DNA from: an uncultured delta proteobacterium | GTDB lineage: Bacteria > Desulfobacterota > Binatia > Binatales > Binataceae | Length of the DNA stretch: 64,000 nucleotides | Assembly (NCBI GenBank): GCA_963724765.1 | Contig: CAVRVY010000001.1 | Span: 64,001-128,000 of the forward strand | Direction: 5' to 3' | Part shown: one piece after another, positions 1 through 64,000 of the stretch | How the letters are laid out: each line of letters starts with the position of its first letter | Numbering within the stretch: position 1 is the first letter of the stretch | The notes under the pieces: model-generated | The model's input: the letters and a program-made list of their open reading frames with translations, nothing else | Told to the model about the DNA's origin: nothing | Databases searched by the model: none | Program-made: the position numbers and the translations under genes

Positions 1-1827
1 TTCCCCCACTCTGCCCGATAACTTTCCGAGCACGTTGCCCTTGTTAAAGAGTGCATTAGCCACGTTGACGCGCAGGAGAAGTTCGGCGGCGGAACCGAAC
101 CGGCCTAGCACGTCGTCGTAGACAGCGATCGCTTTCTCATCGTGGCCAAGCAAACCGAGCGCCGCCCCTTTTCCGATAAGTGCACTGGCGACAAGCTCGC
201 GTAGCGGCATCTCGCCAGAGGAGGCGAATCTCGCCAACACATCGTCGTATACGGCGATTGCTTCTCCCGCCTGGCCGGGGATCTTTCTGAGCACGTTGCC
301 CTTGTTAAAGAGTGCATTGGCCACGCTCGCGCGCAAAGAAGGTTCGGGGTCAGAGCCGAACCGGGCCAGCACGAGGTCGTAGACTGCGATTGCTTCTTCA
401 TTGTGGCCAAGCAAGCCGAGCGTCGCCCCTTTCTGGATGAGTATAGCGGCGACAAGTTCGCGCGCCGGCAGCTCGCTTGACCTCCCGAACCGTACCAGGA
501 GGTCGTCGTAAATCGCAGCGGGTCCTTTACTCAGTAGTGCCGGAACGTTGAGGGTTGCTTTGTTGAGCAATGCTTTAGCGACGGAGCCGCGAAGCGGTTC
601 GTCGCGCCTGGCCCATTGCTTCCCCTCACGGAACAGCACCGCTTCCCTGAACTTGCTGTTCGGCGACGTGTATACGACGCGTCTGAAGCTACTGATTTGG
701 CGATCATCTTTCTTCATCAGGTGGGCGCCACCGCTGAAGATCAGCTGAGTAAGATGTTCTCTCTTCGGGAATCTAAGACAGCTTGGGCGATCAGATCAAA
801 AAAAGAGGTTCCTTTTTTGGCGTAAGCCATGGCGTCGAATGTATCTGGGCTGACGTAGTCTACGTGAACCCAGACGATCCCAGGCCGATTTCCGCTAAGC
901 TGTCTCTTGCAGCTGTCCGATATAGTGGAAATTACTTTTTGTACGAATTTCCCCGGTCTTTCGGAAGAAAGCCCAGCAACAACTCTTCGGTTGCCCTTCC
1001 GAGACATAAACATTGATCCCGGTTCGCAAAGAGTCCATTCGTGCCGCGAGTGCCAATCTTGGATATGAGGCTTCCGGAATCGCGCCTAGAAATTCGACCG
1101 TGGCACCGCTGCCGATCGTCACATTTTGTTTGGTCGCCGCGGCGGTGTTACAGGCTCCGACTAACTCAAGGAGATCCTCACGGCTAGCAGAAAGCCGATC
1201 CTTAACCCTTATGTTCAAAATTGGAATTTGATCCCTGGTTTTCCAGCCGTCGAACTTTTGCCGAAGTACCAGAAAGAACTTATCGGCATCTTGCGGCAGG
1301 ATTGGTTGCCCAGAGAAGATCTGAAGCGCCTTCGCTTCGATCTCGAACGTTCCACCGTCCTTCTCGGCGAGAAAATCGTGGCCTCCGTGGCCCTCCAAGT
1401 CTGCAAAAGTGACGTCGAACCCCAGCTTAGAAATCATGCCAGCTACACGCATCTCATGCTGAAGAGACCGGAGCCCGTTCGTCTTTAGGCCGCCCATGAT
1501 TTGGCCGCGAATTTTTGTCTGAGCCTGAACAGAAAGATGCGGAATTGTCTGTCCGAGACCAATGACGAAGTCGGTCGCCTCGTGAATATGGTCCGGAGTG
1601 CCGGAGAATTGACCTGCTACCCTTCTCCTAAGGAGCTCGAGATTCAACAGCTCTAGTTCAAGCGAGAACCTCAAGTCATCTGTCTCGGTAACGTATCCTT
1701 TGCTACGGAGGCCTCTGCCCAGATTATTGAGTAGGCGCCAATATTCGTCTCCGTCGCCGATCAGATTGATAAACGCCGCAACATCACCAGAAATATCGTC
1801 CCAGGTATTTGTAGAACGGTAACGCAT
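1..1827 (-). pseudogene. Frameshifted large ORF: N-terminal PD-(D/E)xK-like nuclease domain plus C-terminal TPR repeats, running off the left window edge
   Basis: ORF 895-1827 contains HDFLAEKDGGTFEIEAK (D...ExK). The reading continues in other frames via 741-1013 (QLSGNRPGIVWVHVD) and then LTQLIFSGG into repeated TPR-like units (EEAIAVYDxVLxRFG...ALFNKGNVL) in 1-520. At least 2 frameshifts (~1010, ~760). Confidence 0.6.
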
Positions 1828-2026
1828 TTGAAACGGAGCCCCGACTCAGAGTGGCACGCAAAAACAAAGCGATTCGAGCCGCGGTGTTGCTCTTGCCAAG
1901 GATAATTCGTCAGACGGCAAATGATCATGATAAAGACGCGACATGAACGGTGCAATAACAACGCGGCAGGTCTGCCCCTGACTCGGAGCAAGCCGGCGGC
2001 GCGCAAACTTCTCCAGCTCTTGCGCC

Positions 2027-2082
2027 AACGGACGACCTGCTGATTACGAATCCGACTGCTCTACCGACTGAGCTAGGGTGGC
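2027..2082 (-). tRNA. Truncated, degenerate tRNA-Thr(CGT) 5' fragment (pseudo)
   Basis: Reverse complement reads GCCACCC TA GCTC AGTCGGTA GAGC A GTCGGA TTCGTAA TCAGC AGGTC GTCCGTT. D-arm is intact and the anticodon is CGT, but the anticodon stem is imperfect and the sequence breaks off at the T-loop with no 3' acceptor strand. Confidence 0.75.
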
Positions 2083-2137
2083 GCCTCGCCGCGGGTACGG
2101 TCCTCACACAGATTGATTGCGAGTTGAGCCATTTCTG

Positions 2138-3354
2138 TCAGGCCTTGCTCGTCGCTTTGCCCATCGTCGTTGTGCCGTTGCCATTCCCATAGCGCGCTGT
2201 GCCTGGATTCATCGCCGTGGTATTCGGAGCGCGCGACGGCATGACGGATGTGCCGCGAACATCCTTCGGTGCCGGCACACGCTGTCCGCCGTCTGGACCG
2301 AGATTGCCGAGTTGCTGCGTCTGTCGGCCGAAGTCCATTGCCTTTACCCAGCCAGCCGGTTCGCCGCTATTGCCGGCGCTACCGTTGCCTATCTGAGCGA
2401 CCTTGTTGAATCCGGTCTGAAGCGCGCTTGTGATCGGTCGAATGATCGTCTGAGCAACATAAGCTGCTTCAAAGGCGTGGCTGAGCGCGAGGCCGACGGT
2501 TCCGCCGGCGATGCTGGCCGCCATGTGAGGCACGGCGATGCAGACGATCATAAAGACGATTGATAGCGCGGCGATAGTTAAGCATGGCGGGGCCGGGAAT
2601 CGTTCCGGAGCAGACGGTCGTGACGATCGACGCTGGGCGGTAGACCGTAGGTGGTCCACCAAGGCAGGGTGGCGGGGATGGGCTTGCAGGCAGCGACTAA
2701 AGCAGCGTTCCATTCGTTTGCCATCTGCACGCCGAGAGCAAGAACAAGATAGAAGAAGAGAAGTCGGACGCCGACGCGGATGACATAGCCAAAGTAGCCT
2801 TCCGCTGCAGGGGCGGTGAAGCGGTTGGCTCCAAGGCCGAGCAGAATCACTCCGCCGCCGACGACCAGATAGGATTCGATGAGAGTCAGCAAAAGCATCG
2901 CAGCTGTGACCACGAAGGCGAGCAGAACGATGAACGCGGCTACGCTCTGTACGATCGCCTGTTCGAAGTTGGTCATCATGCTGGCGTTGCCTGGGGAGTT
3001 GAAGATGATGTCTGGCGATGTTGGTCACCGATCTTGAGGACGCTTTGCGGATTGAGGGCGGGGAGTCCGGTGACAGATGCTCCGATCGCGGAGAAACTCT
3101 TGAGAACTAGCATTCATCCACGAGAACGCATTCACGATCATCAGATAGACGAATCCGCCGCTCAGAATGTGCTTTATCAGCCGGCCGAGAAAGTGCGGTG
3201 CATCGAGCTGTCCTTCGGCGATGAATTGAATCCACGTAACAAGGATGTCGATAAGAAGGAGCGCGACGAACAGCTTGAGGGCATACGGTTGGATTGCTGC
3301 GCTGTAATTCGCACCTGCGGTGTAAAATTGGGTCGCAATGTCGTTGAAATTCAT
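2138..3354 (-). pseudogene. trbL: TrbL/VirB6 conjugal transfer protein, frameshifted
   Basis: ORFs 3025-3354, 2578-2979 (TLIESYLVVGGGVILLGLGANRFTAPAAEGYFGY) and 2138-3028 (VPHMAASIAGG, low-complexity tail) join into a TrbL-like membrane protein downstream of trbJ. Confidence 0.8.
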
Positions 3355-3580
3355 CAGTCGTCTCCTGAGAAGCCTCCGGCTTCTAAGGTTGCGGTGGTGG
3401 TGCGGGCATCGTGTGACAGATCAGGCAGGCCGCGAGGGGGCTGGCGCGAGAAAAAAGTCTTCGCCTGCTCTGCAGCGACCTCTCCTGGTAGAGATGCCAG
3501 GCGCCGATAGAGCACTGCGCAGACTCCGATGATCGCCAAGACAAGAATCGACTGGGTTTTTGATTTGCTTCATCTGCTTC
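3354..3580 (-). CDS. Small protein between trbJ and trbL (TrbK/entry-exclusion position), probably frameshifted
   Basis: Position in the operon, a short hydrophobic N-terminus, and a split across ORFs 3421-3624 and 3354-3539. Confidence 0.4.
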
Positions 3581-4352
3581 ACCTGCCTCGGAGGATTCCT
3601 AAGGTTGCGGAGGCGGCGATGCATCGCTCGAAAGCATCAGGCAGTTCCGGACGTGAGGCGGTGCGCGAGAAAAACGCTTGCGCAGCAAGATTGCTTTGCA
3701 CCTGATTGTTGACCTGGTTCGCCGCCGCGACGTTCTGGGAATTCATCTGGGCCATCACGAGCTGTCGGAGCATCTGAACCTGCTGTACCTGCGCCAGTGC
3801 GATTTCGTTGCTGACCTGAACCGCCTGCAGATTACCTATCGCCGTCTGGTTCTTCAGCTCAAGGTTTTGAAGCGTGGCCTGTTCGGCTTGGAAGTTCTGG
3901 GCCTGCGCCTGCGCTGAAGCGAGCGCGCCGTTGAGCGTGTCCAGCGTGGTATCGACCGTCGTTTGCGGACTCTGGACGCCTGCGGTCGAGGCTGCATTGA
4001 ATCCCGGATAGAGCTGCTGGAACTGCTGCGTCAGTCCCTGAAAGGTATACGAGAGTCCTTCCTGCTGATTGATCAGATCGCCGAGGTTCGTAAGCAGATT
4101 CTGGTTCGACTGCCAGACACCTGCGCCGCCGCCGGTCGTGTTCTTGATCGCGTACTGTAGTTGCTGCGCGAGGTTCGTGACGGTAGCGGTTTCCTGCTGA
4201 AGCTGCTGGAGCTGGCGCGCGAACATATTCGGGTCGAAGACAATCTGCGAGCCGCCAAACTGTGCGCGGGCAGGAACCGAAGACGCGACCAACAGCCAAA
4301 CAACTGCGACCGAAACGGCAAACAAGAATCGGGAGAATCTTTTCGACTTCAT
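3579..4352 (-). CDS. trbJ: TrbJ/VirB5-family conjugal transfer protein (3' end possibly frameshifted)
   Basis: ATG at 4352, signal peptide MKSKRFSRFLFAVSVAVVWLLVASSVPARA, IVFDP motif, Q-rich helices, GNLQAVQVSN. Confidence 0.85.
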   Translation of the reverse strand: MKSKRFSRFLFAVSVAVVWLLVASSVPARAQFGGSQIVFDPNMFARQLQQLQQETATVTNLAQQLQYAIKNTTGGGAGVWQSNQNLLTNLGDLINQQEGLSYTFQGLTQQFQQLYPGFNAASTAGVQSPQTTVDTTLDTLNGALASAQAQAQNFQAEQATLQNLELKNQTAIGNLQAVQVSNEIALAQVQQVQMLRQLVMAQMNSQNVAAANQVNNQVQSNLAAQAFFSRTASRPELPDAFERCIAASATLGILRGR

Positions 4353-6872
4353 TGATGTATCTCCCTTTGATGAACTTTTCCGTTGGTATGGAACGGCGGA
4401 ATGCCGTTCACACTTAAGATCGCGTCGGCCGGCGTCTCGACACGACCGTTGAGTTTGTCGAGATACTCCGCCCAATCGTGCAATCCGCGCGCGCGAAGCC
4501 ATTCGGCGGTCCAGCGATCGCCGTGCTGTTCGATCATCCGTCGCGCCGCGAGTACATCCTCCTTCGATCCCGCGCCTATGAAGGCGAGCGCCGCCGGACC
4601 GAGTGAGAACTGGAACAATCGGCGCCCGAGCGGCGAAACGTAATAGTAGTGCCGCTTGGGAGTGGCGTCGGCGACGATGTCGATCTGCCGATTCGAAAGC
4701 CCGAATCGTCGGTACATCTCCTGCGTCCCGCTGTTCTTCGCCTCGGGATTCGGCAGATAGAGCTTCGTCGGACAGGACTCGAGAATCACGTCGCGATGAG
4801 GCGAATTGGCAATTTCGCTCAGGCTCTGAGTGGCGAGCACCACCGCCGCATTCTTCTTGCGCAGCGTGCGAAGCCACTCCTCGATCTTCGCGCCGAAAAC
4901 GCTGTTGGTCAGCATGATCCACGCTTCATCGAGGATAACGAGCGTGGGTCTGCCGTCGAGGCGCTGATCGATTCGGTGGAAGAGATAAGTGACGACGGGC
5001 ACGACGACCTTCGGCCCCATCGCCATCAACGTTTCGAGCTCGAAGGTGATGAAGCGCTCTTCGAGCAGAACATCATGGTCGGCGTCAACGAAGCGCCCGA
5101 GCGGACCCGCGAGCGAATAGGCGCTCAACCCGTCGCGCACGACATTGTCCTGCACCTGAGTGACGAGGTTGCTGATAGTGCGCTGCTCTGGCGGTGCTTC
5201 CGCGACCAGTTCCAGCGCCCGCCACAGTGCCTTGCGCTGATTCGGAACGAGTGGCACGCCCTGAAGCTCAAGCCAGTCTTCGAGCAGTCCCTGCATCTTC
5301 ATACGGTCGGTCTCGTCGTCGATGCGCGCGAGCGGACAGAGCGGAACCTCGTCCTCTCCGAGATCGAGATGCTGTCCGCCGAGAGCCTTGGTCAGAACGT
5401 AGGCAGAGTAGCCCTTGTCGAAGAAAAAGATTTGCCCGTCAGGGACTGCACGGAAGTTCGCCGCGATCGTGCCCAGCGCTACGCTCTTGCCGCTCCCCGT
5501 TGGACCGTAGATTCCCGTGTGACCGGTGTCGCCAACATGGAGGTTCAGCCGGAATGGCGTGCTGCCGGTGGTTGCGCCGTAGCACAGGGCCGGCGTGTTC
5601 TTCGGGTAGTAAGGGCATGGGTTGGTCGCGAGGCCCGCCCAGATGCTCGTTAGCGGCAGAATGTCCGCAAGGTTCTGAGTGTTAACCAGCGGACGGCGCA
5701 CATCGTACCAGCCGTGTCCGGGGAGCGAACCGAGCCAAGCCTCGACGGCGTTTATGGTTTCGTATGCGCGGATCGAAGCCCATGTTCTGGCAGACCTTGA
5801 AGACCAGTTGCGCGTTTTCATCGGCGACGTCGGCCCGGTCTTCGGTGATGATCACCTTCGGCGTGACGTAGCAATATCGAACCGCGCCGCCCTCGGCCTC
5901 GGTGATCGCCTCATCGGCGTCGGCTGCCATCCTGAGCGCATGCTGGTTCTGAAAAGCTGCTCCCGCGCCCGAGCCGAAATGTTCGCTGATGACGCCGCGA
6001 AGTCCGAGTCGCTTCTGGAACCAATTGCGCCGATACACGGTGAGCTGGCTGATCGCCGTCCGCGGGCCTACGGGAATCCCGCGCGTTGAGTAGCGGTAAG
6101 ATATCGGTAACTCGCTCAAGAACGCGGCCATCTCGGCGTAGGAGAATGGCGGGAAACCGGCCAGCGCGATGACGCGGATGTGCCTGCCGCCGATGCGCGG
6201 TTTGAACCCAGCGATCAAATCCTGATTGCCGAGAACCGCATCCAGATAAGTTGGCGTTGTCGGCGCGGCAACTTCGCACATCCGCCCGTTGATGCAGCTT
6301 GCGAGATGCGACAGCAATGCGGGCATATCCAGCGGAGTCAGTTTCCAGACCGGGCTTATCGCATCTTCAAACTCGCGGAGTCGCTGCTTGAACCATTCGA
6401 GCTGTCGTCGCCAGTCAGGACGCGACGGCGTGCCCGTCAGAAAGACACCGGCGATCCGCGTTTGCGCGTCGGCCGGCGGGCGATACGTGATCGTGAGAAT
6501 GCATCTCGCCTCGAAGTGCTGGCCCTCGGTCGAGTATTGGATCTCCCGCTCGCGATCGAGCGTCGCGCTGACCGGATCGGTAAACGTGCGGCTCGGGTAA
6601 TCAACGCTCGGATGACGGATGAGGTCGACGTTGTACATGAAGCCGTCGTCCAGACGCGCAAGCGCGCGATTGGCCTGAGCGCGGTGCGCGTCGAGTTCTT
6701 CGACACTCGCAGAATTGAGGTCGAGCCCTGAACACTCGAAGGCCGACAGGAACGCGCCGTCCTTCATCGCAATAGTGTAATCGTCGATCGGGATCGCGTA
6801 GTTGAGCTGGTCAGGCAGACCGAGCAGCTTGCCGCGCTTTCGTCTTAAATCCTTGAACTCTTTGAGGAACAT
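4349..6872 (-). pseudogene. trbE: TrbE/VirB4 ATPase, one frameshift near 5770
   Basis: N-terminal half 5682-6872 and C-terminal half 4349-5821 with Walker A GPTGSGKS, ILDEAW and ATQS motifs. Confidence 0.92.
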
Positions 6873-6890
6873 ACTTCTTCCTCTCTCTTC

Positions 6891-7232
6891 CTAAGCGCGC
6901 ATCTCCTTGGGTGTCGGTACAGATACGCGGATTCGGGGTGGCGATGCTGAGATTGGGGCGCGCGCCGGATAGTAGTCCTGATAGCGGATGTGGCGGACGT
7001 AGACCTGGCTCAACTGCGGATCGAACTTCGCTGCCTGGACCAACGCCCAATGGCCAACGGTCAGCAGGAACGCCCCCATCGCGACCGTGTACCAGTGGAG
7101 CCCGCCGCCGAAAATTAAAGCGGCGGCGGTGATCCAGTTGGAGATCGCCAATGGTCGCTCCGCTCCAGCCAGCAGAATCGGGCGGGTAAGCGATTGATGA
7201 ATCGCGCTTACCCGCCGCTCACTTTCAGCCAT
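6891..7232 (-). CDS. trbD: TrbD/VirB3
   Basis: IHQSLTRPILLAGAER...AKFDPQ...YVRHIRYQDYYPAR signature, directly upstream of trbE. Confidence 0.92.
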   Translation of the reverse strand: MAESERRVSAIHQSLTRPILLAGAERPLAISNWITAAALIFGGGLHWYTVAMGAFLLTVGHWALVQAAKFDPQLSQVYVRHIRYQDYYPARAPISASPPRIRVSVPTPKEMRA

Positions 7233-7250
7233 CGTCCTATCCTCCTCCGC

Positions 7251-7601
7251 CTAGAAGAGCGCTCCGCCCATCGGGAACAGCGTGGTCATCACTTGGGTGG
7301 CCCCAAGCGCACAGGCCCCACCGAACGCGAGCGAGGACATCTTTCGCACGCCGGTTCCATGCTCGCTGACCGACCACATGATGCCGGTACCGATGACGGC
7401 TGCGGTGGTGACCGCGTGGGCGACCGGTCCCTGCAGGTCGGTCTGCAGCGTTGTGAGCGGGGTGTCCCACGGAAGCGCTCCGCCCGCGGCGATTGCTGCG
7501 AAGGCCCTGACTGGCCAGACAAAAGTGATCATTCCGTAGGCGTAAGCAATCGATACTGCCCATTTTCTCCACGTAGCCTTTTTCCCTTCCAACCGCTTCA
7601 T
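7251..7601 (-). CDS. trbC: TrbC/VirB2 pilin
   Basis: Signal peptide, [10 protein letters not shown]...LQGPVA and two hydrophobic helices. Confidence 0.92.
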
Positions 7602-7641
7602 TTCGCGTACCTCCTCTTAATTCGCAGATGACTTCAAAACG

Positions 7642-8628
7642 TTATTGCCCTGAGTCTTTGCTCGACTGCGTGTTTGGGGAAGTGAGTATGAATCCATCGG
7701 TCGCGCTGTATCCGTCGACACGAACCAGCTCCTTCACGCGCCGTCCTGCAGGCGTGCGGACGATGAATGCGAGCAGGTTGATCGTCTCGGCAATGAGTTC
7801 CGGTTGTGGCGGAACGCCCGCTTCCTGTACGAGACTGGACAGCCTCGTCAGCGCAGCCTTCGCGCTGTTGGCGTGGATCGTTGTGACTCCGCCCGGATGG
7901 CCGGTGTTCCACGCTTTGAGCAGCGCGAGCGCTTCGGCGCCGCGCACCTCGCCGATGATTATTCGGTCGGGGCGCAGCCGCATGGTCGTCCGTACCAGCC
8001 GCGTCATGTCCGCGGCCTCGGCGGTGTGGAGTTGGACGAGGTTCTTCGCGCGGCATTGGATTTCGAGGGTGTCCTCGATGATCACGTAGCGCTCGTTCGG
8101 ATCGGAACGCTCGACCATTTCGTTGATGAGCGCGCCCGCCAGCGTGGTCTTGCCCGAGCCGGTCCCGCCCGCGATTACGACGCTGCTTCGCGAATCGACG
8201 GCTTCACGCAAGATGCCGGCGTGCGCGTCGCTCAGGATCTCGTCGCGTACGTAATCGTCGAGCGTGTAGAGGACCTGGGCCGGCTTGCGCATGACGCAAC
8301 ACGGCTTTCGGGCAACCGGCGGAAGGAGTCCCTCGAAGCGGATTCCTCCGATCAGGAGTTCGCCTTCAACAATCGGATTGACTGAGTTCACCACGCTGCC
8401 AAGTGACGAGGCGACGGTGCCGATCAGGCTTTCGACCTGCGAAGCCGCGAGCACCAGACCGGCTTCGTGCATTCCCTTTGCGTACGATTCGAACCACACG
8501 CGGCCGTCTTCGTTGACGATGATCTCGGTGACGTTCGGATCGTCGATCGCGGCGAGAATCCGTGGGCCAAGTTGTCTCCGGAGCAGCTCGTCCAGCCGCC
8601 GCTCCTGGGTCTGCTGCGTCGAGATCAT
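7642..8628 (-). CDS. trbB: TrbB/VirB11 ATPase
   Basis: [43 protein letters not shown]. Confidence 0.95.
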
Positions 8629-9125
8629 TCGCTGTCTCCGTGAGATTCCGCGGTGGAGTTGTCTTCTCCCCGACGCTCGCCGTTCTGGGACTCATCCGAG
8701 CTGGCAACAGGCTTCTTTCCGTTCGCGCCCGCAGATTCCATCTGCTTGATGGTGTCTTCGACCTCGAGCCGCCATCCATGGTGCCGCCGCTCTCCACTGG
8801 CCAGAGCTCGTTCGCGCTGGGCCTCGGGAATTTCCGGCAGGTGGGTCAGCATGCTCAGCGCGAATTGATCGAGCATGGCAAGAAGCATCGTCACCTGTTT
8901 GCTCAGCGGCCGGATGGCTTGGGCGATGTAGGTACGATTCGTGTCGATAATTTTCTTTTCAGTTGCGGCCAACTTGGACTCGGAAAGGCTCACGGCCGCG
9001 CGTCCGTTTGACTGGACCAGACGCTCCTGGATGTAGCGTGAGAGCGAAAGGCCGACCGCTTCAGCCTCTTCCTTCAATCGAGCGAAGTCGTCGCCGCTGA
9101 CATACGCCGTAAGTTGTCGCCTCAA
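8625..9125 (-). CDS. CopG/ribbon-helix-helix protein between virD4 and trbB
   Basis: N-terminal RHH pattern (QLTAYVSGDDFARLKEEAEAVGLSLSRYI); this position is typical of Tn4371-like ICEs. Confidence 0.75.
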   Translation of the reverse strand: MRRQLTAYVSGDDFARLKEEAEAVGLSLSRYIQERLVQSNGRAAVSLSESKLAATEKKIIDTNRTYIAQAIRPLSKQVTMLLAMLDQFALSMLTHLPEIPEAQRERALASGERRHHGWRLEVEDTIKQMESAGANGKKPVASSDESQNGERRGEDNSTAESHGDSE

Positions 9126-11426
9126 AGTAGTCTCTCCTTCTTCCGTCCGCGGTTCGTGATGGCTGCGGCGTCGGTCGCGTGGTCAACGGCAAATTTTAGA
9201 AACGCGAGCTGCGCAACCGGCTGCGGTTCTGCCGCCTTTCCGAGAGAGTTGGTTTGCGGTGCTGATCGATCCTGGGCGAGACTTTTCGTGTTCTGCGTGA
9301 TTTCACAGGATACGGACGATGCCGTCACTGCGCTCGCGGCCTTCCCGACGGTAGTTGAGTTCGCGACACGATCGCTTACCAAAGGCGCTGGAATCCTCGT
9401 GAGTCGCTTGAAAAGCCGCTCGCGGTAGTGCCGGAGCTTGGCCGCGCGAATCGCCGGCAGTCCGGAGGCAAAGATCAACGCGTCGCGGGGTCTCAGGTGC
9501 ATCGCCTCATCCGGGGTCAGCAATGGTCGCGCAAATTCCGGCTCCGACACGCTGGCTCCGGAACTTGAGATCGTCTGATGCACGTGGCGAACCGTGGTCT
9601 CGCCCGTCATCTGGGAGAGCAGCCGCGCGGTCTCGATGCCGTTCGGCCTGAACGCCACGCGCGTGTCGCAGTTCGACGTGATCGTCTCGTCATGGCCGTA
9701 GGCGCCACGAATCTGCGTAATGTCCTGGGCGATCAGGCAGGCCTTGATCCCGTATCCGGCGATCAGCGACAGCGATTTGGCGAACATGTCGAGGCGCCCG
9801 AGAGTCGGGAATTCGTCGATCATCAGAAGGAGCCGGTGTCGGTAGCCTGCGACCGCACGCCCATCGCGGTATTCAAGTCGCTCCGTCAGCCGGTTCAGGA
9901 TCTGGGCCAGCACCAGCCGCATGAGTGGCCTCATACGGTCCTGATCGGCGACCGTGACCGCGATATATAGCGAAAGCGGCCGGCGGTGATTGACCAGATC
10001 GTCGATGCGAAAGTCCGAAACGGCGGTGTTGGCCGCGATCACAGCCGGTGCCGGTAGCCGGTATCGCGCGCCGCGCGATACTCGAGCCGTTCGGTCAGAC
10101 GATGAAGGATCTGGCTCAGCATCAGCCTGATTAACGGCCGCAGACTGTCTTGTGAGCGAGCGAAACGACGACGTAGAGCGAAACGGGCCGCCGATGGTTC
10201 ATCAGATCCTCGATCCGGAAGTCCGAGTCGCGTATCAGCGATACCGGATCGCGGTAGAGCCGAGAAAGCCCTTCACCTCCGAGATGACGCCCGCTCGTTC
10301 TTTCGCCATGTCGAGCAAACTGCGCATCCCTCCGGCCACCAACGGATGAGTCCGAGTCGGATTGCCGTGCGCGTCCTTCCAGCCGAGAGGCCCGTCAGGG
10401 TCGTGGTCCGTGGTCATGATCTTTCCAGAGTCCGGTTTGTCGGCTGTGCCGGATCCGAAAGCCAAGCTTCGACTCCGCCAAGGTAGGTTCGCGTCCTTCA
10501 TAGAGCCTGTGGAGGATGAACGCCTCGAACGCCTCCGAGCCGGCGCGCGACCAGTGGTCCGGGAGTCCGCGGCCGTTGGGGTCCAGCAACAGTTGCACGA
10601 TGTTCTGAACGTCGCGCACCTCGTAAGGTGTGCGCAGCCGCACCTCGGCGAGCGGGTTGAAACGTGCCAGCCCCGATTCGGGTGAGGCTGGCTCGAACTT
10701 GAGGCAGAGCTGGCGCAGGCGCTTGCGGGCACCCGCAGTCAGCGCCCAATTCTCGCCCTTGAGGTCGTGAACGATGACAGAGTGCGGCCATGTCAGCAGC
10801 GTCGGGATCACGATCCCTCTGCCCTTTCCGCTCTGCGTGGGCGCGAAGACGAGGATGTGCGTGCGACCGCAATCACGGAGGTGCGATCGACGCCATACAC
10901 CCAGATAAACGCCAGCGCGGTGCGCCAAGGGTTTTAGAAGTTTCGCGCGCTCGGCGATCCTGCGAAGCCTCCGCGGCAGAAACCGGCGTTTGTCTACGAG
11001 TCCGGCCGCTCGAAGATCCCTGGTGTTGGCCCAGCGTGCTGATCCATGCAGATCGGATGGATTCTGGAACCATCCATGCCGGGCGACTGCAATCGCGCCC
11101 ATCGCGATTGCGGTCAGCGTAACCATCGGGTAGACCGCCTCACGCACGCACAGCTCCCAGAGTGGCGCGAGGGTCGGGTCGGAGTGCCAGCGTAACCACC
11201 AAACCATCCAGTTCCACGGACGGTAGAGCGATCCGACCAGCGGAAAATCGCACCACGGCTGGCCGAGCGCCGGCGAGTAGCCGAAGAGTCGTGCGGCATG
11301 TTGAGTCGTCATCCAGTTGACCACCACGAACACCGATCCCAGCGAGAGCAGGACGACAATCTTGATCTGACTGAGACGCGTGTCGGCCGCTGTGCCTGAG
11401 AGGCGATAGGGGCGTTGTTCAGCCAT
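9122..11426 (-). pseudogene. traG: TraG/VirD4 type IV coupling protein, frameshifted, with an internal diverged duplication
   Basis: LHGSARWA, FAPTQSGKGRGIVIPTLLTW, HDLKGEN, FNPLAEVR, LLMIDEFPTLG and PLLTPDE are spread over ORFs 10395-11582, 10235-10732 and 9122-10042. Confidence 0.9.
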
Positions 11427-12453
11427 GGCGATCCCTCCTTTTGTCGAAGCCGCGATCAAGTCCACGATCGACGTCGCGCGGCTGGCTGCGCGCCCGGCTC
11501 TTGATGATGTCTTTCGAGATCTGGCGCTCACGAAGATCGCGCTCGTGGTCTTGCGAGAGCTTCCAGCTTGCCTCACCAACACGCTGGGCGAGGCCCATGC
11601 CTTCGAGGAACTGCAATCGCGCCACGTCCTGCTCCGCCCTCACGCGGGCGGCATCGCTGCGCGGTTGGAACTGCTCGTAACTTACGAGACCGGACTCGTT
11701 CGCCTTGCGTTGCAGCGATCGGTCAATTTCGGTCCATTGCTCTTTTCGGATCACGCGCTCGCGCGCATGCAGCACCTCGGGTTCGAGTCGCGGCCCAAGC
11801 TCCCTCGTCGCGATCTCCTGGCTTCGTCCGCGCATGCCGAGCTTCAGGTATTCGCGGTCGATCTGCAGAGGCCGTCCGTCATCTCGAACGCCTCGCACAA
11901 GCAGATGGACATGGGCGTCGTCGGTGTTGTGATGATCGATTGCGACCCACTGAAGCTTCGTATCGAGATCGCGCTCCATCTGTTCGACCAGGCCACGCAC
12001 GTGTTCCCGAAGATCCAGCCTGGAGGCGTCCTCCGGTGAGACGATGAAGCGCCAGAGCAACTCGTCGTGTCTTCTCCCAGTCGCGCACGAGCGGCGACCA
12101 TATCTAGCCCGTCATGCTCGGCATCAAAGCCCCTGACCCTTTCCCTGCTCCTGCTGCGCTCCTTCGCGTGACAGGTAGCGGGCGTGAGCGGCCCAACCGC
12201 CGGTATGGTCGTTGCGCTTGAACGACGCTTTGACCACGGAACGGCGGGAGTAGACGTGCGGGTCCAGCGCGACCCGCCGCCATGTCTGTCCGCCGCTGAG
12301 ACTGCCCCACGATTGGCGTCGAATTCCCCACCTGACCCGCACTCGCCGTAAGGCAACCGCCCACCACGGAATCAGCGGACGCGGACGTTCCGTCTTCGCG
12401 GGACGAAGCTTGATATCGACCTCCTTCTGGCCGAAGAACCTACGCCGGCTCAT
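11419..12453 (-). pseudogene. MOBP (VirD2/RlxS-like) relaxase, short form, frameshifted near 12120
   Basis: RRSVVKAS...AHARYLSREG (catalytic Tyr), RFIVSPED, and WVAIDHHNTDDAHVHLLVRG (HUH). Confidence 0.88.
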
Positions 12454-12834
12454 GCGCTCGACTCCGTGAGCAATGCGCTCAAGCTGGCGATGAGTTGCGC
12501 CGAATTCTCTGGCGCGTGTGTCACCCAGAGCCTCGATGATTTCTTTGACCTGCGCACTGCTGAGGGTGACCGAATGAAGTTCCTTTGCGCGGCTCCACGA
12601 CTTCCACGCGCGCTTGCTGGTGGCCCGCTCTTCGAGCTGCTTCCGTCCCGCCGATGCGACCTGTGCGCGTTGTGCTGCGCCGAGGGTCGCACTCTCGTGC
12701 GCGACGCTGATTAACGCTCCAAGCAGGAAGTCTGGCGGCTCGCGGTCGAGGCCGGCTATTGCTACCAATCCGCCCAGATTGGCGAGGTGATGGACTCTGA
12801 GTCCCTGCTCGTGGCTATGTCCGTTTGCCGCCAT
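12450..12834 (-). CDS. TraD-family conjugal transfer protein (probable frameshift near 12520 fuses it to the relaxase frame)
   Basis: HHLANLGGLVAIAGLD...LLGAL resembles the TraD family. The alternative frame stops at 12450, overlapping the relaxase ATG. Confidence 0.6.
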
Positions 12835-12837
12835 GAT

Positions 12838-13381
12838 TCACCACGTGAGGATCGGTTTGAGCACGCCCTGAACTCCTGACAAGCGGAACCGGTCCGAAGT
12901 AGCGCGCGTCCCAGCTCCGAGCGTTATGGAAACCGAACAGCCAGACTTCGCCCGGCGCGACCTGGCGCCTGCCCCAAGGCACATGTGGCAATGGTCGGCC
13001 TATGCTGTCGCGTGCTGCGACGGCGCTGTCAGCGAACACTCTGTCCGTCGACGGAAACCCAGCCGGGCTGCACTTCCAAAACGTCACCGGGAAGGGCTCC
13101 AATTATTTTCGCGACCGGCTCGGCTCCGCCTGGGCAATCGCCTTTGGAGAGGTAACCGCGAGCTAGTCCTTCCTGTGCGATCGATGGCCGGTAGGCAGGC
13201 TCCAACGAGCTCGCCGCGGTTGACGGATACTCCGGTGACGATTCGGTAAATCCCTGCCGGCGCGGCGCTGTCGGTGAGTGAAATGCGCAGGCCAAGGAGT
13301 CTTCCTAGCGCGACTAAGAAGGCCACCGCGATCACTGGTCCGAGCATCGCCAAGACGGGTCTGCGCGCGTGCCGAAAACAC
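12838..13381 (-). pseudogene. traF: TraF S26-family pilin-processing peptidase, frameshifted
   Basis: SLTDSAAPAGIY, GYLSKGDCPGGAEPVAKIIGALPGD, SWDARYFGPV and LKPILTW* lie across three frames. Confidence 0.85.
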
Positions 13382-13670
13382 TCAAAATGCAGCCTTGGAA
13401 CGACCCGCTCCGAGGTGATTTTCGCCGTACTGTGCCGCTGGCCGCTCCAGGATGCCCTGAAGTGGGGGAAAGGCCGTGCGGATATTGGAGAAAACGGCGG
13501 ATCTGCGGCACTGCACCGCAGATGCTTTATCTTGCTCTACGAACGAACGCCCTTTACCCCACTCCCTCACCACTCCGAACACAGCACTCAGAGCCCTCCG
13601 TCCGCCCGCACCAAATCTCTGCAGGTCGATCATAGATCCCACTCCATCCCGAACTCCGACGCGCATCGCT

Positions 13671-13970
13671 TCACGCTCCGCCCTGACCATCAGCAGCGCT
13701 GCCGGGCAGCATCCGATCTGAATGTGCCAGTCCGTTCGCTTTTGCAGGCCTTCGAGAACGGTCTCTCCCCGCGGTCTTCCCCTCCAACGCATCCATCTCG
13801 TCGCGCATCTGTCGCGTCAGGCGAATGATCGACTCGCAGATTGTCGCGTTCAGATCGAAGCCCGCCTCATTGGTGCGCTCGCGAAGCCGATCGATCTCCG
13901 CCTTCACCGAAGCCGGGACGCGCAACGTGATCGTCTCGCTCGGTTCTTCCTTGCGTTTCAGCACTCCCAT
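13671..13970 (-). CDS. Small ribbon-helix-helix-like DNA-binding protein
   Basis: AAGGAGG RBS, then MGVLKRKEEPSETITLRVPASVKAEIDRL. Confidence 0.6.
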   Translation of the reverse strand: MGVLKRKEEPSETITLRVPASVKAEIDRLRERTNEAGFDLNATICESIIRLTRQMRDEMDALEGKTAGRDRSRRPAKANGLAHSDRMLPGSAADGQGGA

Positions 13971-13994
13971 CGCCCGTCCTCCTTGAATCGGTTT

Positions 13995-14047
13995 TGTGTA
14001 CGTTTCGTGCACAATCGCGCATACGCTCCGTGTACGATTTGTGTACG
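13995..14047. promoter_or_regulatory. Clustered GTGTACG repeats upstream of the RHH gene (putative operator)
   Basis: GTGTACG at 13996, 14030 and 14041, plus GTGCAC at 14007, within an ~80-bp intergenic gap. Confidence 0.5.
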
Positions 14048-14048
14048 T

Positions 14049-15200
14049 TCAGCCTTTGTAGGCCGCCGGGAACACGAGGTCTTCTGTGACCATCACGTTG
14101 AACTGGTAGCCGGGCCGGATTTCGATCGTCGGTGGGCGATTCATCCCCTGGCCGATCATCTGCTGACCCACGGAGCCGAACTGTCCTGAGGCAGCTGAAC
14201 CGGCCATCTTGACTCGCCATCGCCCACTGGTTCGGCTGTGAGTACCCGTAGGGTCCGTAAGTGCCGCCGCCTCCGAACGTCGCCATCTGTCCGACCATCT
14301 GGCCGGCGCTGATCAGACTCATGACCGCCGCGGTGCCAAACGTTCTCAGGTAGTGGTTGTTCACTTCGTCGGTGAAACCCGAGTAGCCGCCCTGGTCCGC
14401 TCCCGGCATCTGCGGGAGATCCATGCTCGAGGTGTTCGGGAAGATGAGCCGCTGCCATGCGATTTCGACGCGTTGCTGACCATAGGAGCGTTCTGGTATA
14501 TGCCGACGAGCCTGCTGCCTTGCGGGACCAGCAGGTATTTCCCGGTGGCGCTGTCGAAGACGTTCTGACTGACCTGGGCGACGATCGGCCCCGGCAAGTC
14601 CGAGTTGATCCCGCTCACGAGTACGGCTGGAATCACGCTTCCAGCCATCACCGAGAACGCCGATGCGGGCGGGTGAAGCGTCACGGCCTGATCGGTGGAA
14701 TTGCCGAGGTTGAAGTTCGTGCCTTGCTGGCCATTTGCGCGGGCGATTTCCAGCGTCCCGTCGCCGTGGAACGCGGAGACCATCTGCGGCGATTCAAGCG
14801 CCTTCATGTACTTCTCTTCCGCCCACTGCGCGTAACGGCTGGGCGGTTGCGGCGGTGCGTTTTGGATCGGCGCTTGCACGGTCGCGACCACAACGGGAGG
14901 CGGTACGAAAGCCGGTGCTGCCAGTGGCCTGCCGCCGTGCGCGGCGAGGTCCGCGATCTCTCCGTTGTTGCGTGCCGATGCTCCGGGATCGTCAGTTGGC
15001 TTCTGCAGCGCGCTCTGCCCGGAACCGGATGACTCCACCCCAAGCGCCACCACTACGCCGCTCACGATCGCGACGGCGGCGAACGCGATCAGTATGAGCC
15101 GGTTGAAGCGGCCACCTCCGGGATGCTCCTGCTCCAGCCAGCCTTCCGGTTCCTCCTGAAGATCGCCCTGGCCGTCGAGTCTGATATTCGCAGTCGCCAT
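14049..15200 (-). pseudogene. trbI: TrbI/VirB10, frameshifted
   Basis: GSVIPAVLVSGINSDLPGPIVAQVSQNVFDSATG, DQGGYSGFTDEVNNHY and PTIEIRPGYQFNVMVTEDL lie in three frames; stop at 14049. Confidence 0.9.
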
Positions 15201-15204
15201 GTTT

Positions 15205-16159
15205 TCACCTCGTGGCTCCCGCGTAACTGATCGTCACGCGGTCCTGATCGCGTCCGACTCCTGATACGAGGATTGCGTCCGTGACCAGACGGTCGACGAC
15301 GTAGTAGTTTCCCTTGACCCGGTAGTTCACCATCTGCGTTCCGCTGCCGGCGTTCACAAGCAGCGCGGGCGCCTCGCTCGACTTCATTCCTGGCGGCATC
15401 TGGATGTACACGTGCGAACCGTCATCGAATGCGCGGATCGGCTTCCACGGAACGTTCGGTCCGCCCACGGTGTACGCGAAGTTGAGTTGTGCCGGATCGA
15501 CATTGGCAACCTTCACGACATTGCCGGAGTCATCGCCCGGCGGATCGGCTGCCGCATCCTGTTGTGCCTTCGCGGCAGAGTCCGCATTTTTCATCGCAGT
15601 GATCAGCTCGTCGGGGTAGTAGAACTCGACCTCCTGCATCGCGTGGCTTCCGCGCGAGCGGAGCAGCAAGTGGTAGATGTGCTTCGTCGTGTAGATCGTG
15701 AGGTTGGTTTGGATGCCCGGGAGCTTGCGGCTTAACTGCGAGATGCGGCACCGGGTCTCGCGGGTCTCCCGAGGAGGCGGGCGTCGCCATCCAGCGTTCG
15801 CTGTCACCAATCGCAACGTCGGAGATCGTCTCGCCCGGCTGCAGCTGAATGTCTGAAGTTCGTAGCGGCTCGCAATCGACCGTGGGCGGAGGGCCTTCGT
15901 TATACGGATAGAGCGTGTAAGCGGGCGTCTTGTAGATTGGCCAATCGCCGCTCTTGTCGTGCTCCTTGATCGCCTGCTGAACCTCGGGCGGCTGCCCTGC
16001 AAGAATCTCCTCCGGACTTGGCGGAGCTGGCGCCGCTTCCGCTTTGGGTTCAGCTTCGGTGACCAGGTTGAGCGGCGGCGGTGCTGGCGGCTGTTTCGCC
16101 GCGCACGCTGCGAATGTCAGCGCCAAGGTGACTGTCCCTGCGATGGCGATCCGTGTCAT
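15205..16159 (-). pseudogene. trbG: TrbG/VirB9 lipoprotein, one frameshift near 15720
   Basis: Lipobox FAAC, DIQLQPGE, GDSERW, TNLTIYTTK, PWKPIRAFDDG, MVNYRVKGNYYVVDRL. Confidence 0.9.
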
Positions 16160-16186
16160 CGCTCTGCCTCCTATTTTGTTGCCGGC

Positions 16187-16855
16187 CTAACCTCGCTGTT
16201 CGGTCCAGCTGATCTGCGTCACGCAAAACCCGAGAGGGTTGCTAACGATCGCGTCATCGGAGCTCGGCGGGACAATTTCGGTTTGAAGCGCGGCCTCCCA
16301 ATGGGACGGAGACCCAATAGCGACGCCGTTCAGGTCGCGCTGCTGCTCGCTCCATCGCACCTGATAACTGCGCGGCGAGAGTTGAAGGATCGAGTCGATC
16401 TGAACTGATACGGTCTGCTTCTCAGCGATCTTGAATGGGTTATGGGAGAAGTTGTCGGAGTGGTAGTACTCGTCGAGAAAGCGGTCCGCCGCGCCCCGTG
16501 TGTGCGCGAGCAGTGCGTTCAGCATCTGATGCTCGACCTGTGGATCGCTAGTGACCGAGCGCGCATCGCGGATAAAAGCCGCGACCTCATAACGCTCCAT
16601 TCGGGCGGTTACGTCCGGCAACGCAACCGGCGTGAGGGGTTGCGGCACCGTCAGCGCGTATCCGAGCCTGTCGACCTCAACAACGTAGGGGATGTACCGG
16701 CTGTGATTGCCGAGCCAGACGATACCGCTGGCGAGAATCAGGCTCAGAAGCATGAGACCGCCAGCGGCGATCTGCCAGTTGCGTTTTCCGAGAACGAGGT
16801 CAGCGTATCGTTCGTCCCATTCGCGACGCGCTTCGAGATATGGGTTGCTCTCCAT
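16187..16855 (-). CDS. trbF: TrbF/VirB8
   Basis: NPYLEARREWDERY, PYVVEVD, SYQVRWSE, NPLG. Confidence 0.92.
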   Translation of the reverse strand: MESNPYLEARREWDERYADLVLGKRNWQIAAGGLMLLSLILASGIVWLGNHSRYIPYVVEVDRLGYALTVPQPLTPVALPDVTARMERYEVAAFIRDARSVTSDPQVEHQMLNALLAHTRGAADRFLDEYYHSDNFSHNPFKIAEKQTVSVQIDSILQLSPRSYQVRWSEQQRDLNGVAIGSPSHWEAALQTEIVPPSSDDAIVSNPLGFCVTQISWTEQRG

Positions 16856-17216
16856 GCGAACGCCTCACAGTAAAAATCTGAATTCACACATCAAACTGCG
16901 GCTCGCTGGATTTGTTGGTTGAGCAAGTTCCTTGCCATCGGCGAGGCATCAGTGCGATCCAAAGAAAACTGAGTGGAGAAATTAGTGCTGTGCGGGAATC
17001 GGCGCGTGTGCGAACTCTTTTGCCTGGCCATGGTCGCGCTGCGCCGCCAGTCTCAAAATGGAGCTGCCGCGCTCGCCAGTGAATCGCTGTGATGCGGGCT
17101 TTGCTCGGTCGAGCGCTACCCCCCAGCATTTACAGCGGCAAGCTCAGGAAGGTCGCAGACTCTCAACCCAGCCGAAATCAGAAAAATAGATGCGGCGATG
17201 TTTTGAAGGACCGGTT

Positions 17217-17825
17217 ATGCAGAAGAAACCGTTTTCCAATCACGCGAAGCGAGGTTCTTTCTCGAATGAAAAATTTAACCGCCTGGGGAGGATCGTTGTT
17301 CGATACCACCGTGAGGCGGAGAAATGCGCAGCGGTCCGTGCATACTACGCAGCGGTCATCATGATTGGCGCCGCGTTTGAGGCGATGCTGCTCCAAATGT
17401 GCGATTTGTTCGAAGAGGAAGTAGCACAAGCCGTTTCGAATCTCTCTCGGAAACCGAAAGGATCGATTGAACATTGGAGCCTCGATGACTTGATCGGAAT
17501 CGCCGTTGCTGTGGGATGGCTGCCGCCTCGGCGCGGACCGGACCTGGCCGAAGCTGGCATCGGTGAATTGGCCCACCTGATCAGGCGGCTCCGAAACTTA
17601 TCGCATCCGGGCGTACATCTTCGAGAACTGGATGAGGTACCGCTTAGAGCGGCATCCTACCGTGTCGCCTACGCGCTGTTTGATTCAGCGCGCGATTGGC
17701 TTTGGATGAAATTCGCTCAGGGCGCACCGATGGAACCTAACAGGTCGCCCTTCGGACCCCCGAGCAGGGTCGTGGTCAGGGTACCTCGCCGGCGAAGAAA
17801 GCGGCGGAAGTCCGAGTTGAATTGA
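17217..17825 (+). CDS. DUF4145/HEPN-like protein, candidate defence cargo
   Basis: EAEKC...AYYAAVIMIGAAFEAML...SLDDLI...IRRLRNLSHP; lies on the opposite strand to the tra genes, at the ICE edge. Confidence 0.6.
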   Translation: MQKKPFSNHAKRGSFSNEKFNRLGRIVVRYHREAEKCAAVRAYYAAVIMIGAAFEAMLLQMCDLFEEEVAQAVSNLSRKPKGSIEHWSLDDLIGIAVAVGWLPPRRGPDLAEAGIGELAHLIRRLRNLSHPGVHLRELDEVPLRAASYRVAYALFDSARDWLWMKFAQGAPMEPNRSPFGPPSRVVVRVPRRRRKRRKSELN

Positions 17826-17869
17826 TACCTACAGGTCAGTGTTGGGACGCAAGTTTTTTCGAACGATTC

Positions 17870-17891
17870 AGTGCCCACTTAGTGCCCACTT
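17870..17891. repeat. Tandem 11-bp repeat AGTGCCCACTT x2, putative integrase arm-type sites
   Basis: Exact tandem ~100 bp inside the tRNA-Arg junction; TGATCTGA also occurs three times between 17907 and 17977. Confidence 0.6.
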
Positions 17892-17996
17892 CGGGCTTTT
17901 TCAGCATGATCTGAGATGATGTCGATCCGCATGAGAACCCTTATATTTCCTGTACTATGTGATCTGACGTGATCTGAGAAAACGTCGGGGACAAGT

Positions 17997-18035
17997 TTAG
18001 GAATCCTGTGCTCTATCCATCTGAGCTAAGGGGGC
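17997..18035 (-). tRNA. tRNA-Arg(CCT) 5' half, cut at the anticodon loop (att junction)
   Basis: Reverse complement reads GCCCCCT TA GCTC AGATGGATA GAGC A CAGGA TTCCTAA, then non-tRNA sequence; no T-arm or 3' acceptor strand. Confidence 0.8.
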
Positions 18036-18052
18036 GCCCGGCGGAGAGCACG

Positions 18053-18081
18053 ACCTTAACTCCATCGCCGGGCACGCTCAA
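18053..18081 (-). promoter_or_regulatory. Sigma70-type promoter of the split tRNA-Arg
   Basis: TTGAGC-17 bp-TAAGGT on the minus strand, 17 nt upstream of the tRNA 5' end. Confidence 0.5.
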
Positions 18082-18111
18082 GTTGATGCGTTGCGGCGTG
18101 GAGCCGTGCGC

Positions 18112-18756
18112 TTAGCTATGCCGGATCTCCGCGTCGATCAGGGTTTCCGCCGCGCGCACCAAGGCTGATGCGCGGCCCGTGGGCCGCGCGCTCTCCGAGC
18201 AGAACTTCGATCCTTCGAGCACGATGCCGAGCTGATCCGCGAGCCGCTCGGGATCACGCGCGCCGGCGGCCTTTGCCAGTTCGCGCAGCCGCGCGTGGCG
18301 CTCGGCCTTGAACCCGACGATGACCGCGCGCGCCGGATGACCTACCTCAGGAAATTCGACCATCGTGTTGCCGAACGGGCATCCGCGGAAATTCGCCGAA
18401 GTGGCCTTCTCCGCGGTCGCGACGAACAACGCCCGCAACTGCTTGCGCGGCGCGTTCGCGTGAGGCCTGATGGTCTCGTCCCACCATTGCCAGTAGTCGG
18501 CGGCCGAGGATTCAAGATAGGCACAGACCAGCTCGTCCTTGGAGCGGAAGCTGCGGTAGAAACTCATCTTGGCCACGCCCGAGCGGGCGATCAGCGTATC
18601 GACGCCGACGGCGCGGATGCCTTCGCGGTAGAAGGAGTCGCGCGCGGTCTCAAGGATGCGCTCGCGGGCCGAGGCCGGCTTGGGTGGCGCACTCGGCGAT
18701 CGGCCGCCCGGATGCTGGGCTGGAGGCGGAGCCGAGTGCGGAGATTGGCTTGCCAT
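18112..18756 (-). CDS. TetR/AcrR-family regulator
   Basis: RERILETA...GIRAVGVDTLIARSGVAKMSFYRSFRSKDEL HTH and GCPF motif; likely start ATG 18756. Confidence 0.93.
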   Translation of the reverse strand: MASQSPHSAPPPAQHPGGRSPSAPPKPASARERILETARDSFYREGIRAVGVDTLIARSGVAKMSFYRSFRSKDELVCAYLESSAADYWQWWDETIRPHANAPRKQLRALFVATAEKATSANFRGCPFGNTMVEFPEVGHPARAVIVGFKAERHARLRELAKAAGARDPERLADQLGIVLEGSKFCSESARPTGRASALVRAAETLIDAEIRHS

Positions 18757-18823
18757 GGTAGCTATCCTTCGTGGTCCTCGCGTGGTCCTCGGGACTGACC
18801 GTTTAGCTCTGTTTGAGCCCATC

Positions 18824-18872
18824 TTGACTGATACAGACAGACCTGTATCATACATACAGAACGGCCTCTATC
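18824..18872 (+). promoter_or_regulatory. Two TetR-type operators overlapping a promoter
   Basis: Inverted repeat GATACAG-N6-CTGTATC (18830-18849) and a degenerate copy (18854-18872) follow TTGACT at 18824, between divergent genes. Confidence 0.65.
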
Positions 18873-18914
18873 ACACTGCAAACATACCTGAACCGGCCGT
18901 GAAGGAAAAGACCA

Positions 18915-19181
18915 ATGTTGAGTGACACCACCAAATCCACAGCCGCTAAAGCCGGGCGGCCGATCGCGTCTCAGACCGCGCGCAATGCCACGGCTGAGCG
19001 AGGGCTCCAGGCGAGTCGCGGCTTTTCCGCCGCAAAGCGAACGTATTCGCAGGCGAGGCCGCCCTCACGGTCCGCCGATCGGCTCGGCACGGCCGTAACC
19101 GTGCTGCTCAGCCTCGCGCTCGTGGCCGGAGCTTCGCTGATGTTTGCGCAGATCTGGGCGAATCTGACTATGATTCGGTAA
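18915..19181 (+). CDS. Small protein with C-terminal transmembrane helix
   Basis: AAGGA RBS, basic N-terminus, LGTAVTVLLSLALVAGASLMFA. Confidence 0.5.
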   Translation: MLSDTTKSTAAKAGRPIASQTARNATAERGLQASRGFSAAKRTYSQARPPSRSADRLGTAVTVLLSLALVAGASLMFAQIWANLTMIR

Positions 19182-19364
19182 CAACCGCACGTAGCGTCCG
19201 GCTGGCCCGCCGTGCGTATATACGAACGCAACTACCGCGAATCCCCCCCCCGGGGCCGCCGGACAAGTGAGCGAGTCGGTCGATCGGACAATCGGGTACG
19301 AGGACAGCCGCCGCCGTTGAACCGCCGCGGCATCAACCAAGGCCGGAAAGGGAGTTTAACTAAG

Positions 19365-19976
19365 ATGAAGCTGTATTTTTCGCCGGGCGCTTGCTCGCTC
19401 TCGCCGCATATCGTCGTGCGCGAGGCCGGAATCGCGGTTGACCTGGAGCAGGTGGACCTCAAGACGAAGAAGACCAAGAATGGTGCCGACTTCACCGCCG
19501 TGAGTCCGAAAGGACAGGTGCCGACGCTGGTTCTGGACAACGGCCAGACGCTGACCGAGGGGCCGGCTATCGTGCAGTATCTCGCCGATCAGAAGCCGCA
19601 ATCGGGGCTGGCTCCGCAAGCTGGAACCTTCGAGCGCTACCGGCTGCAGGAGTGGCTCAACTTCATCTCGTCGGAGATTCATAAGCCCTTCGGCTCGCTC
19701 TTTAACCCGGCGACACCCGAGGACTACAAGCGTATTGCGAAAGATGCGTTGGCAGCTCGCTTCGCTTACGTCGACCGTCATCTGGCGAACCGCGGTCCCT
19801 TCCTGATGGGCCCCCAGTTCACGGTGGCGGACGCGTACCTGTTCGTGATGACGCTGTGGGCGAAGTTCGTGAAGGTCGATCTCGATCAATTCGCCAGACT
19901 GAAGGCCTACGCCGAACAGGTCGCAGCGCGGCCCAAGGTTCACGAGGCGCTGAAAGAAGAGGGCCTCGCGAAGTAG
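19365..19976 (+). CDS. gstA: Glutathione S-transferase (beta class)
   Basis: MKLYFSPGACSLSPHI, PKGQVP, LTEGPAI, QEWLNFISSEIHK. Confidence 0.93.
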   Translation: MKLYFSPGACSLSPHIVVREAGIAVDLEQVDLKTKKTKNGADFTAVSPKGQVPTLVLDNGQTLTEGPAIVQYLADQKPQSGLAPQAGTFERYRLQEWLNFISSEIHKPFGSLFNPATPEDYKRIAKDALAARFAYVDRHLANRGPFLMGPQFTVADAYLFVMTLWAKFVKVDLDQFARLKAYAEQVAARPKVHEALKEEGLAK

Positions 19977-20001
19977 ACCACGTGATCGCGTTTCTCGAGA
20001 T

Positions 20002-20030
20002 TGGCGGCCCCGTCTCGTCGGGGCCGCCAG
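20002..20030 (+). terminator. GC-rich hairpin downstream of the GST gene
   Basis: TGGCGGCCCCG...CGGGGCCGCCA stem; only a weak U-tract follows. Confidence 0.45.
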
Positions 20031-20198
20031 TCTATTCTCGCGCGCCAGTGAGTCACTTTCTCCTGCGTTTCACCGGCCGCCGGCTTCGGTCTACTGAAGA
20101 ACCGCCTGGCCGCGGGTAGCTGCGGCCCGTCATCGCGCGCGCCGCGAGGCGGTACGTACAACGCCGCGATTGGACTATAGTCGCGCCGGAGGGTGCCC

Positions 20199-21377
20199 AT
20201 GAGCACATACCTTTATGAAATCCTCGAACGTCTCGTTGCTTTCGATACCGTCAGCTCCAACAGCGACGCGCCGGCGATGGATTTCCTGGCCGAGCGTCTC
20301 GGCGCGCATGGCTTCAGGGTCCACCTCCATCGCATCGAAGTCGCCGGCACGCCGCAGCTCAATCTGATCGCATGGGCCGGACCGCCGCGCCCCGACGGCC
20401 TGACCATCTCGGGTCATCTCGACACGGTGCCGTATAAGGGGCAGCCGGGATGGAACCGCGACCCGCTCAAGCTCGGCATCGACGCCGACCGCGTATGGGG
20501 CCGCGGCACCACCGACATGAAGGGCTTCCTCGCCGAATGCGTCGCGGCGGCGGCCGCGCTCGACGTGCGCGCGCTCAAACGTCCGCTGGTCTTCATCTTC
20601 ACCAGCAACGAGGAAGTTGGATGTCTCGGGGCCGAGAGCGTTTGCGGCGCGCTCGCTTCGATCCTTGGAGAGATTCCCGCGCCAAAGCTGGTATGGATCG
20701 GCGAGCCGACTTCGTGGCAGGTGCAGCACGCCCATAAGAGCATCGTGACGTTCGACGTGAAGGTGCGCGGAGTGGGCGGCCACAGCGGCGCGCCCGAGCA
20801 GGGCGTCAACGCTATCGCGGTGACGGGCCGCGCGCTGGAGGCGATCGGCCATCTGCAAGCCGAGCGGCGCACGCCGAGCGACAAATTCATGCGCATCTTT
20901 CCCGATTCGCCCTACGACGTGCTCAACGTCGGGACGATCGCGGGCGGTATCGCGCCCAACATCATCGCCGAGCAGTGCCGCCTCGTGATTACCTACCGCT
21001 CGCTGCCCGACACAGATCCGCTGGCTATCTATCGCGAGGTCGAGCGCCGGCTCGCCGCGCTCGACCCGTACGACTACGCCTCGCACAATCATCGCGCGGC
21101 GATCGAGGTTGGGCCGCCGATGGTAGTGCCGCCGCTGCTCGCGCCGCGCGACACCGCGCTCGAGCGCGCGCTGCTCGAGGTCACCGGGACGCGCGAAGTC
21201 GGCGGCGCGCTGTTCAGCACTGACGGCGGATGGTTCGCGCGGGCCGGGATGGTTCCACTGATCTGCGGGCCGGGCGATCTCGATCAGGCGCACAAGCCCA
21301 ACGAGAACATCCGCCGCGCGGCGCTGGAGAGCGGCACGGAGAAGATTCTCAAGGTAATCGCCCGTTTAGTTCAGTGA
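20199..21377 (+). CDS. argE: Acetylornithine deacetylase (M20 family)
   Basis: SGHLDTVP, GRGTTDMKG, NEEVGC, IGEPT, GHS, GPG...AHKPNE. Confidence 0.85.
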   Translation: MSTYLYEILERLVAFDTVSSNSDAPAMDFLAERLGAHGFRVHLHRIEVAGTPQLNLIAWAGPPRPDGLTISGHLDTVPYKGQPGWNRDPLKLGIDADRVWGRGTTDMKGFLAECVAAAAALDVRALKRPLVFIFTSNEEVGCLGAESVCGALASILGEIPAPKLVWIGEPTSWQVQHAHKSIVTFDVKVRGVGGHSGAPEQGVNAIAVTGRALEAIGHLQAERRTPSDKFMRIFPDSPYDVLNVGTIAGGIAPNIIAEQCRLVITYRSLPDTDPLAIYREVERRLAALDPYDYASHNHRAAIEVGPPMVVPPLLAPRDTALERALLEVTGTREVGGALFSTDGGWFARAGMVPLICGPGDLDQAHKPNENIRRAALESGTEKILKVIARLVQ

Positions 21378-21465
21378 CCTTCGGCTGCCCCGATGTCGGG
21401 CAGAAGCTCTTAACTCCCTCCACAAAACAATTGGGGGACGGAACCAGGAAACCAGACAGTACTGA

Positions 21466-22065
21466 CTATGCAAACGTCGTGACCAGTTCGCGCAGGCGTT
21501 CCCTGGCGTCGCTCAATATCGATACACCGTCGCCGACCAACAATATGTCGAAATCGATCGCGAGCAGGTTCCGCACGCTCTCCCGCAGGCGCGCCGGATC
21601 GTCCATCACCTGTTCGCGCAGCAGGCCGCATCGGCCGGGCGGGTTTCCAATCACCGCGTCACCCACGACCAGGATCTTTCGCTCCGGCCAGTACAGCGCG
21701 ACCTCGCCGGGCGACTTGCCCGGGACCGCGACGACGTTAAGCGGGCCGACGCGCTCGCCGACGCGCAGTTCGTCGTCGATTACGGCACCCTGGCTGCGCG
21801 CGTAGGCCGCGTCGGCGGGATGAATCGCGACCCGGGCGCCGGTGCGCTCGCGCACGAGGTTGGCCGCGCGCACGTGGTTGCGATTGGTGAGCAGGATGCG
21901 CGCGGGGCGGGCGCGGGCGATCTCTTCGAGATCGGCGGCGCTTGCCTCGACCGGGTCGATGCAGATATTTCCCTGCGAATGAGCGATCAGCAGGCCGTTG
22001 AAGTTATAGCCGTGGGGGGCGGAGAACCACGGCCATGTGCGAATATCCGCCGCAATCGTTTCCAT
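21466..22065 (-). CDS. MBL-fold protein with degenerate metal motif
   Basis: IDP, LLTNRNHVRAA, IHPAD, PGKSPGE, VGDA, LVGDG; likely start ATG 22065. Confidence 0.8.
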   Translation of the reverse strand: METIAADIRTWPWFSAPHGYNFNGLLIAHSQGNICIDPVEASAADLEEIARARPARILLTNRNHVRAANLVRERTGARVAIHPADAAYARSQGAVIDDELRVGERVGPLNVVAVPGKSPGEVALYWPERKILVVGDAVIGNPPGRCGLLREQVMDDPARLRESVRNLLAIDFDILLVGDGVSILSDARERLRELVTTFA

Positions 22066-22201
22066 CGATGATTTCTCCGATGACCCTGCCGATGATCTTG
22101 ATGATCTTGCCGATGATCTCGCCGGTGATGAATCGCCCCGATTGTAGCGCCACACACGTGCCGGGTTTCAAGCCGCGCCGGCGCGCGGGAGTTCACAAAC
22201 G

Positions 22202-22738
22202 ATGAGCTATTGCGAAATCGCGCCCAGCCATCCTTTTCACGGCCCCTATCACGATCGCGAATACGGCTTTCCCACGCGCGTCGAAAGCAGGCTGTTCGAG
22301 CGCCTGGTGCTTGAGATCAACCAGGCCGGGCTCTCGTGGCTGACCGTGCTGCGCAAGCGCGAGGCGTTCCGCGACGCGTTCGACGGCTTCGACGTCGACC
22401 GCGTCGCCGCGTACGGGCGGCGCGAGCGCGCGCGGCTGCTGGCCGACGCCGGAATCGTGCGCAACCGCCTCAAGGTCGATGCCGCGATCGAGAATGCGCG
22501 GCGAATCGTAGCGCTGCGCGAAGGCCACGGTGGGTTTGCGCGATGGCTGAGCGCCAATCATCCGCTCGACAAGGATGAGTGGGTGAAGCTGTTCAAGCGG
22601 ACGTTTGTCTTTACAGGCGGCGAGATTACTGGCGAGTTTCTGATCAGCACCGGCTACCTGCCGGGGGCTCACGTTGAGAGCTGCCCGGTGTACGCGAGGA
22701 TCGAGCGGCTAAAGCCGCCCTGGATGCGCAAAAGATAA
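22202..22738 (+). CDS. tag: DNA-3-methyladenine glycosylase I
   Basis: YHDREYG, LFERLVLEINQAGLSWLTVLRKR, GIVRNRLK, C-terminal H...C. Confidence 0.92.
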   Translation: MSYCEIAPSHPFHGPYHDREYGFPTRVESRLFERLVLEINQAGLSWLTVLRKREAFRDAFDGFDVDRVAAYGRRERARLLADAGIVRNRLKVDAAIENARRIVALREGHGGFARWLSANHPLDKDEWVKLFKRTFVFTGGEITGEFLISTGYLPGAHVESCPVYARIERLKPPWMRKR

Positions 22739-22802
22739 ACGCGCAAGGAATAAGACGGCCTGAGGAGCGAGACCGCCCTTGACAGAAGGGCGAGGGTTGG
22801 GA

Positions 22803-22822
22803 GATATTGAGAATCGTTCTCA
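22803..22822 (+). promoter_or_regulatory. Fur-like iron box
   Basis: GATATTGAGAATCGTTCTCA resembles the Fur consensus and contains the inverted repeat TGAGAA-N3-TTCTCA; it lies just upstream of the cupredoxin gene. Confidence 0.7.
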
Positions 22823-22846
22823 GTTGTATAGCCGGAGGTCGCCACC

Positions 22847-23191
22847 GTGCCGTCTCGCAAATTACTCGTTACCGTGCTCGCCTTCTTTGCCGCCGTTGGT
22901 CTAGCGGCGGCCGCCGCTCACGCCGACAACGGCACCATCGAGTTGCGTTTCGAGCGCCATCATTTCTCGCCCGCCAGCCTCACCGTGCCGGCAGGCAAGG
23001 CCCTGACGATCAAGGTCGTGAACGCGAGCAACGAGACGATCGAATTCGAGAGCTTCCGGCTTAACCGCGAAAAGGCCATCCAGCCCGGCGAGACGATCAC
23101 CGTGCACCTGCCCGCGCTCAGTGCCGGCAGCTACGATTTCTACGACGACTTTCATCAGGACGTACCCCAGGGCAGCATCGTCGCCAAGTGA
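22847..23191 (+). CDS. Secreted cupredoxin-domain protein (EfeO-N/FtrB type)
   Basis: Signal peptide, FSPASLTVPAG, EFES..LNREK, GSYDFYDDFH. Confidence 0.88.
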   Translation: MPSRKLLVTVLAFFAAVGLAAAAAHADNGTIELRFERHHFSPASLTVPAGKALTIKVVNASNETIEFESFRLNREKAIQPGETITVHLPALSAGSYDFYDDFHQDVPQGSIVAK

Positions 23192-23252
23192 ATGGCCGGG
23201 CTGATTCCGGCTCCTGGAAATTCACCTGCGCTGACACGGCCTCGCATGCCCG

Positions 23253-23765
23253 ATGAACATGAGGAAGTCTGCGCTGGCGGCTCTGCTCGCGCTCGGCGTA
23301 GCTTTACTCGCGGCGCAACTGATGACGGTCGAGCGCGTGAATCCAACTTTGCCAATTTCGCCAACTTCGTCAGGTTCACCAGGTTCACCGCTATCGAACG
23401 CGGATATCGCGGCGCCGGCGCAAATCGAGGCGCTTTTGACTTCCGCCTGCTACGACTGCCATTCCAACCAGACCAGATGGCCCTGGTATAGCCGGGTGGC
23501 GCCGGTATCATGGCTTGTCGCGCGCGATGTGACGTTGGGGCGCAAGGAGCTTAACTTCTCCGAGTGGGGCTCATACTATCCGCAAACGCGAATGCGAAAA
23601 CTCCAGTGGATGAGCCGGGTGTTGCGCGAGCGCTCGATGCCGCCCTGGACCTATCGGTTGATGCATCCGGGCGCGCGGCTAACTGACGCTGAGCGCGCGA
23701 CGCTCGAACGGTGGATCGAATCCGAAATCTCCACGCCGCCAGCGCCGCATGCCACGACCGACTAG
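23253..23765 (+). CDS. Haem-binding-domain c-type cytochrome
   Basis: ACYDCHSNQTRWPWYS..APVSW, LNFSEW, MPP..Y.LMHP. Confidence 0.88.
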   Translation: MNMRKSALAALLALGVALLAAQLMTVERVNPTLPISPTSSGSPGSPLSNADIAAPAQIEALLTSACYDCHSNQTRWPWYSRVAPVSWLVARDVTLGRKELNFSEWGSYYPQTRMRKLQWMSRVLRERSMPPWTYRLMHPGARLTDAERATLERWIESEISTPPAPHATTD

Positions 23766-23793
23766 CACCTAATGTTCTAATGGCAGACTCCAA

Positions 23794-24648
23794 ATGACAT
23801 ACTATTATCGATTAGCTATTTGGAGTTCATCGCTGGTCTTTGCCGTTATCCTGTTTTCCAACCGCGCGGCCGCCCAAGTCGATCCGTGGGAGTTCGAAGT
23901 GTACCCCTATGCGACGGAAGGGCGGGGAGTCGCCGAACTCGAGACCGACAACGCGGTGGTGCCCAACGGCCACAGCCAGGGCGGTAACGGAACCGCGGCG
24001 GGGACTTTTCCGAGCCAGGCGATGTGGTATAATCAGTACGAATTGACCTATGGTATCACCGATCGAATCGAGGCGGCCGCATATCTTAATATGGCGCTGC
24101 CACGCGGCGGTGGTTATCAATATGCCAGTTCCAAGTATCGTTTGCGCGGCAGGCTCTTCGACGAGGACGTTCTGCCGGTCGATCTCGGATGGTACGTCGA
24201 ACTCGAATGGCATCGGACGCCGCAGTTCGATACCGACCAGCTCGAACTCGAACTTCGTCCCATAATCGAGAAGGACCTGGGCCGCTTCTCGATCCTTGCC
24301 AATCCAACGTTTGAAAAACCGATCTTCGTCGGGCCGGACAAGAACGAGGGCTTCGAGTTCGGCTACTCCGGCGCGGTCTATTACCGCTGGACGCGGTATC
24401 TATCGCCGGGAGTTGAGGTCTACGGCGCGACCGGCGACCTCGACGACACTCCGCCGCTCCATACGCAGCAGCATTACGTCTTCCCTGTCATCTGGGGCGC
24501 GCTCCCGTATCGTGTCGAATACAACATCGGCCCGGGCTTCGGCCTCACACGCGGCTCCGACCGCGTAATCGTGAAATTCAACCTCGAGGTGGAGGCCTTC
24601 GTCGGTTCGCTTTTCGGTCCTTCCCCCGAAGGGAGTTGGTTTTTTTAA
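23794..24648 (+). CDS. Putative outer-membrane beta-barrel protein
   Basis: Signal peptide, EFEVY, alternating aromatic strands, C-terminal Phe; co-oriented with the iron-box operon. Confidence 0.65.
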   Translation: MTYYYRLAIWSSSLVFAVILFSNRAAAQVDPWEFEVYPYATEGRGVAELETDNAVVPNGHSQGGNGTAAGTFPSQAMWYNQYELTYGITDRIEAAAYLNMALPRGGGYQYASSKYRLRGRLFDEDVLPVDLGWYVELEWHRTPQFDTDQLELELRPIIEKDLGRFSILANPTFEKPIFVGPDKNEGFEFGYSGAVYYRWTRYLSPGVEVYGATGDLDDTPPLHTQQHYVFPVIWGALPYRVEYNIGPGFGLTRGSDRVIVKFNLEVEAFVGSLFGPSPEGSWFF

Positions 24649-24822
24649 AGGGATTGTCCAGGGAATCGCGGGGAAGAGCGGGAGTGACTTGAAGCCATCG
24701 AGCGCGCTTTCCCGATCGCCGCGAGTTCTGCGATGTTGTTCGAGGCGTGGCTGCGCGCTCGCTAGCGCGGCCGCCGCAAGGCGCTCTTTGTCAGTAACTG
24801 GCGGGAGTCCCAGGAGGACGAC

Positions 24823-25698
24823 ATGAAAATCGGGGTCGCGGCATTCCTCACCGAGAAATCCGGCAATCCCGGCACGATTGCGGCCACGGCCGAGCGCGCC
24901 GGCTTCGAATCGTTCTGGGTCGCCGAGCATCTGGTCATCCCGGCCGCCTACACGACTTACTATCCGCGTTCGCCCGACGGCAAGGTGCCCGAGTCCTATG
25001 CCCACCTGGCCGATCCGTTCGTCGCGCTGGCGATGGCCGCGCAGGCGACTTCGCGTATTCGTATCGGCACCAGCGTCTGCCTGCTGCCCGAGCGCAATCC
25101 GATCGAGACCGCCAAGGCCGCGGCGACGCTCGACATGTATTCGGGGGGCCGCCTGATGCTGGGCGTGGGTGCGGGATGGTTTCCCGAAGAGGCCGCGATA
25201 ATGGGCGTGGACTTCAAGCGCCGCTGGCGCCATTTGCGCGAATCGGTCGAGGCGATGCGCGAGTTGTGGAGCAAACCCGAGGCGAGCTACGAGGGCGAGA
25301 TCATCAAGTTCCCGCCGGTCAGGCTTTTTCCCAAGCCGGTGCAGAAGCCGTATCCGCCGATTTTTCTCGGCGCGCACGATCCCGGCCCGGCATTGAAACG
25401 GGTCGCGCGATGGGCGGACGGATGGATGCCGGGCGGGCTCAGTCCGGAACAGGCCGCGCAATGTATTCCGCAGGTCAAGCAGATGGCGCGCGAGAACGGA
25501 CGCGACTCTGAGCGGATGGAGTTCTCGGTGATGCTCGGGATCGGCGCGCAGCAGACGCCGTCGGCCGACGCGCTCAAGCGTTACGCCGCCGCCGGCGTCA
25601 GCCGGGTGATAATTCTGGCGGGCGAGATTGCCGCGCGCGACGGCGTCGAGGTGGTCAAGGAACTGGCGCCGCTGGTCGAGCGTGCCGCGCGGATCTGA
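24823..25698 (+). CDS. LLM-class (F420-type) flavin-dependent oxidoreductase
   Basis: GFESFWVAEH, DPFVALA, SGGRLMLGVGAGW, PKPVQKPYPPI. Confidence 0.92.
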   Translation: MKIGVAAFLTEKSGNPGTIAATAERAGFESFWVAEHLVIPAAYTTYYPRSPDGKVPESYAHLADPFVALAMAAQATSRIRIGTSVCLLPERNPIETAKAAATLDMYSGGRLMLGVGAGWFPEEAAIMGVDFKRRWRHLRESVEAMRELWSKPEASYEGEIIKFPPVRLFPKPVQKPYPPIFLGAHDPGPALKRVARWADGWMPGGLSPEQAAQCIPQVKQMARENGRDSERMEFSVMLGIGAQQTPSADALKRYAAAGVSRVIILAGEIAARDGVEVVKELAPLVERAARI

Positions 25699-25856
25699 TT
25701 CGGTAAGATTTTCGAGCGTTTCGAGCATGATCCAAGCGCTGCGAGCCGCGAATGGCGCGCGCAGACGCGGCCTTGTCGCATCTTGCAGCCAGTGGCATAG
25801 TTGCCAAGAGAATTCTCCGCGCGATCCAAAAAGTGGTTCCCCTGGCACAGGCACGC

Positions 25857-26165
25857 TTGTCCATCGAAACGATCAAAATCGAGCTGAACTCGGTAGTGGT
25901 TGCGGCCGCCGACCAGGTCTCCTGTGACCTCGAGGGTGAAGCCGCAATCCTCAATCTCAAGACCGGCGTCTACTATGGGCTCGACGACATCGGCGCGTCG
26001 GTCTGGCGAATGCTCAACGAGCCGCGGCGCGTGGATGATCTGGTCGATGCTTTGCTCGGCGAGTACGAGGTCGACCGTGAGGAGTGCCAGCACGACGTGA
26101 TCGCGTTGCTTGGCGAACTCGCGGTGCGCGGCCTGGTCGAGATCAACGACGGACTCGAAAGCTGA
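25857..26165 (+). CDS. PqqD-family RiPP recognition element (lasso B1-like)
   Basis: QVSCDLEGEAAILNLKTGVYYGLDDIGASVW...EYEV...L...GL; start TTG 25857 inferred (ORF open from 25752). Confidence 0.9.
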   Translation: MSIETIKIELNSVVVAAADQVSCDLEGEAAILNLKTGVYYGLDDIGASVWRMLNEPRRVDDLVDALLGEYEVDREECQHDVIALLGELAVRGLVEINDGLES

Positions 26166-26357
26166 CCGCCGCCGTGGAAATTTCGTCGAGTGGCACGTTG
26201 CACTTCTGAACGACGCGCCGCGGTTTTCTTCTTATTGGATTCGGAGTCGTGGGGCTGTTAGGATCCTAGTGGGTCTTCGAGCGCGGCTACTAAATCAGGT
26301 GCGCTACTGAAATGTCCATCGCGGAAAACTCTCTGAACGCAAGCGTCACAGGCCGGG

Positions 26358-26813
26358 ATGGCGCGCCGGCTCGCTAAATTTTTCCGCCTCTCGTTCTCCG
26401 ATCAGCGGCTGCTGATGCGAGCCGCGTTGGCCGTCGTCAGCGCGAAGCTGGCTATCAGGAGCTTGCGCCTGCCTGCCGCGCGTGCGGCGGTCACTCACCT
26501 GGAGCGCCTGGGATGGATCGTCACGCCGGCGCGCGCAGATCGAATCGTGTGGGCCGTAGAGGCCGCCGGCCGTGCGATACCCGGTATGAAGAACTGCCTG
26601 GTGCAGGCGGTGGCGGCGGAAGCGATGCTGTTGCGGGCGGGGCATCCGTGCCAATTCCGAATCGGCGCCGCGAAAAACGGGCCGGACGAATTGATCGCGC
26701 ACGCATGGCTGGAGAGCGAGGGCAGGGTTCTCATCGGCGACTTCGAGCTCGACCGCTATACGCCATTCGTCGCGCCTCAGATTCAGGCCGGCACGCCTCC
26801 CGCTGCGCGATAG
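26358..26813 (+). CDS. Lasso B2-like transglutaminase-fold cysteine protease
   Basis: NCLVQA (catalytic Cys), IG, AHAWLE (His). Confidence 0.9.
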   Translation: MARRLAKFFRLSFSDQRLLMRAALAVVSAKLAIRSLRLPAARAAVTHLERLGWIVTPARADRIVWAVEAAGRAIPGMKNCLVQAVAAEAMLLRAGHPCQFRIGAAKNGPDELIAHAWLESEGRVLIGDFELDRYTPFVAPQIQAGTPPAAR

Positions 26814-26846
26814 GCCGGGGCGACGCACCGGACCTTAGCGCCACTC

Positions 26847-28244
26847 ATGGCGAAAGAAAGGAACGGGCAATCGCGGGCGCCTTGTGGCGGCGCCGATGCC
26901 GTCGTGAGCTCCATCGCCTCCACCGTCAAAGCTGGCCTCAAATCCGGCCCGGCGCCGAGCCGCGAAGCTGAACTGCTCATCTGCTGCGCCACTTCGGTTG
27001 CGACGCCAGAGCGCACGGCGCATCTGCGCGCGATCGTCGACGGGGGCGTCGATTGGCAATTGGCCACACACATGGCGTCGACGCAGGCGGTGATGCCACT
27101 GGTCTATCGCTACCTGACCTCGGAACTCGAGGCCGGGTTGCCGGCCGACGCGGCTCGCGGCCTGCGCCAGGCTTTCTACGGCAACTCGCTGCGCAACCTC
27201 CATCTCGCGCGCGAGCTGGTGCGGCTGACGGCGCTGCTCGAGCGGGGCGGTGTCGAGCCGCTGGCGCTCAAGGGTCCGGCGCTGGCGATGCAGGCCTATG
27301 GCGCCCTCGCGATGCGCCAGTTTACCGACCTTGACCTCCTGGTGCGGGAAAGCGAGGTCGAGCGCGCGGCCGAGATTCTTCTCAACGACGGCTACGCGCT
27401 ACGCGCAGGATGCGGGCTTGCCGACCTCGGCCGGACGGGCGCGTACGAAATCACGATGGGGCGGGCGGGCGTACTGACTGAAATCGATCTCCACTGGCGC
27501 CTCGTCCCGCGCTATTTTCCGCTCACGCTCGACGGCGAAGATCTGTGGCGGCGCGCGGTGCGGGTCGAGATCGAAGGCGCCGCCGTGCGCACCCTGGCGG
27601 CCGTCGACCATCTGCTCTATCTGTGCGCGCACGGAGCCAAGCACGGATGGCAGGCGCTCGGCGGGATTTGCGATCTGGCCGAACTGATACGCGCATCGTC
27701 GGGCATTTCACCGCAAACTTCGTCGCAAACTTCGTCGCAAACTTCGTCGCAAACTTCGTCGCAAACTTCGTCGCAAACTTCGTCGCAAACTTCGTCGATA
27801 GACTGGGGTGAGCTCTGCGCGCGAGCCGACCGCGCGGGTGCACGCCGGGCACTTGCACTCGGCGTGCTGCTCGCGCACGAGTTGCTCGACGCCGAGGCGC
27901 CGGTGGCCGTGCTCGAGACGGCCCGCCGCGAGCCCGCGGTCATGCGTGCCGCGCGCAGCTTCATCGGTTATGTGCGCGATCCGAGCGATGACGGCCCGGG
28001 GTTCTATCAACGATGGTCGGTGCCGCTCGGCGTCATCGCGGGGCCCGGGGCACGGTTACGTTACTTCACCGGGCGCGCGCTGTTGCCGAGCGCCGACGAT
28101 CGCGAATTTCTGCGGCTGCCACCGGCCCTCTATCCCCTGTACTATTTGCTGCGTCCGCTCAGGGTGGTTCTCAAGGAGGGCCCCGCCGCCGTACGCAGGC
28201 TGATGCGCTCGGCTCCGTGGCCGGCGGACCATTCATCGCGATGA
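26847..28244 (+). CDS. Nucleotidyltransferase (NTP_transf_5-like)
   Basis: LKGPALA..AYG...RQFTDLDLLV, EIDLHW, HGAKHGW...CDL, IDW. Confidence 0.88.
   Translation: MAKERNGQSRAPCGGADAVVSSIASTVKAGLKSGPAPSREAELLICCATSVATPERTAHLRAIVDGGVDWQLATHMASTQAVMPLVYRYLTSELEAGLPADAARGLRQAFYGNSLRNLHLARELVRLTALLERGGVEPLALKGPALAMQAYGALAMRQFTDLDLLVRESEVERAAEILLNDGYALRAGCGLADLGRTGAYEITMGRAGVLTEIDLHWRLVPRYFPLTLDGEDLWRRAVRVEIEGAAVRTLAAVDHLLYLCAHGAKHGWQALGGICDLAELIRASSGISPQTSSQTSSQTSSQTSSQTSSQTSSQTSSIDWGELCARADRAGARRALALGVLLAHELLDAEAPVAVLETARREPAVMRAARSFIGYVRDPSDDGPGFYQRWSVPLGVIAGPGARLRYFTGRALLPSADDREFLRLPPALYPLYYLLRPLRVVLKEGPAAVRRLMRSAPWPADHSSR
27712..27795 (+). repeat. Perfect 12-bp tandem repeat CGCAAACTTCGT x7, encoding (QTSS)7
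   Basis: Counted directly; in frame within the nucleotidyltransferase, just before the IDW motif. Confidence 0.97.
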
Positions 28245-30139
28245 AAAAGCCAATAAACGCCTTTATTCGTGCGCTGTTCGAGGTCGGCCGCCTGCGAATC
28301 GCAGGCGCCATCGGGCTGATGGTTCTCTTTTCGCTTAGCGAGGGCATCGGGATCGCAGTGCTGCTGCCGATCCTGCAGGCCTCCGGCTTCGACCTCGGCG
28401 CGCAGGGCGCGGTTGGCCGCTATGCTAACGCGGTGGCCGCTGCCTTCGAGGCCGTCGGCCTCCATCCGAGCCTGCTGCTGTTGTTGATGGTGTTCGCCGG
28501 CCTGGTCGGGGCGCGGGCGCTACTGGGACGCTGGCAGGTAGTCGCGATGGCCTCGGTGCAGCAGAATCTCGGCGCTGGGTTGCGCGAGCGCCTGTATCAC
28601 GGGATCGCCAACGCCAACTGGCTCGCGCTTTCGCGGATGCGCTCGTCGGACCTGGCCCATGCGCTGACGGCGGAGATTGAACGGGTCGAGACCGCCACCT
28701 ACGGAGCGCTGAGCCTCGCCTCAACGGTGTTGCTGTTCGTGCTTTATATAGGGATTGGCCTGGCGATTTCAGCGCCGATGACGGCGCTGGTGCTCGGTTG
28801 CGGAATCCTCCTGGTCGCCTTGCTGCGCGGACGCACGGCGCTGTTGCACGGCGCGGGCGCTACGCTTTCGGAGCGGACCAAGGGGCTGTACTCCGCCACG
28901 GTCGAGCATCTGCAGAGCCTCAAGGCGGCCAAGATGTACGGCGTACAGGAGCGCAACTTTGACTCCTACGCGACGCTCAGCCGCGAGGTCGCCGCCGCCA
29001 ACGTCAATATCGAGCGCCAGCAGGCCGCCACCGGTTCGCTGTTCGAGATCGGGTCGGTGGTAATCCTGGCCGCGGTGCTCTACGTCTCGATTCGGGTGCT
29101 GGGAGTTGCCCCATTCGCCGTGCTGCTGCTGTTGGCGATGTTCGCGCGGGTGATGCCGCGGGTCATGCAGTGCCATAACCTGTATCAGATGTTCATGCAT
29201 GAGCTGCCTGCGTTCGAAAACGTAGGGGGACTGACCGGGCGCTGCGCAGCGGTGGCCGAACCGGCGGAGGCTCCCGCACAGGCGCTCGAACTCGCTGATT
29301 CGCTCCGCATGGAGGCGGTCTCGTTCTCCTACCAGCGCGTGGACGGCCGAGCGCCGGCCGATCGGTCTGAACAGTCTCCGGTCGACCGCGCTCAGGACCA
29401 GTCCCGGCCGCCGCTCGCCGTGCACGATCTCGACCTCACCGTGCCCGTGGGCGAGGTGGTCGCGCTGGTCGGCCCGTCGGGTGCGGGCAAGAGCACGATT
29501 GCCGACCTGATGACGGGTCTGCTGATGCCCGAGTCGGGGTGCGTCACCGTCGATGGCGTCGCGCTGGACGAAACGCGCGCGCGTGCGTGGCGCGAGGAGG
29601 TGGGTTACGTTTCGCAGGACACCTACCTGTTTCACGACACGGTGCGCGCCAACCTGCTATGGGCGCGGACCGGCGCGAGTGAGGCCGAGCTGCGCGAGGC
29701 GCTCGGGCTGGCTGCGGCGGAGCAGTTCGTCGACGCGCTGGGGGCCGGGCTCGACACCGTGATCGGCGACCGCGGGGTGTCGATTTCGCACGGTGAGCGC
29801 CAGCGCCTGGCCCTCGCGCGCGCCCTGTTGCGCCGCCCGCGTCTGCTGATCCTGGACGAGGCGACCAACAGCCTCGACGCGCACAACGAGCAGCGGATCC
29901 TCGACACGATCGAACGGCTGCGTGGCGATCTCACCATCGTAATGATCGCCCATCGGATTGCCGCCGTGCGCCAGGCCGATCGGATCTACGTCGTGGATGG
30001 CGGCACGATCGTCGAGTCGGGAAGCTGGAACGATCTGTGCGCCCGTGAGCATGGGCGCTTTCGTGCGATGTGCGAAAGCCAGGGAATCGCGCCCGTTCCG
30101 CTGGCTCCGGCGCGTCCGCCGATCGCCCGCCGCGCCTGA
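28241..30139 (+). CDS. ABC exporter, fused TMD-NBD
   Basis: ATG overlaps the upstream stop; several TM helices, GPSGAGKS, ISHGERQR, ILDEAT, IAH. Confidence 0.93.
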   Translation: MKKPINAFIRALFEVGRLRIAGAIGLMVLFSLSEGIGIAVLLPILQASGFDLGAQGAVGRYANAVAAAFEAVGLHPSLLLLLMVFAGLVGARALLGRWQVVAMASVQQNLGAGLRERLYHGIANANWLALSRMRSSDLAHALTAEIERVETATYGALSLASTVLLFVLYIGIGLAISAPMTALVLGCGILLVALLRGRTALLHGAGATLSERTKGLYSATVEHLQSLKAAKMYGVQERNFDSYATLSREVAAANVNIERQQAATGSLFEIGSVVILAAVLYVSIRVLGVAPFAVLLLLAMFARVMPRVMQCHNLYQMFMHELPAFENVGGLTGRCAAVAEPAEAPAQALELADSLRMEAVSFSYQRVDGRAPADRSEQSPVDRAQDQSRPPLAVHDLDLTVPVGEVVALVGPSGAGKSTIADLMTGLLMPESGCVTVDGVALDETRARAWREEVGYVSQDTYLFHDTVRANLLWARTGASEAELREALGLAAAEQFVDALGAGLDTVIGDRGVSISHGERQRLALARALLRRPRLLILDEATNSLDAHNEQRILDTIERLRGDLTIVMIAHRIAAVRQADRIYVVDGGTIVESGSWNDLCAREHGRFRAMCESQGIAPVPLAPARPPIARRA

Positions 30140-30186
30140 GCGGCGCGGCCAGCCGCGAACATCCTGGCGCGGATCGGATTTCCCGG

Positions 30187-30240
30187 TGGTGCGAGAGGGG
30201 GGACTTGAACCCCCACGCCTTGCGGCACCGGATCCTAAGT
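30187..30240 (-). repeat. att site: 3' part of tRNA-Leu(TAG) with the original CCA
   Basis: 30190-30240 is identical to 46523-46573 (51 bp). Identity ends just past the anticodon loop; TGG (CCA on the minus strand) at 30187-30189. Confidence 0.95.
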
Positions 30241-30358
30241 ACTACTCCCGTACCTCCACGATCCATCGCCACCGATCACTATTCAACGCCATCAAGCACT
30301 TTCGCGCCGGTCGATGTTGCTCGATAAGCGCGCTCCTACCTATCGCGCTCGATAGTTC

Positions 30359-30376
30359 CGCCACAATTACGCCACA
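30359..30376 (+). repeat. Arm-type site CGCCACAATTACGCCACA, left copy
   Basis: Identical 18-mer at 46439-46456; both copies lie just inside the att sites. Confidence 0.8.
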
Positions 30377-30566
30377 GCGCAATAGCCATTCTGTCGGCCA
30401 TTCCGAACGTGACGCACTGGATATGGCATCCTCTGCGTCATCAAAAGACGTTGATTCTAAAGGGAAATTTGGCGCCTGTGGCTCAAGTGTGGCGCAATTT
30501 CACGACGCTCAACAATGGAATTTTGGGCATTTCGCCCATGAAAACCGGACTGAAAAGGAGGTCTAT

Positions 30567-31013
30567 ATGCGGGTTTGTAACAAGTCTGAGGCGTTCAAAC
30601 TGGCACGGCAACTCAACGACGATGGCGACGCGCCGCTCGATGACGCGACGCTCGATCGCTACTGGAACGATTACCGTATCGCAGAGTTGCCCGAGCCGTT
30701 GGATGCGATCGTTCTACAGTGCTTCGTCGCGCTGCCCGCGACAGTCGCGGTGCGGTTGATGCAGGTCGCCGCCTATCACGAGCCGGTGAACGGTGTCTTC
30801 GACGACAGCGTGGTAACTCAGGTGCTGAAGATGCGATCGGCAGGTGTGGAGGAGTGGCTGCTACTCGCGCAAAGCGGTTACTACATCGGCTTGGCTCAAC
30901 GCGAGATGTGCGGGTTCGATCTCGGCGCCGGGTTGCGCCGCATCGCGCGTTGCAGCCAGTTCCTCGTCGAATGGATCGAGGCGCATCGGTTTGCGCCGTT
31001 GCGCGCGCTGTAG
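30567..31013 (+). CDS. Hypothetical protein
   Basis: AAGGAGG RBS before ATG 30567; 148 aa; no motif recognised. Confidence 0.6.
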   Translation: MRVCNKSEAFKLARQLNDDGDAPLDDATLDRYWNDYRIAELPEPLDAIVLQCFVALPATVAVRLMQVAAYHEPVNGVFDDSVVTQVLKMRSAGVEEWLLLAQSGYYIGLAQREMCGFDLGAGLRRIARCSQFLVEWIEAHRFAPLRAL

Positions 31014-31025
31014 CGAGGCGATGGG

Positions 31026-31057
31026 CGCCTCCGTCGTTCCTAGGAACGACGGAGGCG
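31026..31057. repeat. Perfect 32-bp palindrome with no spacer
   Basis: CGCCTCCGTCGTTCCT|AGGAACGACGGAGGCG. Confidence 0.9.
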
Positions 31058-31208
31058 GCGTCGAGGAGGGCATCCATCCAAGGCACGATGCCTTAGCTTA
31101 GTGGCATGAATTTTGTGCCCGAACTTCCCTGGGATAGGGATGGGTCCCATCGCCCAAAACAGCGACAGCACCTTTGCTCGCGACGAACTTGAATAGGCGG
31201 TAGATCCC

Positions 31209-31523
31209 ATGAATCAAACTAAGTCGATAGAAGCGAAGGCCGCAATCCTGCGGCTGATGGTCGCGGCTGGTTGGCCGCAGAAGATCGGACTGAACGACAA
31301 GCAGCACTGCGCGCATAACCGCCTGAGTCTCGACACCCTTACGGTTCACACCTTCTGGACCAAGGGGCACGACCCGTTCATCTACGATCCGGCGCTCCAT
31401 GTCGTGACGCGGGGCAAAACCCGAGACGCGGCGCTAATCGCGATGGTCCATCAGCGCCAGGACCTAGCGCGCCGCGATTCTGGCCGCGCGGGCACCGTCC
31501 CTGCCGAAAATCCCGAGGTCTAG
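31209..31523 (+). CDS. Hypothetical protein
   Basis: 104-aa ORF co-oriented with its neighbours. Confidence 0.5.
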   Translation: MNQTKSIEAKAAILRLMVAAGWPQKIGLNDKQHCAHNRLSLDTLTVHTFWTKGHDPFIYDPALHVVTRGKTRDAALIAMVHQRQDLARRDSGRAGTVPAENPEV

Positions 31524-31565
31524 TCCGTCCCAGGGCGCCTGGGCGGCGTAGAGGAGGTAGATCAC

Positions 31566-32012
31566 ATGAATCTCACATTGGACGCGATCCTCTCGGACGG
31601 CCTCGACGCCGCCGGAGAACTCGAACCGCACGCGATGCTCGCGCTCGCCATGAAGCTACAGGGCGCCGCTTCGATCCTCTTCGCGCGCGCGGTCGCCGCG
31701 CTGGCATCCACGGCTGCGAGTGCGACTACGGAGCGCGCGCCCAAGCCCGACAACCGATTAATCTCGATCAAGGACGCAGCGTTACGCATCAACAAACATC
31801 GAAGCTGGCTGGATCGCCACGGCCGCCGACTCGGCATCATGATATGCGATCCGACGACTGGCCGTGCGCTGGGATGCTCGGAGGCGGCAATTCGGCGCTT
31901 CGTCGAAGGAGGCGCAACCAACGCCCCACCACCACCACGCGCACACGCATCGTTCGTGAGCGTTGATGAATTGCGCGCCCAGGAACGTGAAAGCAGAGCG
32001 AGGAGGCAGTGA
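31566..32012 (+). CDS. Excisionase-like HTH protein (module 1)
   Basis: GAGGAGG RBS; LISIKDAALRINKHRSWL HTH; same architecture as 44486-44887; directly precedes the integrase. Confidence 0.6.
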   Translation: MNLTLDAILSDGLDAAGELEPHAMLALAMKLQGAASILFARAVAALASTAASATTERAPKPDNRLISIKDAALRINKHRSWLDRHGRRLGIMICDPTTGRALGCSEAAIRRFVEGGATNAPPPPRAHASFVSVDELRAQERESRARRQ

Positions 32013-32013
32013 T

Positions 32014-33321
32014 ATGGACAGCGACGAGTTGGACATCGCGCAAGTTCGTGAGCTGCTCGACGCGCTCGGCGACAGCGGCCCGAGTGATCCGCGCTATCGC
32101 CTCATTCGCGCGTGGGTGCTCGCGCACCGTCGCAAGGCGCGCGCACTCTGGCAGCGAGGCGATATCTGGTGGACGCGAATCTGGGTGCCGCGCGAGCACC
32201 GCGAATGGCGCGAAAGCACCGGCATCAGAGTGTCGGATGATCCCAACGGGCGCAAAGCGATGATCGTGGCGCGGCAGCGCATGGTCGATGTCGATAAGGG
32301 GAAACCCACGCCCGACGCTCAAACGACATACGCAGATTTGCGCGAACTGATCCTTCGCGACTATGAACTCAACGGCAAGAAGCGTAAAGCACTCCTCACC
32401 CGCCTGCTTCACCTCGATCCCTACTTCCGCGATTACAAGGCCGCGCGCATCACTTCGGCCGTCTTTGATCGCTATGCTACTGAACGCCACAACGCGGGCG
32501 CCGCCAACGGCAGCATCAACCGCGAGCGCGACGTACTCAATCGCATGTTCGTCCTGGGCGTGCGCGCGGGATTGAGTATCGTCGCGCCCTACTTTACGCG
32601 ATTGAAGGAAGCGCCGCCTCATGCTGGGTTCTTTGAGGCTAAGGAATTCGCCGCCGTACTCGCGCACCTTCCCAATTATCTACAACCGCCGATGCAGACT
32701 GCCTACCTGACCGGCTGGCGCCTAAATGAAGTGCTGACCCGCAAACCCGAGCACGTCGATCTCAACGCTGGCCCTGGTTGGCTACGACTCGATCCCGGTG
32801 AAAGCAAGACCGGTAAGGCGCGTATGTTTCCTCTCGCCGGCGGTTTGCGCGATCTCGTCGTCGAGCAACTCCGCGTCAGCGCCGAGCGCGGATCACCGTG
32901 GCTATTCCCATCGCGGTTGGCGCTGCTGGGCTACGATGACGGGCGTGCGCTCACGGCGAATGTGCGCTTTTATCGCGCCTGGCATGATGCGTGTGAAAAG
33001 GCCGGAGTGAAAGGACGTATTCCGCACGACTTTCGCCGCACCGCCTACCGGAACCTCTTACGCGCCGGAATCCCCAAGCCTATAGCGATGGCCTGGATCG
33101 GGCACGAGACGGATGCGATGGCGAAGCGCTACGCGATCATGGATGAGGGATTATTTGGCGAGTTTTCGACGCGCCTGACGAACGCCTATGGCGCGCTACC
33201 CATCACAGAGAACGCGATGGAGATTGCGCCGGAGGGTGTCGCGCTAGAGGGCGTCGCGAAGCTGCCCGAACTTGTCTGCCATGACGATGGGTTCCCATCC
33301 ACGTCCCTGATAGGGCGGTAG
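32014..33321 (+). CDS. Tyrosine recombinase/integrase 1
   Basis: TGWRLNE (R), ESKTG (K), HDFRR (HxxR), IGH, KRY (Y): catalytic set appears intact. Confidence 0.92.
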   Translation: MDSDELDIAQVRELLDALGDSGPSDPRYRLIRAWVLAHRRKARALWQRGDIWWTRIWVPREHREWRESTGIRVSDDPNGRKAMIVARQRMVDVDKGKPTPDAQTTYADLRELILRDYELNGKKRKALLTRLLHLDPYFRDYKAARITSAVFDRYATERHNAGAANGSINRERDVLNRMFVLGVRAGLSIVAPYFTRLKEAPPHAGFFEAKEFAAVLAHLPNYLQPPMQTAYLTGWRLNEVLTRKPEHVDLNAGPGWLRLDPGESKTGKARMFPLAGGLRDLVVEQLRVSAERGSPWLFPSRLALLGYDDGRALTANVRFYRAWHDACEKAGVKGRIPHDFRRTAYRNLLRAGIPKPIAMAWIGHETDAMAKRYAIMDEGLFGEFSTRLTNAYGALPITENAMEIAPEGVALEGVAKLPELVCHDDGFPSTSLIGR

Positions 33322-33543
33322 GTTGTCGCAAAGGAAACGACCGCAACGGACACGATAACGCCCTGGGGTCATCAGTCGAAGCGCGCGGGAAAGTGGTCGC
33401 CGTTGGGGCCTCGCTAGCCATTTGTCGCGATTTACTATGATCGCGTCACAGTGTCGCAATCTACGGAAAATCTTTGTCGCGAGACGAATATAGTATTGGT
33501 CTGCTTTTTGTGCGTGGTAATTTAACCATGAGGTGATCGAGAA

Positions 33544-34017
33544 ATGGATAATCAAACAGAGTCCGGGAAAAGCCCGGCAGACTTGGCGATTGCGGAAGTG
33601 GCAGGGATAGTCCGGGCGTTGCCGGACGACCTGACGCTGGAACAGCTTCAGGGCATCGTAGCCACGGTGGCGGACGCATTCAGCGTTGACCTGGAAGAGA
33701 TTGACGGGTCAGTGCGCGAGGGCGCGGACGAAGCCGCGAAAGAAGCGGCAGCGGAATCCCTCACAGAAGCGGCTCGCGAAGAAACCGACAACGCATATCT
33801 CGCCTACATGCATGAGCACTCAGAAGCGGCCATCGAGGCCGCGCTTGAGCCCGTGCGCGAGAAAGCCCGCGCGGCGGCGGACGCTGCCTTCGAGGAAGAG
33901 CAGGAAGCGGATCAAAAGCGCTACGACGCGGCTTACGCGGAAGCATATCGCGACGCCTACCGCGCCGGGTTGCTTGAGGACGACAAGCTCAAGCTCAATC
34001 GCCTTCTACACCAATAG
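33544..34017 (+). CDS. Acidic Ala/Glu-rich helical protein
   Basis: GAGGTG RBS; 157 aa, coiled-coil-like. Confidence 0.65.
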   Translation: MDNQTESGKSPADLAIAEVAGIVRALPDDLTLEQLQGIVATVADAFSVDLEEIDGSVREGADEAAKEAAAESLTEAAREETDNAYLAYMHEHSEAAIEAALEPVREKARAAADAAFEEEQEADQKRYDAAYAEAYRDAYRAGLLEDDKLKLNRLLHQ

Positions 34018-34284
34018 GACTTTGGTTAGGAGACGATCCTGCGCGTGTCGATCGGCTTAAGGTTGTCAGATAACCTTTTTGCCCGCGTCCTGATGATCGA
34101 TGCTGGTTAGCCTTGGCCTTCGTCGCAAGCACTGTAGAGGCGAGGCGCTGTGTGCTCGCTCGTGCTCCCCTCCGGTCCGCACGGCTCGCCATAAGCGATG
34201 TGGCGACACGAAGCGTGCGGAGCGTCGCGCGGGCGCTGAAGCACGGGGACTACCAACAGACTTGCGGAGCCACGGGGCGCCCCC

Positions 34285-35541
34285 TTAATTCGCGGACTTT
34301 TCCATTTGCTCGCAAGCGTCGCGCTCTTTGTCGCGTAGTCTGCGTAAATTCTCGATCCTCTCGGTCTTTTGCTCCGTGTCATACACGGCGTGAGTAGGAC
34401 GGCTTTCGGTCTCCGCTATTTCCGATGTCCATTTGCCCACGCCCGCCCAGCATTCCTTTAGCCGTTTGGCCCACAGCCCCTCTGCATGCTCGCGCTCTTC
34501 GTGCAAGTCGAGCTGCTGTGCTCTCCGTTGAGTGTCCTGTTGAATCTGCCAGGCTTCAGCCGAGCCGGGTTTTTCGACTTCCGTAACTGCGAAGTGACGT
34601 TCAGCCAATTTCTGTCCGTCCAAATAGAACCTGATTGTGTAGGTGCCGGGTTGAAAGGCGCCGCCTGAGTTGCTGCCGACCTTGCCGCTAAAGGTCACGG
34701 TGTCCTGGTCAGCGTTCACCGTCTCGAAGTCATCGACACTCCCAAGTATCTGTCCTTGAGGTCCGTAAAAAGTGGCGTGGAGGCGGTAGCGTTTGATGTT
34801 GGAATCCGGAGGCGAGGTGTTCCTAAAAAAAGTCTGCCAGTTCACAAAGAGGAGCTTAAATACATCAAACGTGCTGGCTGGGGCCGAGAGTGGAAGCCCG
34901 TATCTCGTGGTGTTTTGAAGGACGATGTTCGATAGCGTCAACGATGCATGAGTATTTGGTATGGCTCTGGCTATTGTCGCAGGGAGGGCGCTCTTCTTAT
35001 GGGCAGCTAAAGACGCAGAAGCGGCGGGTGCAACGCACGCAATCTTCGAATCGCCGATAATCTTAGCCGGATGGTCGCGATCCAGCGCTACGGAGGCCAT
35101 ACCGGCGCCCTTGACCACGATCCACGGCAGTATGTTCACTTGGATATATGCTGGGGGACTGCCACTTGAACCGCTCAGTATTTCTAGCGGCCACTGAAAA
35201 GAAAACTCCTCCCCCGGCCACAGCACTGGCGCGGTCGGCGCAACCGGTATGCCCCGATGTGCCACAGCACTGTCTCTCTCCATAATGAAGGCATCGTTCT
35301 TTGTGTATCCCTTGACTGTAAGCTGGAACTTCTCGGGCAGCGGTTTTGACGTTGCGTTTGCGACCCCGATTTTTATGCCGTGAGCGCTGTCGCACTCTGC
35401 CTCGATAACGCGGAATGCCGGCGTTTCTGGATCACTCGGCCGTTTTTCGGGTTTCGCGACTAACGCGCGGCCGAAGAGCACGAGCGCAATGCCCGCTAAC
35501 AGTGCGCACGCGACAACAGCGCTCAGGGTTCTAGGGTTCAC
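34285..35541 (-). CDS. Membrane-anchored exported protein with beta-rich domains and C-terminal coiled coil
   Basis: N-terminal TM helix, PGTYTIRFYLDG Ig-like end; lower GC than flanks. Confidence 0.7.
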   Translation of the reverse strand: MNPRTLSAVVACALLAGIALVLFGRALVAKPEKRPSDPETPAFRVIEAECDSAHGIKIGVANATSKPLPEKFQLTVKGYTKNDAFIMERDSAVAHRGIPVAPTAPVLWPGEEFSFQWPLEILSGSSGSPPAYIQVNILPWIVVKGAGMASVALDRDHPAKIIGDSKIACVAPAASASLAAHKKSALPATIARAIPNTHASLTLSNIVLQNTTRYGLPLSAPASTFDVFKLLFVNWQTFFRNTSPPDSNIKRYRLHATFYGPQGQILGSVDDFETVNADQDTVTFSGKVGSNSGGAFQPGTYTIRFYLDGQKLAERHFAVTEVEKPGSAEAWQIQQDTQRRAQQLDLHEEREHAEGLWAKRLKECWAGVGKWTSEIAETESRPTHAVYDTEQKTERIENLRRLRDKERDACEQMEKSAN

Positions 35542-35558
35542 GCATGCTCCAACTCTCG

Positions 35559-36539
35559 CTAAGACGATGCGGTCTTCCTGCGCCGCCCACTTAGTATCTG
35601 CTGCTTACGGCGATTCGTGCACCTGTCCGAGCACGACCGTTGACTTGAATGGCGGGCATAAAAGTAACGTCCGCAGCGCGGGTTTCGGCACACCCGTATG
35701 CGCTGCAAACCCGCGTCGCCCAAGTCCTCGAAGATCATTTGCAGTGCCGCGTAAGCGTGATCGATCCAGCTTTCTCCCGGCCAGTCGGGCGCTTCGTCGT
35801 CTTCATCTTGTGTGACGCGATGCTCGTGGGCGGCTATGTGGATAGTCAGACCAATCCTGCGCAAGAAGCCATAGAGCTGCCAGGCGTCGGGTCTGTCGCT
35901 TGCGATGAACCATGCCAAGACCGGATGTTGGGGTCCGGCGTTGGGTTTTTCCGCCCGCGCTTTGAAAACTCTGAGCATGTCCGCGAATCCGACGCTTCGT
36001 GCGAAGTCCTCGTAAAACTGCGTGCGTTCGACGGCGCGCTCGGCGGTCTCGCAATCGGTCGGGCGATTATTCGCAACGTCGGAAGCAGACCAGCGGATTC
36101 CACGCTCACTCAATTCGGTTTTGACTCTAAGATAATTGCCCTCAAACGACGATAACCCATCGCGCCCGATCCAGTTTGCGGCTTCGATGAAAGCCTTGAG
36201 CGCCGCCAGCCGGTTGCGGCGCTGCGCTCCCGTAAGCGTAGTAAGCGCGTCGCCAGTTAGGCGTTCGTTTCTCTCGCGGGCGAGCTTGCGGATAAGCGAC
36301 TGGCTAAAGGGGCCACCAAACGCGTCGGGCCAGTGCAGGGCGATATAGGCCAGTCGGGTGATTGGTAATGGGATCGTGTCTTTTGCGGCGGCGCTCGCAA
36401 CCAGTCTCTCAAAGGCGTCGGGATCGTAGCTCGCCAATACCGCATCGCAGAAGTCCGTGGCGGCTTGGCTACCGGGTTCGAGGCTTTGTTGTTCGCTGAA
36501 GCTGGTAGTTGGGGTTGATTCGTGACGATTAGTCATCAT
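35559..36539 (-). CDS. CGNR-type zinc-finger protein
   Basis: C-terminal RVCRNPRCGRYFY...SCSDRC; divergent from the AlpA-like gene. Confidence 0.75.
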   Translation of the reverse strand: MMTNRHESTPTTSFSEQQSLEPGSQAATDFCDAVLASYDPDAFERLVASAAAKDTIPLPITRLAYIALHWPDAFGGPFSQSLIRKLARERNERLTGDALTTLTGAQRRNRLAALKAFIEAANWIGRDGLSSFEGNYLRVKTELSERGIRWSASDVANNRPTDCETAERAVERTQFYEDFARSVGFADMLRVFKARAEKPNAGPQHPVLAWFIASDRPDAWQLYGFLRRIGLTIHIAAHEHRVTQDEDDEAPDWPGESWIDHAYAALQMIFEDLGDAGLQRIRVCRNPRCGRYFYARHSSQRSCSDRCTNRRKQQILSGRRRKTASS

Positions 36540-36620
36540 TGTCTACCAACTACAATATAGCATGAGAGGCAGTGAAATGCGCAGTACACGCGAGGTCGGC
36601 AACATCGATAAGGAGCATCA

Positions 36621-36822
36621 GATGGGAGAGATTCTAGATACGAAACAAGCTGCGGTTTTCCTGGGTCTCCGCCCCGGCACGTTGGCGGTTTGGCGGATGG
36701 AAGGCCGTGGTCCGGGTTACGTGAAGCTCGGGAAGCGAGTTGTCTACCGGCGCGATGCGCTGGAGCGGTTCCAGGCGGCACACACGATCGACCCCGAACG
36801 CGACCCGCAGCATGCCGCCTAA
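36621..36822 (+). CDS. AlpA/HTH_17 excisionase-like regulator
   Basis: AAGGAG RBS; LDTKQAAVFLGLRPGTLAVWRMEGRGPGYVKLGKRVVY. Confidence 0.9.
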
Positions 36823-37202
36823 CATGAATGAATTTTCGGTAGAGGTGCGATGCCACGGCTGTGGCGGCCGTGGCGATCGCCGACAACATGGAGAACCAGC
36901 TACGTGGAGACCCCCACAATATCATCTTCATTTGACAGACCAATACCCGAAGCTGACGCCTCCACATCGCGTCGCTGGCAGATCGAGACACCCACTGGCC
37001 GCCTAGAAGTCCTCGCGGACGACTGCAACGTCGGTGAGGCCGGTGTTCTTCACTTCAGCGACTATGGGCCGCTCGGCGAAATGGACGGGCGGCGCATCGT
37101 CATATGCGTCATCGGCCCGGCGGGATGGACGCGCTTAATCCCACCACCATCCGCTTTCGACGATGACGATGACGACGCAGCGGCTTCAGCGAGCGCACGA
37201 TC

Positions 37203-37703
37203 ATGAGCACGACGAGCACGCCGACTATCGCGCGGCCATCCACATCGATCGCGATCGATGCTGAGTGGTTCGAGCGTCTCGGCCGCCGCTATTTCTACGC
37301 GCACCGCGCATTCCCGCAGACCATCGCGCGCAGCAACCGCCAAGTGTCACTCAAAGTAGCCGCGATTAACTTCGCGCACTTCCGCGACCAGGGCGGACCC
37401 AATCAAACCCCGTGTGACCGCTACGGCGTCGATGCTGAAGTGCCGGCGCTCTTTGAACGTGAATTCCTGCGCCGGGCGACGCCCTCATTGATTCTCGACA
37501 TGCTCGGTGAGATCGAAGCGCTGCACAATGTCGTTTTGGATTTGGACCCGGCTTTTTGCTGGGAACCCAATGTTCGCCGATTCATGAACAAGTTGCGGCG
37601 TCATCCAGATTGGACCGCCAGCCCGCGCGACGAAGAATGTGCACGAGACGAGAGCGCCGAGCGCGACGATAGGTTAACCGTGGGCGGCGACGCGCATGCT
37701 TAA
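37203..37703 (+). CDS. Hypothetical protein
   Basis: 166-aa ORF overlapping the helicase start. Confidence 0.6.
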   Translation: MSTTSTPTIARPSTSIAIDAEWFERLGRRYFYAHRAFPQTIARSNRQVSLKVAAINFAHFRDQGGPNQTPCDRYGVDAEVPALFEREFLRRATPSLILDMLGEIEALHNVVLDLDPAFCWEPNVRRFMNKLRRHPDWTASPRDEECARDESAERDDRLTVGGDAHA

Positions 37704-38955
37704 CATCGACGCCGACTCGACCCCCGCGAAAATTGGTGCGCGTGATCGTAGGCTGCCATTGAGCGTATCGAGCGCCTACACCAAAGCCACACTGCGCGAC
37801 CTCGCCAAGTTCGAAGGCCGCACACTCGATCCCTCGATCGTCCGCCGCGCCGAATTGGCGCACGATCCCGCAGTGCGTGATGGCGGCGATCCTGCCGTGA
37901 AAGCCGATTTAACCGCGCCACCACGCGCGCAACTCGAATCAGCCTCACCGCCGCCAGCACCATCCGCCTTCTCATTTACGCCGCTGCGCGATCTTCTCGC
38001 CGAACAACCGCAACCAGAAAAATGGCTATGGGACGGGATACTGAGCGAAGGCGGCCTCTCGCTTTTGGCCGGTAAACCGAAAGCGGGCAAGTCAGTATTG
38101 GTTCGCAACTTGGCCATGTGCATCGCGCGCGGTATTCCATTCTGCAACCGCCCGACGCGCAAAGGCCGTGTTGTCTACTTAGCCTTCGAGGAGAGCCGCA
38201 ACGCCATCCGCCGCCACTTCGAGCTTATGAATGCGGACGGCAGCGAGGAGATCGTGATCCACGTCGGCCCGAAGTTCGGCAGCGACGCCGATGATCCCGG
38301 TCGCCTACTGCTCAACATCGTAAGTACCTATCGCCCGGCGCTTATAGCCATCGACACATTCGCCAAGTTGTTTCGCATCCGAGACATCAACAAAGATTAC
38401 ACCGCAGTCTCAAAAGCACTCGAAATCCCGATGCATATCGGACGCGAGGGCAAGACGCACATCCTACTCACGCATCACGCGGGTAAAGGTGAAAACACCG
38501 AGCCCATCGATCAGATCATCGGTACGACCGCACTCGCGGGCGCCGTCGATACGATCCTCATCCTCGATCGCAGCCGCAACCTTGGCGGCGACGCTTCCGT
38601 TCTTACGTCCATTCAGCGCTACGGCGATGAACCCGATCCGCTATCTCTGATCCTCGATGAACGGACGGAAATTTTCGCTCCCAACGCCACCGACGCCGCC
38701 CAGACGCGAACACGCGAGGACGCGAAGATCGCCGAGATCGCCGCCTTCATTCGCGGCCACGCCAACCGCGCCACCGAGACGGAAATCCGCCAGTCTATTT
38801 CGGGCCGCGTCGAAACAATCCGCCGCCTCCTACGCCAAGCGGTAGCAACCGGGCGCATTCTCACGTCGGGCGGTGCCAAGAAGGGCGATCCCACGCTCTA
38901 TCGCCTCCCTGACACCTCACAACCCGAAACGCGGGAACAGAATAGAGAAAAGTAA
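37696..38955 (+). CDS. RepA/AAA_25-type replicative helicase
   Basis: WLWDGIL, GKPKAGKS, VVYLAFEE, IAIDT, LTHHAGK, IGTTALAGAVD; C-terminal winged-helix-like region. Confidence 0.88.
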   Translation: MLNIDADSTPAKIGARDRRLPLSVSSAYTKATLRDLAKFEGRTLDPSIVRRAELAHDPAVRDGGDPAVKADLTAPPRAQLESASPPPAPSAFSFTPLRDLLAEQPQPEKWLWDGILSEGGLSLLAGKPKAGKSVLVRNLAMCIARGIPFCNRPTRKGRVVYLAFEESRNAIRRHFELMNADGSEEIVIHVGPKFGSDADDPGRLLLNIVSTYRPALIAIDTFAKLFRIRDINKDYTAVSKALEIPMHIGREGKTHILLTHHAGKGENTEPIDQIIGTTALAGAVDTILILDRSRNLGGDASVLTSIQRYGDEPDPLSLILDERTEIFAPNATDAAQTRTREDAKIAEIAAFIRGHANRATETEIRQSISGRVETIRRLLRQAVATGRILTSGGAKKGDPTLYRLPDTSQPETREQNREK

Positions 38956-39143
38956 TAATAATGCTTATATTTACTACTCTTTATTCTGTTCCCATCACTC
39001 GGGAACAACATGGGAACAGCATGGAACAGGGAACAGCATCCGCTTTCTGTTCCCTCGTGTTCCCGTTCTGTTCCCACCTCGACGGGAACAGAATTAAGCC
39101 AATGAACATAAAGGATATTCGGCGTTTTTCGGATTCTGTTCCC
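38933..39143. repeat. Putative replication origin: ~11 GGAACA/TGTTCC iterons in both orientations around an AT-rich tract
   Basis: Copies near 38933, 38986, 39001, 39012, 39023, 39029, 39047, 39057, 39068, 39084 and 39136; AT-rich 38940-38985; directly at the helicase 3' end. Confidence 0.75.
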
Positions 39144-39203
39144 GATTTTTGGGTATGAGGTAGGGTTTCGCCGCTCCGACCCTCCAAAAAACGGTATAAG
39201 CGC

Positions 39204-39536
39204 TTGAAGACACAAGGAAAGTTTCTCGTTCCCCAAGAAAGCGATGTCTCTCCAGTATTCGTGATCGACGCCGGTAGCGATCCCGAAAGCCGTGCCGTCG
39301 CGTTCCAACTGCTCGCCGACCAGGCGAAAGGCGACATCCGACGCCTCGCCAACGGTAGGTGGGAGGCATCGATCCCCGTTCCGTCGCCCGACGGCAACGG
39401 CAACGAAATTCGTTGCTTCGCCCGCACGCGGCGCGATGTCGAATCGACCATCGATGACATCATCGCCATGCTCGTCGATTTCGGCGAGGACGGTACGATC
39501 CGCAACGCCGATGCGAAGAGCGAGGAGATCCAGTAA
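39204..39536 (+). CDS. Hypothetical protein
   Basis: 110-aa ORF in the co-oriented run; start uncertain. Confidence 0.5.
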   Translation: MKTQGKFLVPQESDVSPVFVIDAGSDPESRAVAFQLLADQAKGDIRRLANGRWEASIPVPSPDGNGNEIRCFARTRRDVESTIDDIIAMLVDFGEDGTIRNADAKSEEIQ

Positions 39537-39538
39537 CG

Positions 39539-39961
39539 ATGCCCACATTTGAATTCAGCGACGATCACTATCGCGCGCTCAGCGACTTGCTGCTCGGCAT
39601 CCGCGACGCCCGCCTCGCGTGGCAAGCCGCCAAAGGCAAGGTAGAGGAATGGGACAGCTTCGCTAGTGAAATTCGGCGCGGCGAGCGCGCCGGTGCTCCG
39701 TTGCACACGCTGATCGACGAGGCCGCGTCCTGGGCGTCGGGCTGGTGGCGCAGGGCAAACGCGCGTCTCTCAGCGCGCCCTTCTTTACGAAGTAATACGT
39801 TAGTTAGTAGTGATAGACTATATAAGCATCGAGGTGGTAATCCCAACTTGTCGTCGGACACGACAGGTTCGCCAGCCACATTGCCCGATCTTGGCATAAC
39901 CCGCGACCAATGCGCCTCCGTGCGAGCAACCATGAGCCACGCGATAGTGAGCGATAGCTAA
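39539..39961 (+). CDS. Hypothetical protein
   Basis: GAGGAG RBS; 140 aa; the 3' third is compositionally different. Confidence 0.5.
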   Translation: MPTFEFSDDHYRALSDLLLGIRDARLAWQAAKGKVEEWDSFASEIRRGERAGAPLHTLIDEAASWASGWWRRANARLSARPSLRSNTLVSSDRLYKHRGGNPNLSSDTTGSPATLPDLGITRDQCASVRATMSHAIVSDS

Positions 39962-40314
39962 TGAGAATGCGTAAAGCTGGATCATCATCGCCTCGCCCAT
40001 CGCGCGCTCCGGGCATCAGTCGATTCGGACGCTCCGGGCTCGACTCGCCGTCGTTTCACACCGGGAAAGTTACGGTATTGAAAGCCGACGCCGACAAGCC
40101 TCATCGCTGCAAGCGCTGCAATCGCTCGCCGCTCATCGGATCGCGCTGCGCAAGCTGCGGTTACGATAATCGCGCGTGTCAACTCGCGCGCAATCATCGC
40201 CGTCATCACCCGCGCCAGCTCGACAATATCCTGGGCGATGACCTCGACAACGCCGATGCGGGTTTGTTGGGCGATCTTGAAGATGACGACGCTACCGACG
40301 AGGGCGAACAATAG
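39961..40314 (+). CDS. Small zinc-ribbon protein with acidic tail
   Basis: CKRC...CASC and a D-rich C-terminus. Confidence 0.55.
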   Translation: MRMRKAGSSSPRPSRAPGISRFGRSGLDSPSFHTGKVTVLKADADKPHRCKRCNRSPLIGSRCASCGYDNRACQLARNHRRHHPRQLDNILGDDLDNADAGLLGDLEDDDATDEGEQ

Positions 40315-40348
40315 CCCGCATCGCGAATTGAAGGTGAGGTAATCAACA

Positions 40349-42523
40349 ATGAGTGAAGGAATCGAAGTACGCATCAGCCCAAGTGCTGGCGCTGGCGGCA
40401 AGCGCCTTGCCGAGTCGCCGAGTTTTGCGTCCGACAAGCTCACCGGCACGCAGCAGCGATTCGCCGCGCCCGGCGCCGACGCACGCTCGCAGATCGCCGT
40501 CGAGCAGAAGCTCGTCGCCACGCAAACCGCGCTGGTCGCCGAGATCAAGTCGCTGCGCAAGGCCATGCAGGGCACCGCCGCCGGGTCGGCCGAGCGCACG
40601 GCGCTGAAGGCGCAGATCGACGAGCGCCTCGCGCAGCAAAAGAGCAACTTAAGCGGAGCCTACAACACAGGCGCGGTGGCGCGAGATGCAAAAGCGCTCA
40701 CCGCCGGCAAGGGCGTGGCGATGATGCCCTCCGCGCGCGTACTTGCTCAATCACTCGTCAGTGCCAGCCGCGAGACGCTCCAGGGCAATCCGCTCGGAGC
40801 GCTTAGGCATGCCGTCAGCGGTTTCAACGCCGGACGCTCTCTCGTTGGTGCCGGTGGAGGTGCCGCCGTAGCCGAGGGCGCCGAAGGTGCCGCCGAAGCA
40901 GCTGGAGGTGCCGGTATCGGCACGATGCTCGCCGCCGTCGGCGTCGCTGGCGCCGGCGCCCTGGCCTACAAGGCGTGGGAGGACCCGAACGCCGCCAAGG
41001 CCGTCCTCGGCGCGCCGCTCGCGATCATGGAGGCGAAAAAATATGGCCCGCTGGAGGAGTCGCGCCAGGGCGCCGGCTATCGTGCCGCGCGTGAATTCGG
41101 CGAGAGCGGGCAGTCGATGATCGGATCAACCACTGGCGGCCGTTGGAGTGCACTCGGCATATCGCCTAGCGACGCGACGCAAACGGTTTCGGCGATGCGC
41201 GAGTTGGGCGGCTCGAAGTACGTATCGAATCAAGAAGCATACGCGGGTGCAAAATTGGGTACGTATTTGGGATTTTCGCCCGAGCAAACCGCGCAAGTCG
41301 GCGGCGCGGCCGGGCGCCTCGGTGTCAGTCCCGAAACTGCGATCCGCACCATCGCCGCCGGTGTTGAGCGCGGCAACCAGCAAGGCCGCCAATTCGAGGT
41401 CGCATCGGCCAGTCTCGACTACCTCAAGCAGATCGCCACGTCGGCGGCCGTCAGCGGCACGACCGGTTTAACGGCGATCACGAACCTCACCTCGATATTG
41501 GCCAAAACGGGCATCGCGGCGTTCCAGGGCGCGGGCGGCGTCAGCGCCATCGGCGGCATCGAAGCCGCGCACTCAGCCGACGATATTTTCGGCGTCAAAG
41601 CCATGGGCGCCGCCTTTGCGCAATACGGCGAAGCTTCGATGCTCCGCGGCGCGCACGGCAACATTGCCAAAGCCGAGGAAATCCGCCAGGGCGGTTTCGG
41701 CGGACGCTTTTCGTCGATCTATGCGTCGTCGATCCATGGCGAGATCGCGATGGCGCGCAAGTTCGGCCCTCTCGGGTACGAAGCACTCGAAGAGCAGTGG
41801 GGCATGCCGATCGGTTCCTACATCGATCCGCGCACCGGCAAGCCCGTTAGCGTCAACAGCGCCCTCGACGATCTCGACCAGGCGATCCAAAGCGGCGACT
41901 ATCTGAAGGCCGCGAAGATCCAAAATAGTTTATTAGACAGCGGCTCGAAGAACATTTCACCGATGGCCGCCGCGAGTGCCGGCCTCGCTACGGGAGGCGC
42001 GCTCACCGGCGAAGCGACCCAGCGGACCTATGCCGCTGGTGCACGCCTCGAAACTGCCGGCTTGTCCCTGTTGCGCCGCCACCTCGACGACAAAGCGGGC
42101 GCCTCCGCGCTCGACTACTTATCGAGCACATTGGGTCCGTCGAAGCCGACGCCGGCGCCGGGTCTAGCCTACGTGCCCGAACCGCCGCTGCCGCCTGGCG
42201 GCCTTCCGACACCCCTGGCGACGCCTTTCGCGACCCCCGATGCGCTCCCGACGCCCGGCGCGCCCGCCTATGCCGCCCCAGCCGCAGGTGCCCCGATCGC
42301 GGGCGCGGGCGCGCTCAGCGGGTTAGGCGATAGGTTAGGCGATAGCGTCTCGGGCGGCGTGCTGCTGATCGCCGGATTGCTCGAACGCTTAATCGCCGCC
42401 GTGCAGGGCGGTAGTGCGCTCGGGGCACCATCGCCTGCGCCGACGCCCGCCGCGCCCGCGCCCACGCCCGCGCACGGCCCAATCGCGCCGACCGCCTCAA
42501 CCCCGAAATCGTCGCGCCACTAG
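40349..42523 (+). CDS. Tape-measure-like protein (724 aa)
   Basis: GAGGT RBS; N-terminal coiled coil, Gly/Ala-rich hydrophobic segment (GIGTMLAAVGVAGAGALAYKAW), long amphipathic helical middle, Pro-rich C-terminus. Confidence 0.6.
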   Translation: MSEGIEVRISPSAGAGGKRLAESPSFASDKLTGTQQRFAAPGADARSQIAVEQKLVATQTALVAEIKSLRKAMQGTAAGSAERTALKAQIDERLAQQKSNLSGAYNTGAVARDAKALTAGKGVAMMPSARVLAQSLVSASRETLQGNPLGALRHAVSGFNAGRSLVGAGGGAAVAEGAEGAAEAAGGAGIGTMLAAVGVAGAGALAYKAWEDPNAAKAVLGAPLAIMEAKKYGPLEESRQGAGYRAAREFGESGQSMIGSTTGGRWSALGISPSDATQTVSAMRELGGSKYVSNQEAYAGAKLGTYLGFSPEQTAQVGGAAGRLGVSPETAIRTIAAGVERGNQQGRQFEVASASLDYLKQIATSAAVSGTTGLTAITNLTSILAKTGIAAFQGAGGVSAIGGIEAAHSADDIFGVKAMGAAFAQYGEASMLRGAHGNIAKAEEIRQGGFGGRFSSIYASSIHGEIAMARKFGPLGYEALEEQWGMPIGSYIDPRTGKPVSVNSALDDLDQAIQSGDYLKAAKIQNSLLDSGSKNISPMAAASAGLATGGALTGEATQRTYAAGARLETAGLSLLRRHLDDKAGASALDYLSSTLGPSKPTPAPGLAYVPEPPLPPGGLPTPLATPFATPDALPTPGAPAYAAPAAGAPIAGAGALSGLGDRLGDSVSGGVLLIAGLLERLIAAVQGGSALGAPSPAPTPAAPAPTPAHGPIAPTASTPKSSRH

Positions 42524-42595
42524 ATCGACGTGATTTCGTTGACGGCTTTTTTCCTAACGTAGCAGTCCCAAATTATAAGTCTGGATGAGGTTCAC

Positions 42596-42808
42596 ATGAG
42601 CGACAACTCACCCAAAGCTACGCCCTGGGCCAAGTACCGCGACGCGCGCATCGCCCATGCCCGCGAGCTGCAACAACTCGCCGCCGCCTATCGCGATGCG
42701 CCGCGCTGCGCGAAGTGTCAGATTGTGATTTCCTTGCGCCCCGACGAGGCGTGCTGCATCGCCGACTGCCCGCTGGCGCCATCCACGATGGACCGCAGCG
42801 CCCGATGA
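42596..42808 (+). CDS. Small Cys-rich protein
   Basis: GAGG RBS; CAKC...CCIADCP. Confidence 0.5.
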   Translation: MSDNSPKATPWAKYRDARIAHARELQQLAAAYRDAPRCAKCQIVISLRPDEACCIADCPLAPSTMDRSAR

Positions 42809-42967
42809 CTACTTGACTCGACTCGACTAGCTACTTACTCGGCGGGCTATTAGCGCATTAAAAAAAGGCCGAAGCTCAAACGGTAGAAATCGCTAAAAAT
42901 CTCCGTCTGGCTCCGGCCGGAGCAGCGACGATCTGACGCAAAAGATCGCGCTACCTATGACCGATAT

Positions 42968-43819
42968 TTATAAGGCGCGCCAAATCCTTCCCTGCTCCTC
43001 CCACTGGTTATAGGCGATCGTCGGAATGCCATAGCGCGCGCGCACGCTGGGTGCCACCTGCGCCAACGCGCGCATCGCAGCATCGAGGTTTACGCCGCCC
43101 AACCGCGTTTCCGTACCCGCCGCGTCGTAATTGAGCAGAATATTCGGATCGATCTGCTCGTCCATCATCGCGGCGTGCAAGCGGCTCTTGACGCTGTTAA
43201 AGCTTTTGAGCAACGCGAGCGGACTGAGACTACGGCCGCCGAAAGACTTCGACTGTGTATAGGCATCGCTGTCCATGCCCGGCCTCACCGTGCGCCGCGC
43301 AACTCGGTCGCCGCCGATCCGGCTTCGGCCCTCGCCTTGGCCCTCGCCGAGCTCCACTTCATCTTCATCAGTGGGCTCGACATATTTTTGGCGGTTGAAC
43401 GGCGTGATCTCGCTATCGGCGTGCGCACCAGGGAAGCGAATCTTCGAGGGACGGCCGCTAACCAACATTTCGTGAATCATGTCGGCGTCGGCCTCCAAGT
43501 AGTCGAAATCATCGTCGAGCGCCTGGATGCCCGCCCACTCGCGGTTGGACTCGCGAATATCCTTGCGTCGTGCTCCCTCTGCGCGTCGATCAAAGGCGTC
43601 GGCGTTCGCTTCCATGTAGTCTTTACTGTCGCTCATCTCGCGCACGCTTTGGCTACGGGCGCGCTTCGATTTCACGAGCGCATTGAGATCGTCAACAGCT
43701 TCGGCGAATGTCATTTGAACCTCATTGTGGGGAGTGGGAGTGACGCGGTAGAACCGGCCGTTGAGGAAGTCTCGTACGATGCCCGCGATCCTCATATTGG
43801 AAGTATAACGCTGTTCCAC
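42968..43819 (-). CDS. Acidic hypothetical protein with repeated KS motifs (scaffold-like?)
   Basis: 283-aa ORF; true start may be the downstream ATG (MTFAEAV); contains LVKS, SKSF, LLKSF, SVKS. Confidence 0.6.
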   Translation of the reverse strand: MEQRYTSNMRIAGIVRDFLNGRFYRVTPTPHNEVQMTFAEAVDDLNALVKSKRARSQSVREMSDSKDYMEANADAFDRRAEGARRKDIRESNREWAGIQALDDDFDYLEADADMIHEMLVSGRPSKIRFPGAHADSEITPFNRQKYVEPTDEDEVELGEGQGEGRSRIGGDRVARRTVRPGMDSDAYTQSKSFGGRSLSPLALLKSFNSVKSRLHAAMMDEQIDPNILLNYDAAGTETRLGGVNLDAAMRALAQVAPSVRARYGIPTIAYNQWEEQGRIWRAL

Positions 43820-43861
43820 AGTTAAATGCTATGCTCACGGCAGCGAGGCGAGCAGCGAAAA

Positions 43862-44305
43862 ATGGCCAACCCCAGCAATTTGATCCCGTTCCAGTTCAAA
43901 AAGGGCCAATCGGGCAATCCCAACGGCCGCCCCTCCGACCGCGACGCCGTCGCCCTCGCCATCAAATCGACCCGCGACGGCCTCGAACTGGTCGAGACGC
44001 TTGTCGATCTGATGCGTCACGCGAAGGCGGAAAAGACGCGGTTGGCCGCGACCTGCGAGTTGTGGGATCGCATCTATGGCCGCGTCCCGGCCGGCGAGCG
44101 CCCGTCGCTATTCGGCGCGCTCCAGGGCGTAACCGGGGTAACCTTCGCCGCCAGCTTCGGCCCGCGCCGGGGCGAAGTCGAAGCCAAGGACGCCGCTGTC
44201 GTAGAAGTTGCGGCCATCGTCGAAGCCGACTCCCATCGCGTCGATATGGACGCGCCTGACGACGCCGCAGACGACGCTGAGACACCCGAGACGCCCGTCG
44301 AATAG
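43862..44305 (+). CDS. DUF5681-type / small-terminase-like protein
   Basis: MANPSNLIPFQFKKGQSGNPNGRP, then RLAATCELWDRIYGR and an acidic tail. Confidence 0.7.
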   Translation: MANPSNLIPFQFKKGQSGNPNGRPSDRDAVALAIKSTRDGLELVETLVDLMRHAKAEKTRLAATCELWDRIYGRVPAGERPSLFGALQGVTGVTFAASFGPRRGEVEAKDAAVVEVAAIVEADSHRVDMDAPDDAADDAETPETPVE

Positions 44306-44485
44306 CTGAAACTACCGAATAAAACCAGCTTTGCTCGCCGACGCATGAAAAATTCGGCGCCCTGATCCCGCTAAAATTTCACCGGCGCTAAAGCGACTTG
44401 CGCTGGATGCTGTCGTGATTCCCGGATCGCGACACGTTTTTGCACCCCGTTTGTCAGCCAAAAAGTCGCGATATAGTTCTTCTAG

Positions 44486-44887
44486 GTGCAAGTCTCGCCA
44501 CATCACAACGGCGCTCCGCTCGACGCGCCGCTCACCCGCGACTCGCCGACGCTATCGCTCGACGCGATCGCATCCGCGCCGTCGCCGACCGAGGCGTTGT
44601 CGCGGTTGTCGCCCGATGCGCTCGCGGTGCTGTCGGGCCGGTGCGCGACCATCCAGGCAGCGATCCAGCTCGCGATCATCACGCGCGCGGCCGCGCTAAC
44701 CGACCACGCCAACGCCAACGGTTCCGCGCGCATGCTTAGCGCCGATGAAGCCTGCGCCATCCTGAAACGCCCGAGGCGCTGGCTCTATGACCACGCGAAG
44801 CGCATGCCCTGGATCAAGCGCCTCAGCCGCAAGTCGCTTCTCGTCGATGAGTCGATGATGATGCGCTGGATCGCTTCCCGCCACTAG
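44486..44887 (+). CDS. Excisionase-like HTH protein (module 2)
   Basis: MLSADEACAILKRPRRWLYDHAKRMPWIKRLSRKSLLVDESMMMRWI. Confidence 0.75.
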   Translation: MQVSPHHNGAPLDAPLTRDSPTLSLDAIASAPSPTEALSRLSPDALAVLSGRCATIQAAIQLAIITRAAALTDHANANGSARMLSADEACAILKRPRRWLYDHAKRMPWIKRLSRKSLLVDESMMMRWIASRH

Positions 44888-44924
44888 CGCGCGAGAAATT
44901 TTCACCGTTTCGACACTTTCGAGC

Positions 44925-44953
44925 TTGACAGTTACGTAACTATCAGCTACATT
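44925..44953 (+). promoter_or_regulatory. Near-consensus sigma70 promoter with a palindromic operator in the spacer
   Basis: TTGACA-17 bp-TACATT; palindrome AGTTACGTAACT at 44930-44941; ATG follows 6 nt after the -10. Confidence 0.8.
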
Positions 44954-44959
44954 ACCATC

Positions 44960-45181
44960 ATGTCCGTTACCCATGATCGTGCGTCGGCCAAGCGTCCGCT
45001 GAAGACGCTCAACCAGCTACGCGAGCGCAAGGGGCTTACCCAAGACCAGCTCGCAGCCAAGGTCGGCGTGACGCGGGTATATATCACCCAGCTCGAAACG
45101 GGCGCTCGGGCGAACCCGTCAATCCCGGTGCTCAAGCGCTTGGCGCAGGCCCTCGGGGTCGCGCTCGACGATCTCGTTTAG
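44960..45181 (+). CDS. XRE-family HTH regulator
   Basis: LRERKGLTQDQLAAKVGVTRVYITQLETG...NPS...LAQALGV. Confidence 0.92.
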   Translation: MSVTHDRASAKRPLKTLNQLRERKGLTQDQLAAKVGVTRVYITQLETGARANPSIPVLKRLAQALGVALDDLV

Positions 45182-45193
45182 GGGTAGAAAGCG

Positions 45194-46411
45194 ATGGAGA
45201 CGAAAGCGACTGACAGCAACGTGATCGACAGCAAGGCGACAGCGCAGGGGCAGGCGAAGGAGCGGCAGGCGAAGGGCAGGGCGCGCGGTCTAGGCGCCGT
45301 CTACCTGCGCGGCGGCACCTACTGGATCGCCTACCACCACAACGGCCGGCGCATCCGCGAATCCGCGCACTCGATCAAAGAATCCGACGCCGTGCGCCTC
45401 CTGAAGCGCCGCTACGCCGAAGCCCAGAGCGGCCGTCCGATCGGCCCGCAAATCGAGCGCACCGCGCTCAAATCTCTCACCGGGATGCTGCTCGACGACT
45501 ACCGCGCCAACTCGCGCCGCTCTCTGGATCGCGCCGAAGACGCGGTTACCCATCTCCACGGCTTCTTTGGCGAGGACCGGCGCGCAATCGGCATCACGGC
45601 CGATGCGATTGTCGCCTATCAGGCTCAGCGCCAGCGCGAATCGTGGAACAACCGGCCGGTCGCCGCCGCCACGATCAACTATGAGGTCGCGATGCTCCGG
45701 CGCGCCTTCCGTCTCGGCGCGCGCGCCGGCAAGGTCAGCGTGCGGCCGGAGTTTCCGATGCTCAACGTCGATAACGCCCGCAAAGGTTTCTTCGAGCCGG
45801 ACCAGCACCGTGCGGTGCTCGCGTACCTCCCGCATTACCTGCGCCCGGTTGTTCAAGCCGCTTACATCACGGGATGGAGAACGCAGAGCGAGCTATTGAC
45901 CCGGCAGTGGCGTCACGTCGATCTCGACGCCGGCTGGTTGCGCCTCGATCCCGGTGAGTCCAAGAACGGCGAGGGTCGGATGTTCCCGCTCACGCCCGAG
46001 TTGCGCGCGATCCTCCAGGCGCAGCGCGATCACGTCCGCACGATCGAGCGCGCAACCGAGAAGATCGTTCCCTGGGTGTTCCCGCACGACGACGGCTCGC
46101 CCATCCTCGATTTCCGCTATTCGTGGGCCAAGGCGTGCCGACTCGCGGGCGTGCCCGGACGACTCGTTCATGATTTCAGAAGGACCGCGGTGCGAAACTT
46201 GGAGAGGGCGGGCGTTCCTCGCTCAGCGGCGATGGCGATCACCGGCCACCGCACCGCGACCGTCTACCAACGCTATGCGATCGTCGATGAGGGGATGATG
46301 CGCGAGGCTGCCGACAAGCTGGCCATCCTCCACCGCGCCGGTGCCGAAGCGAGCGCTCCGAGCGCCACACCCAGCAACGGCCGCGTCCTACCGCTCACGA
46401 TCACGCGCTGA
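45194..46411 (+). CDS. Tyrosine integrase 2 (att-proximal)
   Basis: TGWR..SE, ESKNG, HDFRR, TGH, QRY; next to the arm sites and tRNA-Leu. Confidence 0.95.
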   Translation: METKATDSNVIDSKATAQGQAKERQAKGRARGLGAVYLRGGTYWIAYHHNGRRIRESAHSIKESDAVRLLKRRYAEAQSGRPIGPQIERTALKSLTGMLLDDYRANSRRSLDRAEDAVTHLHGFFGEDRRAIGITADAIVAYQAQRQRESWNNRPVAAATINYEVAMLRRAFRLGARAGKVSVRPEFPMLNVDNARKGFFEPDQHRAVLAYLPHYLRPVVQAAYITGWRTQSELLTRQWRHVDLDAGWLRLDPGESKNGEGRMFPLTPELRAILQAQRDHVRTIERATEKIVPWVFPHDDGSPILDFRYSWAKACRLAGVPGRLVHDFRRTAVRNLERAGVPRSAAMAITGHRTATVYQRYAIVDEGMMREAADKLAILHRAGAEASAPSATPSNGRVLPLTITR

Positions 46412-46438
46412 GCGTATCGATGCCTTCCATGATCGAAA

Positions 46439-46456
46439 CGCCACAATTACGCCACA
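46439..46456 (+). repeat. Arm-type site CGCCACAATTACGCCACA, right copy
   Basis: Identical to 30359-30376. Confidence 0.8.
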
Positions 46457-46522
46457 ATAGATCACTCGCGCGCTCACCTATCGTGCCCCAGCCACCTAAA
46501 AACCCCCTTGATTTACTTGGAT

Positions 46523-46603
46523 TGCGAGAGGGGGGACTTGAACCCCCACGCCTTGCGGCACCGGATCCTAAGTCCGGCGCGTCTGCCATTCCGCCACTCT
46601 CGC
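46523..46603 (-). tRNA. tRNA-Leu(TAG), complete, CCA not encoded
   Basis: Full cloverleaf with long variable arm: GCGAGAG...CCGGA CT TAG GA TCCGG...GGGGGTTCAAGTCCCCC CTCTCGC A. Confidence 0.97.
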
Positions 46604-46790
46604 GTGAAGCAAAAACGTATTGTAAATCGCGGCCTTTTTGAAGGATAGGGCTAGACTTTCCGGCCGCCAGAGCGCTGACTGTTGCGTCAAGCTGCGGACG
46701 AAGGGAGGGGGCTGGTTAGCATCGTTCTTAATCGACCAGTCCGCCGCTGCGCGTCACTTAACTGCAGATCGAGGTCCGCGCAAGTCGCCA

Positions 46791-47660
46791 TCACCAGGGT
46801 TTCGTTGCCAGGTATCCTTTGACCTCGGTGATGTACCCTAATGATTGCGCGGTGTACCATCCGCCGGAATAGTGCATACCGATGCATCCCCATAGAACGC
46901 GGTCGATGTTGCCGCTGGCAATGTCGGCGGAATACGTATTCGGCTGTTGCGCGGTGCTGGCGAAGTATCCCGCGTAGTCTCCATTCATGCAGCCGCGCTG
47001 GTCGGCGTCGCGATAGTCGGCATTAAAGGCGGTGGAATCCTTGATCATCGGCCAAGTGCCCCACTCGTAGTAGACTTTGGTCTGGAGAATCCCCCATGAC
47101 TGGTAACAACAGTCCTGGCAGCCAAAATTCCATAGAGCCGTAAAGTTGCCCTGGACGCACTGACTCTGTAGAACGCGTTTGTCGCCGCCTCCATCGCCCG
47201 GATGAGGCCCGCCCTGCCTCCATTTGCTTTCGGTCCACGCCTGTGCGCGGGTTACATCTTCGTCGATACCCCATTTGCATGCGGCCCAACGCAAAATCAT
47301 GTCAGTCGAGCCGGCATAGTGGCCATCGACGCGGAAGAAATCCGAAGCCGGGGGATTCGCCCCGAACACCGGGTGTTGGTAGAATTCGGCAAGCTGCGTC
47401 GCCGTGGGCATCGTGTGATTGAAGGGGATATTGGCCGGTATTGTTTCCGGGGTCGCGGGTATCGCCGCCGCGCATTCCTGCCCCGACGGTAGCGGCGCGT
47501 GCGGCGGCAACGTACCGAAGTGCGACTGCCCGCCCGCTGCGCTCACAGCGTCGGCGAAGAGCATGGAGGCAGCGCAAGCCGTCGCCACGAGAATTATCAG
47601 CGCGCGCACAGATGGCGTTCGGCCACGCAGCCTTGTTCGTCGACGACCTGAATGCTTCAT
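46791..47660 (-). CDS. Secreted Cys-rich protein with lysozyme/SLT-like motifs
   Basis: Signal peptide; WAACKWGIDED..RAQA..ES.W.Q, WGILQ, HYSG; paralogue of 51473-52651. Confidence 0.65.
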   Translation of the reverse strand: MKHSGRRRTRLRGRTPSVRALIILVATACAASMLFADAVSAAGGQSHFGTLPPHAPLPSGQECAAAIPATPETIPANIPFNHTMPTATQLAEFYQHPVFGANPPASDFFRVDGHYAGSTDMILRWAACKWGIDEDVTRAQAWTESKWRQGGPHPGDGGGDKRVLQSQCVQGNFTALWNFGCQDCCYQSWGILQTKVYYEWGTWPMIKDSTAFNADYRDADQRGCMNGDYAGYFASTAQQPNTYSADIASGNIDRVLWGCIGMHYSGGWYTAQSLGYITEVKGYLATKPW

Positions 47661-47701
47661 ATCAACTGGCTATGGCCTCGTCCTTTCCACGACAAGTGCG
47701 A

Positions 47702-48619
47702 TCAGTGCGCCGCGGAGTCTAAGCTTCGCCTCTCGCAATCCGGTATCGGTAAGGCAGCCTTCCTGGTGGAGTAATATATCCACGGCGATTCATCGTCGCG
47801 CTCGACGCATCGACCCTCCATGTCGTAGGCGTCGACAGGATCGAAGCCGGCGAGGCGTAGCTGCTCAATCTGAGCGCGTATACTGATGAAGTAGATAAGA
47901 CAGCGGTACCTCATTCCAATATCATTCAGGATCGCATAGTCGGTCTTCTTCACTTCGAAGCGGCGCATTCGCCGATGACGCAGATGTAATGCGCAAGCCC
48001 ACAAGAACGCCTTGAGGGAGCTCCACCGCCATCGCTCTGCACTCGTCACCCTCCAGGGCGGCTTGCCAACGTGCTTCCAATCCCGATTATGGGAGGAAAA
48101 CACGAATAGTCCATCTGTTCTGAGAACTCTGCGGATTTCGCGCAGCGCTCCGAGACGTCCCTCGTGAGAAAGGCAGTCCAGGCCATTGAAGGAGAACAGG
48201 GAAAAGTCAACGGAATCGTCCGCGAGGAATTGCATATTACGCGCATCGCACTGATACAGGGTGTCTATGCCGAACTTCGCCCGCGCGCATTCGATGAGCC
48301 TGGGTGAATAATCGATCCCGATATATGCGCGGCTCATCTCCAGCAGAAACGATGTGGTCCGACCGGCGCCAATCCCGATGTCGAGCAGTCTTTTTCCGGC
48401 GATCTGCGGGCGCAATTTCTCAAGGATGACGCGCTCAGTAGGAAACAGTTCCGCTTGATGCCCGAAGAACTTCAGCGCCGTTCTGCTGGAGTAAGCCCGG
48501 TGATTGTTCCTGTCGATGGCGGTTTCAGTCATCGCTGAAAATCGATCTCTTACTCGGGGTTGAAGCGGCGCACTCCAAATCGAGTTCTTTTGATGATCAG
48601 ACTGGACGCTTTCTGACAA
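47702..48619 (-). CDS. Class I SAM-dependent methyltransferase
   Basis: LLDIGIGAGRT, GIDYS, CDAR, FSFNGLD, FSSHN; start may be ATG 48532. Confidence 0.9.
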   Translation of the reverse strand: MSESVQSDHQKNSIWSAPLQPRVRDRFSAMTETAIDRNNHRAYSSRTALKFFGHQAELFPTERVILEKLRPQIAGKRLLDIGIGAGRTTSFLLEMSRAYIGIDYSPRLIECARAKFGIDTLYQCDARNMQFLADDSVDFSLFSFNGLDCLSHEGRLGALREIRRVLRTDGLFVFSSHNRDWKHVGKPPWRVTSAERWRWSSLKAFLWACALHLRHRRMRRFEVKKTDYAILNDIGMRYRCLIYFISIRAQIEQLRLAGFDPVDAYDMEGRCVERDDESPWIYYSTRKAALPIPDCERRSLDSAAH

Positions 48620-49435
48620 TCAATCGGTCGAAGACTTCAGCGAGCGCCCAAGACGGCGACGCGCGGAAGTCAGCTCAAACAGGCGCTGCACCATGAGTCC
48701 CAGTTGCGGCCAACCAGCGCAGAGGTAGGTATATTCCTCCACGACAGCTCCACCAAAAGACATCTTGAAGTTGGCCCTCCCATCGCTTCTGTCTTCACTG
48801 ATCCCGCCCCAGTCGTAGGTGGTGAAACCCTCCTCTTTATAGAGGCGCATGTTACTCCAATGCAGCAGACGGTTTAGGTTGCTCACGAGCCGAGCGTTCT
48901 TTGGCTCGTCCGAGTCTAAACGTCGACTGGCATTGTATAGGCCCCTGACGCGACCGTTCTCGGGATCGCGCAACACAAGATTCACCACCAAGGGCCGGTC
49001 GTCCAGGTACAGGATAACCCGGTCGGCAAACCCTTCGTAGCGTTGAAGAAGCCGGTCGGAGATTGGCCGCACGCCGTCCTTCAGCCGTGCGAACTCGTTG
49101 AATACGGTCAAAAAGTCCCCGCGTCCCGCCTCTTCATTGCGTGTAATCCGGACGCGCTCGCCTAATCTCTCGGCTCTTCGGATTTCGGTGCGATTGTGGG
49201 GCCCGAAGCCTTTCCACAGCCCCTCGAGAGGCAGGCGCAAATCGTTATATACGGTGAAGCCTCGTTCACCTCTGATCACCATCCGCGCGTCGTCAAGCTT
49301 GTCTGTGGTATAAAAGAAGCGCGCTAATCCGGTTGGCCCCAGATTCGCGGCGAATCGATGCACAGAGGTCTCGTTAGCAAAGAAGACCATCTTGTAGGAA
49401 AGAAGCCCGGCCAACTTTCGTTCGATAACTACCAC
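48620..49435 (-). CDS. GNAT/FemAB-like acyltransferase-fold protein
   Basis: DL..PLEGLW.GF...RTEIRRAE, LHW.NM..YKEEG..YDWGG, FKMSFGG. Confidence 0.75.
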   Translation of the reverse strand: MVVIERKLAGLLSYKMVFFANETSVHRFAANLGPTGLARFFYTTDKLDDARMVIRGERGFTVYNDLRLPLEGLWKGFGPHNRTEIRRAERLGERVRITRNEEAGRGDFLTVFNEFARLKDGVRPISDRLLQRYEGFADRVILYLDDRPLVVNLVLRDPENGRVRGLYNASRRLDSDEPKNARLVSNLNRLLHWSNMRLYKEEGFTTYDWGGISEDRSDGRANFKMSFGGAVVEEYTYLCAGWPQLGLMVQRLFELTSARRRLGRSLKSSTD

Positions 49436-49528
49436 TTAAGACCCCCGCGCAGAACTCGCTGGGCGAGCCGCTTATTCGTCTAACTGATGTCTAAATCGGA
49501 ACGCGCGAAAATGGCTATCGTCGCCGGG

Positions 49529-51064
49529 TCAATGGACCTCGCCGACTCCCGCCAATGCGACTAATGCCCCCGGCAGCCTCGCCAATGCTTTCGCGCTTTC
49601 GGTCGCGGCGCGTTGCAAAGCCAGCAGGCGGTAGCGTTCACCAAGCGCCCATGCCAGGCCGAACAGCACGCCCACGCTATCGGTGAAGTCGCCCAGCAAT
49701 TCTTCGGTCATGTTGTTGATCAGGATCGGAATCACTATCAGAAAAAAAATCGCTTTAAGGTTCCATGTATTGCCCTGCTGGCGGAACACGAACACCCACG
49801 GCCGCAGAATGATGAATAGCCACAGTACAGTGGCCGGGATGCCAACTCCAACGGCATGGTCGAGGTATCCGTTGTGCAGTGAGCTATGCGGCCCGAGATC
49901 CCAGGGGCCCCACCAGATAGGGAAGTATGAGCTTTGGAAGATGGCCCCCGACACCGCGTATCCGTAACCCAGGATGGGCCGGTCTTTTATTTGCTGCACT
50001 ACGAAGTCCCAGATGTCGGTGCGGCCGGTCAAGGTACCCACATCGCCACGTCCGGTGTACGCGGCCAGGTTGCCGTGAGAATAGATGACTAACGCTACGC
50101 CAAGCGCCGCGGTGCCAGCCGCCAACAGCAGCACGCCGCGCGCACGCCATCTCCACACCGAGTACAGCGTGATACCCACTGCCAGAGCAAGAAACGGGGA
50201 CCGCGAATCGGCCAACCCCGCCAGCACCACCGAAGCGGCAATCAGGGCCGCCAAGACTACACGCACGCGACCGCTCGCCTTCGGCCAACACACCAGCGCC
50301 GGCCCAACGAGGATGAGCATCAGCCCGCCCATATCGTTCGGCCCGCCGAGCAGCCCTTTGAAGCGGTCAACGCCATCCACCGTGATTCCCAGTTTCAGCA
50401 TTCCGTGCAGTTCTTCGGGGGTGAAACTTTCCAGTGGGCTTATCCACGTCTGGCTATGCGGCAATACCAGACCGCTGGCCGCGTTCAGGGCCAGAATTAT
50501 TCCGGCGCCCACGAGAAAGTGAGCCAACAGGCGCGTGGCGTTGTTGGCCTCGCGCACATCGAGCACGATTGCTGCAAGCACCGCCAGCATCAGGAATGCC
50601 TCGCCCAGGCGGGCCAGCGAATATTCGGGAGCCAGGGAGTAGGTGATCGTTACAGCCGCCCAGATAAAATAGATCGTGTACAGTTTGAACCCGCCACTGC
50701 GGAACATGTCGGAGCGTAGTGCCGTGGCGACAACCGGAAAACAGAGCAGCGCGAGCGCACCATAGTGGAAGGCGGCACGCTCGGACGGGTCGAGAAACGA
50801 TAATCCGTTAATCAGGAAGACCAGAACGAGGGCGCAAATCAGCCAATCACGATGACGCATGACGTAAGGCAGGCCAAATAGCACGACCAGCAACGCGGCA
50901 ACGCCGCCCACCGCCAGCAACAGCTTGCTGCTGTCGATCTGCATGCTGTACAGGAGGACGAACGCCGCAGCCGCAGCAATCATGAGCCGCGCGGCATGCA
51001 ACGCCCCACCCTCGCGCGGTGACGGGGAAAACAAGGTTGCGTCGAGTCCCGCCATTTTCATCAC
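49529..51064 (-). CDS. O-antigen ligase / Wzy-like membrane protein
   Basis: About 12 TM helices; PN, SR, TLTGRTDIW, PILGYG, HNGYL. Confidence 0.9.
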   Translation of the reverse strand: MMKMAGLDATLFSPSPREGGALHAARLMIAAAAAFVLLYSMQIDSSKLLLAVGGVAALLVVLFGLPYVMRHRDWLICALVLVFLINGLSFLDPSERAAFHYGALALLCFPVVATALRSDMFRSGGFKLYTIYFIWAAVTITYSLAPEYSLARLGEAFLMLAVLAAIVLDVREANNATRLLAHFLVGAGIILALNAASGLVLPHSQTWISPLESFTPEELHGMLKLGITVDGVDRFKGLLGGPNDMGGLMLILVGPALVCWPKASGRVRVVLAALIAASVVLAGLADSRSPFLALAVGITLYSVWRWRARGVLLLAAGTAALGVALVIYSHGNLAAYTGRGDVGTLTGRTDIWDFVVQQIKDRPILGYGYAVSGAIFQSSYFPIWWGPWDLGPHSSLHNGYLDHAVGVGIPATVLWLFIILRPWVFVFRQQGNTWNLKAIFFLIVIPILINNMTEELLGDFTDSVGVLFGLAWALGERYRLLALQRAATESAKALARLPGALVALAGVGEVH

Positions 51065-51472
51065 TGCTGTGTCTGGACCATAAAAATGGGCGGCGGCGGT
51101 GTTGGATTTCCATCACCACCCCCGCGCGCGAAGGTTCTGCGGATTCAGCAACCGTTGTGCCATCGCGGATGCACAGCAATTTCAGGGAGGATGCCTCTAT
51201 TAGCGTCATATTTGGCGAGTCAAGCAGGGGGCCGTATGTAAATCGTACCGAATCCTACGGTAATTCTTTCTTTCTCGCTGCCATCGGCCGCGCAGCGCGA
51301 AAGCAGCGCTTATTGCGCCTAGTCGCAGGGGATCGGGTGAGAGATGCAAGGGAGAGCCAGTCGCCAGACAGGCCGGCTTGGGTAGGGCTCTCGCACTGCT
51401 GCCGAGCGCGCATCGCGCACGCCGGCCTGCGGCCGGCGTGCGGATGCGGCTCTGCGGATGCGGCTCTATGGT

Positions 51473-52651
51473 TCAATCGGGCCAATTGACCGACGGCCAG
51501 CGGCTCTTCCATGGCTTGGTCGAGTAATAATTCTGTATGATGCTGATGTACCATTCCGCGCCGCTGGTGGAATTTCCGTCATACCAATCTCCTGAATAAT
51601 GGTATCCGATACATCCCCACAGGATGGTATTTAGGTTGCCGCTGGCGATGTCACTCGCATAACTGTGGCCGTTGTTTGCTGCACGTCCGGCGAAGTAACC
51701 GGCGAGATCGCCGTCCATACAGGCCCGTTGGTCCGCAAAGCGGTAATCCGCCGCGAACGCAGTCGAATCATGTATCATCGGCCAAGTCTGCCAGTTGTTA
51801 TATACCTTGGTCTGCCAATTGCTCCAACTCTGGTAGCAGCAGTCCGTGCACATGTAATTCCACAGGCTGGTGAAGTCGCCGTTGACGCATTGTGAATAGG
51901 AAGTCCGCTCGTCTCCTCCGCTGTCAACCTGGTTCCAACTCCAATTTTCCCCCGTAGCCTGCGCGCGTACCACATCCTCGTCGATGCCCCATTTGCACGC
52001 GGCCCATCGATAGATCATGTCGGTGGTGCCGGTATACTGCCCGTCGACCCTGGCGTACGCCCATTCGCCGCCATAGAGATTGGCGGAATAGCCTTCGGCG
52101 GCATATTCTGCCAGTTGTGCCGAGGTAGGTTCCGTATTGTTGGGGCCATCGTTGGCCGGGACCATTTCGCTTTCCGATCCGATCTGCGAGGCACAGGAGG
52201 AATCGCTCGGCAGTGTTGCGCTACTGGACAGGGTGCTAAAATGGCTAGTGCTGGTGGTGCTACTGCTGCCGCCGCTGCTGCTGCCACCGCCACCGCCAGA
52301 AGAACCGTTCTCGACCGTAACCGTAATGGACTCGGAGGCGTTGGCCGGTTCTCCAGACGGATATGCGTTGACGGTTATAACATGGCTGCCATTGGCAACT
52401 CCGGCGCTGTTCCATGTGAAGCTGACATTGCCGGTCGCCGCGGTCGAAAGGCCGTTGCCGTCGACGAAGAGTTTCGACCACCAGGCATTGTTGACGTATG
52501 TCTTGACCGTGACGGTTCCGCTCACCGTCGCACCGTTGGACGGTGAGTCGATGATGACCTCACCGTATGCCGGCCCTACGCCTTGTGCCAACAGAGAGAA
52601 GAGCAACAAAAACAAAAAACCTCGATAGCTCATAGCGTTTTCCCCATTCAC
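51473..52651 (-). CDS. Secreted Ig-like domain + Ser/Gly linker + lysozyme/SLT-like domain protein
   Basis: Signal peptide, SPSNGATVSG..WNS..VANGSH Ig-like domain, then the domain shared with 46791-47660. Confidence 0.7.
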   Translation of the reverse strand: MNGENAMSYRGFLFLLLFSLLAQGVGPAYGEVIIDSPSNGATVSGTVTVKTYVNNAWWSKLFVDGNGLSTAATGNVSFTWNSAGVANGSHVITVNAYPSGEPANASESITVTVENGSSGGGGGSSSGGSSSTTSTSHFSTLSSSATLPSDSSCASQIGSESEMVPANDGPNNTEPTSAQLAEYAAEGYSANLYGGEWAYARVDGQYTGTTDMIYRWAACKWGIDEDVVRAQATGENWSWNQVDSGGDERTSYSQCVNGDFTSLWNYMCTDCCYQSWSNWQTKVYNNWQTWPMIHDSTAFAADYRFADQRACMDGDLAGYFAGRAANNGHSYASDIASGNLNTILWGCIGYHYSGDWYDGNSTSGAEWYISIIQNYYSTKPWKSRWPSVNWPD

Positions 52652-53365
52652 TTCTTAAAGCAACACGAAGGACCTTCGTCACGAGGCCCTGCCTCGATTG
52701 AAGACGCACCGGTTGCCAGGCGTCGCTTGCGGGCGCAAGTCTGCGCCACCGGACGCGCCGGTATTGTCCGTAACGCCAGCCGGGACAGCCGGACGCGATC
52801 AAAGAACGCTGTCTTATGACCGCGAACCAGACTCAGCTGGTGTGGCCGACCGTTCTTCGGTCTGACGTAACTCGGTGAACTCTACGAAAGGGTCAGGAGA
52901 TGTGAGGAGAGGGAGAGCCGCGGCCGCCAAAGGTATGAACGATATGCACGGTCTTCATGGAGTGACTGCAACGCTGGGCCGACGGCTCGTCACCGCGGCA
53001 ACACTGACCTCGAACGAAACACCCCAACATCGTTCGCTCCCCCTAAGTCGAAATCAAACCATCCGAAAAAAAATGGATGCAATCCTAGTACGCCTGTCGA
53101 ATTTCGCTGTCAAGGTTTCTGCAAATATATTTATCAACAACCTGCCCCGCCACTCTTTTTGCACAGTCCAGGCACTTACAGAGCCCAGTCTGGCTATGTG
53201 CGGCTCTGACGGATCGGCTCCGAATGGATCGTTGGAAGTGCCCCTTGATCGCCGCAACATCGGCAGAATCAGAAACATCTCCGGCCGATCGGCAAGAATT
53301 TCAGAGCGCATTCTCGATTTTGCGGGCATATCTCCAAAAATGCTTAGGCTTAGTCGCGTTTGAAT

Positions 53366-53402
53366 GGGCATAAAGCTCGCGATTTAAGGCATAAAAGTTG
53401 CT
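53366..53402 (+). promoter_or_regulatory. Putative sigma54 promoter(s)
   Basis: Two tandem GG-N10-GC elements, GGCATAAAGCTCGC (53367) and GGCATAAAAGTTGC (53388), ~45 bp before the operon. Confidence 0.5.
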
Positions 53403-53443
53403 CCATCCGTCGGCAGACGGAACCACCGCGGTGACAAATTAGA

Positions 53444-54388
53444 GTGTCCAGTTTCAACGAACAGACTCCTGTCATGCCACCATTTGCGCAGAACCGGCTC
53501 ACCCGGCTGACCAAATTCCTCATCTCCGCGGGTTTTTACGTCGTGCGTGAGACACTGCGCGCCGTCTCGCGACTGCTCGGAGCACGTCAGCCCGGGCGGG
53601 CTGTCGCAATTTACTACCATCAGGTGTTTGCGGCGGAACGCGCGCGTTTCTCTCGCCAGATGGATCACCTTCTGCGATGGACGGCGCCGATTCCCGCGGA
53701 TCATGGCGAGCCTCTACCCGCGGGAGTGCGCTGCGCGATGGTGACGATGGACGACGGATGGATTAGTTTCGTCGAGAACGCACTCCCTGAGCTGCGCAGC
53801 CGGAACATCCCGGTAACAATTTTCGTCGTCGCCGATTGTATGGGCGAGAGCCTCGGCGAGGCTGCGGATCATATAATGTCCGAGAAGGAACTGCACGGAC
53901 TGGCGCCTGACCTTGCACGTGGTTTGGTCACAATCGGATCGCATACCAGCACCCACGCACGCGTCACTGCACTGGATGAGCGCGAGGCCTGGCGCGAACT
54001 GTCCGAGTCGCGCGCCCATCTGGAGCGAATTCTCGGCCGGGAAGTGAAGCTCTTCTGTTTTCCATTCGGTGTCTATAGTGCGGAGGCGGTGGAGCTGTGT
54101 CGCGCCGCCGGTTACGAACGGGTGTTCAGTGGGATGCCGTCGCCGGCGTTGCGCGATCCGCACGAGTTCCTGATTGGAAGAATGCGCGTCGATCCCGGCG
54201 ACTGGCTGCTCGAGTTTCATTTGAAGCTGATGGGTGCCTATGACTGGGTGCCGTTGGCGGCGTCTCTTAAGCGTCGAGTTCTTGGCCTCGCGCGTATCGG
54301 CCGCCGCAGGCGTGCGGATTCGCTGCCGAAGCCCCGCCAGCCGGACTCGATCGCGTCGCAGGAGATTGCCGCGACCTCTTCCAAGTAA
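53444..54388 (+). CDS. Polysaccharide deacetylase (NodB/CE4)
   Basis: YYH, VTMDDG, IGSHTSTH, FCFPFG. Confidence 0.9.
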   Translation: MSSFNEQTPVMPPFAQNRLTRLTKFLISAGFYVVRETLRAVSRLLGARQPGRAVAIYYHQVFAAERARFSRQMDHLLRWTAPIPADHGEPLPAGVRCAMVTMDDGWISFVENALPELRSRNIPVTIFVVADCMGESLGEAADHIMSEKELHGLAPDLARGLVTIGSHTSTHARVTALDEREAWRELSESRAHLERILGREVKLFCFPFGVYSAEAVELCRAAGYERVFSGMPSPALRDPHEFLIGRMRVDPGDWLLEFHLKLMGAYDWVPLAASLKRRVLGLARIGRRRRADSLPKPRQPDSIASQEIAATSSK

Positions 54389-54424
54389 ATATCGATTTTC
54401 TTTCGGCCAGTGCGGGCGATCTAG

Positions 54425-56194
54425 ATGGTTAAAGCTCAACAGGATGCGGCGAATATCCTTGTCGTCTCGGATTTCAACGCCCGCAACCTGGCATCCTTGA
54501 TCTCCAACTGCCGCACCGATGGAATGCGGTTGCGAGCTACAGCCGCTCCGTTCGGACAAGTGATGCAGTTGCTGCTCTCGCCGCGCGCGGAAGTTTGGGA
54601 GCCGGATCTTGACGCGGCTGTGGTGTGGACTTCGCCCCAGTCCGTGTCCAAGGCTTATGCAAACCTGCTGGCGTACGAATCGTTATCGGTCGAAGTGATG
54701 GTCAGCGAGGTAAAAGCGTATGCCCTCGCGCTCAGCACGATCCCCGTTCATCTGAAATCCATCTTCGTTCCCACCTGGACCCCGCTCCATCCCTTCGAGG
54801 GCCGCCGCGGACTGCTCGACATGAGCCCGGCCATGGGTCCGGCGGCCGCATTGATGCGGATGAACCTGGCTCTTGCCGAGGAGGTCCAGAAGGATAAACG
54901 GATACATCTATTCGATTCGGCGCGATGGATCGCTTCAGCGGGAGAACGTTCGTACGATGCACGAATGTGGTATTTGTCCAAGACGCCCTTCGCAGTCGAT
55001 GTTTTCAAAGAAGCAGCGCGCGATATCGTCGCGGCGCTGAGAGGAATAAAAGGCGGCGCGCGCAAGCTCGTCATCCTCGATCTTGACGATACTCTGTGGG
55101 GCGGCGTCGTCGGCGACCTCGGCTGGAGAAATCTTCGTCTTGGCGGACACGACCCGGTGGGCGAAGCCTACCAGGATTTTCAGCTTGCGCTCAAAGCCCT
55201 GACCCGGCGCGGGATCCTGCTCGCCATCGCCAGTAAGAACGAAGAACACACGGCGCTCGAAGCGATAGCCTCTCATCCGGAGATGGTATTGAAACTCGCC
55301 GATTTCGCTGGCTGGCGCATCAACTGGAACGACAAGGTCCAAAACATTATCCAGCTGACCGCGGATCTCAATCTGGGCCTCGCCGCAGCCGTATTTATCG
55401 ACGACAATCCGGTTGAGCGTGCACGCGTGCGCGAAGCGCTGCCCACCCTGCTGGTACCAGAGTGGCCGCAGAACCCGCTCCACTATGTAACGACGCTCGG
55501 GGCTCTCGATTGCTTCGACGCTCCGTTTGTGAGCGCCGAAGACCGTGAGCGCACCGCGATGTACGTCTCCGAGCGCAGGCGCCAGCAGTTGCAGGACGAG
55601 GCGCCGTCGCTCGAGACCTGGCTCAGTACCCTCGAGTTGAAAGTCCGCGTCGAAGAATTGAGCGCCGGCAATCTCGAGCGCACGACGCAACTTCTCAACA
55701 AGACCAACCAGATGAATATGCGCACGCGCCGAATGTCGAGTCGCGAATTGGCCGCCTGGGCCATCGAACCTGGTCGTCAGCTTCTCGTATTCCGGGTCGC
55801 CGACAGGTTTGGCGACTATGGCCTGGTGGGGATTGCGGGCCTGAGTTTCGATCAGGTGGCCAGGACGGCCGAGATCGAAGATTTCGTGTTGAGCTGCCGC
55901 GTCATGGGCAGAAAGATTGAGGAAACGATGCTTCGCGTGCTGGCCGTGCATGCCAAGTCCGCGGGGGCGGTCTCAATGTCGGGCCAATATCTCGCGACGC
56001 CGAAGAATCAGCCATGTCTGCGTTTTTTCAAGACCAGCGGTATGACGCAGAATACGGACGGGCAGCCTGGACACGCCGCTTTTCATTGGAACCTGGATAA
56101 TGAATATCCGCTTCCCGGATTCGTAACTCTGTCCTGGGCGGATGGCGCGGAGCCGGGCCGCCCGGGTTTGTCTCCGGAGCTAGCAGCGACCTGA
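54425..56194 (+). CDS. FkbH-like HAD-IIIC phosphatase/glyceryltransferase
   Basis: LDLDDTLWGG, ASKN, FIDDNPVER, QLLNKTNQ, DRFGDYG, LSCRVMGR. Confidence 0.93.
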   Translation: MVKAQQDAANILVVSDFNARNLASLISNCRTDGMRLRATAAPFGQVMQLLLSPRAEVWEPDLDAAVVWTSPQSVSKAYANLLAYESLSVEVMVSEVKAYALALSTIPVHLKSIFVPTWTPLHPFEGRRGLLDMSPAMGPAAALMRMNLALAEEVQKDKRIHLFDSARWIASAGERSYDARMWYLSKTPFAVDVFKEAARDIVAALRGIKGGARKLVILDLDDTLWGGVVGDLGWRNLRLGGHDPVGEAYQDFQLALKALTRRGILLAIASKNEEHTALEAIASHPEMVLKLADFAGWRINWNDKVQNIIQLTADLNLGLAAAVFIDDNPVERARVREALPTLLVPEWPQNPLHYVTTLGALDCFDAPFVSAEDRERTAMYVSERRRQQLQDEAPSLETWLSTLELKVRVEELSAGNLERTTQLLNKTNQMNMRTRRMSSRELAAWAIEPGRQLLVFRVADRFGDYGLVGIAGLSFDQVARTAEIEDFVLSCRVMGRKIEETMLRVLAVHAKSAGAVSMSGQYLATPKNQPCLRFFKTSGMTQNTDGQPGHAAFHWNLDNEYPLPGFVTLSWADGAEPGRPGLSPELAAT

Positions 56195-56225
56195 AATCGA
56201 GCTTTGCCGCCTGGAGGCGGCAATC

Positions 56226-56792
56226 ATGATGGACAGCGGAGCGATCAATGGCGCGAAGGACGACCGTAGATCCTTGCTGGGGAGGGTGTTCAATCGCGCG
56301 TTGCACCTGATGGCGCGCGTGCTGCCCGGCAGCAGGAGCCTGCGGCCCTTCCTGCATCGTTTACGCGGAGTGAGTATAGGCAACAACGTATTCATTGGTG
56401 ACGATGTTTACCTGGAGAACGAGTATCCAGCGTGCATCGAGATAGAGGACGATGTTGAAATCGGCCTGCGTTCGGTGATTATTGCACATCTGCGCGGTCC
56501 GGGGAGAGTGGTGATCAAGAAGACCGCCTGGATCGGGGCTTGTTGCCTGATCAGCAGTGCGAAGGGGCGGGTTCTGACTATTGGCGAAGGCGCCGTGGTA
56601 GGAGCTGGCTCGGTAATTACAAGCGACATACCAGCCTTCGCGTTTGTCAAACCGGCAGCACCGCAACAGGTGGCGACCGTATCGGTCCCGTTGGCCACCG
56701 CTCCGTCGTACATGGCCTTCCTCCGGGGACTCAGACCGACGCGCCCGGCAGCCAGCGTTCGCGACGGAACTTCCGCCAAGACCGTTACATAG
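56226..56792 (+). CDS. Hexapeptide-repeat acyltransferase
   Basis: IGNNVFIG, WIGA, IGEGAVVGAGSVITSDIP. Confidence 0.88.
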   Translation: MMDSGAINGAKDDRRSLLGRVFNRALHLMARVLPGSRSLRPFLHRLRGVSIGNNVFIGDDVYLENEYPACIEIEDDVEIGLRSVIIAHLRGPGRVVIKKTAWIGACCLISSAKGRVLTIGEGAVVGAGSVITSDIPAFAFVKPAAPQQVATVSVPLATAPSYMAFLRGLRPTRPAASVRDGTSAKTVT

Positions 56793-56817
56793 AGCGGGCC
56801 GCGAGGAAGAGAATCAG

Positions 56818-57141
56818 ATGTCAGATTCGAATGGCAGCAGCGTTTCGGCCACGGAAGCAGTCGTATTTCGTGCCGTAGATCGCGTTAACGAACTACTGGC
56901 TGAAACTCAACAGCTCAAAAGAAGCCGCACGATTCCGCTCATGGAAGATGGCACCGCTCTCGACTCCCTTGCACTCATAAATCTTCTGGTGTTCATCGAG
57001 GACGAGATTCGCGACACCTTTGGGCAGGAAATCATACTGGCAGGAGAAGACCCAACGGGTCCGCTCAAAGATAGTGACCTGAAGACACTGGGTAGCCTGA
57101 TTGACGCGCTACAGAATCTGCTTGCGGCCCGGCCGCGGTGA
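56818..57141 (+). CDS. Acyl carrier protein
   Basis: LDSLALINLLVFIED phosphopantetheine motif; acidic; 107 aa. Confidence 0.82.
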   Translation: MSDSNGSSVSATEAVVFRAVDRVNELLAETQQLKRSRTIPLMEDGTALDSLALINLLVFIEDEIRDTFGQEIILAGEDPTGPLKDSDLKTLGSLIDALQNLLAARPR

Positions 57142-57147
57142 AGTATC

Positions 57148-58935
57148 TTGTCTCCGAGTCTCGCCCTGCTATCGTGCCCCGAGTCCCGCAACTCGGACCT
57201 GAACCTGGCAAAGCTCGCCGAGATGATGGGCGTGGCAGTGGTGACGTTTGAAGCGGGTGAGGTTGAGGCGACAGAGGATCTGTTGGCCGTGGTGCGCGGC
57301 CACGGGCATCGGACTCTCGCGGCGAGCAGCGCTACGCTGGCGCGGCTCACGCATAAAGCGCGACAAGACGGATGTTCCGCCAGTGCGCTGCTTGACGGGT
57401 TTGACCATGCATTAATTTATGGCTTTGAAAGGACCGGGCAGGGTGATCTGGCCGCCTGGATGACTGATCGTGCGCTGTGCAGGCCGACCCAACTTGATGG
57501 TAGCGCCCGCGAATACTCAATTTCAGAGTCCATGAGAGAGATATGCGGCCAGCTTTCCGGGCTGGCTTTTCCAGTGGACCGGCGGGCCAGCGCCTTTGTA
57601 CCCAGTCAACCCGATGTTCTCGAAAGCACCGTTACCGGAATCATCGTCGCGCAGGAACGCCCATATTTTGCGGTTACGCGCCAGGGCGGCTGCGAAATCT
57701 TCCTGCTGGCATGTACCGGCATGCTGGACATCGATGCTGACGCGGCGGCAGGGGACTTTCAAACGCCCCATTACGCGGACCTGCTGCCGCCGTTGATGTT
57801 TCTGCGCTACGCTTTCGGAGAGGCCTGTTGGAGAAATCCCGCACCGCGCGCCACCCTGACGATAGACGACCCGCTCCTGAGACCCCGTTATGGATTCCTG
57901 GCCTTTGACGAGTTGATAGCTGAGATGGAGGCTCATCGATTCGCGGCCACCGTGGCATTCATTCCGTGGAACTATCGCAGAAGCTCGCGTTACGTGACGG
58001 ACCTGCTCTGCAAGCATCGCGACCGCATCTCGATTTGCATCCACGGCTGCGATCACACGGGAGGTGAGTTTGTAAGCAGCGACGAGGCGCTGCTCAGGAA
58101 CAAGGCCCGGACCGCGTTGCGCAGAAGCCGCTGGCATGAGGATATCACCGGTCTCGCGTGCGACCCGATCATGATTTTTCCGCAGGGCGGTTTCACCAGT
58201 GCCGCGCTAAGCGCGCTCAAAGCCGAGGGCTATCTTGGAGCAGTCAATACCTCGGTCTTGCCTGCTGATTGGCGTCCCGGCGATCTGGCTATCAGGGATC
58301 TGCTTGACGTCGCGGTCACCCGCTATGACGGCTTTCCAGTTTTCGGCAGAAGATACCCAAGGTCAGCGCTTCCCTTCGCGCTGGACCTGTTCATGGGCAA
58401 GCCGGCACTAATAGTCGAGCATCACGATTATTTCAAAAGCGGATACACCGCGGTACGTGAATTCGTCGATCGTATAAACGCGCTCGACCCGCTGCTCTCC
58501 TGGCAGCCGCTCAAGCAAACTCTGGTCGGCAGCGCACTGTACAAAAGAACGGGGCAAAGAACGGCCAAAGTCAAGGTCTATACCGAGCAGTGTGTGCTTA
58601 CTAATCCGTTTGGCGACTCGATGACGTTCAGGATTTCGAAAAGAGGTGGCTTCGGTGATTCGCTCAAATGCGTACTGCGCGACGGACTTCCGCTTGAGCA
58701 TAGTGTGACTGGAGACTACATCGAGGCGGAGCTTGAACTGGAACCGGGCGGCCACGCCTTGATCGACGTGTCCCGATTCGACGGCAGTACACAGGCCGAG
58801 GTCAGTAACCGAATCACTTACGAAGCCAAAGTGGCGCTCCGGCGTTACCTTTCGGAGTTTCGCGATAACCATCTTGCGGGGAGCGACCGCCTGACCGCGC
58901 TCTCGAAAAAGTTCGCGCGCCGAATTCCGGTGTGA
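57148..58935 (+). CDS. Protein with central deacetylase-like (CE4/DUF2334-like) domain
   Basis: LTIDDP, IHGCDHT, FPQG, VEHH. Confidence 0.6.
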   Translation: MSPSLALLSCPESRNSDLNLAKLAEMMGVAVVTFEAGEVEATEDLLAVVRGHGHRTLAASSATLARLTHKARQDGCSASALLDGFDHALIYGFERTGQGDLAAWMTDRALCRPTQLDGSAREYSISESMREICGQLSGLAFPVDRRASAFVPSQPDVLESTVTGIIVAQERPYFAVTRQGGCEIFLLACTGMLDIDADAAAGDFQTPHYADLLPPLMFLRYAFGEACWRNPAPRATLTIDDPLLRPRYGFLAFDELIAEMEAHRFAATVAFIPWNYRRSSRYVTDLLCKHRDRISICIHGCDHTGGEFVSSDEALLRNKARTALRRSRWHEDITGLACDPIMIFPQGGFTSAALSALKAEGYLGAVNTSVLPADWRPGDLAIRDLLDVAVTRYDGFPVFGRRYPRSALPFALDLFMGKPALIVEHHDYFKSGYTAVREFVDRINALDPLLSWQPLKQTLVGSALYKRTGQRTAKVKVYTEQCVLTNPFGDSMTFRISKRGGFGDSLKCVLRDGLPLEHSVTGDYIEAELELEPGGHALIDVSRFDGSTQAEVSNRITYEAKVALRRYLSEFRDNHLAGSDRLTALSKKFARRIPV

Positions 58936-58953
58936 AGCAGAGAGGGCAGAATC

Positions 58954-59814
58954 ATGTTGCTGCGCAAGCTTCGCGAACAGCGTAGCGCTCGCTACCGCAT
59001 CCTGAGGGAGCGCCTCACTGAACCGCTTCATCTAAACCTGGCATCCGTGCTAGTTGCGCTGGTGGGCTCGTTTCGCGCCAAAGTCGCGTGCGACCTGGTA
59101 AGCCGGCCGCATTACGCTTACGGAATACTCGCCGCGGCGGACCAGGCGCTCGAAGCAGGACAAAAGGCGATCACCGCGGTGGAATTCGGTGTTGCCGCGG
59201 GCGAGGGCTTGCTTAACATGTGCGTCATCGCGGAACAGGTTAAACGTGCCACTGGCGTGCAGGTCAACATCGCTGGCTTCGATAGCGGGAAAGGCATGCC
59301 CCCGCCGGCCGACTATCGAGACCATCCCGAAGAGTTCCAGGCCGGTGATTTTCCGATGTCCCACGATCAATTGAGGCCGAGACTTCCGGCGAATTGCCAA
59401 CTGGTGCTGGGGCCGGTTCAGGAAACCGTCCCCGCATTTCTGAAGAATTCGCTCAGCTCGGCATCTCCGCTGGGGTTTGCCGCATTCGATTTGGATTATT
59501 ATTCATCGACCAGACAGGCATTGACGCTGCTGGCGGACAATGACGCTTCAAAATACCTGTTCCTGCCCTTCTTGTATTTCGACGATATTGTCCTGCCAAC
59601 GTACAACGAATGGGCCGGTGAGCTTTTGGCGATGAAGGAGTTCAACGCCGAACACGAGATGAGAAAGATCGAGCAGTACCGCTTCTTGCGTTCGCGGCGG
59701 ATCTTCAAGGCCGCGCGCTGGATCGACCAGATGTTTCTGCTGCACCTGTTCGATCATCCGCGAATTAGCCAGACACGTGAGACTAAGAGAGCGATGCCGA
59801 ACGTCTACTTCTAG
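58954..59814 (+). CDS. TylF/MycF-like methyltransferase-fold protein
   Basis: EFGVAAGEG, GFDS.KGMP, FDLDYYSST, YFDD. Confidence 0.7.
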   Translation: MLLRKLREQRSARYRILRERLTEPLHLNLASVLVALVGSFRAKVACDLVSRPHYAYGILAAADQALEAGQKAITAVEFGVAAGEGLLNMCVIAEQVKRATGVQVNIAGFDSGKGMPPPADYRDHPEEFQAGDFPMSHDQLRPRLPANCQLVLGPVQETVPAFLKNSLSSASPLGFAAFDLDYYSSTRQALTLLADNDASKYLFLPFLYFDDIVLPTYNEWAGELLAMKEFNAEHEMRKIEQYRFLRSRRIFKAARWIDQMFLLHLFDHPRISQTRETKRAMPNVYF

Positions 59815-60963
59815 TATTGTGTCCCACAAATAACTTTACAGGAGTGAGGCCCATCTGCTATGGTCCGGTGGAGGTTGAATGGGATGGGCAGGCCGAATGC
59901 AGCCTTGATGATTACTCAGTCGGAGCGGTCGCAACTGCGCTCGATCGTGCGTTCGCGCAGCCTGCCGCATTCGTTGGTGCGGCGCGCACAGATCGTGCTG
60001 CTGTCGGCCGCTGGCGCCGCCAACAGAGAGGTCGCCAGGCGCTGCGGGGTTAGTGCTCCGGTGGTCAGTCTGTGGCGCCAGCGTTATCAGCAACGCGGCA
60101 TCGCCGGGCTGCACGCGGAACTTCGTCCGGGCCGACCGCGCAGCCATAGCGACGAACAGGTAGCGGGCTTGCTGCGCAAGGTACTGCACAGCAAGCCCGC
60201 CGTCGCCACCCACTGGAGCGTGCGCAGCGTGGCGGCGCATACTGGCATCTCCAAGAGCACGGTCGCGCGCTACTTCGCGCTGTTCGGCCTGCAACCACAT
60301 CGGAGCAAGAGCTTTAAGCTGTCCACCGACCCGTTCTTCGTCGAAAAGGTCCGCGACATCGTTGGGCTTTATCTTAATCCGCCGGACAACGCGCTGGTAT
60401 TGTGCGTGGATGAGAAGAGCCAGGTGCAGGCCTTGGAGCGCACCCAACCAGTGCTGCCAATGGGGCTCGGTTATGTCGAGGGAGTGACTCACGATTACTA
60501 TCGTCACGGCACTACCACGCTCTTCGCGGCACTGGACATCGTCGACGGCGGGGTCATCTCCCAGTGCAAGCCGCGCCATCGCCACCAGGAATTCCTGAGC
60601 TTTTTGAAACATCTCGATGCTAATATGCCGGCCGATCTTGAACTGCACCTGATCGCCGACAACTACGCGACTCACAAGCATCCCAAAGTCAGAGCGTGGC
60701 TCGCCAGCCATCCGCGCTTTCACCTTCACTTCACGCCCACCTACTCAAGCTGGCTCAACCAGATCGAGCGCTGGTTCGCGCTTATCACCCAGCAAGCGAT
60801 TCGCCGCGGCTCGTTCCGCAACGTCCGGGAACTGGTGGGGAAGATCGACGCCTACGTGGCTCATTACAATGCCCACAAGCGGCCCTTCGTCTGGACTGCC
60901 ACCGCCGACTCGATATTCAACAAACTCCAGCGCATCTGTAAACTTATTAATGGGACACAACAC
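59814..60963 (+). mobile_element. IS630-family insertion sequence, 1150 bp, TA target duplication
   Basis: TIRs GTATTGTGTCCCACAAATAACTTTACAG and (reverse complement) GTGTTGTGTCCCATTAATAAGTTTACAG; TA at 59812-59813 and 60964-60965. Confidence 0.93.
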
Positions 60964-60966
60964 TAG
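59884..60966 (+). CDS. IS630 DDE transposase
   Basis: CVDEKS, YYRHGT, IADNYATHK, FTPTYSSWLNQIERWF. Confidence 0.96.
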   Translation: MGRPNAALMITQSERSQLRSIVRSRSLPHSLVRRAQIVLLSAAGAANREVARRCGVSAPVVSLWRQRYQQRGIAGLHAELRPGRPRSHSDEQVAGLLRKVLHSKPAVATHWSVRSVAAHTGISKSTVARYFALFGLQPHRSKSFKLSTDPFFVEKVRDIVGLYLNPPDNALVLCVDEKSQVQALERTQPVLPMGLGYVEGVTHDYYRHGTTTLFAALDIVDGGVISQCKPRHRHQEFLSFLKHLDANMPADLELHLIADNYATHKHPKVRAWLASHPRFHLHFTPTYSSWLNQIERWFALITQQAIRRGSFRNVRELVGKIDAYVAHYNAHKRPFVWTATADSIFNKLQRICKLINGTQH

Positions 60967-61031
60967 AAGGTTGACGAAAAAAAAGTGAGTACTCACGTTC
61001 TCGGGCGGATAGTGATCTAATGATAGTGAAT

Positions 61032-63842
61032 TCAGGCGCTCATTGGCAGATCGCCGTTCTTTGGTGACGGGCGCCCGCTGGCGGTGCCGAGCGAGTTCGC
61101 GTCAGGGTACTCCTGCGCCGTGCGCAGACGGTCGCGGAGCTTTTCGGCAAGCCCGCGCACGTAGGGCTCGCGAAACATCGGCTGACCGTGAAATCCTTCG
61201 ACATCGACGACTTCGAGACCCCCGGCAGCAACACCTCCCCATCCGAGCAACGGATCGGTCGCGTAGATCTCGTTCGACGGCTGCGCGGGCACCCGGAATA
61301 GCGTGATCGGGCGCGAATAGGCGAGCGGGCGATAGCGGCGGCTGGCTGCGAAGGCCACGTTGAGAAAGTAGAAGTACAGGGTTTCCTGCGAGAGCGCGCG
61401 GCCGGCGAGCCGGCGCCAGCGGATACTCAGACGCCGCGCCCAGAGACTGAACATCTCGCGGCGCATCTCCGACCATCGGCGCTCCGGCGGCTGCGGAAAA
61501 GGGTTGCCGAGCCGGCGAAACAGATGGAATCGAGCCGGTGCGTTGCGGCGTAGCCTCGGATATCCGGGTGCGCGCGTGTCGAACAGCGCCAGCAGACCGA
61601 CCTCCTCGCCGGCGTGTGCGAGCTGTTGCGCCATCTCGAATGCCACCACACCCCCGAACGACGAGCCGCCCAGGAAATACGGTCCGCGCGGCTGCACCGC
61701 GCGCATCTCACGCACGAAGTAGGCGGCGAGTGAATCCACCGTGCTGAATGGTGCTCGCTGGCCGTCCTGCCCCGGCGGTTGCAAGCCGTAAAATGGTTGA
61801 TTGGGTCCGAGATGGCGCGGCAGTTCGGCCAGCGAGAGCACGTCGGTGCCGGCGCCCGCCGCGCAGAAAAACCCGGGCCGATCGCCGTGCGGCTGCAGTG
61901 CCACGATCGCCGGCCACGCAGGCGACCAGCTCGTGTCGCGCAGGATCTCAGCCTGCCGCGCCACGGTCGGGGCCTCGAGCAATGCCGAAATCGGCAATCG
62001 CCGCCCGCATACGCCTTCGACCTGGCTGACCAGCTCCAGCGCGAGAATCGAATCTCCGCCGAGCTCGAAGAAGTCATCGTGAATGCCGACCGGGCGAAGC
62101 TTGAGCACCATCTCCCAGATCGCCACGAGGCAGACCTCCAGACGGTCGCGCGGCGGATGCGCGCCCGAACGCGTAGGCTCGGGATCGGGCAGCGCGCGCC
62201 GATCGACTTTTCCGTTATGGATTAGCGGCAACGAGTCCATACGTACGAATGCCGACGGGACCATCGACGCCGGGAGTGTGCGCCCAAGCTGGTCGCGCAA
62301 CGCCGCGGGCGAGGCTTCGCTCACCACGTAGGCGACCAAGCGAGTTTCGCCGAAGCGGTCGGGCCGGCCGACCACGGCGGCCTCGCGGATCGCCGGGTTC
62401 GCCAGGAGCGCGGCCTCGACCTCGGCCGTCTCCACGTACTGACCGCGGACCTTCACCACCGATTCGCGCCGGCCCAGATGGACGAGGCATCCATCGGACA
62501 GGATCATTCCGCGGTCGCTGGCGCGGAACATCCGCCTGCCGTCCGGGCAGGTCGAGAGTACCGCCGCCGTCAGTTCGGGATTGCGCCAGTAGCCACAAAA
62601 GAGGTATTCGCTCCGAATCGCGATCTGACCCACGTGGCCAGCGCTCAGCTCGCGGCCCTCCTCGTCGAGCACGACGACTTCCGTCTCAGCTAATTCGTAG
62701 CCCACCGGAATTACCGATCCTTCAAACGTGCTGGCCTCATCGATGAAGAACATCCGGATGACGTTCATTTCGGTGGCGCCCAGGCTGACGCATAGGAGGC
62801 TCGTCTTGGGAAAGTGCTTGCGGAACAGCTCGACGTCCCTGAGTGTGGTCGCTTCGCCAGCCAGCTTGACCAGGCGAAGCGAAGGCAGCGAGGCCCTCTC
62901 CGGCAGCAAGCGGGCGAGTCGCCGGAATACCGTCGGCACCGAATGGTAGATCGTGATCCGCTCGCTCGCGATCCAGCCTGCCAGGCTGGCGAATCCCTGT
63001 TTACGCAGATCAAAGGGATGCAGCGAGGCGCCGTTCAACAATGCGCCGAAGATGTCCGATACCGAAGCGGCGACGTCGTAGAGGGGGAGCACGGCATGAC
63101 GGTCGGCGGCGTCGAGATGGACCGTGTTAGCGTACCTCATGATATGGTGCAGGACGTTGCGATGGCTCTGGACGACGCCCTTGGGGCTCCCGGTGGATCC
63201 CGAGGTGTAGAAAATGTACGCGACGGCGCCGGGCGGAATCGCCAGGCCGAGATTTTCCGCGGAGGACCGGTCGCCGAGCCGGTCAATTGAGATGATCGTT
63301 GGTGAGATGATCGTTGATGAGATGCCTTTCACCGATTCGCGCGCAAGCTCGCGGGCGAGCGCGGCGTGGTGATCGCTGGTAACGATCACGCCGGCGCCGC
63401 AATCATCGAGGATCGCGGCGAGCCGGGCGGCCGGATGGGTCGGGTTCAGTACCACATAGCATCGTGCGGCCTTGAGCACGCCGAGCATCGCCGCCACCGC
63501 CGGCGCGCCGTGCTCGAACAAGAGCGCAACGGGGCTCTCGCTCGCTGTCGGCGCGTCGAGGAGCAGCGCCCTGCCGATACGGTTTGCCCGGGCGTTGAGT
63601 TCGCCGTAATTCCATTCGTGCACGCCGTCGCGAATCGCGAGCGCCGCCGGCCGCTGCGCCACCTGGGCCTCGAAACGGGCGGCGATCGACTGCTCGACTT
63701 CGCCGCGCTCGAAGGGAATGAAGGCGTTGGCCGGCCCGGGGCCATCTGCGGCCAGGCGCGCGCGGAGAGCGGGCGGTGGATTTGGATGAATCGGGCATGC
63801 TTGGCGCGGCAATTGGGTATCGGCGCTCGCCGTGGCGTTCAA
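61032..63842 (-). CDS. Stand-alone NRPS-like protein, A-PCP-TE (no condensation domain)
   Basis: YTSGSTGSPKG, LGATE, SDRG, VKVRG, NGKVDR; FFELGGDS (PCP); GSSFGG (TE). Confidence 0.92.
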   Translation of the reverse strand: MNATASADTQLPRQACPIHPNPPPALRARLAADGPGPANAFIPFERGEVEQSIAARFEAQVAQRPAALAIRDGVHEWNYGELNARANRIGRALLLDAPTASESPVALLFEHGAPAVAAMLGVLKAARCYVVLNPTHPAARLAAILDDCGAGVIVTSDHHAALARELARESVKGISSTIISPTIISIDRLGDRSSAENLGLAIPPGAVAYIFYTSGSTGSPKGVVQSHRNVLHHIMRYANTVHLDAADRHAVLPLYDVAASVSDIFGALLNGASLHPFDLRKQGFASLAGWIASERITIYHSVPTVFRRLARLLPERASLPSLRLVKLAGEATTLRDVELFRKHFPKTSLLCVSLGATEMNVIRMFFIDEASTFEGSVIPVGYELAETEVVVLDEEGRELSAGHVGQIAIRSEYLFCGYWRNPELTAAVLSTCPDGRRMFRASDRGMILSDGCLVHLGRRESVVKVRGQYVETAEVEAALLANPAIREAAVVGRPDRFGETRLVAYVVSEASPAALRDQLGRTLPASMVPSAFVRMDSLPLIHNGKVDRRALPDPEPTRSGAHPPRDRLEVCLVAIWEMVLKLRPVGIHDDFFELGGDSILALELVSQVEGVCGRRLPISALLEAPTVARQAEILRDTSWSPAWPAIVALQPHGDRPGFFCAAGAGTDVLSLAELPRHLGPNQPFYGLQPPGQDGQRAPFSTVDSLAAYFVREMRAVQPRGPYFLGGSSFGGVVAFEMAQQLAHAGEEVGLLALFDTRAPGYPRLRRNAPARFHLFRRLGNPFPQPPERRWSEMRREMFSLWARRLSIRWRRLAGRALSQETLYFYFLNVAFAASRRYRPLAYSRPITLFRVPAQPSNEIYATDPLLGWGGVAAGGLEVVDVEGFHGQPMFREPYVRGLAEKLRDRLRTAQEYPDANSLGTASGRPSPKNGDLPMSA

Positions 63843-64000
63843 AATAGCGGATTTTTTTGACCGCGCAACCGAAAATCCGCCGCCGCCACCCCCGTCGCGG
63901 ATAACGGGGAGGAATGGTAACCTCTAACGGATCAAGCTTAAGCCAACAGCTTGGTGAAAAGGACGAACAGATTAAGTGCGTAAACAGATCATATATACTG

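Follow-up and report, generated by a model that had tools for sequence, protein, structure and literature searches.

Boundaries and copies of the island

The 64,000-nucleotide stretch of DNA analysed here (the window) contains an island of 16.4 kb (30190-46573) adjoining a tRNA-Leu(tag) gene on the minus strand (46523-46603; ARAGORN; Rfam RF00005, 60.3 bits). The 3' 51 nt of this gene (46523-46573) constitute attR and are duplicated exactly at attL (30190-30240). The repeat, TGCGAGAGGGGGGACTTGAACCCCCACGCCTTGCGGCACCGGATCCTAAGT, has two exact matches in the window and none in 100 shuffles, and a 26-nt core search allowing up to 3 mismatches disclosed no third, internal copy. The exact repeats at both ends confirm the initial annotation of a bounded tRNA-Leu island. 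Just inside the ends lie two exact plus-strand copies of a 17-nt motif, GCCACAATTACGCCACA (30360-30376 and 46440-46456), a pair with a chance expectation of 0.08; the motif is a candidate arm-type site of the integrase.

Three diverged islands of this type are present in the source genome. Island B (C1:975727-994727) resides in a tRNA-Leu(caa) gene with a 36-bp exact repeat, and island C, on contig C3, has an IS insertion (DDE transposase) and a broken copy of the tape-measure-like gene described below. Eleven of the 19 genes of the window island recur in B, nine in C, and 12 in one or both, at 33-77% protein identity. One of them is a conserved left-end gene for a 148-aa protein (30567-31013, plus strand), which has no family match in Pfam or PHROGs and whose copies in islands B and C, 61-63% identical, occupy the corresponding end.

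Integration and replication genes

Two tyrosine integrases are encoded on the plus strand, where the initial annotation had named one. The tRNA-side enzyme (45194-46411, 405 aa) matches PF00589 (E 6.1e-13) and phrog_1 (E 4.4e-41); the other (31963-33321, 452 aa) matches the same families (E 4.6e-18 and 5.8e-33) and shares 40% identity with it. Next to the tRNA-side integrase is a gene for a 133-aa HTH_17 protein of the AlpA/Xis type (44486-44887, plus strand; PF12728, E 2.7e-4, under the cut-off), whose island C homologue scores over the Pfam cut-off (E 6.6e-9). A different 148-aa protein (31566-32012, plus strand) is weakly excisionase-like (phrog_66 'excisionase and transcriptional regulator', E 0.0068) and has a 61% identical copy in island B.

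The replication operon is headed by two small plus-strand ORFs of 118 and 166 aa (36850-37703) with no Pfam family match, the second of which shares 69% identity with the corresponding protein of island B. It continues with a 419-aa RepA-type AAA_25 helicase (37696-38955, plus strand; PF13481, E 3.3e-29, 102 bits), which also matches phrog_906 'DNA polymerase/primase' (E 1.9e-24) and has homologues of 66-68% identity in two relatives of the island, L029 and L032. Directly after the helicase gene, nine iterons (about 38928-39143), five direct GGGAACAG[AC]AT and four inverted copies, form a putative replication origin. With integrase, HTH_17 protein, AAA_25 helicase and adjacent iterons all found, the PICI/P4-like core recognized initially is well founded.

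Divergent from this operon is a minus-strand gene for a 326-aa protein with a C-terminal CGNR zinc finger (35559-36539; PF11706, E 1.1e-4, under the curated cut-off), a candidate regulator with a 64% identical copy in the same divergent position in island C. Beside it, a 418-aa protein with a hydrophobic N-terminus (34285-35541, minus strand) has a partial relative in another related locus, L030, and no family match in Pfam, PHROGs, NCBIfam or PADLOC; it is likely cargo.

The 724-aa protein and its relation to tape measures

The largest ORF of the late block (40349-42523, plus strand) encodes a 724-aa protein described initially as resembling a phage tape-measure protein (TMP). The protein is 33% Ala+Gly, with two hydrophobic segments, a Pro-rich C-terminus and no transglycosylase domain. 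Two AlphaFold models were made, both of low confidence (pLDDT 44 and 34), and the model of this protein is nearly all helix, with 30 helices. Five homologues outside the source genome, of 724-770 aa, are conserved over the full length. Upstream are three small conserved plus-strand ORFs of 110, 140 and 117 aa (39204-40314), which recur in islands B and/or C at 46-60% identity and have no family match in Pfam or PHROGs. Of these, the 140-aa and 117-aa ORFs overlap, the latter being in the -1 frame with respect to the former; B and C do not retain the overlap. On the 3' side of the gene, a conserved 70-aa Cys-containing protein (42596-42808, plus strand) is 77% identical to its island C copy and 56% identical to that of island B.

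Pfam, PHROG and PDB profile searches gave no direct match of the 724-aa protein to any TMP model, and the family profile retrieved only designed helical repeat proteins from the PDB (E 0.0015). The TMP reading comes from transitive profile homology, the alignments behind it being shallow (7 and 9 sequences). Residues 233-429 align with a family of SLT-bearing proteins (hhalign 98.9%, E 1.1e-17, 193 columns). Among 13 distant relatives scanned, six have an SLT domain and seven match phrog_13572 'tail protein with lysin activity' over the shared central region; the tail-lysin family phrog_1047 is also matched by SLT-bearing relatives in this region. The SLT-bearing family in turn matches gp017 of Yersinia phage fHe-Yen8-01 (OR620963; hhalign 91.9%, E 7e-7), to which the 724-aa family had no direct hhalign match. 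Annotated as 'endolysin, particle associated', gp017 (929 aa) occupies the TMP position: the sheath gene and then three small ORFs precede it, and the baseplate gene lies two genes further on.

Gene order provides a separate link to this phage. Directly after the TMP-like gene, island B has a 562-aa gene that matches phrog_1015 (E 1.6e-14) and whose family aligns with gp018, encoded immediately downstream of gp017 (97.8%, E 1e-12, 411 columns); the two island B genes thus correspond to gp017 and gp018 in order. The window island differs in that it has no gp018-like gene and its 724-aa protein has no SLT domain, unlike gp017, and it has none of the sheath, tube and baseplate genes of fHe-Yen8-01. 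In the ESM Atlas the nearest clusters to the 724-aa protein are viral hypothetical proteins (0.95 and 0.94), and 15 of 30 matches are PF10145 tape-measure clusters; the top BFVD matches, all weak, are tape-measure or minor tail proteins. IMG/VR pattern scans gave no match. Taken as profile and gene-order evidence, these results suggest that the 724-aa protein is likely a phage tail-length protein: the initial TMP call gains indirect support from transitive homology and from gene order as in a myovirus tail module, and a direct family match is the part that did not materialize.

The DUF5681 gene and its divergent partner

A 159-aa protein with a GQSGNPNGRP motif (43826-44305, plus strand; true start probably Met at 43862) belongs to DUF5681 (PF18932, 29.8 bits against a cut-off of 27.5), the model alignment covering only residues 23-42. 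It shares 40% identity over 72 aa with gp370 of phage phiAX1, whose gene overlaps the start of a Terminase_6N gene. In all three contexts compared, phiAX1 and two loci of the source genome, a DUF5681 gene is directly upstream of TerL. From the position of these relatives, the 159-aa protein is likely a TerS-like DNA-packaging protein, and the earlier TerS-like call thereby gains positional support. A DUF5681 protein has been reported in a virion proteome, which would be unusual for a TerS.

Divergent from this gene is that of a highly charged 283-aa protein (42968-43819, minus strand; pI 5.6, 30% charged residues). Its 21 homologues include none with a name, and Pfam, PHROGs, NCBIfam, PADLOC, a PDB profile search and the ESM Atlas yielded no match. 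It had been labelled scaffold-like; it bears no similarity to the scaffold-position protein of phiAX1, and we dropped that identity because nothing in any database searched favours it.

Absence of head genes and the island family

The island is bounded and integrative, has its own replicon and lacks genes for heads, portals and TerL. Capsid, portal, TerL, tube, sheath and lysis families in Pfam, PHROGs and NCBIfam (E<=0.01) had no match among its 19 ORFs, as the initial annotation had claimed. Its further claim of no remnants also holds: no ORF is a structural-gene fragment, and the gaps between ORFs, at most about 310 bp, leave no room for sizeable gene remnants.

Islands with the same reduced gene set were found beyond the window. 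In addition to the two paralogues, relatives occur in one related genome, three contigs from soil metagenomes and one Binataceae MAG, and were judged from the stretches visible rather than from complete islands. Capsid, portal and TerL are absent from the 50 ORFs of islands B and C (Pfam), and no head genes occur in the stretches seen of G152, L029, L030 and L032. These comparisons support the reduced gene set being a family trait and not a one-off deletion. Islands B and C and L029-L032 all retain the DUF5681/283-aa pair. The TMP-like gene has no match in the visible parts of the L029, L030 and L032 contigs, which keep that pair, and is therefore non-core in the family. Of 164 other genomes of the bacterial family, one has the TMP-like gene and one the 283-aa gene, indicating a patchy spread.

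A search for helper phages with a homologous TMP had also been suggested. None was found by PF10145 in the source genome (97% complete), which likewise has no match to PF05065 capsid or PF04860 portal, and tblastn of 50,697 phage records returned no relative of the 724-aa protein. The source genome does contain four TerL genes without an adjoining portal or capsid gene, along with many IS copies.

Interpretation and comparison with known satellites

The reading that we favour, at a probability of roughly 55%, is that the island is a phage-satellite-like integrative element, one of a small family, with helper-dependent packaging and tape-measure replacement. Its host is an uncultured soil bacterium that, judging by a named relative, probably belongs to the Binataceae. 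Such an element would probably spread by using the particle of a phage. Its cycle might begin when a helper phage infects the cell or is induced; excision by the integrase and the HTH_17 protein would follow, and then replication by RepA from the iteron origin. The small-terminase-like DUF5681 protein could then pair with the TerL of the helper to direct island DNA into helper capsids, and the 724-aa protein would replace the helper tape measure in a contractile tail, giving chimeric tails as in the PLEs of Vibrio cholerae. Island B would also contribute the protein encoded next after the tape measure in the tail modules of myoviruses.

Gram-negative PICIs are att-bounded and carry an integrase, an AlpA/HTH_17-type protein, a replication protein followed by an iteron origin, and a small-terminase-like gene, without capsid, portal, TerL or lysis genes. 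The island resembles them in all these respects and in size class (16.4 kb). It differs in having a TMP-like gene and a second integrase, in a TerS candidate that belongs to the uncharacterised DUF5681 family, and in that no capsid-size redirection gene was recognised.

PLEs, which are satellites of phage ICP1, are described as encoding a TMP, a TAC and a baseplate hub of their own, and their virions as having chimeric tails of satellite and phage parts (Nature 2026, PMC12987554). Compared by this description of gene content, the island shares with them an integrative, satellite-like form, its own replication initiator, a tape-measure gene and the lack of tail tube and sheath genes, and the TMP-like gene and next tail gene of island B parallel the TMP and BhuB described for PLE11. 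Unlike PLEs, the island belongs to an uncultured soil lineage rather than Vibrio and is known here from genes alone; it uses a tyrosine integrase at a tRNA gene and an AAA_25 helicase with iterons, and no tail assembly chaperone was recognised. The EPIPs of Mycolicibacterium aichiense, from an actinobacterial host and isolated as particles, are described as combining a terminase small subunit and a TMP, which their authors connect with altered tail length, with a serine integrase and head-to-tail adaptor, stopper and scaffolding genes, and as lacking tail and holin genes (bioRxiv, PMC12822802). The island likewise pairs TerS-like and TMP-like genes; unlike the EPIPs as described, it has no adaptor, stopper or scaffolding genes and is known from its genes only.

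A rather unlikely alternative is that the island is an integrative, self-replicating element, plasmid-like or devoted to defence or cargo, that does not move in phage particles and has repurposed phage-derived genes: the TMP-like protein could be a decoy that poisons the tail assembly of infecting phages and the DUF5681 protein a DNA-binding regulator heading the xis-int or alpA-repA operon. In the window the DUF5681 gene indeed heads an operon with HTH_17 and integrase genes, and in L029 and L032 one with HTH_17 and RepA genes; its divergent layout with the 283-aa gene is typical of regulatory switches, the TMP-like gene is accessory, and neither the phage records nor the genome searches yielded a helper. 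There is also published precedent for blocking tail assembly, as described for Rta of PLE11 (PMC12987554) and for Tai systems. Against a defence role, PADLOC identified no defence family among 17 ORFs, its sole match being a weak one to the helicase, and the 19 ORFs include no relaxase, coupling protein or partition gene (Pfam, NCBIfam). The phage order kept in island B, from the TMP-like gene to the next tail gene, fits assembly better than a lone decoy, and the five outside homologues of the TMP-like protein are full length (724-770 aa) and conserved throughout.

Decay of an ordinary prophage by deletion of its head, tail and lysis genes could explain the phage-type integrase at a tRNA gene, the phage-like helicase and the TerS-like and TMP-like genes; island C is visibly decaying, and the many IS copies and isolated TerL genes of the genome are in keeping with such loss. 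We nevertheless consider this origin improbable. The same small gene set occurs in three copies and in relatives elsewhere, and separate deletions would not converge on it; the examined stretches of the relatives have no head genes. The island is also dense with intact ORFs, with no sizeable non-coding stretch and no structural-gene fragment, and its att repeats are exact across 51 bp. There is similarly little chance that the 724-aa protein is unrelated to tails and instead a membrane-anchored or secreted helical protein whose likeness to the SLT family reflects a shared helical repeat domain. The hydrophobic segments, the Pro-rich C-terminus, the designed repeat proteins as sole PDB matches and the failure of TMP families to match directly would all suit such a protein, and SLT proteins are ubiquitous in bacteria, the SLT part being matched in 389 of 401 genomes. 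The shared domain, however, is the region found in phage tail-lysin PHROGs and in a myovirus protein at the TMP position, the neighbouring gene in island B resembles gp018 over nearly its whole length, and the ESM and BFVD leads both favour tape measures.

Under the satellite reading, the 'new satellite type' proposed initially is overstated, since satellites with their own TMP have been published for PLEs, EPIPs and some cf-PICIs. A TMP-carrying satellite is an already published lifestyle; the island would add a case from an uncultured soil lineage, with a DUF5681 protein, an AAA_25 helicase and two integrases.

Island Boundaries and Integration Genes

A search for direct repeats in the window revealed an exact 51-bp repeat in two copies, at 30190-30240 and 46523-46573 (0 of 100 shuffles), the right-hand one of which belongs to an intact, minus-strand tRNA-Leu(tag) gene (46523-46603) and makes up its 3' portion. 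Elements that integrate into the 3' end of a tRNA gene usually leave such a duplication, and these exact repeats with the tRNA gene at the right end confirm the cleanly bounded tRNA-Leu island described in the initial annotation. A third, internal att copy was not found with a 26-nt core and up to three mismatches, so the island reads as one unit of 16,384 bp. About 100 bp inside both ends lies a 17-nt motif (30360 and 46440; chance expectation 0.08), and we infer these to be possible integrase arm sites.

The tRNA gene is adjoined by a tyrosine integrase gene (PF00589; 45194-46411), which gives the island the integrase and the att repeats at a specific site, here the exact repeats in tRNA-Leu, that characterize PICIs. 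Next to this first integrase is a gene for a 133-aa HTH_17 (AlpA/Xis-type) protein, which scored below the curated cut-off (E 2.7e-4); its sister-island homologue scored above it. A second, intact tyrosine integrase, absent from the initial annotation, is located near the left end (31963-33321) and is 40% identical to the tRNA-side enzyme. A weakly excisionase-like gene overlaps its start; in island B, a paralogous island of the same genome, the excisionase-like gene is kept and the integrase is absent at that place. Promoter and terminator scans of the island DNA gave results no better than shuffles, and the tRNA was the sole match in the Rfam scan.

Gene Content and Replication Module

The island is packed with ORFs, the gaps between them being no longer than about 310 bp. 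We compared 19 ORFs with Pfam, PHROGs, and NCBIfam, and 17 of these with PADLOC. The clearest replication gene encodes an AAA_25 RepA-type helicase (37696-38955; 102 bits), and nine iterons of the form GGGAACAG[AC]AT, five direct and four inverted, lie in 38933-39143, straight after the helicase gene. The combination of a replication protein and an adjacent iteron origin found in PICIs is thus present. No primase domain as such was detected with the AAA_25 helicase, and the helicase part itself resembles primase-helicases (phrog_906). A gene for a protein with a weak CGNR zinc finger (zf-CGNR, below cut-off) is divergent from the replication operon. The HTH_17 protein and this divergent zf-CGNR protein, both at sub-cut-off scores, are candidates for the divergent regulatory pair (AlpA or Stl/Str type) of PICIs. 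A partial relative (45% identity) of the 418-aa protein with a hydrophobic N-terminus (34285-35541), probably cargo, is present as two copies side by side in another part of the genome (contig C3:1445877-1446728).

None of the 19 ORFs matched a capsid, portal, large terminase, tube, sheath, baseplate, or lysis family in Pfam, PHROGs, or NCBIfam. The set of core and late genes first described for the island, with head, portal, TerL, tube, sheath, and lysis genes missing, was therefore recovered in full.

Paralogous and Related Islands

The genome containing the window (four contigs, 5.4 Mb, 97% complete) carries two further islands with the same gene set. Island B (contig C1:975727-994727) is inserted in tRNA-Leu(caa), between copies of an exact 36-bp repeat, which extends 19 bp further. 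Island C, on contig C3 at about 686.7-706.2 kb, has a different integrase and an inserted DDE transposase, its tape-measure-like gene is in pieces with stops, and a search for its flanking repeat found none. Of the 19 island genes, 12 have counterparts in at least one of B and C, with protein identities of 33-77%; B has 11 of them, C has 9, and 8 are shared by all three islands. Among the 12 are both small genes at the ends, the gene for the 724-aa tape-measure-like protein with the three small ORFs that precede it and the 70-aa gene that follows it, and the genes for the 283-aa, DUF5681, and HTH_17 proteins and the integrase. AAA_25 helicases are encoded in B and C as well, too diverged for detection by tblastn. 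Like the window's island, B and C yielded no capsid, portal, or TerL among their 50 ORFs (Pfam). At the place of the window's zf-CGNR gene, divergent from the AlpA/replication operon, island B has a HigB-type toxin gene and an HTH_3 antitoxin-like gene (C1:981086-982008).

The search of related genomes for the same gene set, suggested with the initial annotation, also returned relatives beyond this genome. Of 164 other genomes in the same taxonomic family, one has, at a tRNA-Ser, a 61%-identical integrase, an HTH protein, and a tape-measure-like gene, after which its contig ends. The divergent DUF5681/283-aa gene pair is kept in three metagenome contigs and one contig of a Binataceae MAG; AAA_25 helicase genes accompany it on three of these four, the fourth (L031) being only 2.5 kb long. 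One metagenomic relative, L030, is an island at tRNA-Leu(caa) that encodes a DUF5906/VapE-type primase-helicase and a DUF3631 protein besides the AAA_25 helicase (L030:5553-7520 and L030:9814-11220), and these extra replication genes indicate that the family swaps replication modules. On the MAG contig, L032, a 512-aa protein with no Pfam or PHROG match (L032:2335-3873) is encoded between the helicase gene and a gene for a 551-aa homologue of the tail protein that follows the tape-measure-like protein in island B. This is the place of the tape-measure-like gene, but the protein shows no relationship to the 724-aa family and was rejected as a homologue; it may be a tape measure of another kind or some other component of the tail.

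The Tape-Measure-Like Protein

The 724-aa protein (40349-42523) had no direct match in Pfam, PHROGs, NCBIfam, PADLOC, or PDB sequences, and no curated tape measure model in Pfam, PHROGs, or NCBIfam matched it at E<=0.01. Among seven family members, a single one matched phrog_1272, at only E 0.016. Tblastn of the protein against 50,697 phage records returned no match. The family is rare, with 7 clusters among 5.8 billion, two of them from the window's genome, and its profile collected 37 matches at E<=0.001, many of them fragments, among 1.84 billion representative proteins. Scans of genome, viral, and metagenome contig collections with the family returned pattern matches and no relative.

The protein nevertheless has the general traits of a tape measure, being long and near-wholly helical, with hydrophobic segments and a gene just upstream of distal tail/baseplate genes, the last of these through island B. 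Its AlphaFold2 model (7-row alignment; low confidence, pLDDT 44) contains 30 helices and two short strands, and its sequence has two hydrophobic segments and 33% Ala+Gly. The nearest ESM Atlas clusters are viral, and PF10145 tape-measure clusters make up 15 of the 30 matches. With the same low-confidence model, the best Foldseek matches in BFVD were tape-measure and minor tail proteins (best E 2.6e-3, none at E<=0.001), and nothing in the PDB was matched at E<=0.001. We set aside fold assignment from the AlphaFold2 models as too poor, for this protein and for the 562-aa protein of island B alike (8 rows, pLDDT 34).

Distant relatives connect the family to known tail proteins. A C-terminal SLT transglycosylase domain, lacking in the island protein, was found in 6 of 13 distant relatives scanned. 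Seven of the 13 matched phrog_13572, 'tail protein with lysin activity', in the same region that aligns with the island protein, and some also matched phrog_1047, 'tail associated lysin', over that region. A profile-profile comparison of the island family and the SLT group gave a probability of 98.9% (E 1.1e-17) over 193 columns, corresponding to residues 233-429 of the 724-aa protein. The SLT-group profile also matched the solved chain 9b45, the gp41 tape measure protein, largely through the SLT part. A phylum search with the SLT group was discarded as a test of the shared helical domain, since 389 of 401 genomes matched and all listed matches fell in the SLT domain. A viral-contig scan with the SLT-bearing relatives found none. 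In the window's genome, phrog_13572 had no match, and a single phrog_1047 match (E 0.006) was located on contig C2, outside the islands.

Island B provides the link to a tail module. Its 562-aa gene, directly after the tape-measure-like gene, matched phrog_1015, 'tail protein with lysin activity' (E 1.6e-14), for which island B was the sole match in the genome; the window's island has no such gene. Three phage records matched the 562-aa gene by tblastn, and in the Yersinia myovirus fHe-Yen8-01 the match is gp018. The annotated order in this phage is sheath (013), three small ORFs (014-016), gp017, gp018, and a baseplate assembly protein, which puts gp017, a 929-aa protein annotated 'endolysin, phage particle associated protein', at the myovirus tape-measure position. 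The 562-aa family aligned with gp018 over nearly its whole length (97.8%, E 1e-12, 411 columns), and the SLT group aligned with gp017 across the shared helical domain (91.9%, E 7e-7, 285 columns), whereas the island 724-aa family gave no alignment with gp017 directly. Reading the 724-aa protein as a putative tape measure thus depends on transitive homology and conserved gene order and not on a direct match, and the proposal made at first annotation stands to that extent, tempered by the missing model match. At about 1.5 Å of tail length per residue, the rule for lambda gpH, a protein of 724 residues would match a tail about 110 nm long.

The family alignment also disclosed two alternative C-terminal endings over the last ~15 residues (…TASTPKSSRH or …RPDKKRISMK; window 42470-42523). 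Which ending a protein has does not track its overall similarity; P0002, at 60% identity to the protein of the window, ends like P0006, at 39%. The C-terminal end of tape measures meets the tail tip, and the alignment hints at an exchange of this end in the tape-measure-like protein. No TAC was recognised in the island. A 117-aa ORF in the -1 frame of a 140-aa ORF was considered as a tail-chaperone frameshift, as in lambda G/GT, and rejected, since ~840 nt separate the homologues in island B and ~160 nt separate them in island C.

The DUF5681 and 283-aa Proteins

The 159-aa protein (43826-44305) carries a GQSGNPNGRP motif and matched DUF5681 at 29.8 bits against a cut-off of 27.5, aligned over residues 23-42 only. 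By tblastn it had a sole phage match, gp370 of Acetobacter phage phiAX1 (72 aa aligned, 40% identical), itself a DUF5681 protein. The gp370 gene overlaps the start of a Terminase_6N gene, and portal and coat genes come after the latter. In the window's genome, the DUF5681 genes with the two highest scores (86.7 and 80.8 bits) lie directly upstream of genes with terminase large-subunit domains. Taken together, these place DUF5681 at the small-terminase position in three of the three contexts examined. The location directly upstream of TerL that is expected of a TerS was accordingly seen for three relatives, and the absence of a TerL beside the island copy is as expected for a satellite.

The protein matched no characterised TerS family in Pfam, PHROGs, or NCBIfam. 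Other observations count against a TerS, DUF5681 being an uncharacterised family. The one publication found to name it reports recovery of a DUF5681 protein from a virion proteome. In the islands, the DUF5681 gene comes first in the xis-int or alpA-repA operon and forms a divergent pair with the 283-aa gene, a layout that would also suit a regulator. The label 'TerS-like' is therefore retained for the position of its relatives, and qualified by the family searches and the regulator-like layout.

Of the genes that accompany the DUF5681 gene, the 283-aa gene (42968-43819, minus strand) is conserved most widely. Its product is mildly acidic (pI 5.6; 30% charged residues) and has 21 unnamed homologues with sharply conserved short motifs. 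Searches of Pfam, PHROGs, NCBIfam, PADLOC, the ESM Atlas, and the PDB by profile gave it no family, structure, or language-model placement, and a viral-contig scan with the family found none. It is also unlike the protein at the scaffold position of phiAX1, and the earlier description as 'scaffold-like' is not supported.

Helper and Activity

We screened the window's genome for a resident helper with the HK97-type capsid PF05065, the portal PF04860, and the tape measure PF10145, and obtained no match and hence no helper from these searches. The genome contains four TerL genes (C3:33586-36817, C3:122544-126084, C3:141416-144741, and C4:1664002-1667169), two of them directly preceded by the strong DUF5681 genes; no portal or capsid gene is located beside any of the four. 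Many IS copies surround these genes. Two of the TerL cassettes, ~17 kb apart and in opposite orientation, flank a large serine recombinase gene (C3:127639-129327), and at the start of one cassette a 458-aa ORF (C3:141416-142792; translation read by eye) resembles a ParB-type nuclease fused to a DNA methylase.

Part of the island is contained in nine soil, sediment, and peat metagenome runs from four studies (word share 0.05-0.41), with no RNA runs listed. Comparison of contigs from four of these runs with 28800-47800 gave short identical pieces inside and outside the island at similar low depth. An att-to-att joint (30240 to 46574, or 46522 to 30241) was not present in these contigs, a result that carries no weight either way since contigs drop rare forms; the two joints that were listed have sides of 30 letters or fewer.

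Comparison with Known Satellites

The architecture works like that of a PICI: it combines an integrase, a putative AlpA-type protein, and a replication protein beside an iteron array with a small-terminase-like gene, and genes for a head are missing. It departs from PICIs, which carry no structural or lysis genes except capsid-redirection factors, by its tape-measure-like gene. P4-like satellites have the capsid-size genes psu, delta, and sid, with epsilon and the alpha primase-helicase; in contrast, none of the 19 island ORFs has a head, capsid-size, or other virion annotation in PHROGs or Pfam. Similarly, cf-PICIs encode their own capsid, protease, portal, and head-tail connector genes, and none of these was found in the 19 ORFs nor in the 50 ORFs of islands B and C (Pfam). 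PLEs encode a satellite TMP and TAC and, in some, a baseplate hub, whereas the island has a protein that is TMP-like by transitive homology, and the gene after it occurs only in island B. This parallel is drawn on gene content.

Satellites were thought until 2025-2026 to use helper tails unchanged. A paper of 2026 then showed that PLEs incorporate their own TMP and baseplate hub into chimeric tails; according to its authors, no satellite was known to do so before, and other putative satellites, some cf-PICIs included, encode predicted tmp genes (Nature 2026, PMC12987554). EPIPs, which are mycobacterial satellites, reportedly encode both TerS and TMP (PMC12822802). A satellite-encoded tape measure is thus already published, and the claim of a new satellite type is not upheld. 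A literature search on DUF5681 and on phage satellites with a tape measure gave, among the papers listed, no description of this island family. The host, as first remarked, is indeed far from Vibrio, Binataceae being an uncultured and remote lineage.

Discussion

These data are best read as a phage-satellite-like island that encodes one TerS-like and one TMP-like protein, and we give this reading a probability of about 0.55. The main rival, a good deal less probable, is a self-replicating integrative island that would use the same two genes for regulation or defence; the regulator-like layout of the DUF5681 gene would suit it, and the terminase-adjacent relatives of DUF5681 and the tail-module homology of the 724-aa protein point to the satellite. 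A further reading is an ordinary prophage reduced by deletion. Its probability is low, because the same small gene set is found in copies as diverged as these, and independent deletions would not converge on it.

Returning to the satellite-like island, a more specific scheme can be put forward tentatively, in which we infer every functional step. The islands would form a tRNA-integrating satellite family with virion-related genes of two kinds only, one for a DUF5681 small terminase and the others in a swappable tail cassette, consisting of the tape measure and sometimes the protein that follows it in myovirus tails. Helper heads would be taken unchanged, and the inside of the helper's contractile tail would be rebuilt with satellite parts. 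The 283-aa protein, conserved and highly charged, may serve as a hijacking or switch factor. This would be the first mobile-element and virus biology for Binataceae.

If true, an entire satellite family would exploit its helpers mainly by replacing the tail interior, not by remodelling the capsid. The weight of the finding comes from a remote and unstudied host lineage, the rarity of the family, and its three copies in one genome. Two uncharacterised families, the rare 724-aa family and DUF5681, the latter as a small terminase, gain a function that can be tested, and the finding would give a first handle on the phages of a lineage whose tape-measure-like protein matched no phage record by tblastn. 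The same logic of a replicon, a TerS-like gene, and a TMP-like gene with no head genes, recurring in a distant soil lineage, would support tail manipulation as a general satellite strategy.

Follow-up and report, generated by a model that had tools for sequence, protein, structure and literature searches.

A tape-measure-like protein with a core remotely homologous to Herelleviridae tape-measure proteins, carried on a possible phage satellite island

Background

The open reading frame at 40349-42523 of the 64,000-nucleotide stretch of DNA analyzed here (the window) raises the question of why a gene resembling that of a phage tape-measure protein (TMP) should stand in a bacterial genome without the rest of a tail. 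A precedent is PLE11 of Vibrio cholerae, which makes chimeric tails with a TMP, a tail assembly chaperone, and a baseplate hub of its own (PMC12987554). The same paper names putative tmp genes in other satellites (PMC12987554), and a second describes a TMP encoded by the EPIP satellites (PMC12822802). As far as is known, the function of a satellite TMP was demonstrated very recently and for PLE11 only, the TMPs of a few other satellites being predictions.

Results

The gene and its product

The product of the frame, P0001, has homologues in other sources and two paralogues in the same genome, which show that the frame is a genuine gene rather than an accident of high-GC sequence. The Shine-Dalgarno-like sequence GAAGGTGAGG at 40330-40339 lies 9 nt ahead of the ATG. 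Everything that the original prediction had described in the protein was borne out. The expected coiled-coil N-terminus corresponds to long helices at residues 43-107, with pLDDT values of 84-96 in the second of two structure models, and the membrane-like Gly/Ala-rich segment to residues 161-212, which are hydrophobic and 62% Gly plus Ala. The middle of the protein is all-helical by DSSP in both models and contains the motif that had been singled out, LTSILAKTGIAAFQGAGGVSAIGGI, at residues 380-404 (41486-41560). The tail is Pro-rich in two stretches (residues 596-655, 30% Pro, and 687-724, 26% Pro) that enclose a second hydrophobic helix at about 656-686, and the Pfam scan found neither a lysin nor any other domain in P0001. 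Kyte-Doolittle peaks begin near residues 184 and 666. Judged by DSSP and hydropathy, P0001 is thus a long and nearly fully helical protein with hydrophobic segments, as expected of a TMP.

Searches with the protein itself matched no family in Pfam, PHROGs, or NCBIfam, no PADLOC model, no sequence in the PDB, and no phage record by tblastn.

A core shared with Herelleviridae tape-measure proteins

A profile search of 1.84 billion representative proteins returned 36 matches to the P0001 family, of which the distant members align only at profile positions ~272-424. Among ten distant relatives scanned, seven (P0028, P0029, P0031, P0034, P0037, P0038, and P0039) carry a C-terminal SLT or Phage_lysozyme2 domain, and six matched phrog_13572 over the same stretch (best E 6.3e-11). 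The seven domain-bearing relatives have the same core domain as P0001 and, by eye, the same short strand motif, long helices, and Gly-rich hydrophobic stretch, but their C-terminus is formed by a lytic transglycosylase or phage lysozyme domain, that of P0001 by its Pro-rich tail. Together with phrog_1047, phrog_13572 represents the TMP families of Herelleviridae (SPO1 gp11.2-like for phrog_13572, Twort/K-like TmpC for phrog_1047). The identity of these families was checked in the 883-aa gene of Exiguobacterium phage vB_EalM-132 and the 1410-aa gene of Staphylococcus phage JDF86, which match phrog_13572/phrog_1047 at E 1e-163 and 5.3e-260 and come after the tube gene and genes in the chaperone position, which carry a chaperone annotation in the Exiguobacterium record alone.

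Profile-profile comparison with hhalign connected these groups stepwise. The P0001 family (alignment A1) aligned with the SLT-bearing relatives (A2) at 97.6% (E 4.2e-12, 172 columns), the SLT-bearing relatives with the core of seven Herelleviridae TMPs (A4) at 96.1% (E 2.8e-9), and a merged alignment of 22 sequences (A5) with A4 at 97.5% (E 5.3e-12) over query residues 268-463. The direct comparison of A1 with A4 covered the same columns but reached only 64% (E 6.3e-5). As negative controls with the same profile, lambda gpH, the TMP-position ORF of a resident prophage, and an unrelated island protein scored 0.2%, 0.04%, and 0.05%, respectively, and lambda gpH as a single sequence had no similarity. 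The phrog_13572 model run against the whole genome had no match even at E ≤ 1. When the N-terminal 412 residues of P0029 were compared with phages by tblastn, one of the 17 phage records was found at E 2e-5, and the other 16, at E 0.7-1, are not evidence by themselves. The profile comparisons establish remote homology between the core of P0001 and that of Herelleviridae TMPs by way of intermediates, which are unannotated metagenomic proteins, and this homology spans ~195 of the 724 residues. The motifs '...GR..E...' and '...LQG..G......D' are common to both, and both proteins are all-helical with hydrophobic segments.

Structural comparison pointed the same way. The first structure model (7 sequences) had a mean pLDDT of 43.8, too poor for searching; in the second, the core had values of 59-91. 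With this better model, Foldseek gave five matches to BFVD at E ≤ 0.001. Informative names accompanied 27 of the 50 BFVD matches listed, 15 being tape measure, 7 minor tail, 2 tail lysin or autolysin, and 3 other proteins, and the matches listed include Bacillus phage Shanette, Brochothrix phage A9, and two Staphylococcus phages. The TM-scores were low (0.11-0.24), which is expected for long helical proteins yet is also weak. Against the PDB, the same model returned designed helical repeats only, with nothing at E ≤ 0.001. In the ESM Atlas, the three clusters nearest to P0001 are viral, and 15 of its 30 matches fall in a set in which PF10145 PhageMin_Tail is common.

The suggested resemblance to SPO1/Twort-like TMPs is upheld by the core around '..LQG..G..', which aligns with the Herelleviridae TMP core, and by the BFVD matches, mainly TMPs. 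The prediction was to be given up if no TMP profile matched, and read literally that is the outcome, since none matches P0001 directly; the core homology emerged through the intermediates, at profile-profile values of 96.1-97.6%. P0001 differs from Herelleviridae TMPs in that it does not reach the PHROG models directly, lacks a lysin domain, lies outside a tail cluster, and has no recognizable chaperones ahead of it. Its description as a 'shortened' TMP is a relative one: its 724 aa fall short of the seven Herelleviridae TMPs compared (883-1410 aa) by 159-686 aa, but those have extra C-terminal parts. We read P0001, tentatively and jointly with the satellite reading of its island, as a tail protein of the tape-measure type that lacks a lysin domain, a reading to which we assign a little less than an even chance. 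The comparisons also show that the Herelleviridae TMP core has distant relatives far outside that phage family, and that present Pfam and PHROG models fail to detect them.

The 16.4-kb island

P0001 lies within a 16.4-kb island bounded by a direct repeat of the 3′ end of a tRNA-Leu gene (Table 1). The 45-nt core of this repeat has exactly two matches in the window and none in 100 shuffled sequences. As would be expected of a satellite, the island combines an integrase with bounding att sites, as does a sister island (island B), and it has a replication gene of its own, the AAA_25 ATPase, which is likely the island's replication protein judging from its family matches.

Table 1 Features of the island and of the P0001 gene within the window
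Feature	Position	Strand	Evidence or remark
attL, direct repeat of the 3′ 50 nt of tRNA-Leu, left island end	30191..30240	.	Repeat D3
Conserved left-end gene of the island family	30500..31013	+	C-terminal portion of the program-called ORF 29958-31013
148-aa conserved protein, weakly excisionase/regulator-like	31566..32012	+	phrog_66 E 0.0068 only; 61% identity to island B ORF
Second tyrosine integrase	31963..33321	+	Phage_integrase E 4.6e-18; phrog_1 E 5.8e-33
166-aa conserved protein directly 5′ of the helicase	37203..37703	+	69% identity to island B ORF; no family match
AAA_25 (RepA/DnaB-like) ATPase	37696..38955	+	PF13481 E 3.3e-29; phrog_906 DNA polymerase/primase E 1.9e-24, helicase part
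Small ORF 1, 110 aa	39204..39536	+	Conserved in all three islands; 51% identity to island B ORF
Small ORF 2, 140 aa	39539..39961	+	Conserved in all three islands
Small ORF 3, 117 aa, Cys4 zinc-ribbon-like motif	39961..40314	+	All three islands; no family match
P0001, tape-measure-like protein	40349..42523	+	724 aa, ATG start; focus of study
Conserved core with homology to that of Herelleviridae TMPs	41150..41737	+	P0001 residues 268-463; includes LTSILAKTGIAAFQGAGGVSAIGGI
70-aa Cys-rich protein	42596..42808	+	Conserved in all three islands
283-aa conserved protein	42968..43819	-	46-53% identity to island B and C ORFs; 51% in genome G153
159-aa protein, N-terminal DUF5681 motif	43826..44305	+	PF18932 E 9.2e-7, residues 23-42 only
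HTH_17 (excisionase/AlpA-like) protein	44486..44887	+	PF12728 E 2.7e-4, below the Pfam cut-off
Tyrosine integrase adjoining the tRNA	45194..46411	+	Phage_integrase E 6.1e-13; phrog_1 E 4.4e-41
tRNA-Leu(tag)	46523..46603	-	3′ 50 nt = attR at 46524-46573

Two diverged sister islands, B and C, are present in the same genome, and all three share a gene set and gene order, with their proteins at 33-75% identity to each other. The ends of island B are marked by a 58-nt repeat of tRNA-Leu(caa). The left-end gene, which matched no family in Pfam, PHROGs, or NCBIfam, is 63% identical to its left-end counterpart in island B over 164 aa and 59% identical to island C over 94 aa; its start is ambiguous because ORF 29958-31013 runs through attL. 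The second integrase occurs only in the window's copy and has 37% identity to the island B integrase, and islands B and C have kept the HTH_17 protein, as has genome G152. On the minus strand, the conserved 283-aa frame, and not the overlapping plus-strand ORF 43175-43825, is the real gene; its product had no match in Pfam, PHROGs, NCBIfam, or PADLOC and no usable match in the ESM Atlas. The 159-aa protein is a candidate small-terminase-like protein. At other loci the genome has two full-length DUF5681 genes, each with a ParB-methylase gene on one side and a terminase large subunit gene directly downstream, and the proposed role derives from this adjacency at the two loci; the pairwise match of the island protein to one full-length DUF5681 protein covers 39 aa only (E 2e-5).

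No capsid, portal, terminase large subunit, tube, sheath, or baseplate gene was recognized among 29 scanned ORFs of the window, ~20 of them in the island, although most island ORFs match nothing, which limits how far the absence of virion genes can be read. The description of the TMP-like gene as an 'orphan' fits this content with the same qualification. A relaxase, a coupling protein, and a type IV secretion gene were likewise not recognized in the island, and this bears on the possibility that P0001 is a membrane or envelope protein for island transfer or DNA entry, in which a TMP-derived domain has been reused in an apparatus other than a virion. Such a role would suit the two hydrophobic helices and Pro-rich linkers, the lack of a recognized virion gene beside P0001, and the failure of any TMP model to match it directly. 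The island, however, has none of the recognized transfer genes just named, tblastn against 72,556 plasmid records found no relative of P0001, and the proteins that come closest to it in sequence, structure, and language-model features are viral tail proteins. We consider this role improbable.

The neighbors of the gene in the three islands were compared with the TMP position in tail modules, where a chaperone pair, the TMP, and a hub or distal tail gene follow one another. In island B, the TMP-like gene is followed directly by a 562-aa ORF that matches phrog_1015 'tail protein with lysin activity' (E 1.6e-14) and aligns with the N-terminus of the post-TMP gene of seven Herelleviridae (97.2%, E 3.2e-11), such that the same type of gene stands 3′ of the TMP in both. 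This hub-like gene was found in island B only and is absent from the window's island. The suggestion that the small ORFs upstream of P0001 might be tail assembly chaperones found no support: small ORFs 1 and 2 gave 0.1% with Herelleviridae chaperones in all four hhalign comparisons, which have low power because each alignment holds only three sequences, and the frame relation among the upstream small ORFs is not kept across the paralogous islands. The island C copy of small ORF 1 (27% identity to the window's ORF in the alignment) was placed via its match to the island B ORF and not to that of the window.

Spread of the family and persistence of the frame

The P0001 family is very rare. A word search of 5.8 billion proteins found seven homologues, and full-length relatives have 735-770 aa and 33-61% identity. 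Of 164 other genomes of the order, one had a strong match, and a sample of 400 other genomes of the class had none. The order-wide search also gave six weak matches (E 1e-4 to 9e-4), which were rejected as noise, being short frames with in-frame stops. For the family together with the SLT-bearing relatives, no locus was confirmed in IMG/VR, species-representative genomes, or JGI metagenomes. Breakage affects two of five genomic copies observed, the C3 copy of this genome being split into several frames and that of genome G152 into two.

Such rarity and breakage, together with the lack of recognized tube, sheath, and baseplate genes and the hub-like gene that island B has and the window's island lacks, might mean that the gene is a decaying leftover, with no present role, of a myovirus-like prophage from which the island descends or took part of a tail module. 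This explanation fits poorly, however, with the intact frames of 724-770 aa that persist at 33-61% identity in several sources, with the same place held by the TMP-like gene in three diverged islands, and with the good ribosome-binding site of P0001, all of which argue for long-term selection on the coding frame. We therefore regard a relic as a rather unlikely account.

The island as a possible phage satellite

The make-up of the island, with integrase, excisionase-like HTH protein, AAA_25 helicase, and DUF5681 protein, resembles that of a phage satellite, and the island context is compatible with the satellite setting that had been proposed; we consider satellite status quite possible, at a little under even odds. 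By analogy with PLE11, the island would be of a satellite type that supplies its own TMP, a reading that we favor only tentatively. Under it, growth of a helper myovirus in the cell would be accompanied by excision and replication of the island and packaging of its DNA, and the island TMP would replace the helper TMP inside the helper's tube and baseplate, yielding chimeric tails as in PLE11. That P0001 enters tails, and has an effect by doing so, may be the case, with the chances slightly against it. A resident Mu/P2-like prophage was weighed as helper, and its ORF in the TMP position is unrelated to P0001, which speaks neither for nor against.

The same gene could act against phages instead, the second of two roles in the original prediction, which had also suggested that a shortened TMP could build satellite-specific short tails. 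A family of tail assembly interference systems has reportedly been described, and P0001 might be a decoy TMP that enters or blocks phage tail assembly and so protects the population, irrespective of any transfer of the island. A TMP-like protein that comes without the rest of a tail would suit this role, and defenses of satellites and islands that act on tail assembly are known, among them Rta of PLE11, which targets the helper TMP (PMC12987554). Against it, the known examples are small dedicated proteins and not full-length TMPs, and no PADLOC defense model matched among 19 ORFs of the window and three of island B, save for one weak match of AAA_25. The island B gene is moreover accompanied by its hub-like partner, so that building fits better than blocking. 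We think it improbable that interference is the function of P0001.

The reading of the island as a satellite with its own TMP can be set beside the known systems by gene content alone. PLE11 (TMP, chaperone, and BhuB hub) has no tube or sheath of its own and none was recognized in the island, both carry a TMP-type gene, and the PLE11 hub gene has a hub-like counterpart in one sister island; the island differs in that no chaperone was recognized and in its replication and packaging genes, AAA_25 and DUF5681 (PMC12987554). A TMP is also reported for the EPIP satellites of Mycolicibacterium (PMC12822802) and for cf-PICIs with a putative tmp (PMC12987554), but these have capsid or connector proteins as well, and the EPIPs a serine integrase, none of which was recognized in the island.

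If the island is a satellite, tail hijacking would extend to an unrelated and very rare type of element in soil bacteria, and in a minimal case, in which the TMP is the sole recognizable tail gene of this copy. Since the TMP alone is recognizable here, the island would offer a simple system for the effect of swapping only the tape measure. A broader proposal, which we consider unlikely on present evidence, is that the islands form a new family of tail-hijacking phage satellites of soil bacteria with no relation to P4, PICI, cf-PICI, and PLE. Each would carry a tail-module fragment (the TMP, joined in some copies by a hub-like or fiber-like gene) nearest to the TMP and post-TMP genes of the large SPO1/Twort-like myoviruses, and the three co-resident copies would each perhaps have a different helper. 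Two of the three co-resident islands sit at different tRNA-Leu genes.

Identical short pieces of the island were present in soil and sediment metagenome contigs from four DNA runs of two studies. These contigs showed no credible excision junction; the three joints listed have sides of only 21-30 letters, are not trusted, and so speak neither for nor against excision.

The TMP-like gene and its island

The candidate tape measure protein (TMP) gene P0001 is an ATG-initiated frame of 724 codons with GAAGGTGAGG 9 nt 5′ of its start. All the features that the original prediction had described in its product were found, namely long N-terminal helices (residues 43-107), a hydrophobic segment rich in Gly/Ala (residues 161-212, G+A 62%), a helical middle containing LTSILAKTGIAAFQGAGGVSAIGGI (residues 380-404), and a tail in which a second hydrophobic helix is flanked by Pro-rich stretches (596-655 and 687-724), with no lysin domain in a Pfam scan. 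With such hydrophobic segments, the product might be a reused membrane protein, which we consider unlikely; its core aligns with TMPs as described below. A word-indexed protein search returned seven homologous proteins, and a family profile matched 36 proteins among 1.84 billion representatives (22 with E <= 1e-10), including full-length relatives of 735-770 aa, showing that this is a real gene and not an accidental frame in GC-rich DNA. In the surrounding tRNA-Leu island, where most ORFs had no match at all, none could be recognised as encoding a capsid, portal, terminase large subunit, tube, sheath or baseplate protein.

Features of the window island, in order, and of other loci in the same genome and in genome G153
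Feature	Position	Strand	Remarks
12-nt unit TCGTCGCAAACT, seven copies head-to-tail	27684-27803		within NTP_transf_5-domain ORF, 26847-28244
Window island			16,383 bp, enclosed by tRNA-Leu(tag) repeats
Repeat of tRNA 3′ 50 nt	30191-30240		
18-nt repeat CGCCACAATTACGCCACA	30359-30376; 46439-46456		exact, just within both island ends; possible integrase arm sites
Third CGCCACAATTACGCCACA copy	30477-30494		inverted, 3 mismatches
Conserved left-end gene, 148-aa protein			
Second integrase, cargo	31963-36991	cargo -	integrase found only in this copy of the island
418-aa cargo protein	34285-35541	-	hydrophobic N-terminal segment
326-aa cargo protein	35559-36539	-	C-terminal CGNR zinc finger; one also in the C3 island
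166-aa protein, AAA_25 helicase			
Small ORFs 1-3			
TMP-like gene P0001	40349-42523	+	
70-aa Cys-rich ORF			
283-aa gene		-	
DUF5681-motif protein, HTH_17 protein, tRNA-adjacent integrase			
tRNA-Leu(tag)	46523-46603	-	
Island B	contig C1		18.9 kb; ends are a 58-nt repeat of tRNA-Leu(caa)
HigB-like toxin and HTH_3 genes, island B	L008 6087-7009		likely toxin-antitoxin pair
Three zinc-ribbon ORFs, near these	L008 2941-4208		
P0042, G153	L038 2335-3873	-	beta-rich, 512 aa
DUF5681 cassette (L032)	contig C3, 122544-126084	-	
DUF5681 cassette (L033)	contig C3, 141416-144741	+	
Mu/P2-like myovirus prophage (L039)	contig C2, ~232000-250000		Mu gpT head protein, Gp36, Gp37, sheath, GpU, GPD hub, V spike, gp25, Baseplate_J, Tail_P2_I, fibre genes

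Remote homology to Herelleviridae tape measure proteins

P0001 had no direct match in Pfam, PHROGs, NCBIfam, PADLOC or PDB sequences, and the phrog_13572 model found nothing in the whole genome at E <= 1. The weaker family-profile matches, confined to profile positions ~272-424, led further: among ten that were scanned, the C-terminal domain was SLT in six and phage tail lysozyme in one, and six matched phrog_13572, over exactly the family-profile stretch, while four matched phrog_1047. The N-terminal part of one of these proteins (P0029) matched a gene of Exiguobacterium phage vB_EalM-132 (tblastn against phage records, E = 2e-5; the remaining 16 records, E = 0.7-1) that lies downstream of sheath, tube and two chaperone genes. 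This gene and the one at the equivalent position in Staphylococcus phage JDF86 match phrog_13572 and phrog_1047 (E = 1e-163 and 5.3e-260), identifying both PHROGs as Herelleviridae TMPs.

Alignments were then compared with hhalign. The P0001 family matched four weaker relatives (97.6%, E = 4.2e-12, 172 columns), and these in turn matched the conserved core of seven Herelleviridae TMPs (96.1%, E = 2.8e-9). A merged alignment of 22 sequences headed by P0001 matched this core at query residues 268-463 (97.5%, E = 5.3e-12), and the P0001 family alone did so over the same columns (64%, E = 6.3e-5). Negative controls with the same profile (lambda gpH, the TMP-position ORF of the resident prophage and an unrelated island protein) gave 0.04-0.2%. 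Linked through these intermediates, the P0001 core can be taken with fair confidence as TMP-derived. The predicted resemblance to large-myovirus TMPs is supported by remote homology, and the SPO1/Twort-like motif that was pointed out is the correct one, but no Pfam, PHROGs or NCBIfam model matches directly.

Across residues 240-535 of an AlphaFold2 model from the 22-sequence alignment, pLDDT was mostly 73-92, falling to 59-67 in three 10-residue blocks. Foldseek returned five matches to viral models at E <= 0.001 and nothing from the PDB; of the 50 viral matches listed, 27 were informatively named, 15 as tape measure, 7 as minor tail and 2 as tail lysin/autolysin proteins and 3 otherwise, and TM-scores were low at 0.11-0.24. 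Viral clusters head the ESM Atlas list, a PhageMin_Tail set holding 15 of 30 hits, which we take as a lead only. Both results agree with the hhalign link to TMPs.

The upstream small ORFs showed no similarity to tail assembly chaperones: ORFs 1 and 2 scored 0.1% against both Herelleviridae chaperone alignments (4/4 comparisons), at low power given three-sequence alignments and diverse chaperones. Relative to ORF 1, ORF 2 occupies the -1 frame in the window island and the C3 copy and the same frame in island B, so a conserved programmed frameshift is not indicated.

Sister islands and distribution

The genome carries two further copies of the TMP-like gene. Island B has the same gene order as the window island, with protein identities of 33-75%. 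Immediately 3′ of its TMP-like gene is a 562-aa ORF with matches to phrog_1015 ('tail protein with lysin activity'; E = 1.6e-14) and to the N-terminus of the post-TMP gene in seven Herelleviridae (97.2%, E = 3.2e-11). The TMP-like/hub-like order is thus kept, which independently supports a tail-module origin.

The copy on contig C3 has part of the island gene order in common, with no tRNA within the 20 kb examined, and its TMP-like gene is broken across several frames. In G152, from a different genus of the family, the gene is in two frames and adjoins HTH and integrase genes. Beside such broken copies, P0001 might itself be a decaying relic, a reading we regard as improbable for an uninterrupted frame. 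A related island in G153 has 283-aa, DUF5681, AAA_25, beta-rich 512-aa and hub-like genes and no TMP-like gene on its contig, which stops there. The beta-rich protein (P0042), encoded directly before the hub-like gene, looks by eye like a fibre or receptor-binding protein and had no PHROG match. Among 164 further genomes from the order, one gave a strong TMP-like match, and the family was found in none of 400 others sampled from the class.

Possible function

The best-supported reading, held tentatively and at somewhat under even odds, is a satellite-type island bringing its own tape measure into a helper tail; the island-encoded protein would enter the tail of a helper phage. As a precedent, PLE11 replaces the TMP, chaperone and hub of ICP1, with tails 10 nm shorter, and putative tmp genes are noted in other satellites (PMC12987554); EPIP satellites are likewise reported to encode a TMP (PMC12822802). 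Since satellite TMPs are already in print, the P0001 island is not categorically new. PMC12987554 also expects tails to be 10-15 nm shorter for a difference of 95 residues; scaled likewise, 724 residues would, very roughly and by arithmetic only, correspond to ~75-115 nm if all counted. The protein might instead be a decoy that blocks tail assembly, which seems to us unlikely. The original proposal, that a shortened TMP could build satellite-specific short tails or poison helper tail assembly, is plausible as a hypothesis. No helper was identified; the TMP-position ORF of the resident prophage is unrelated to P0001.

DUF5681 genes

Both full-length DUF5681 genes elsewhere in the genome lie between ParB-methylase and terminase large subunit genes, that is, in the small-terminase position; the island DUF5681-motif protein has only the N-terminal motif in common with them. 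The contig C3 cassettes consist of ParB-N6/N4 methylase, DUF5681 and terminase large subunit genes. No capsid gene was recognised near these cassettes, which are 17 kb apart and adjoin serine recombinase and transposase genes.
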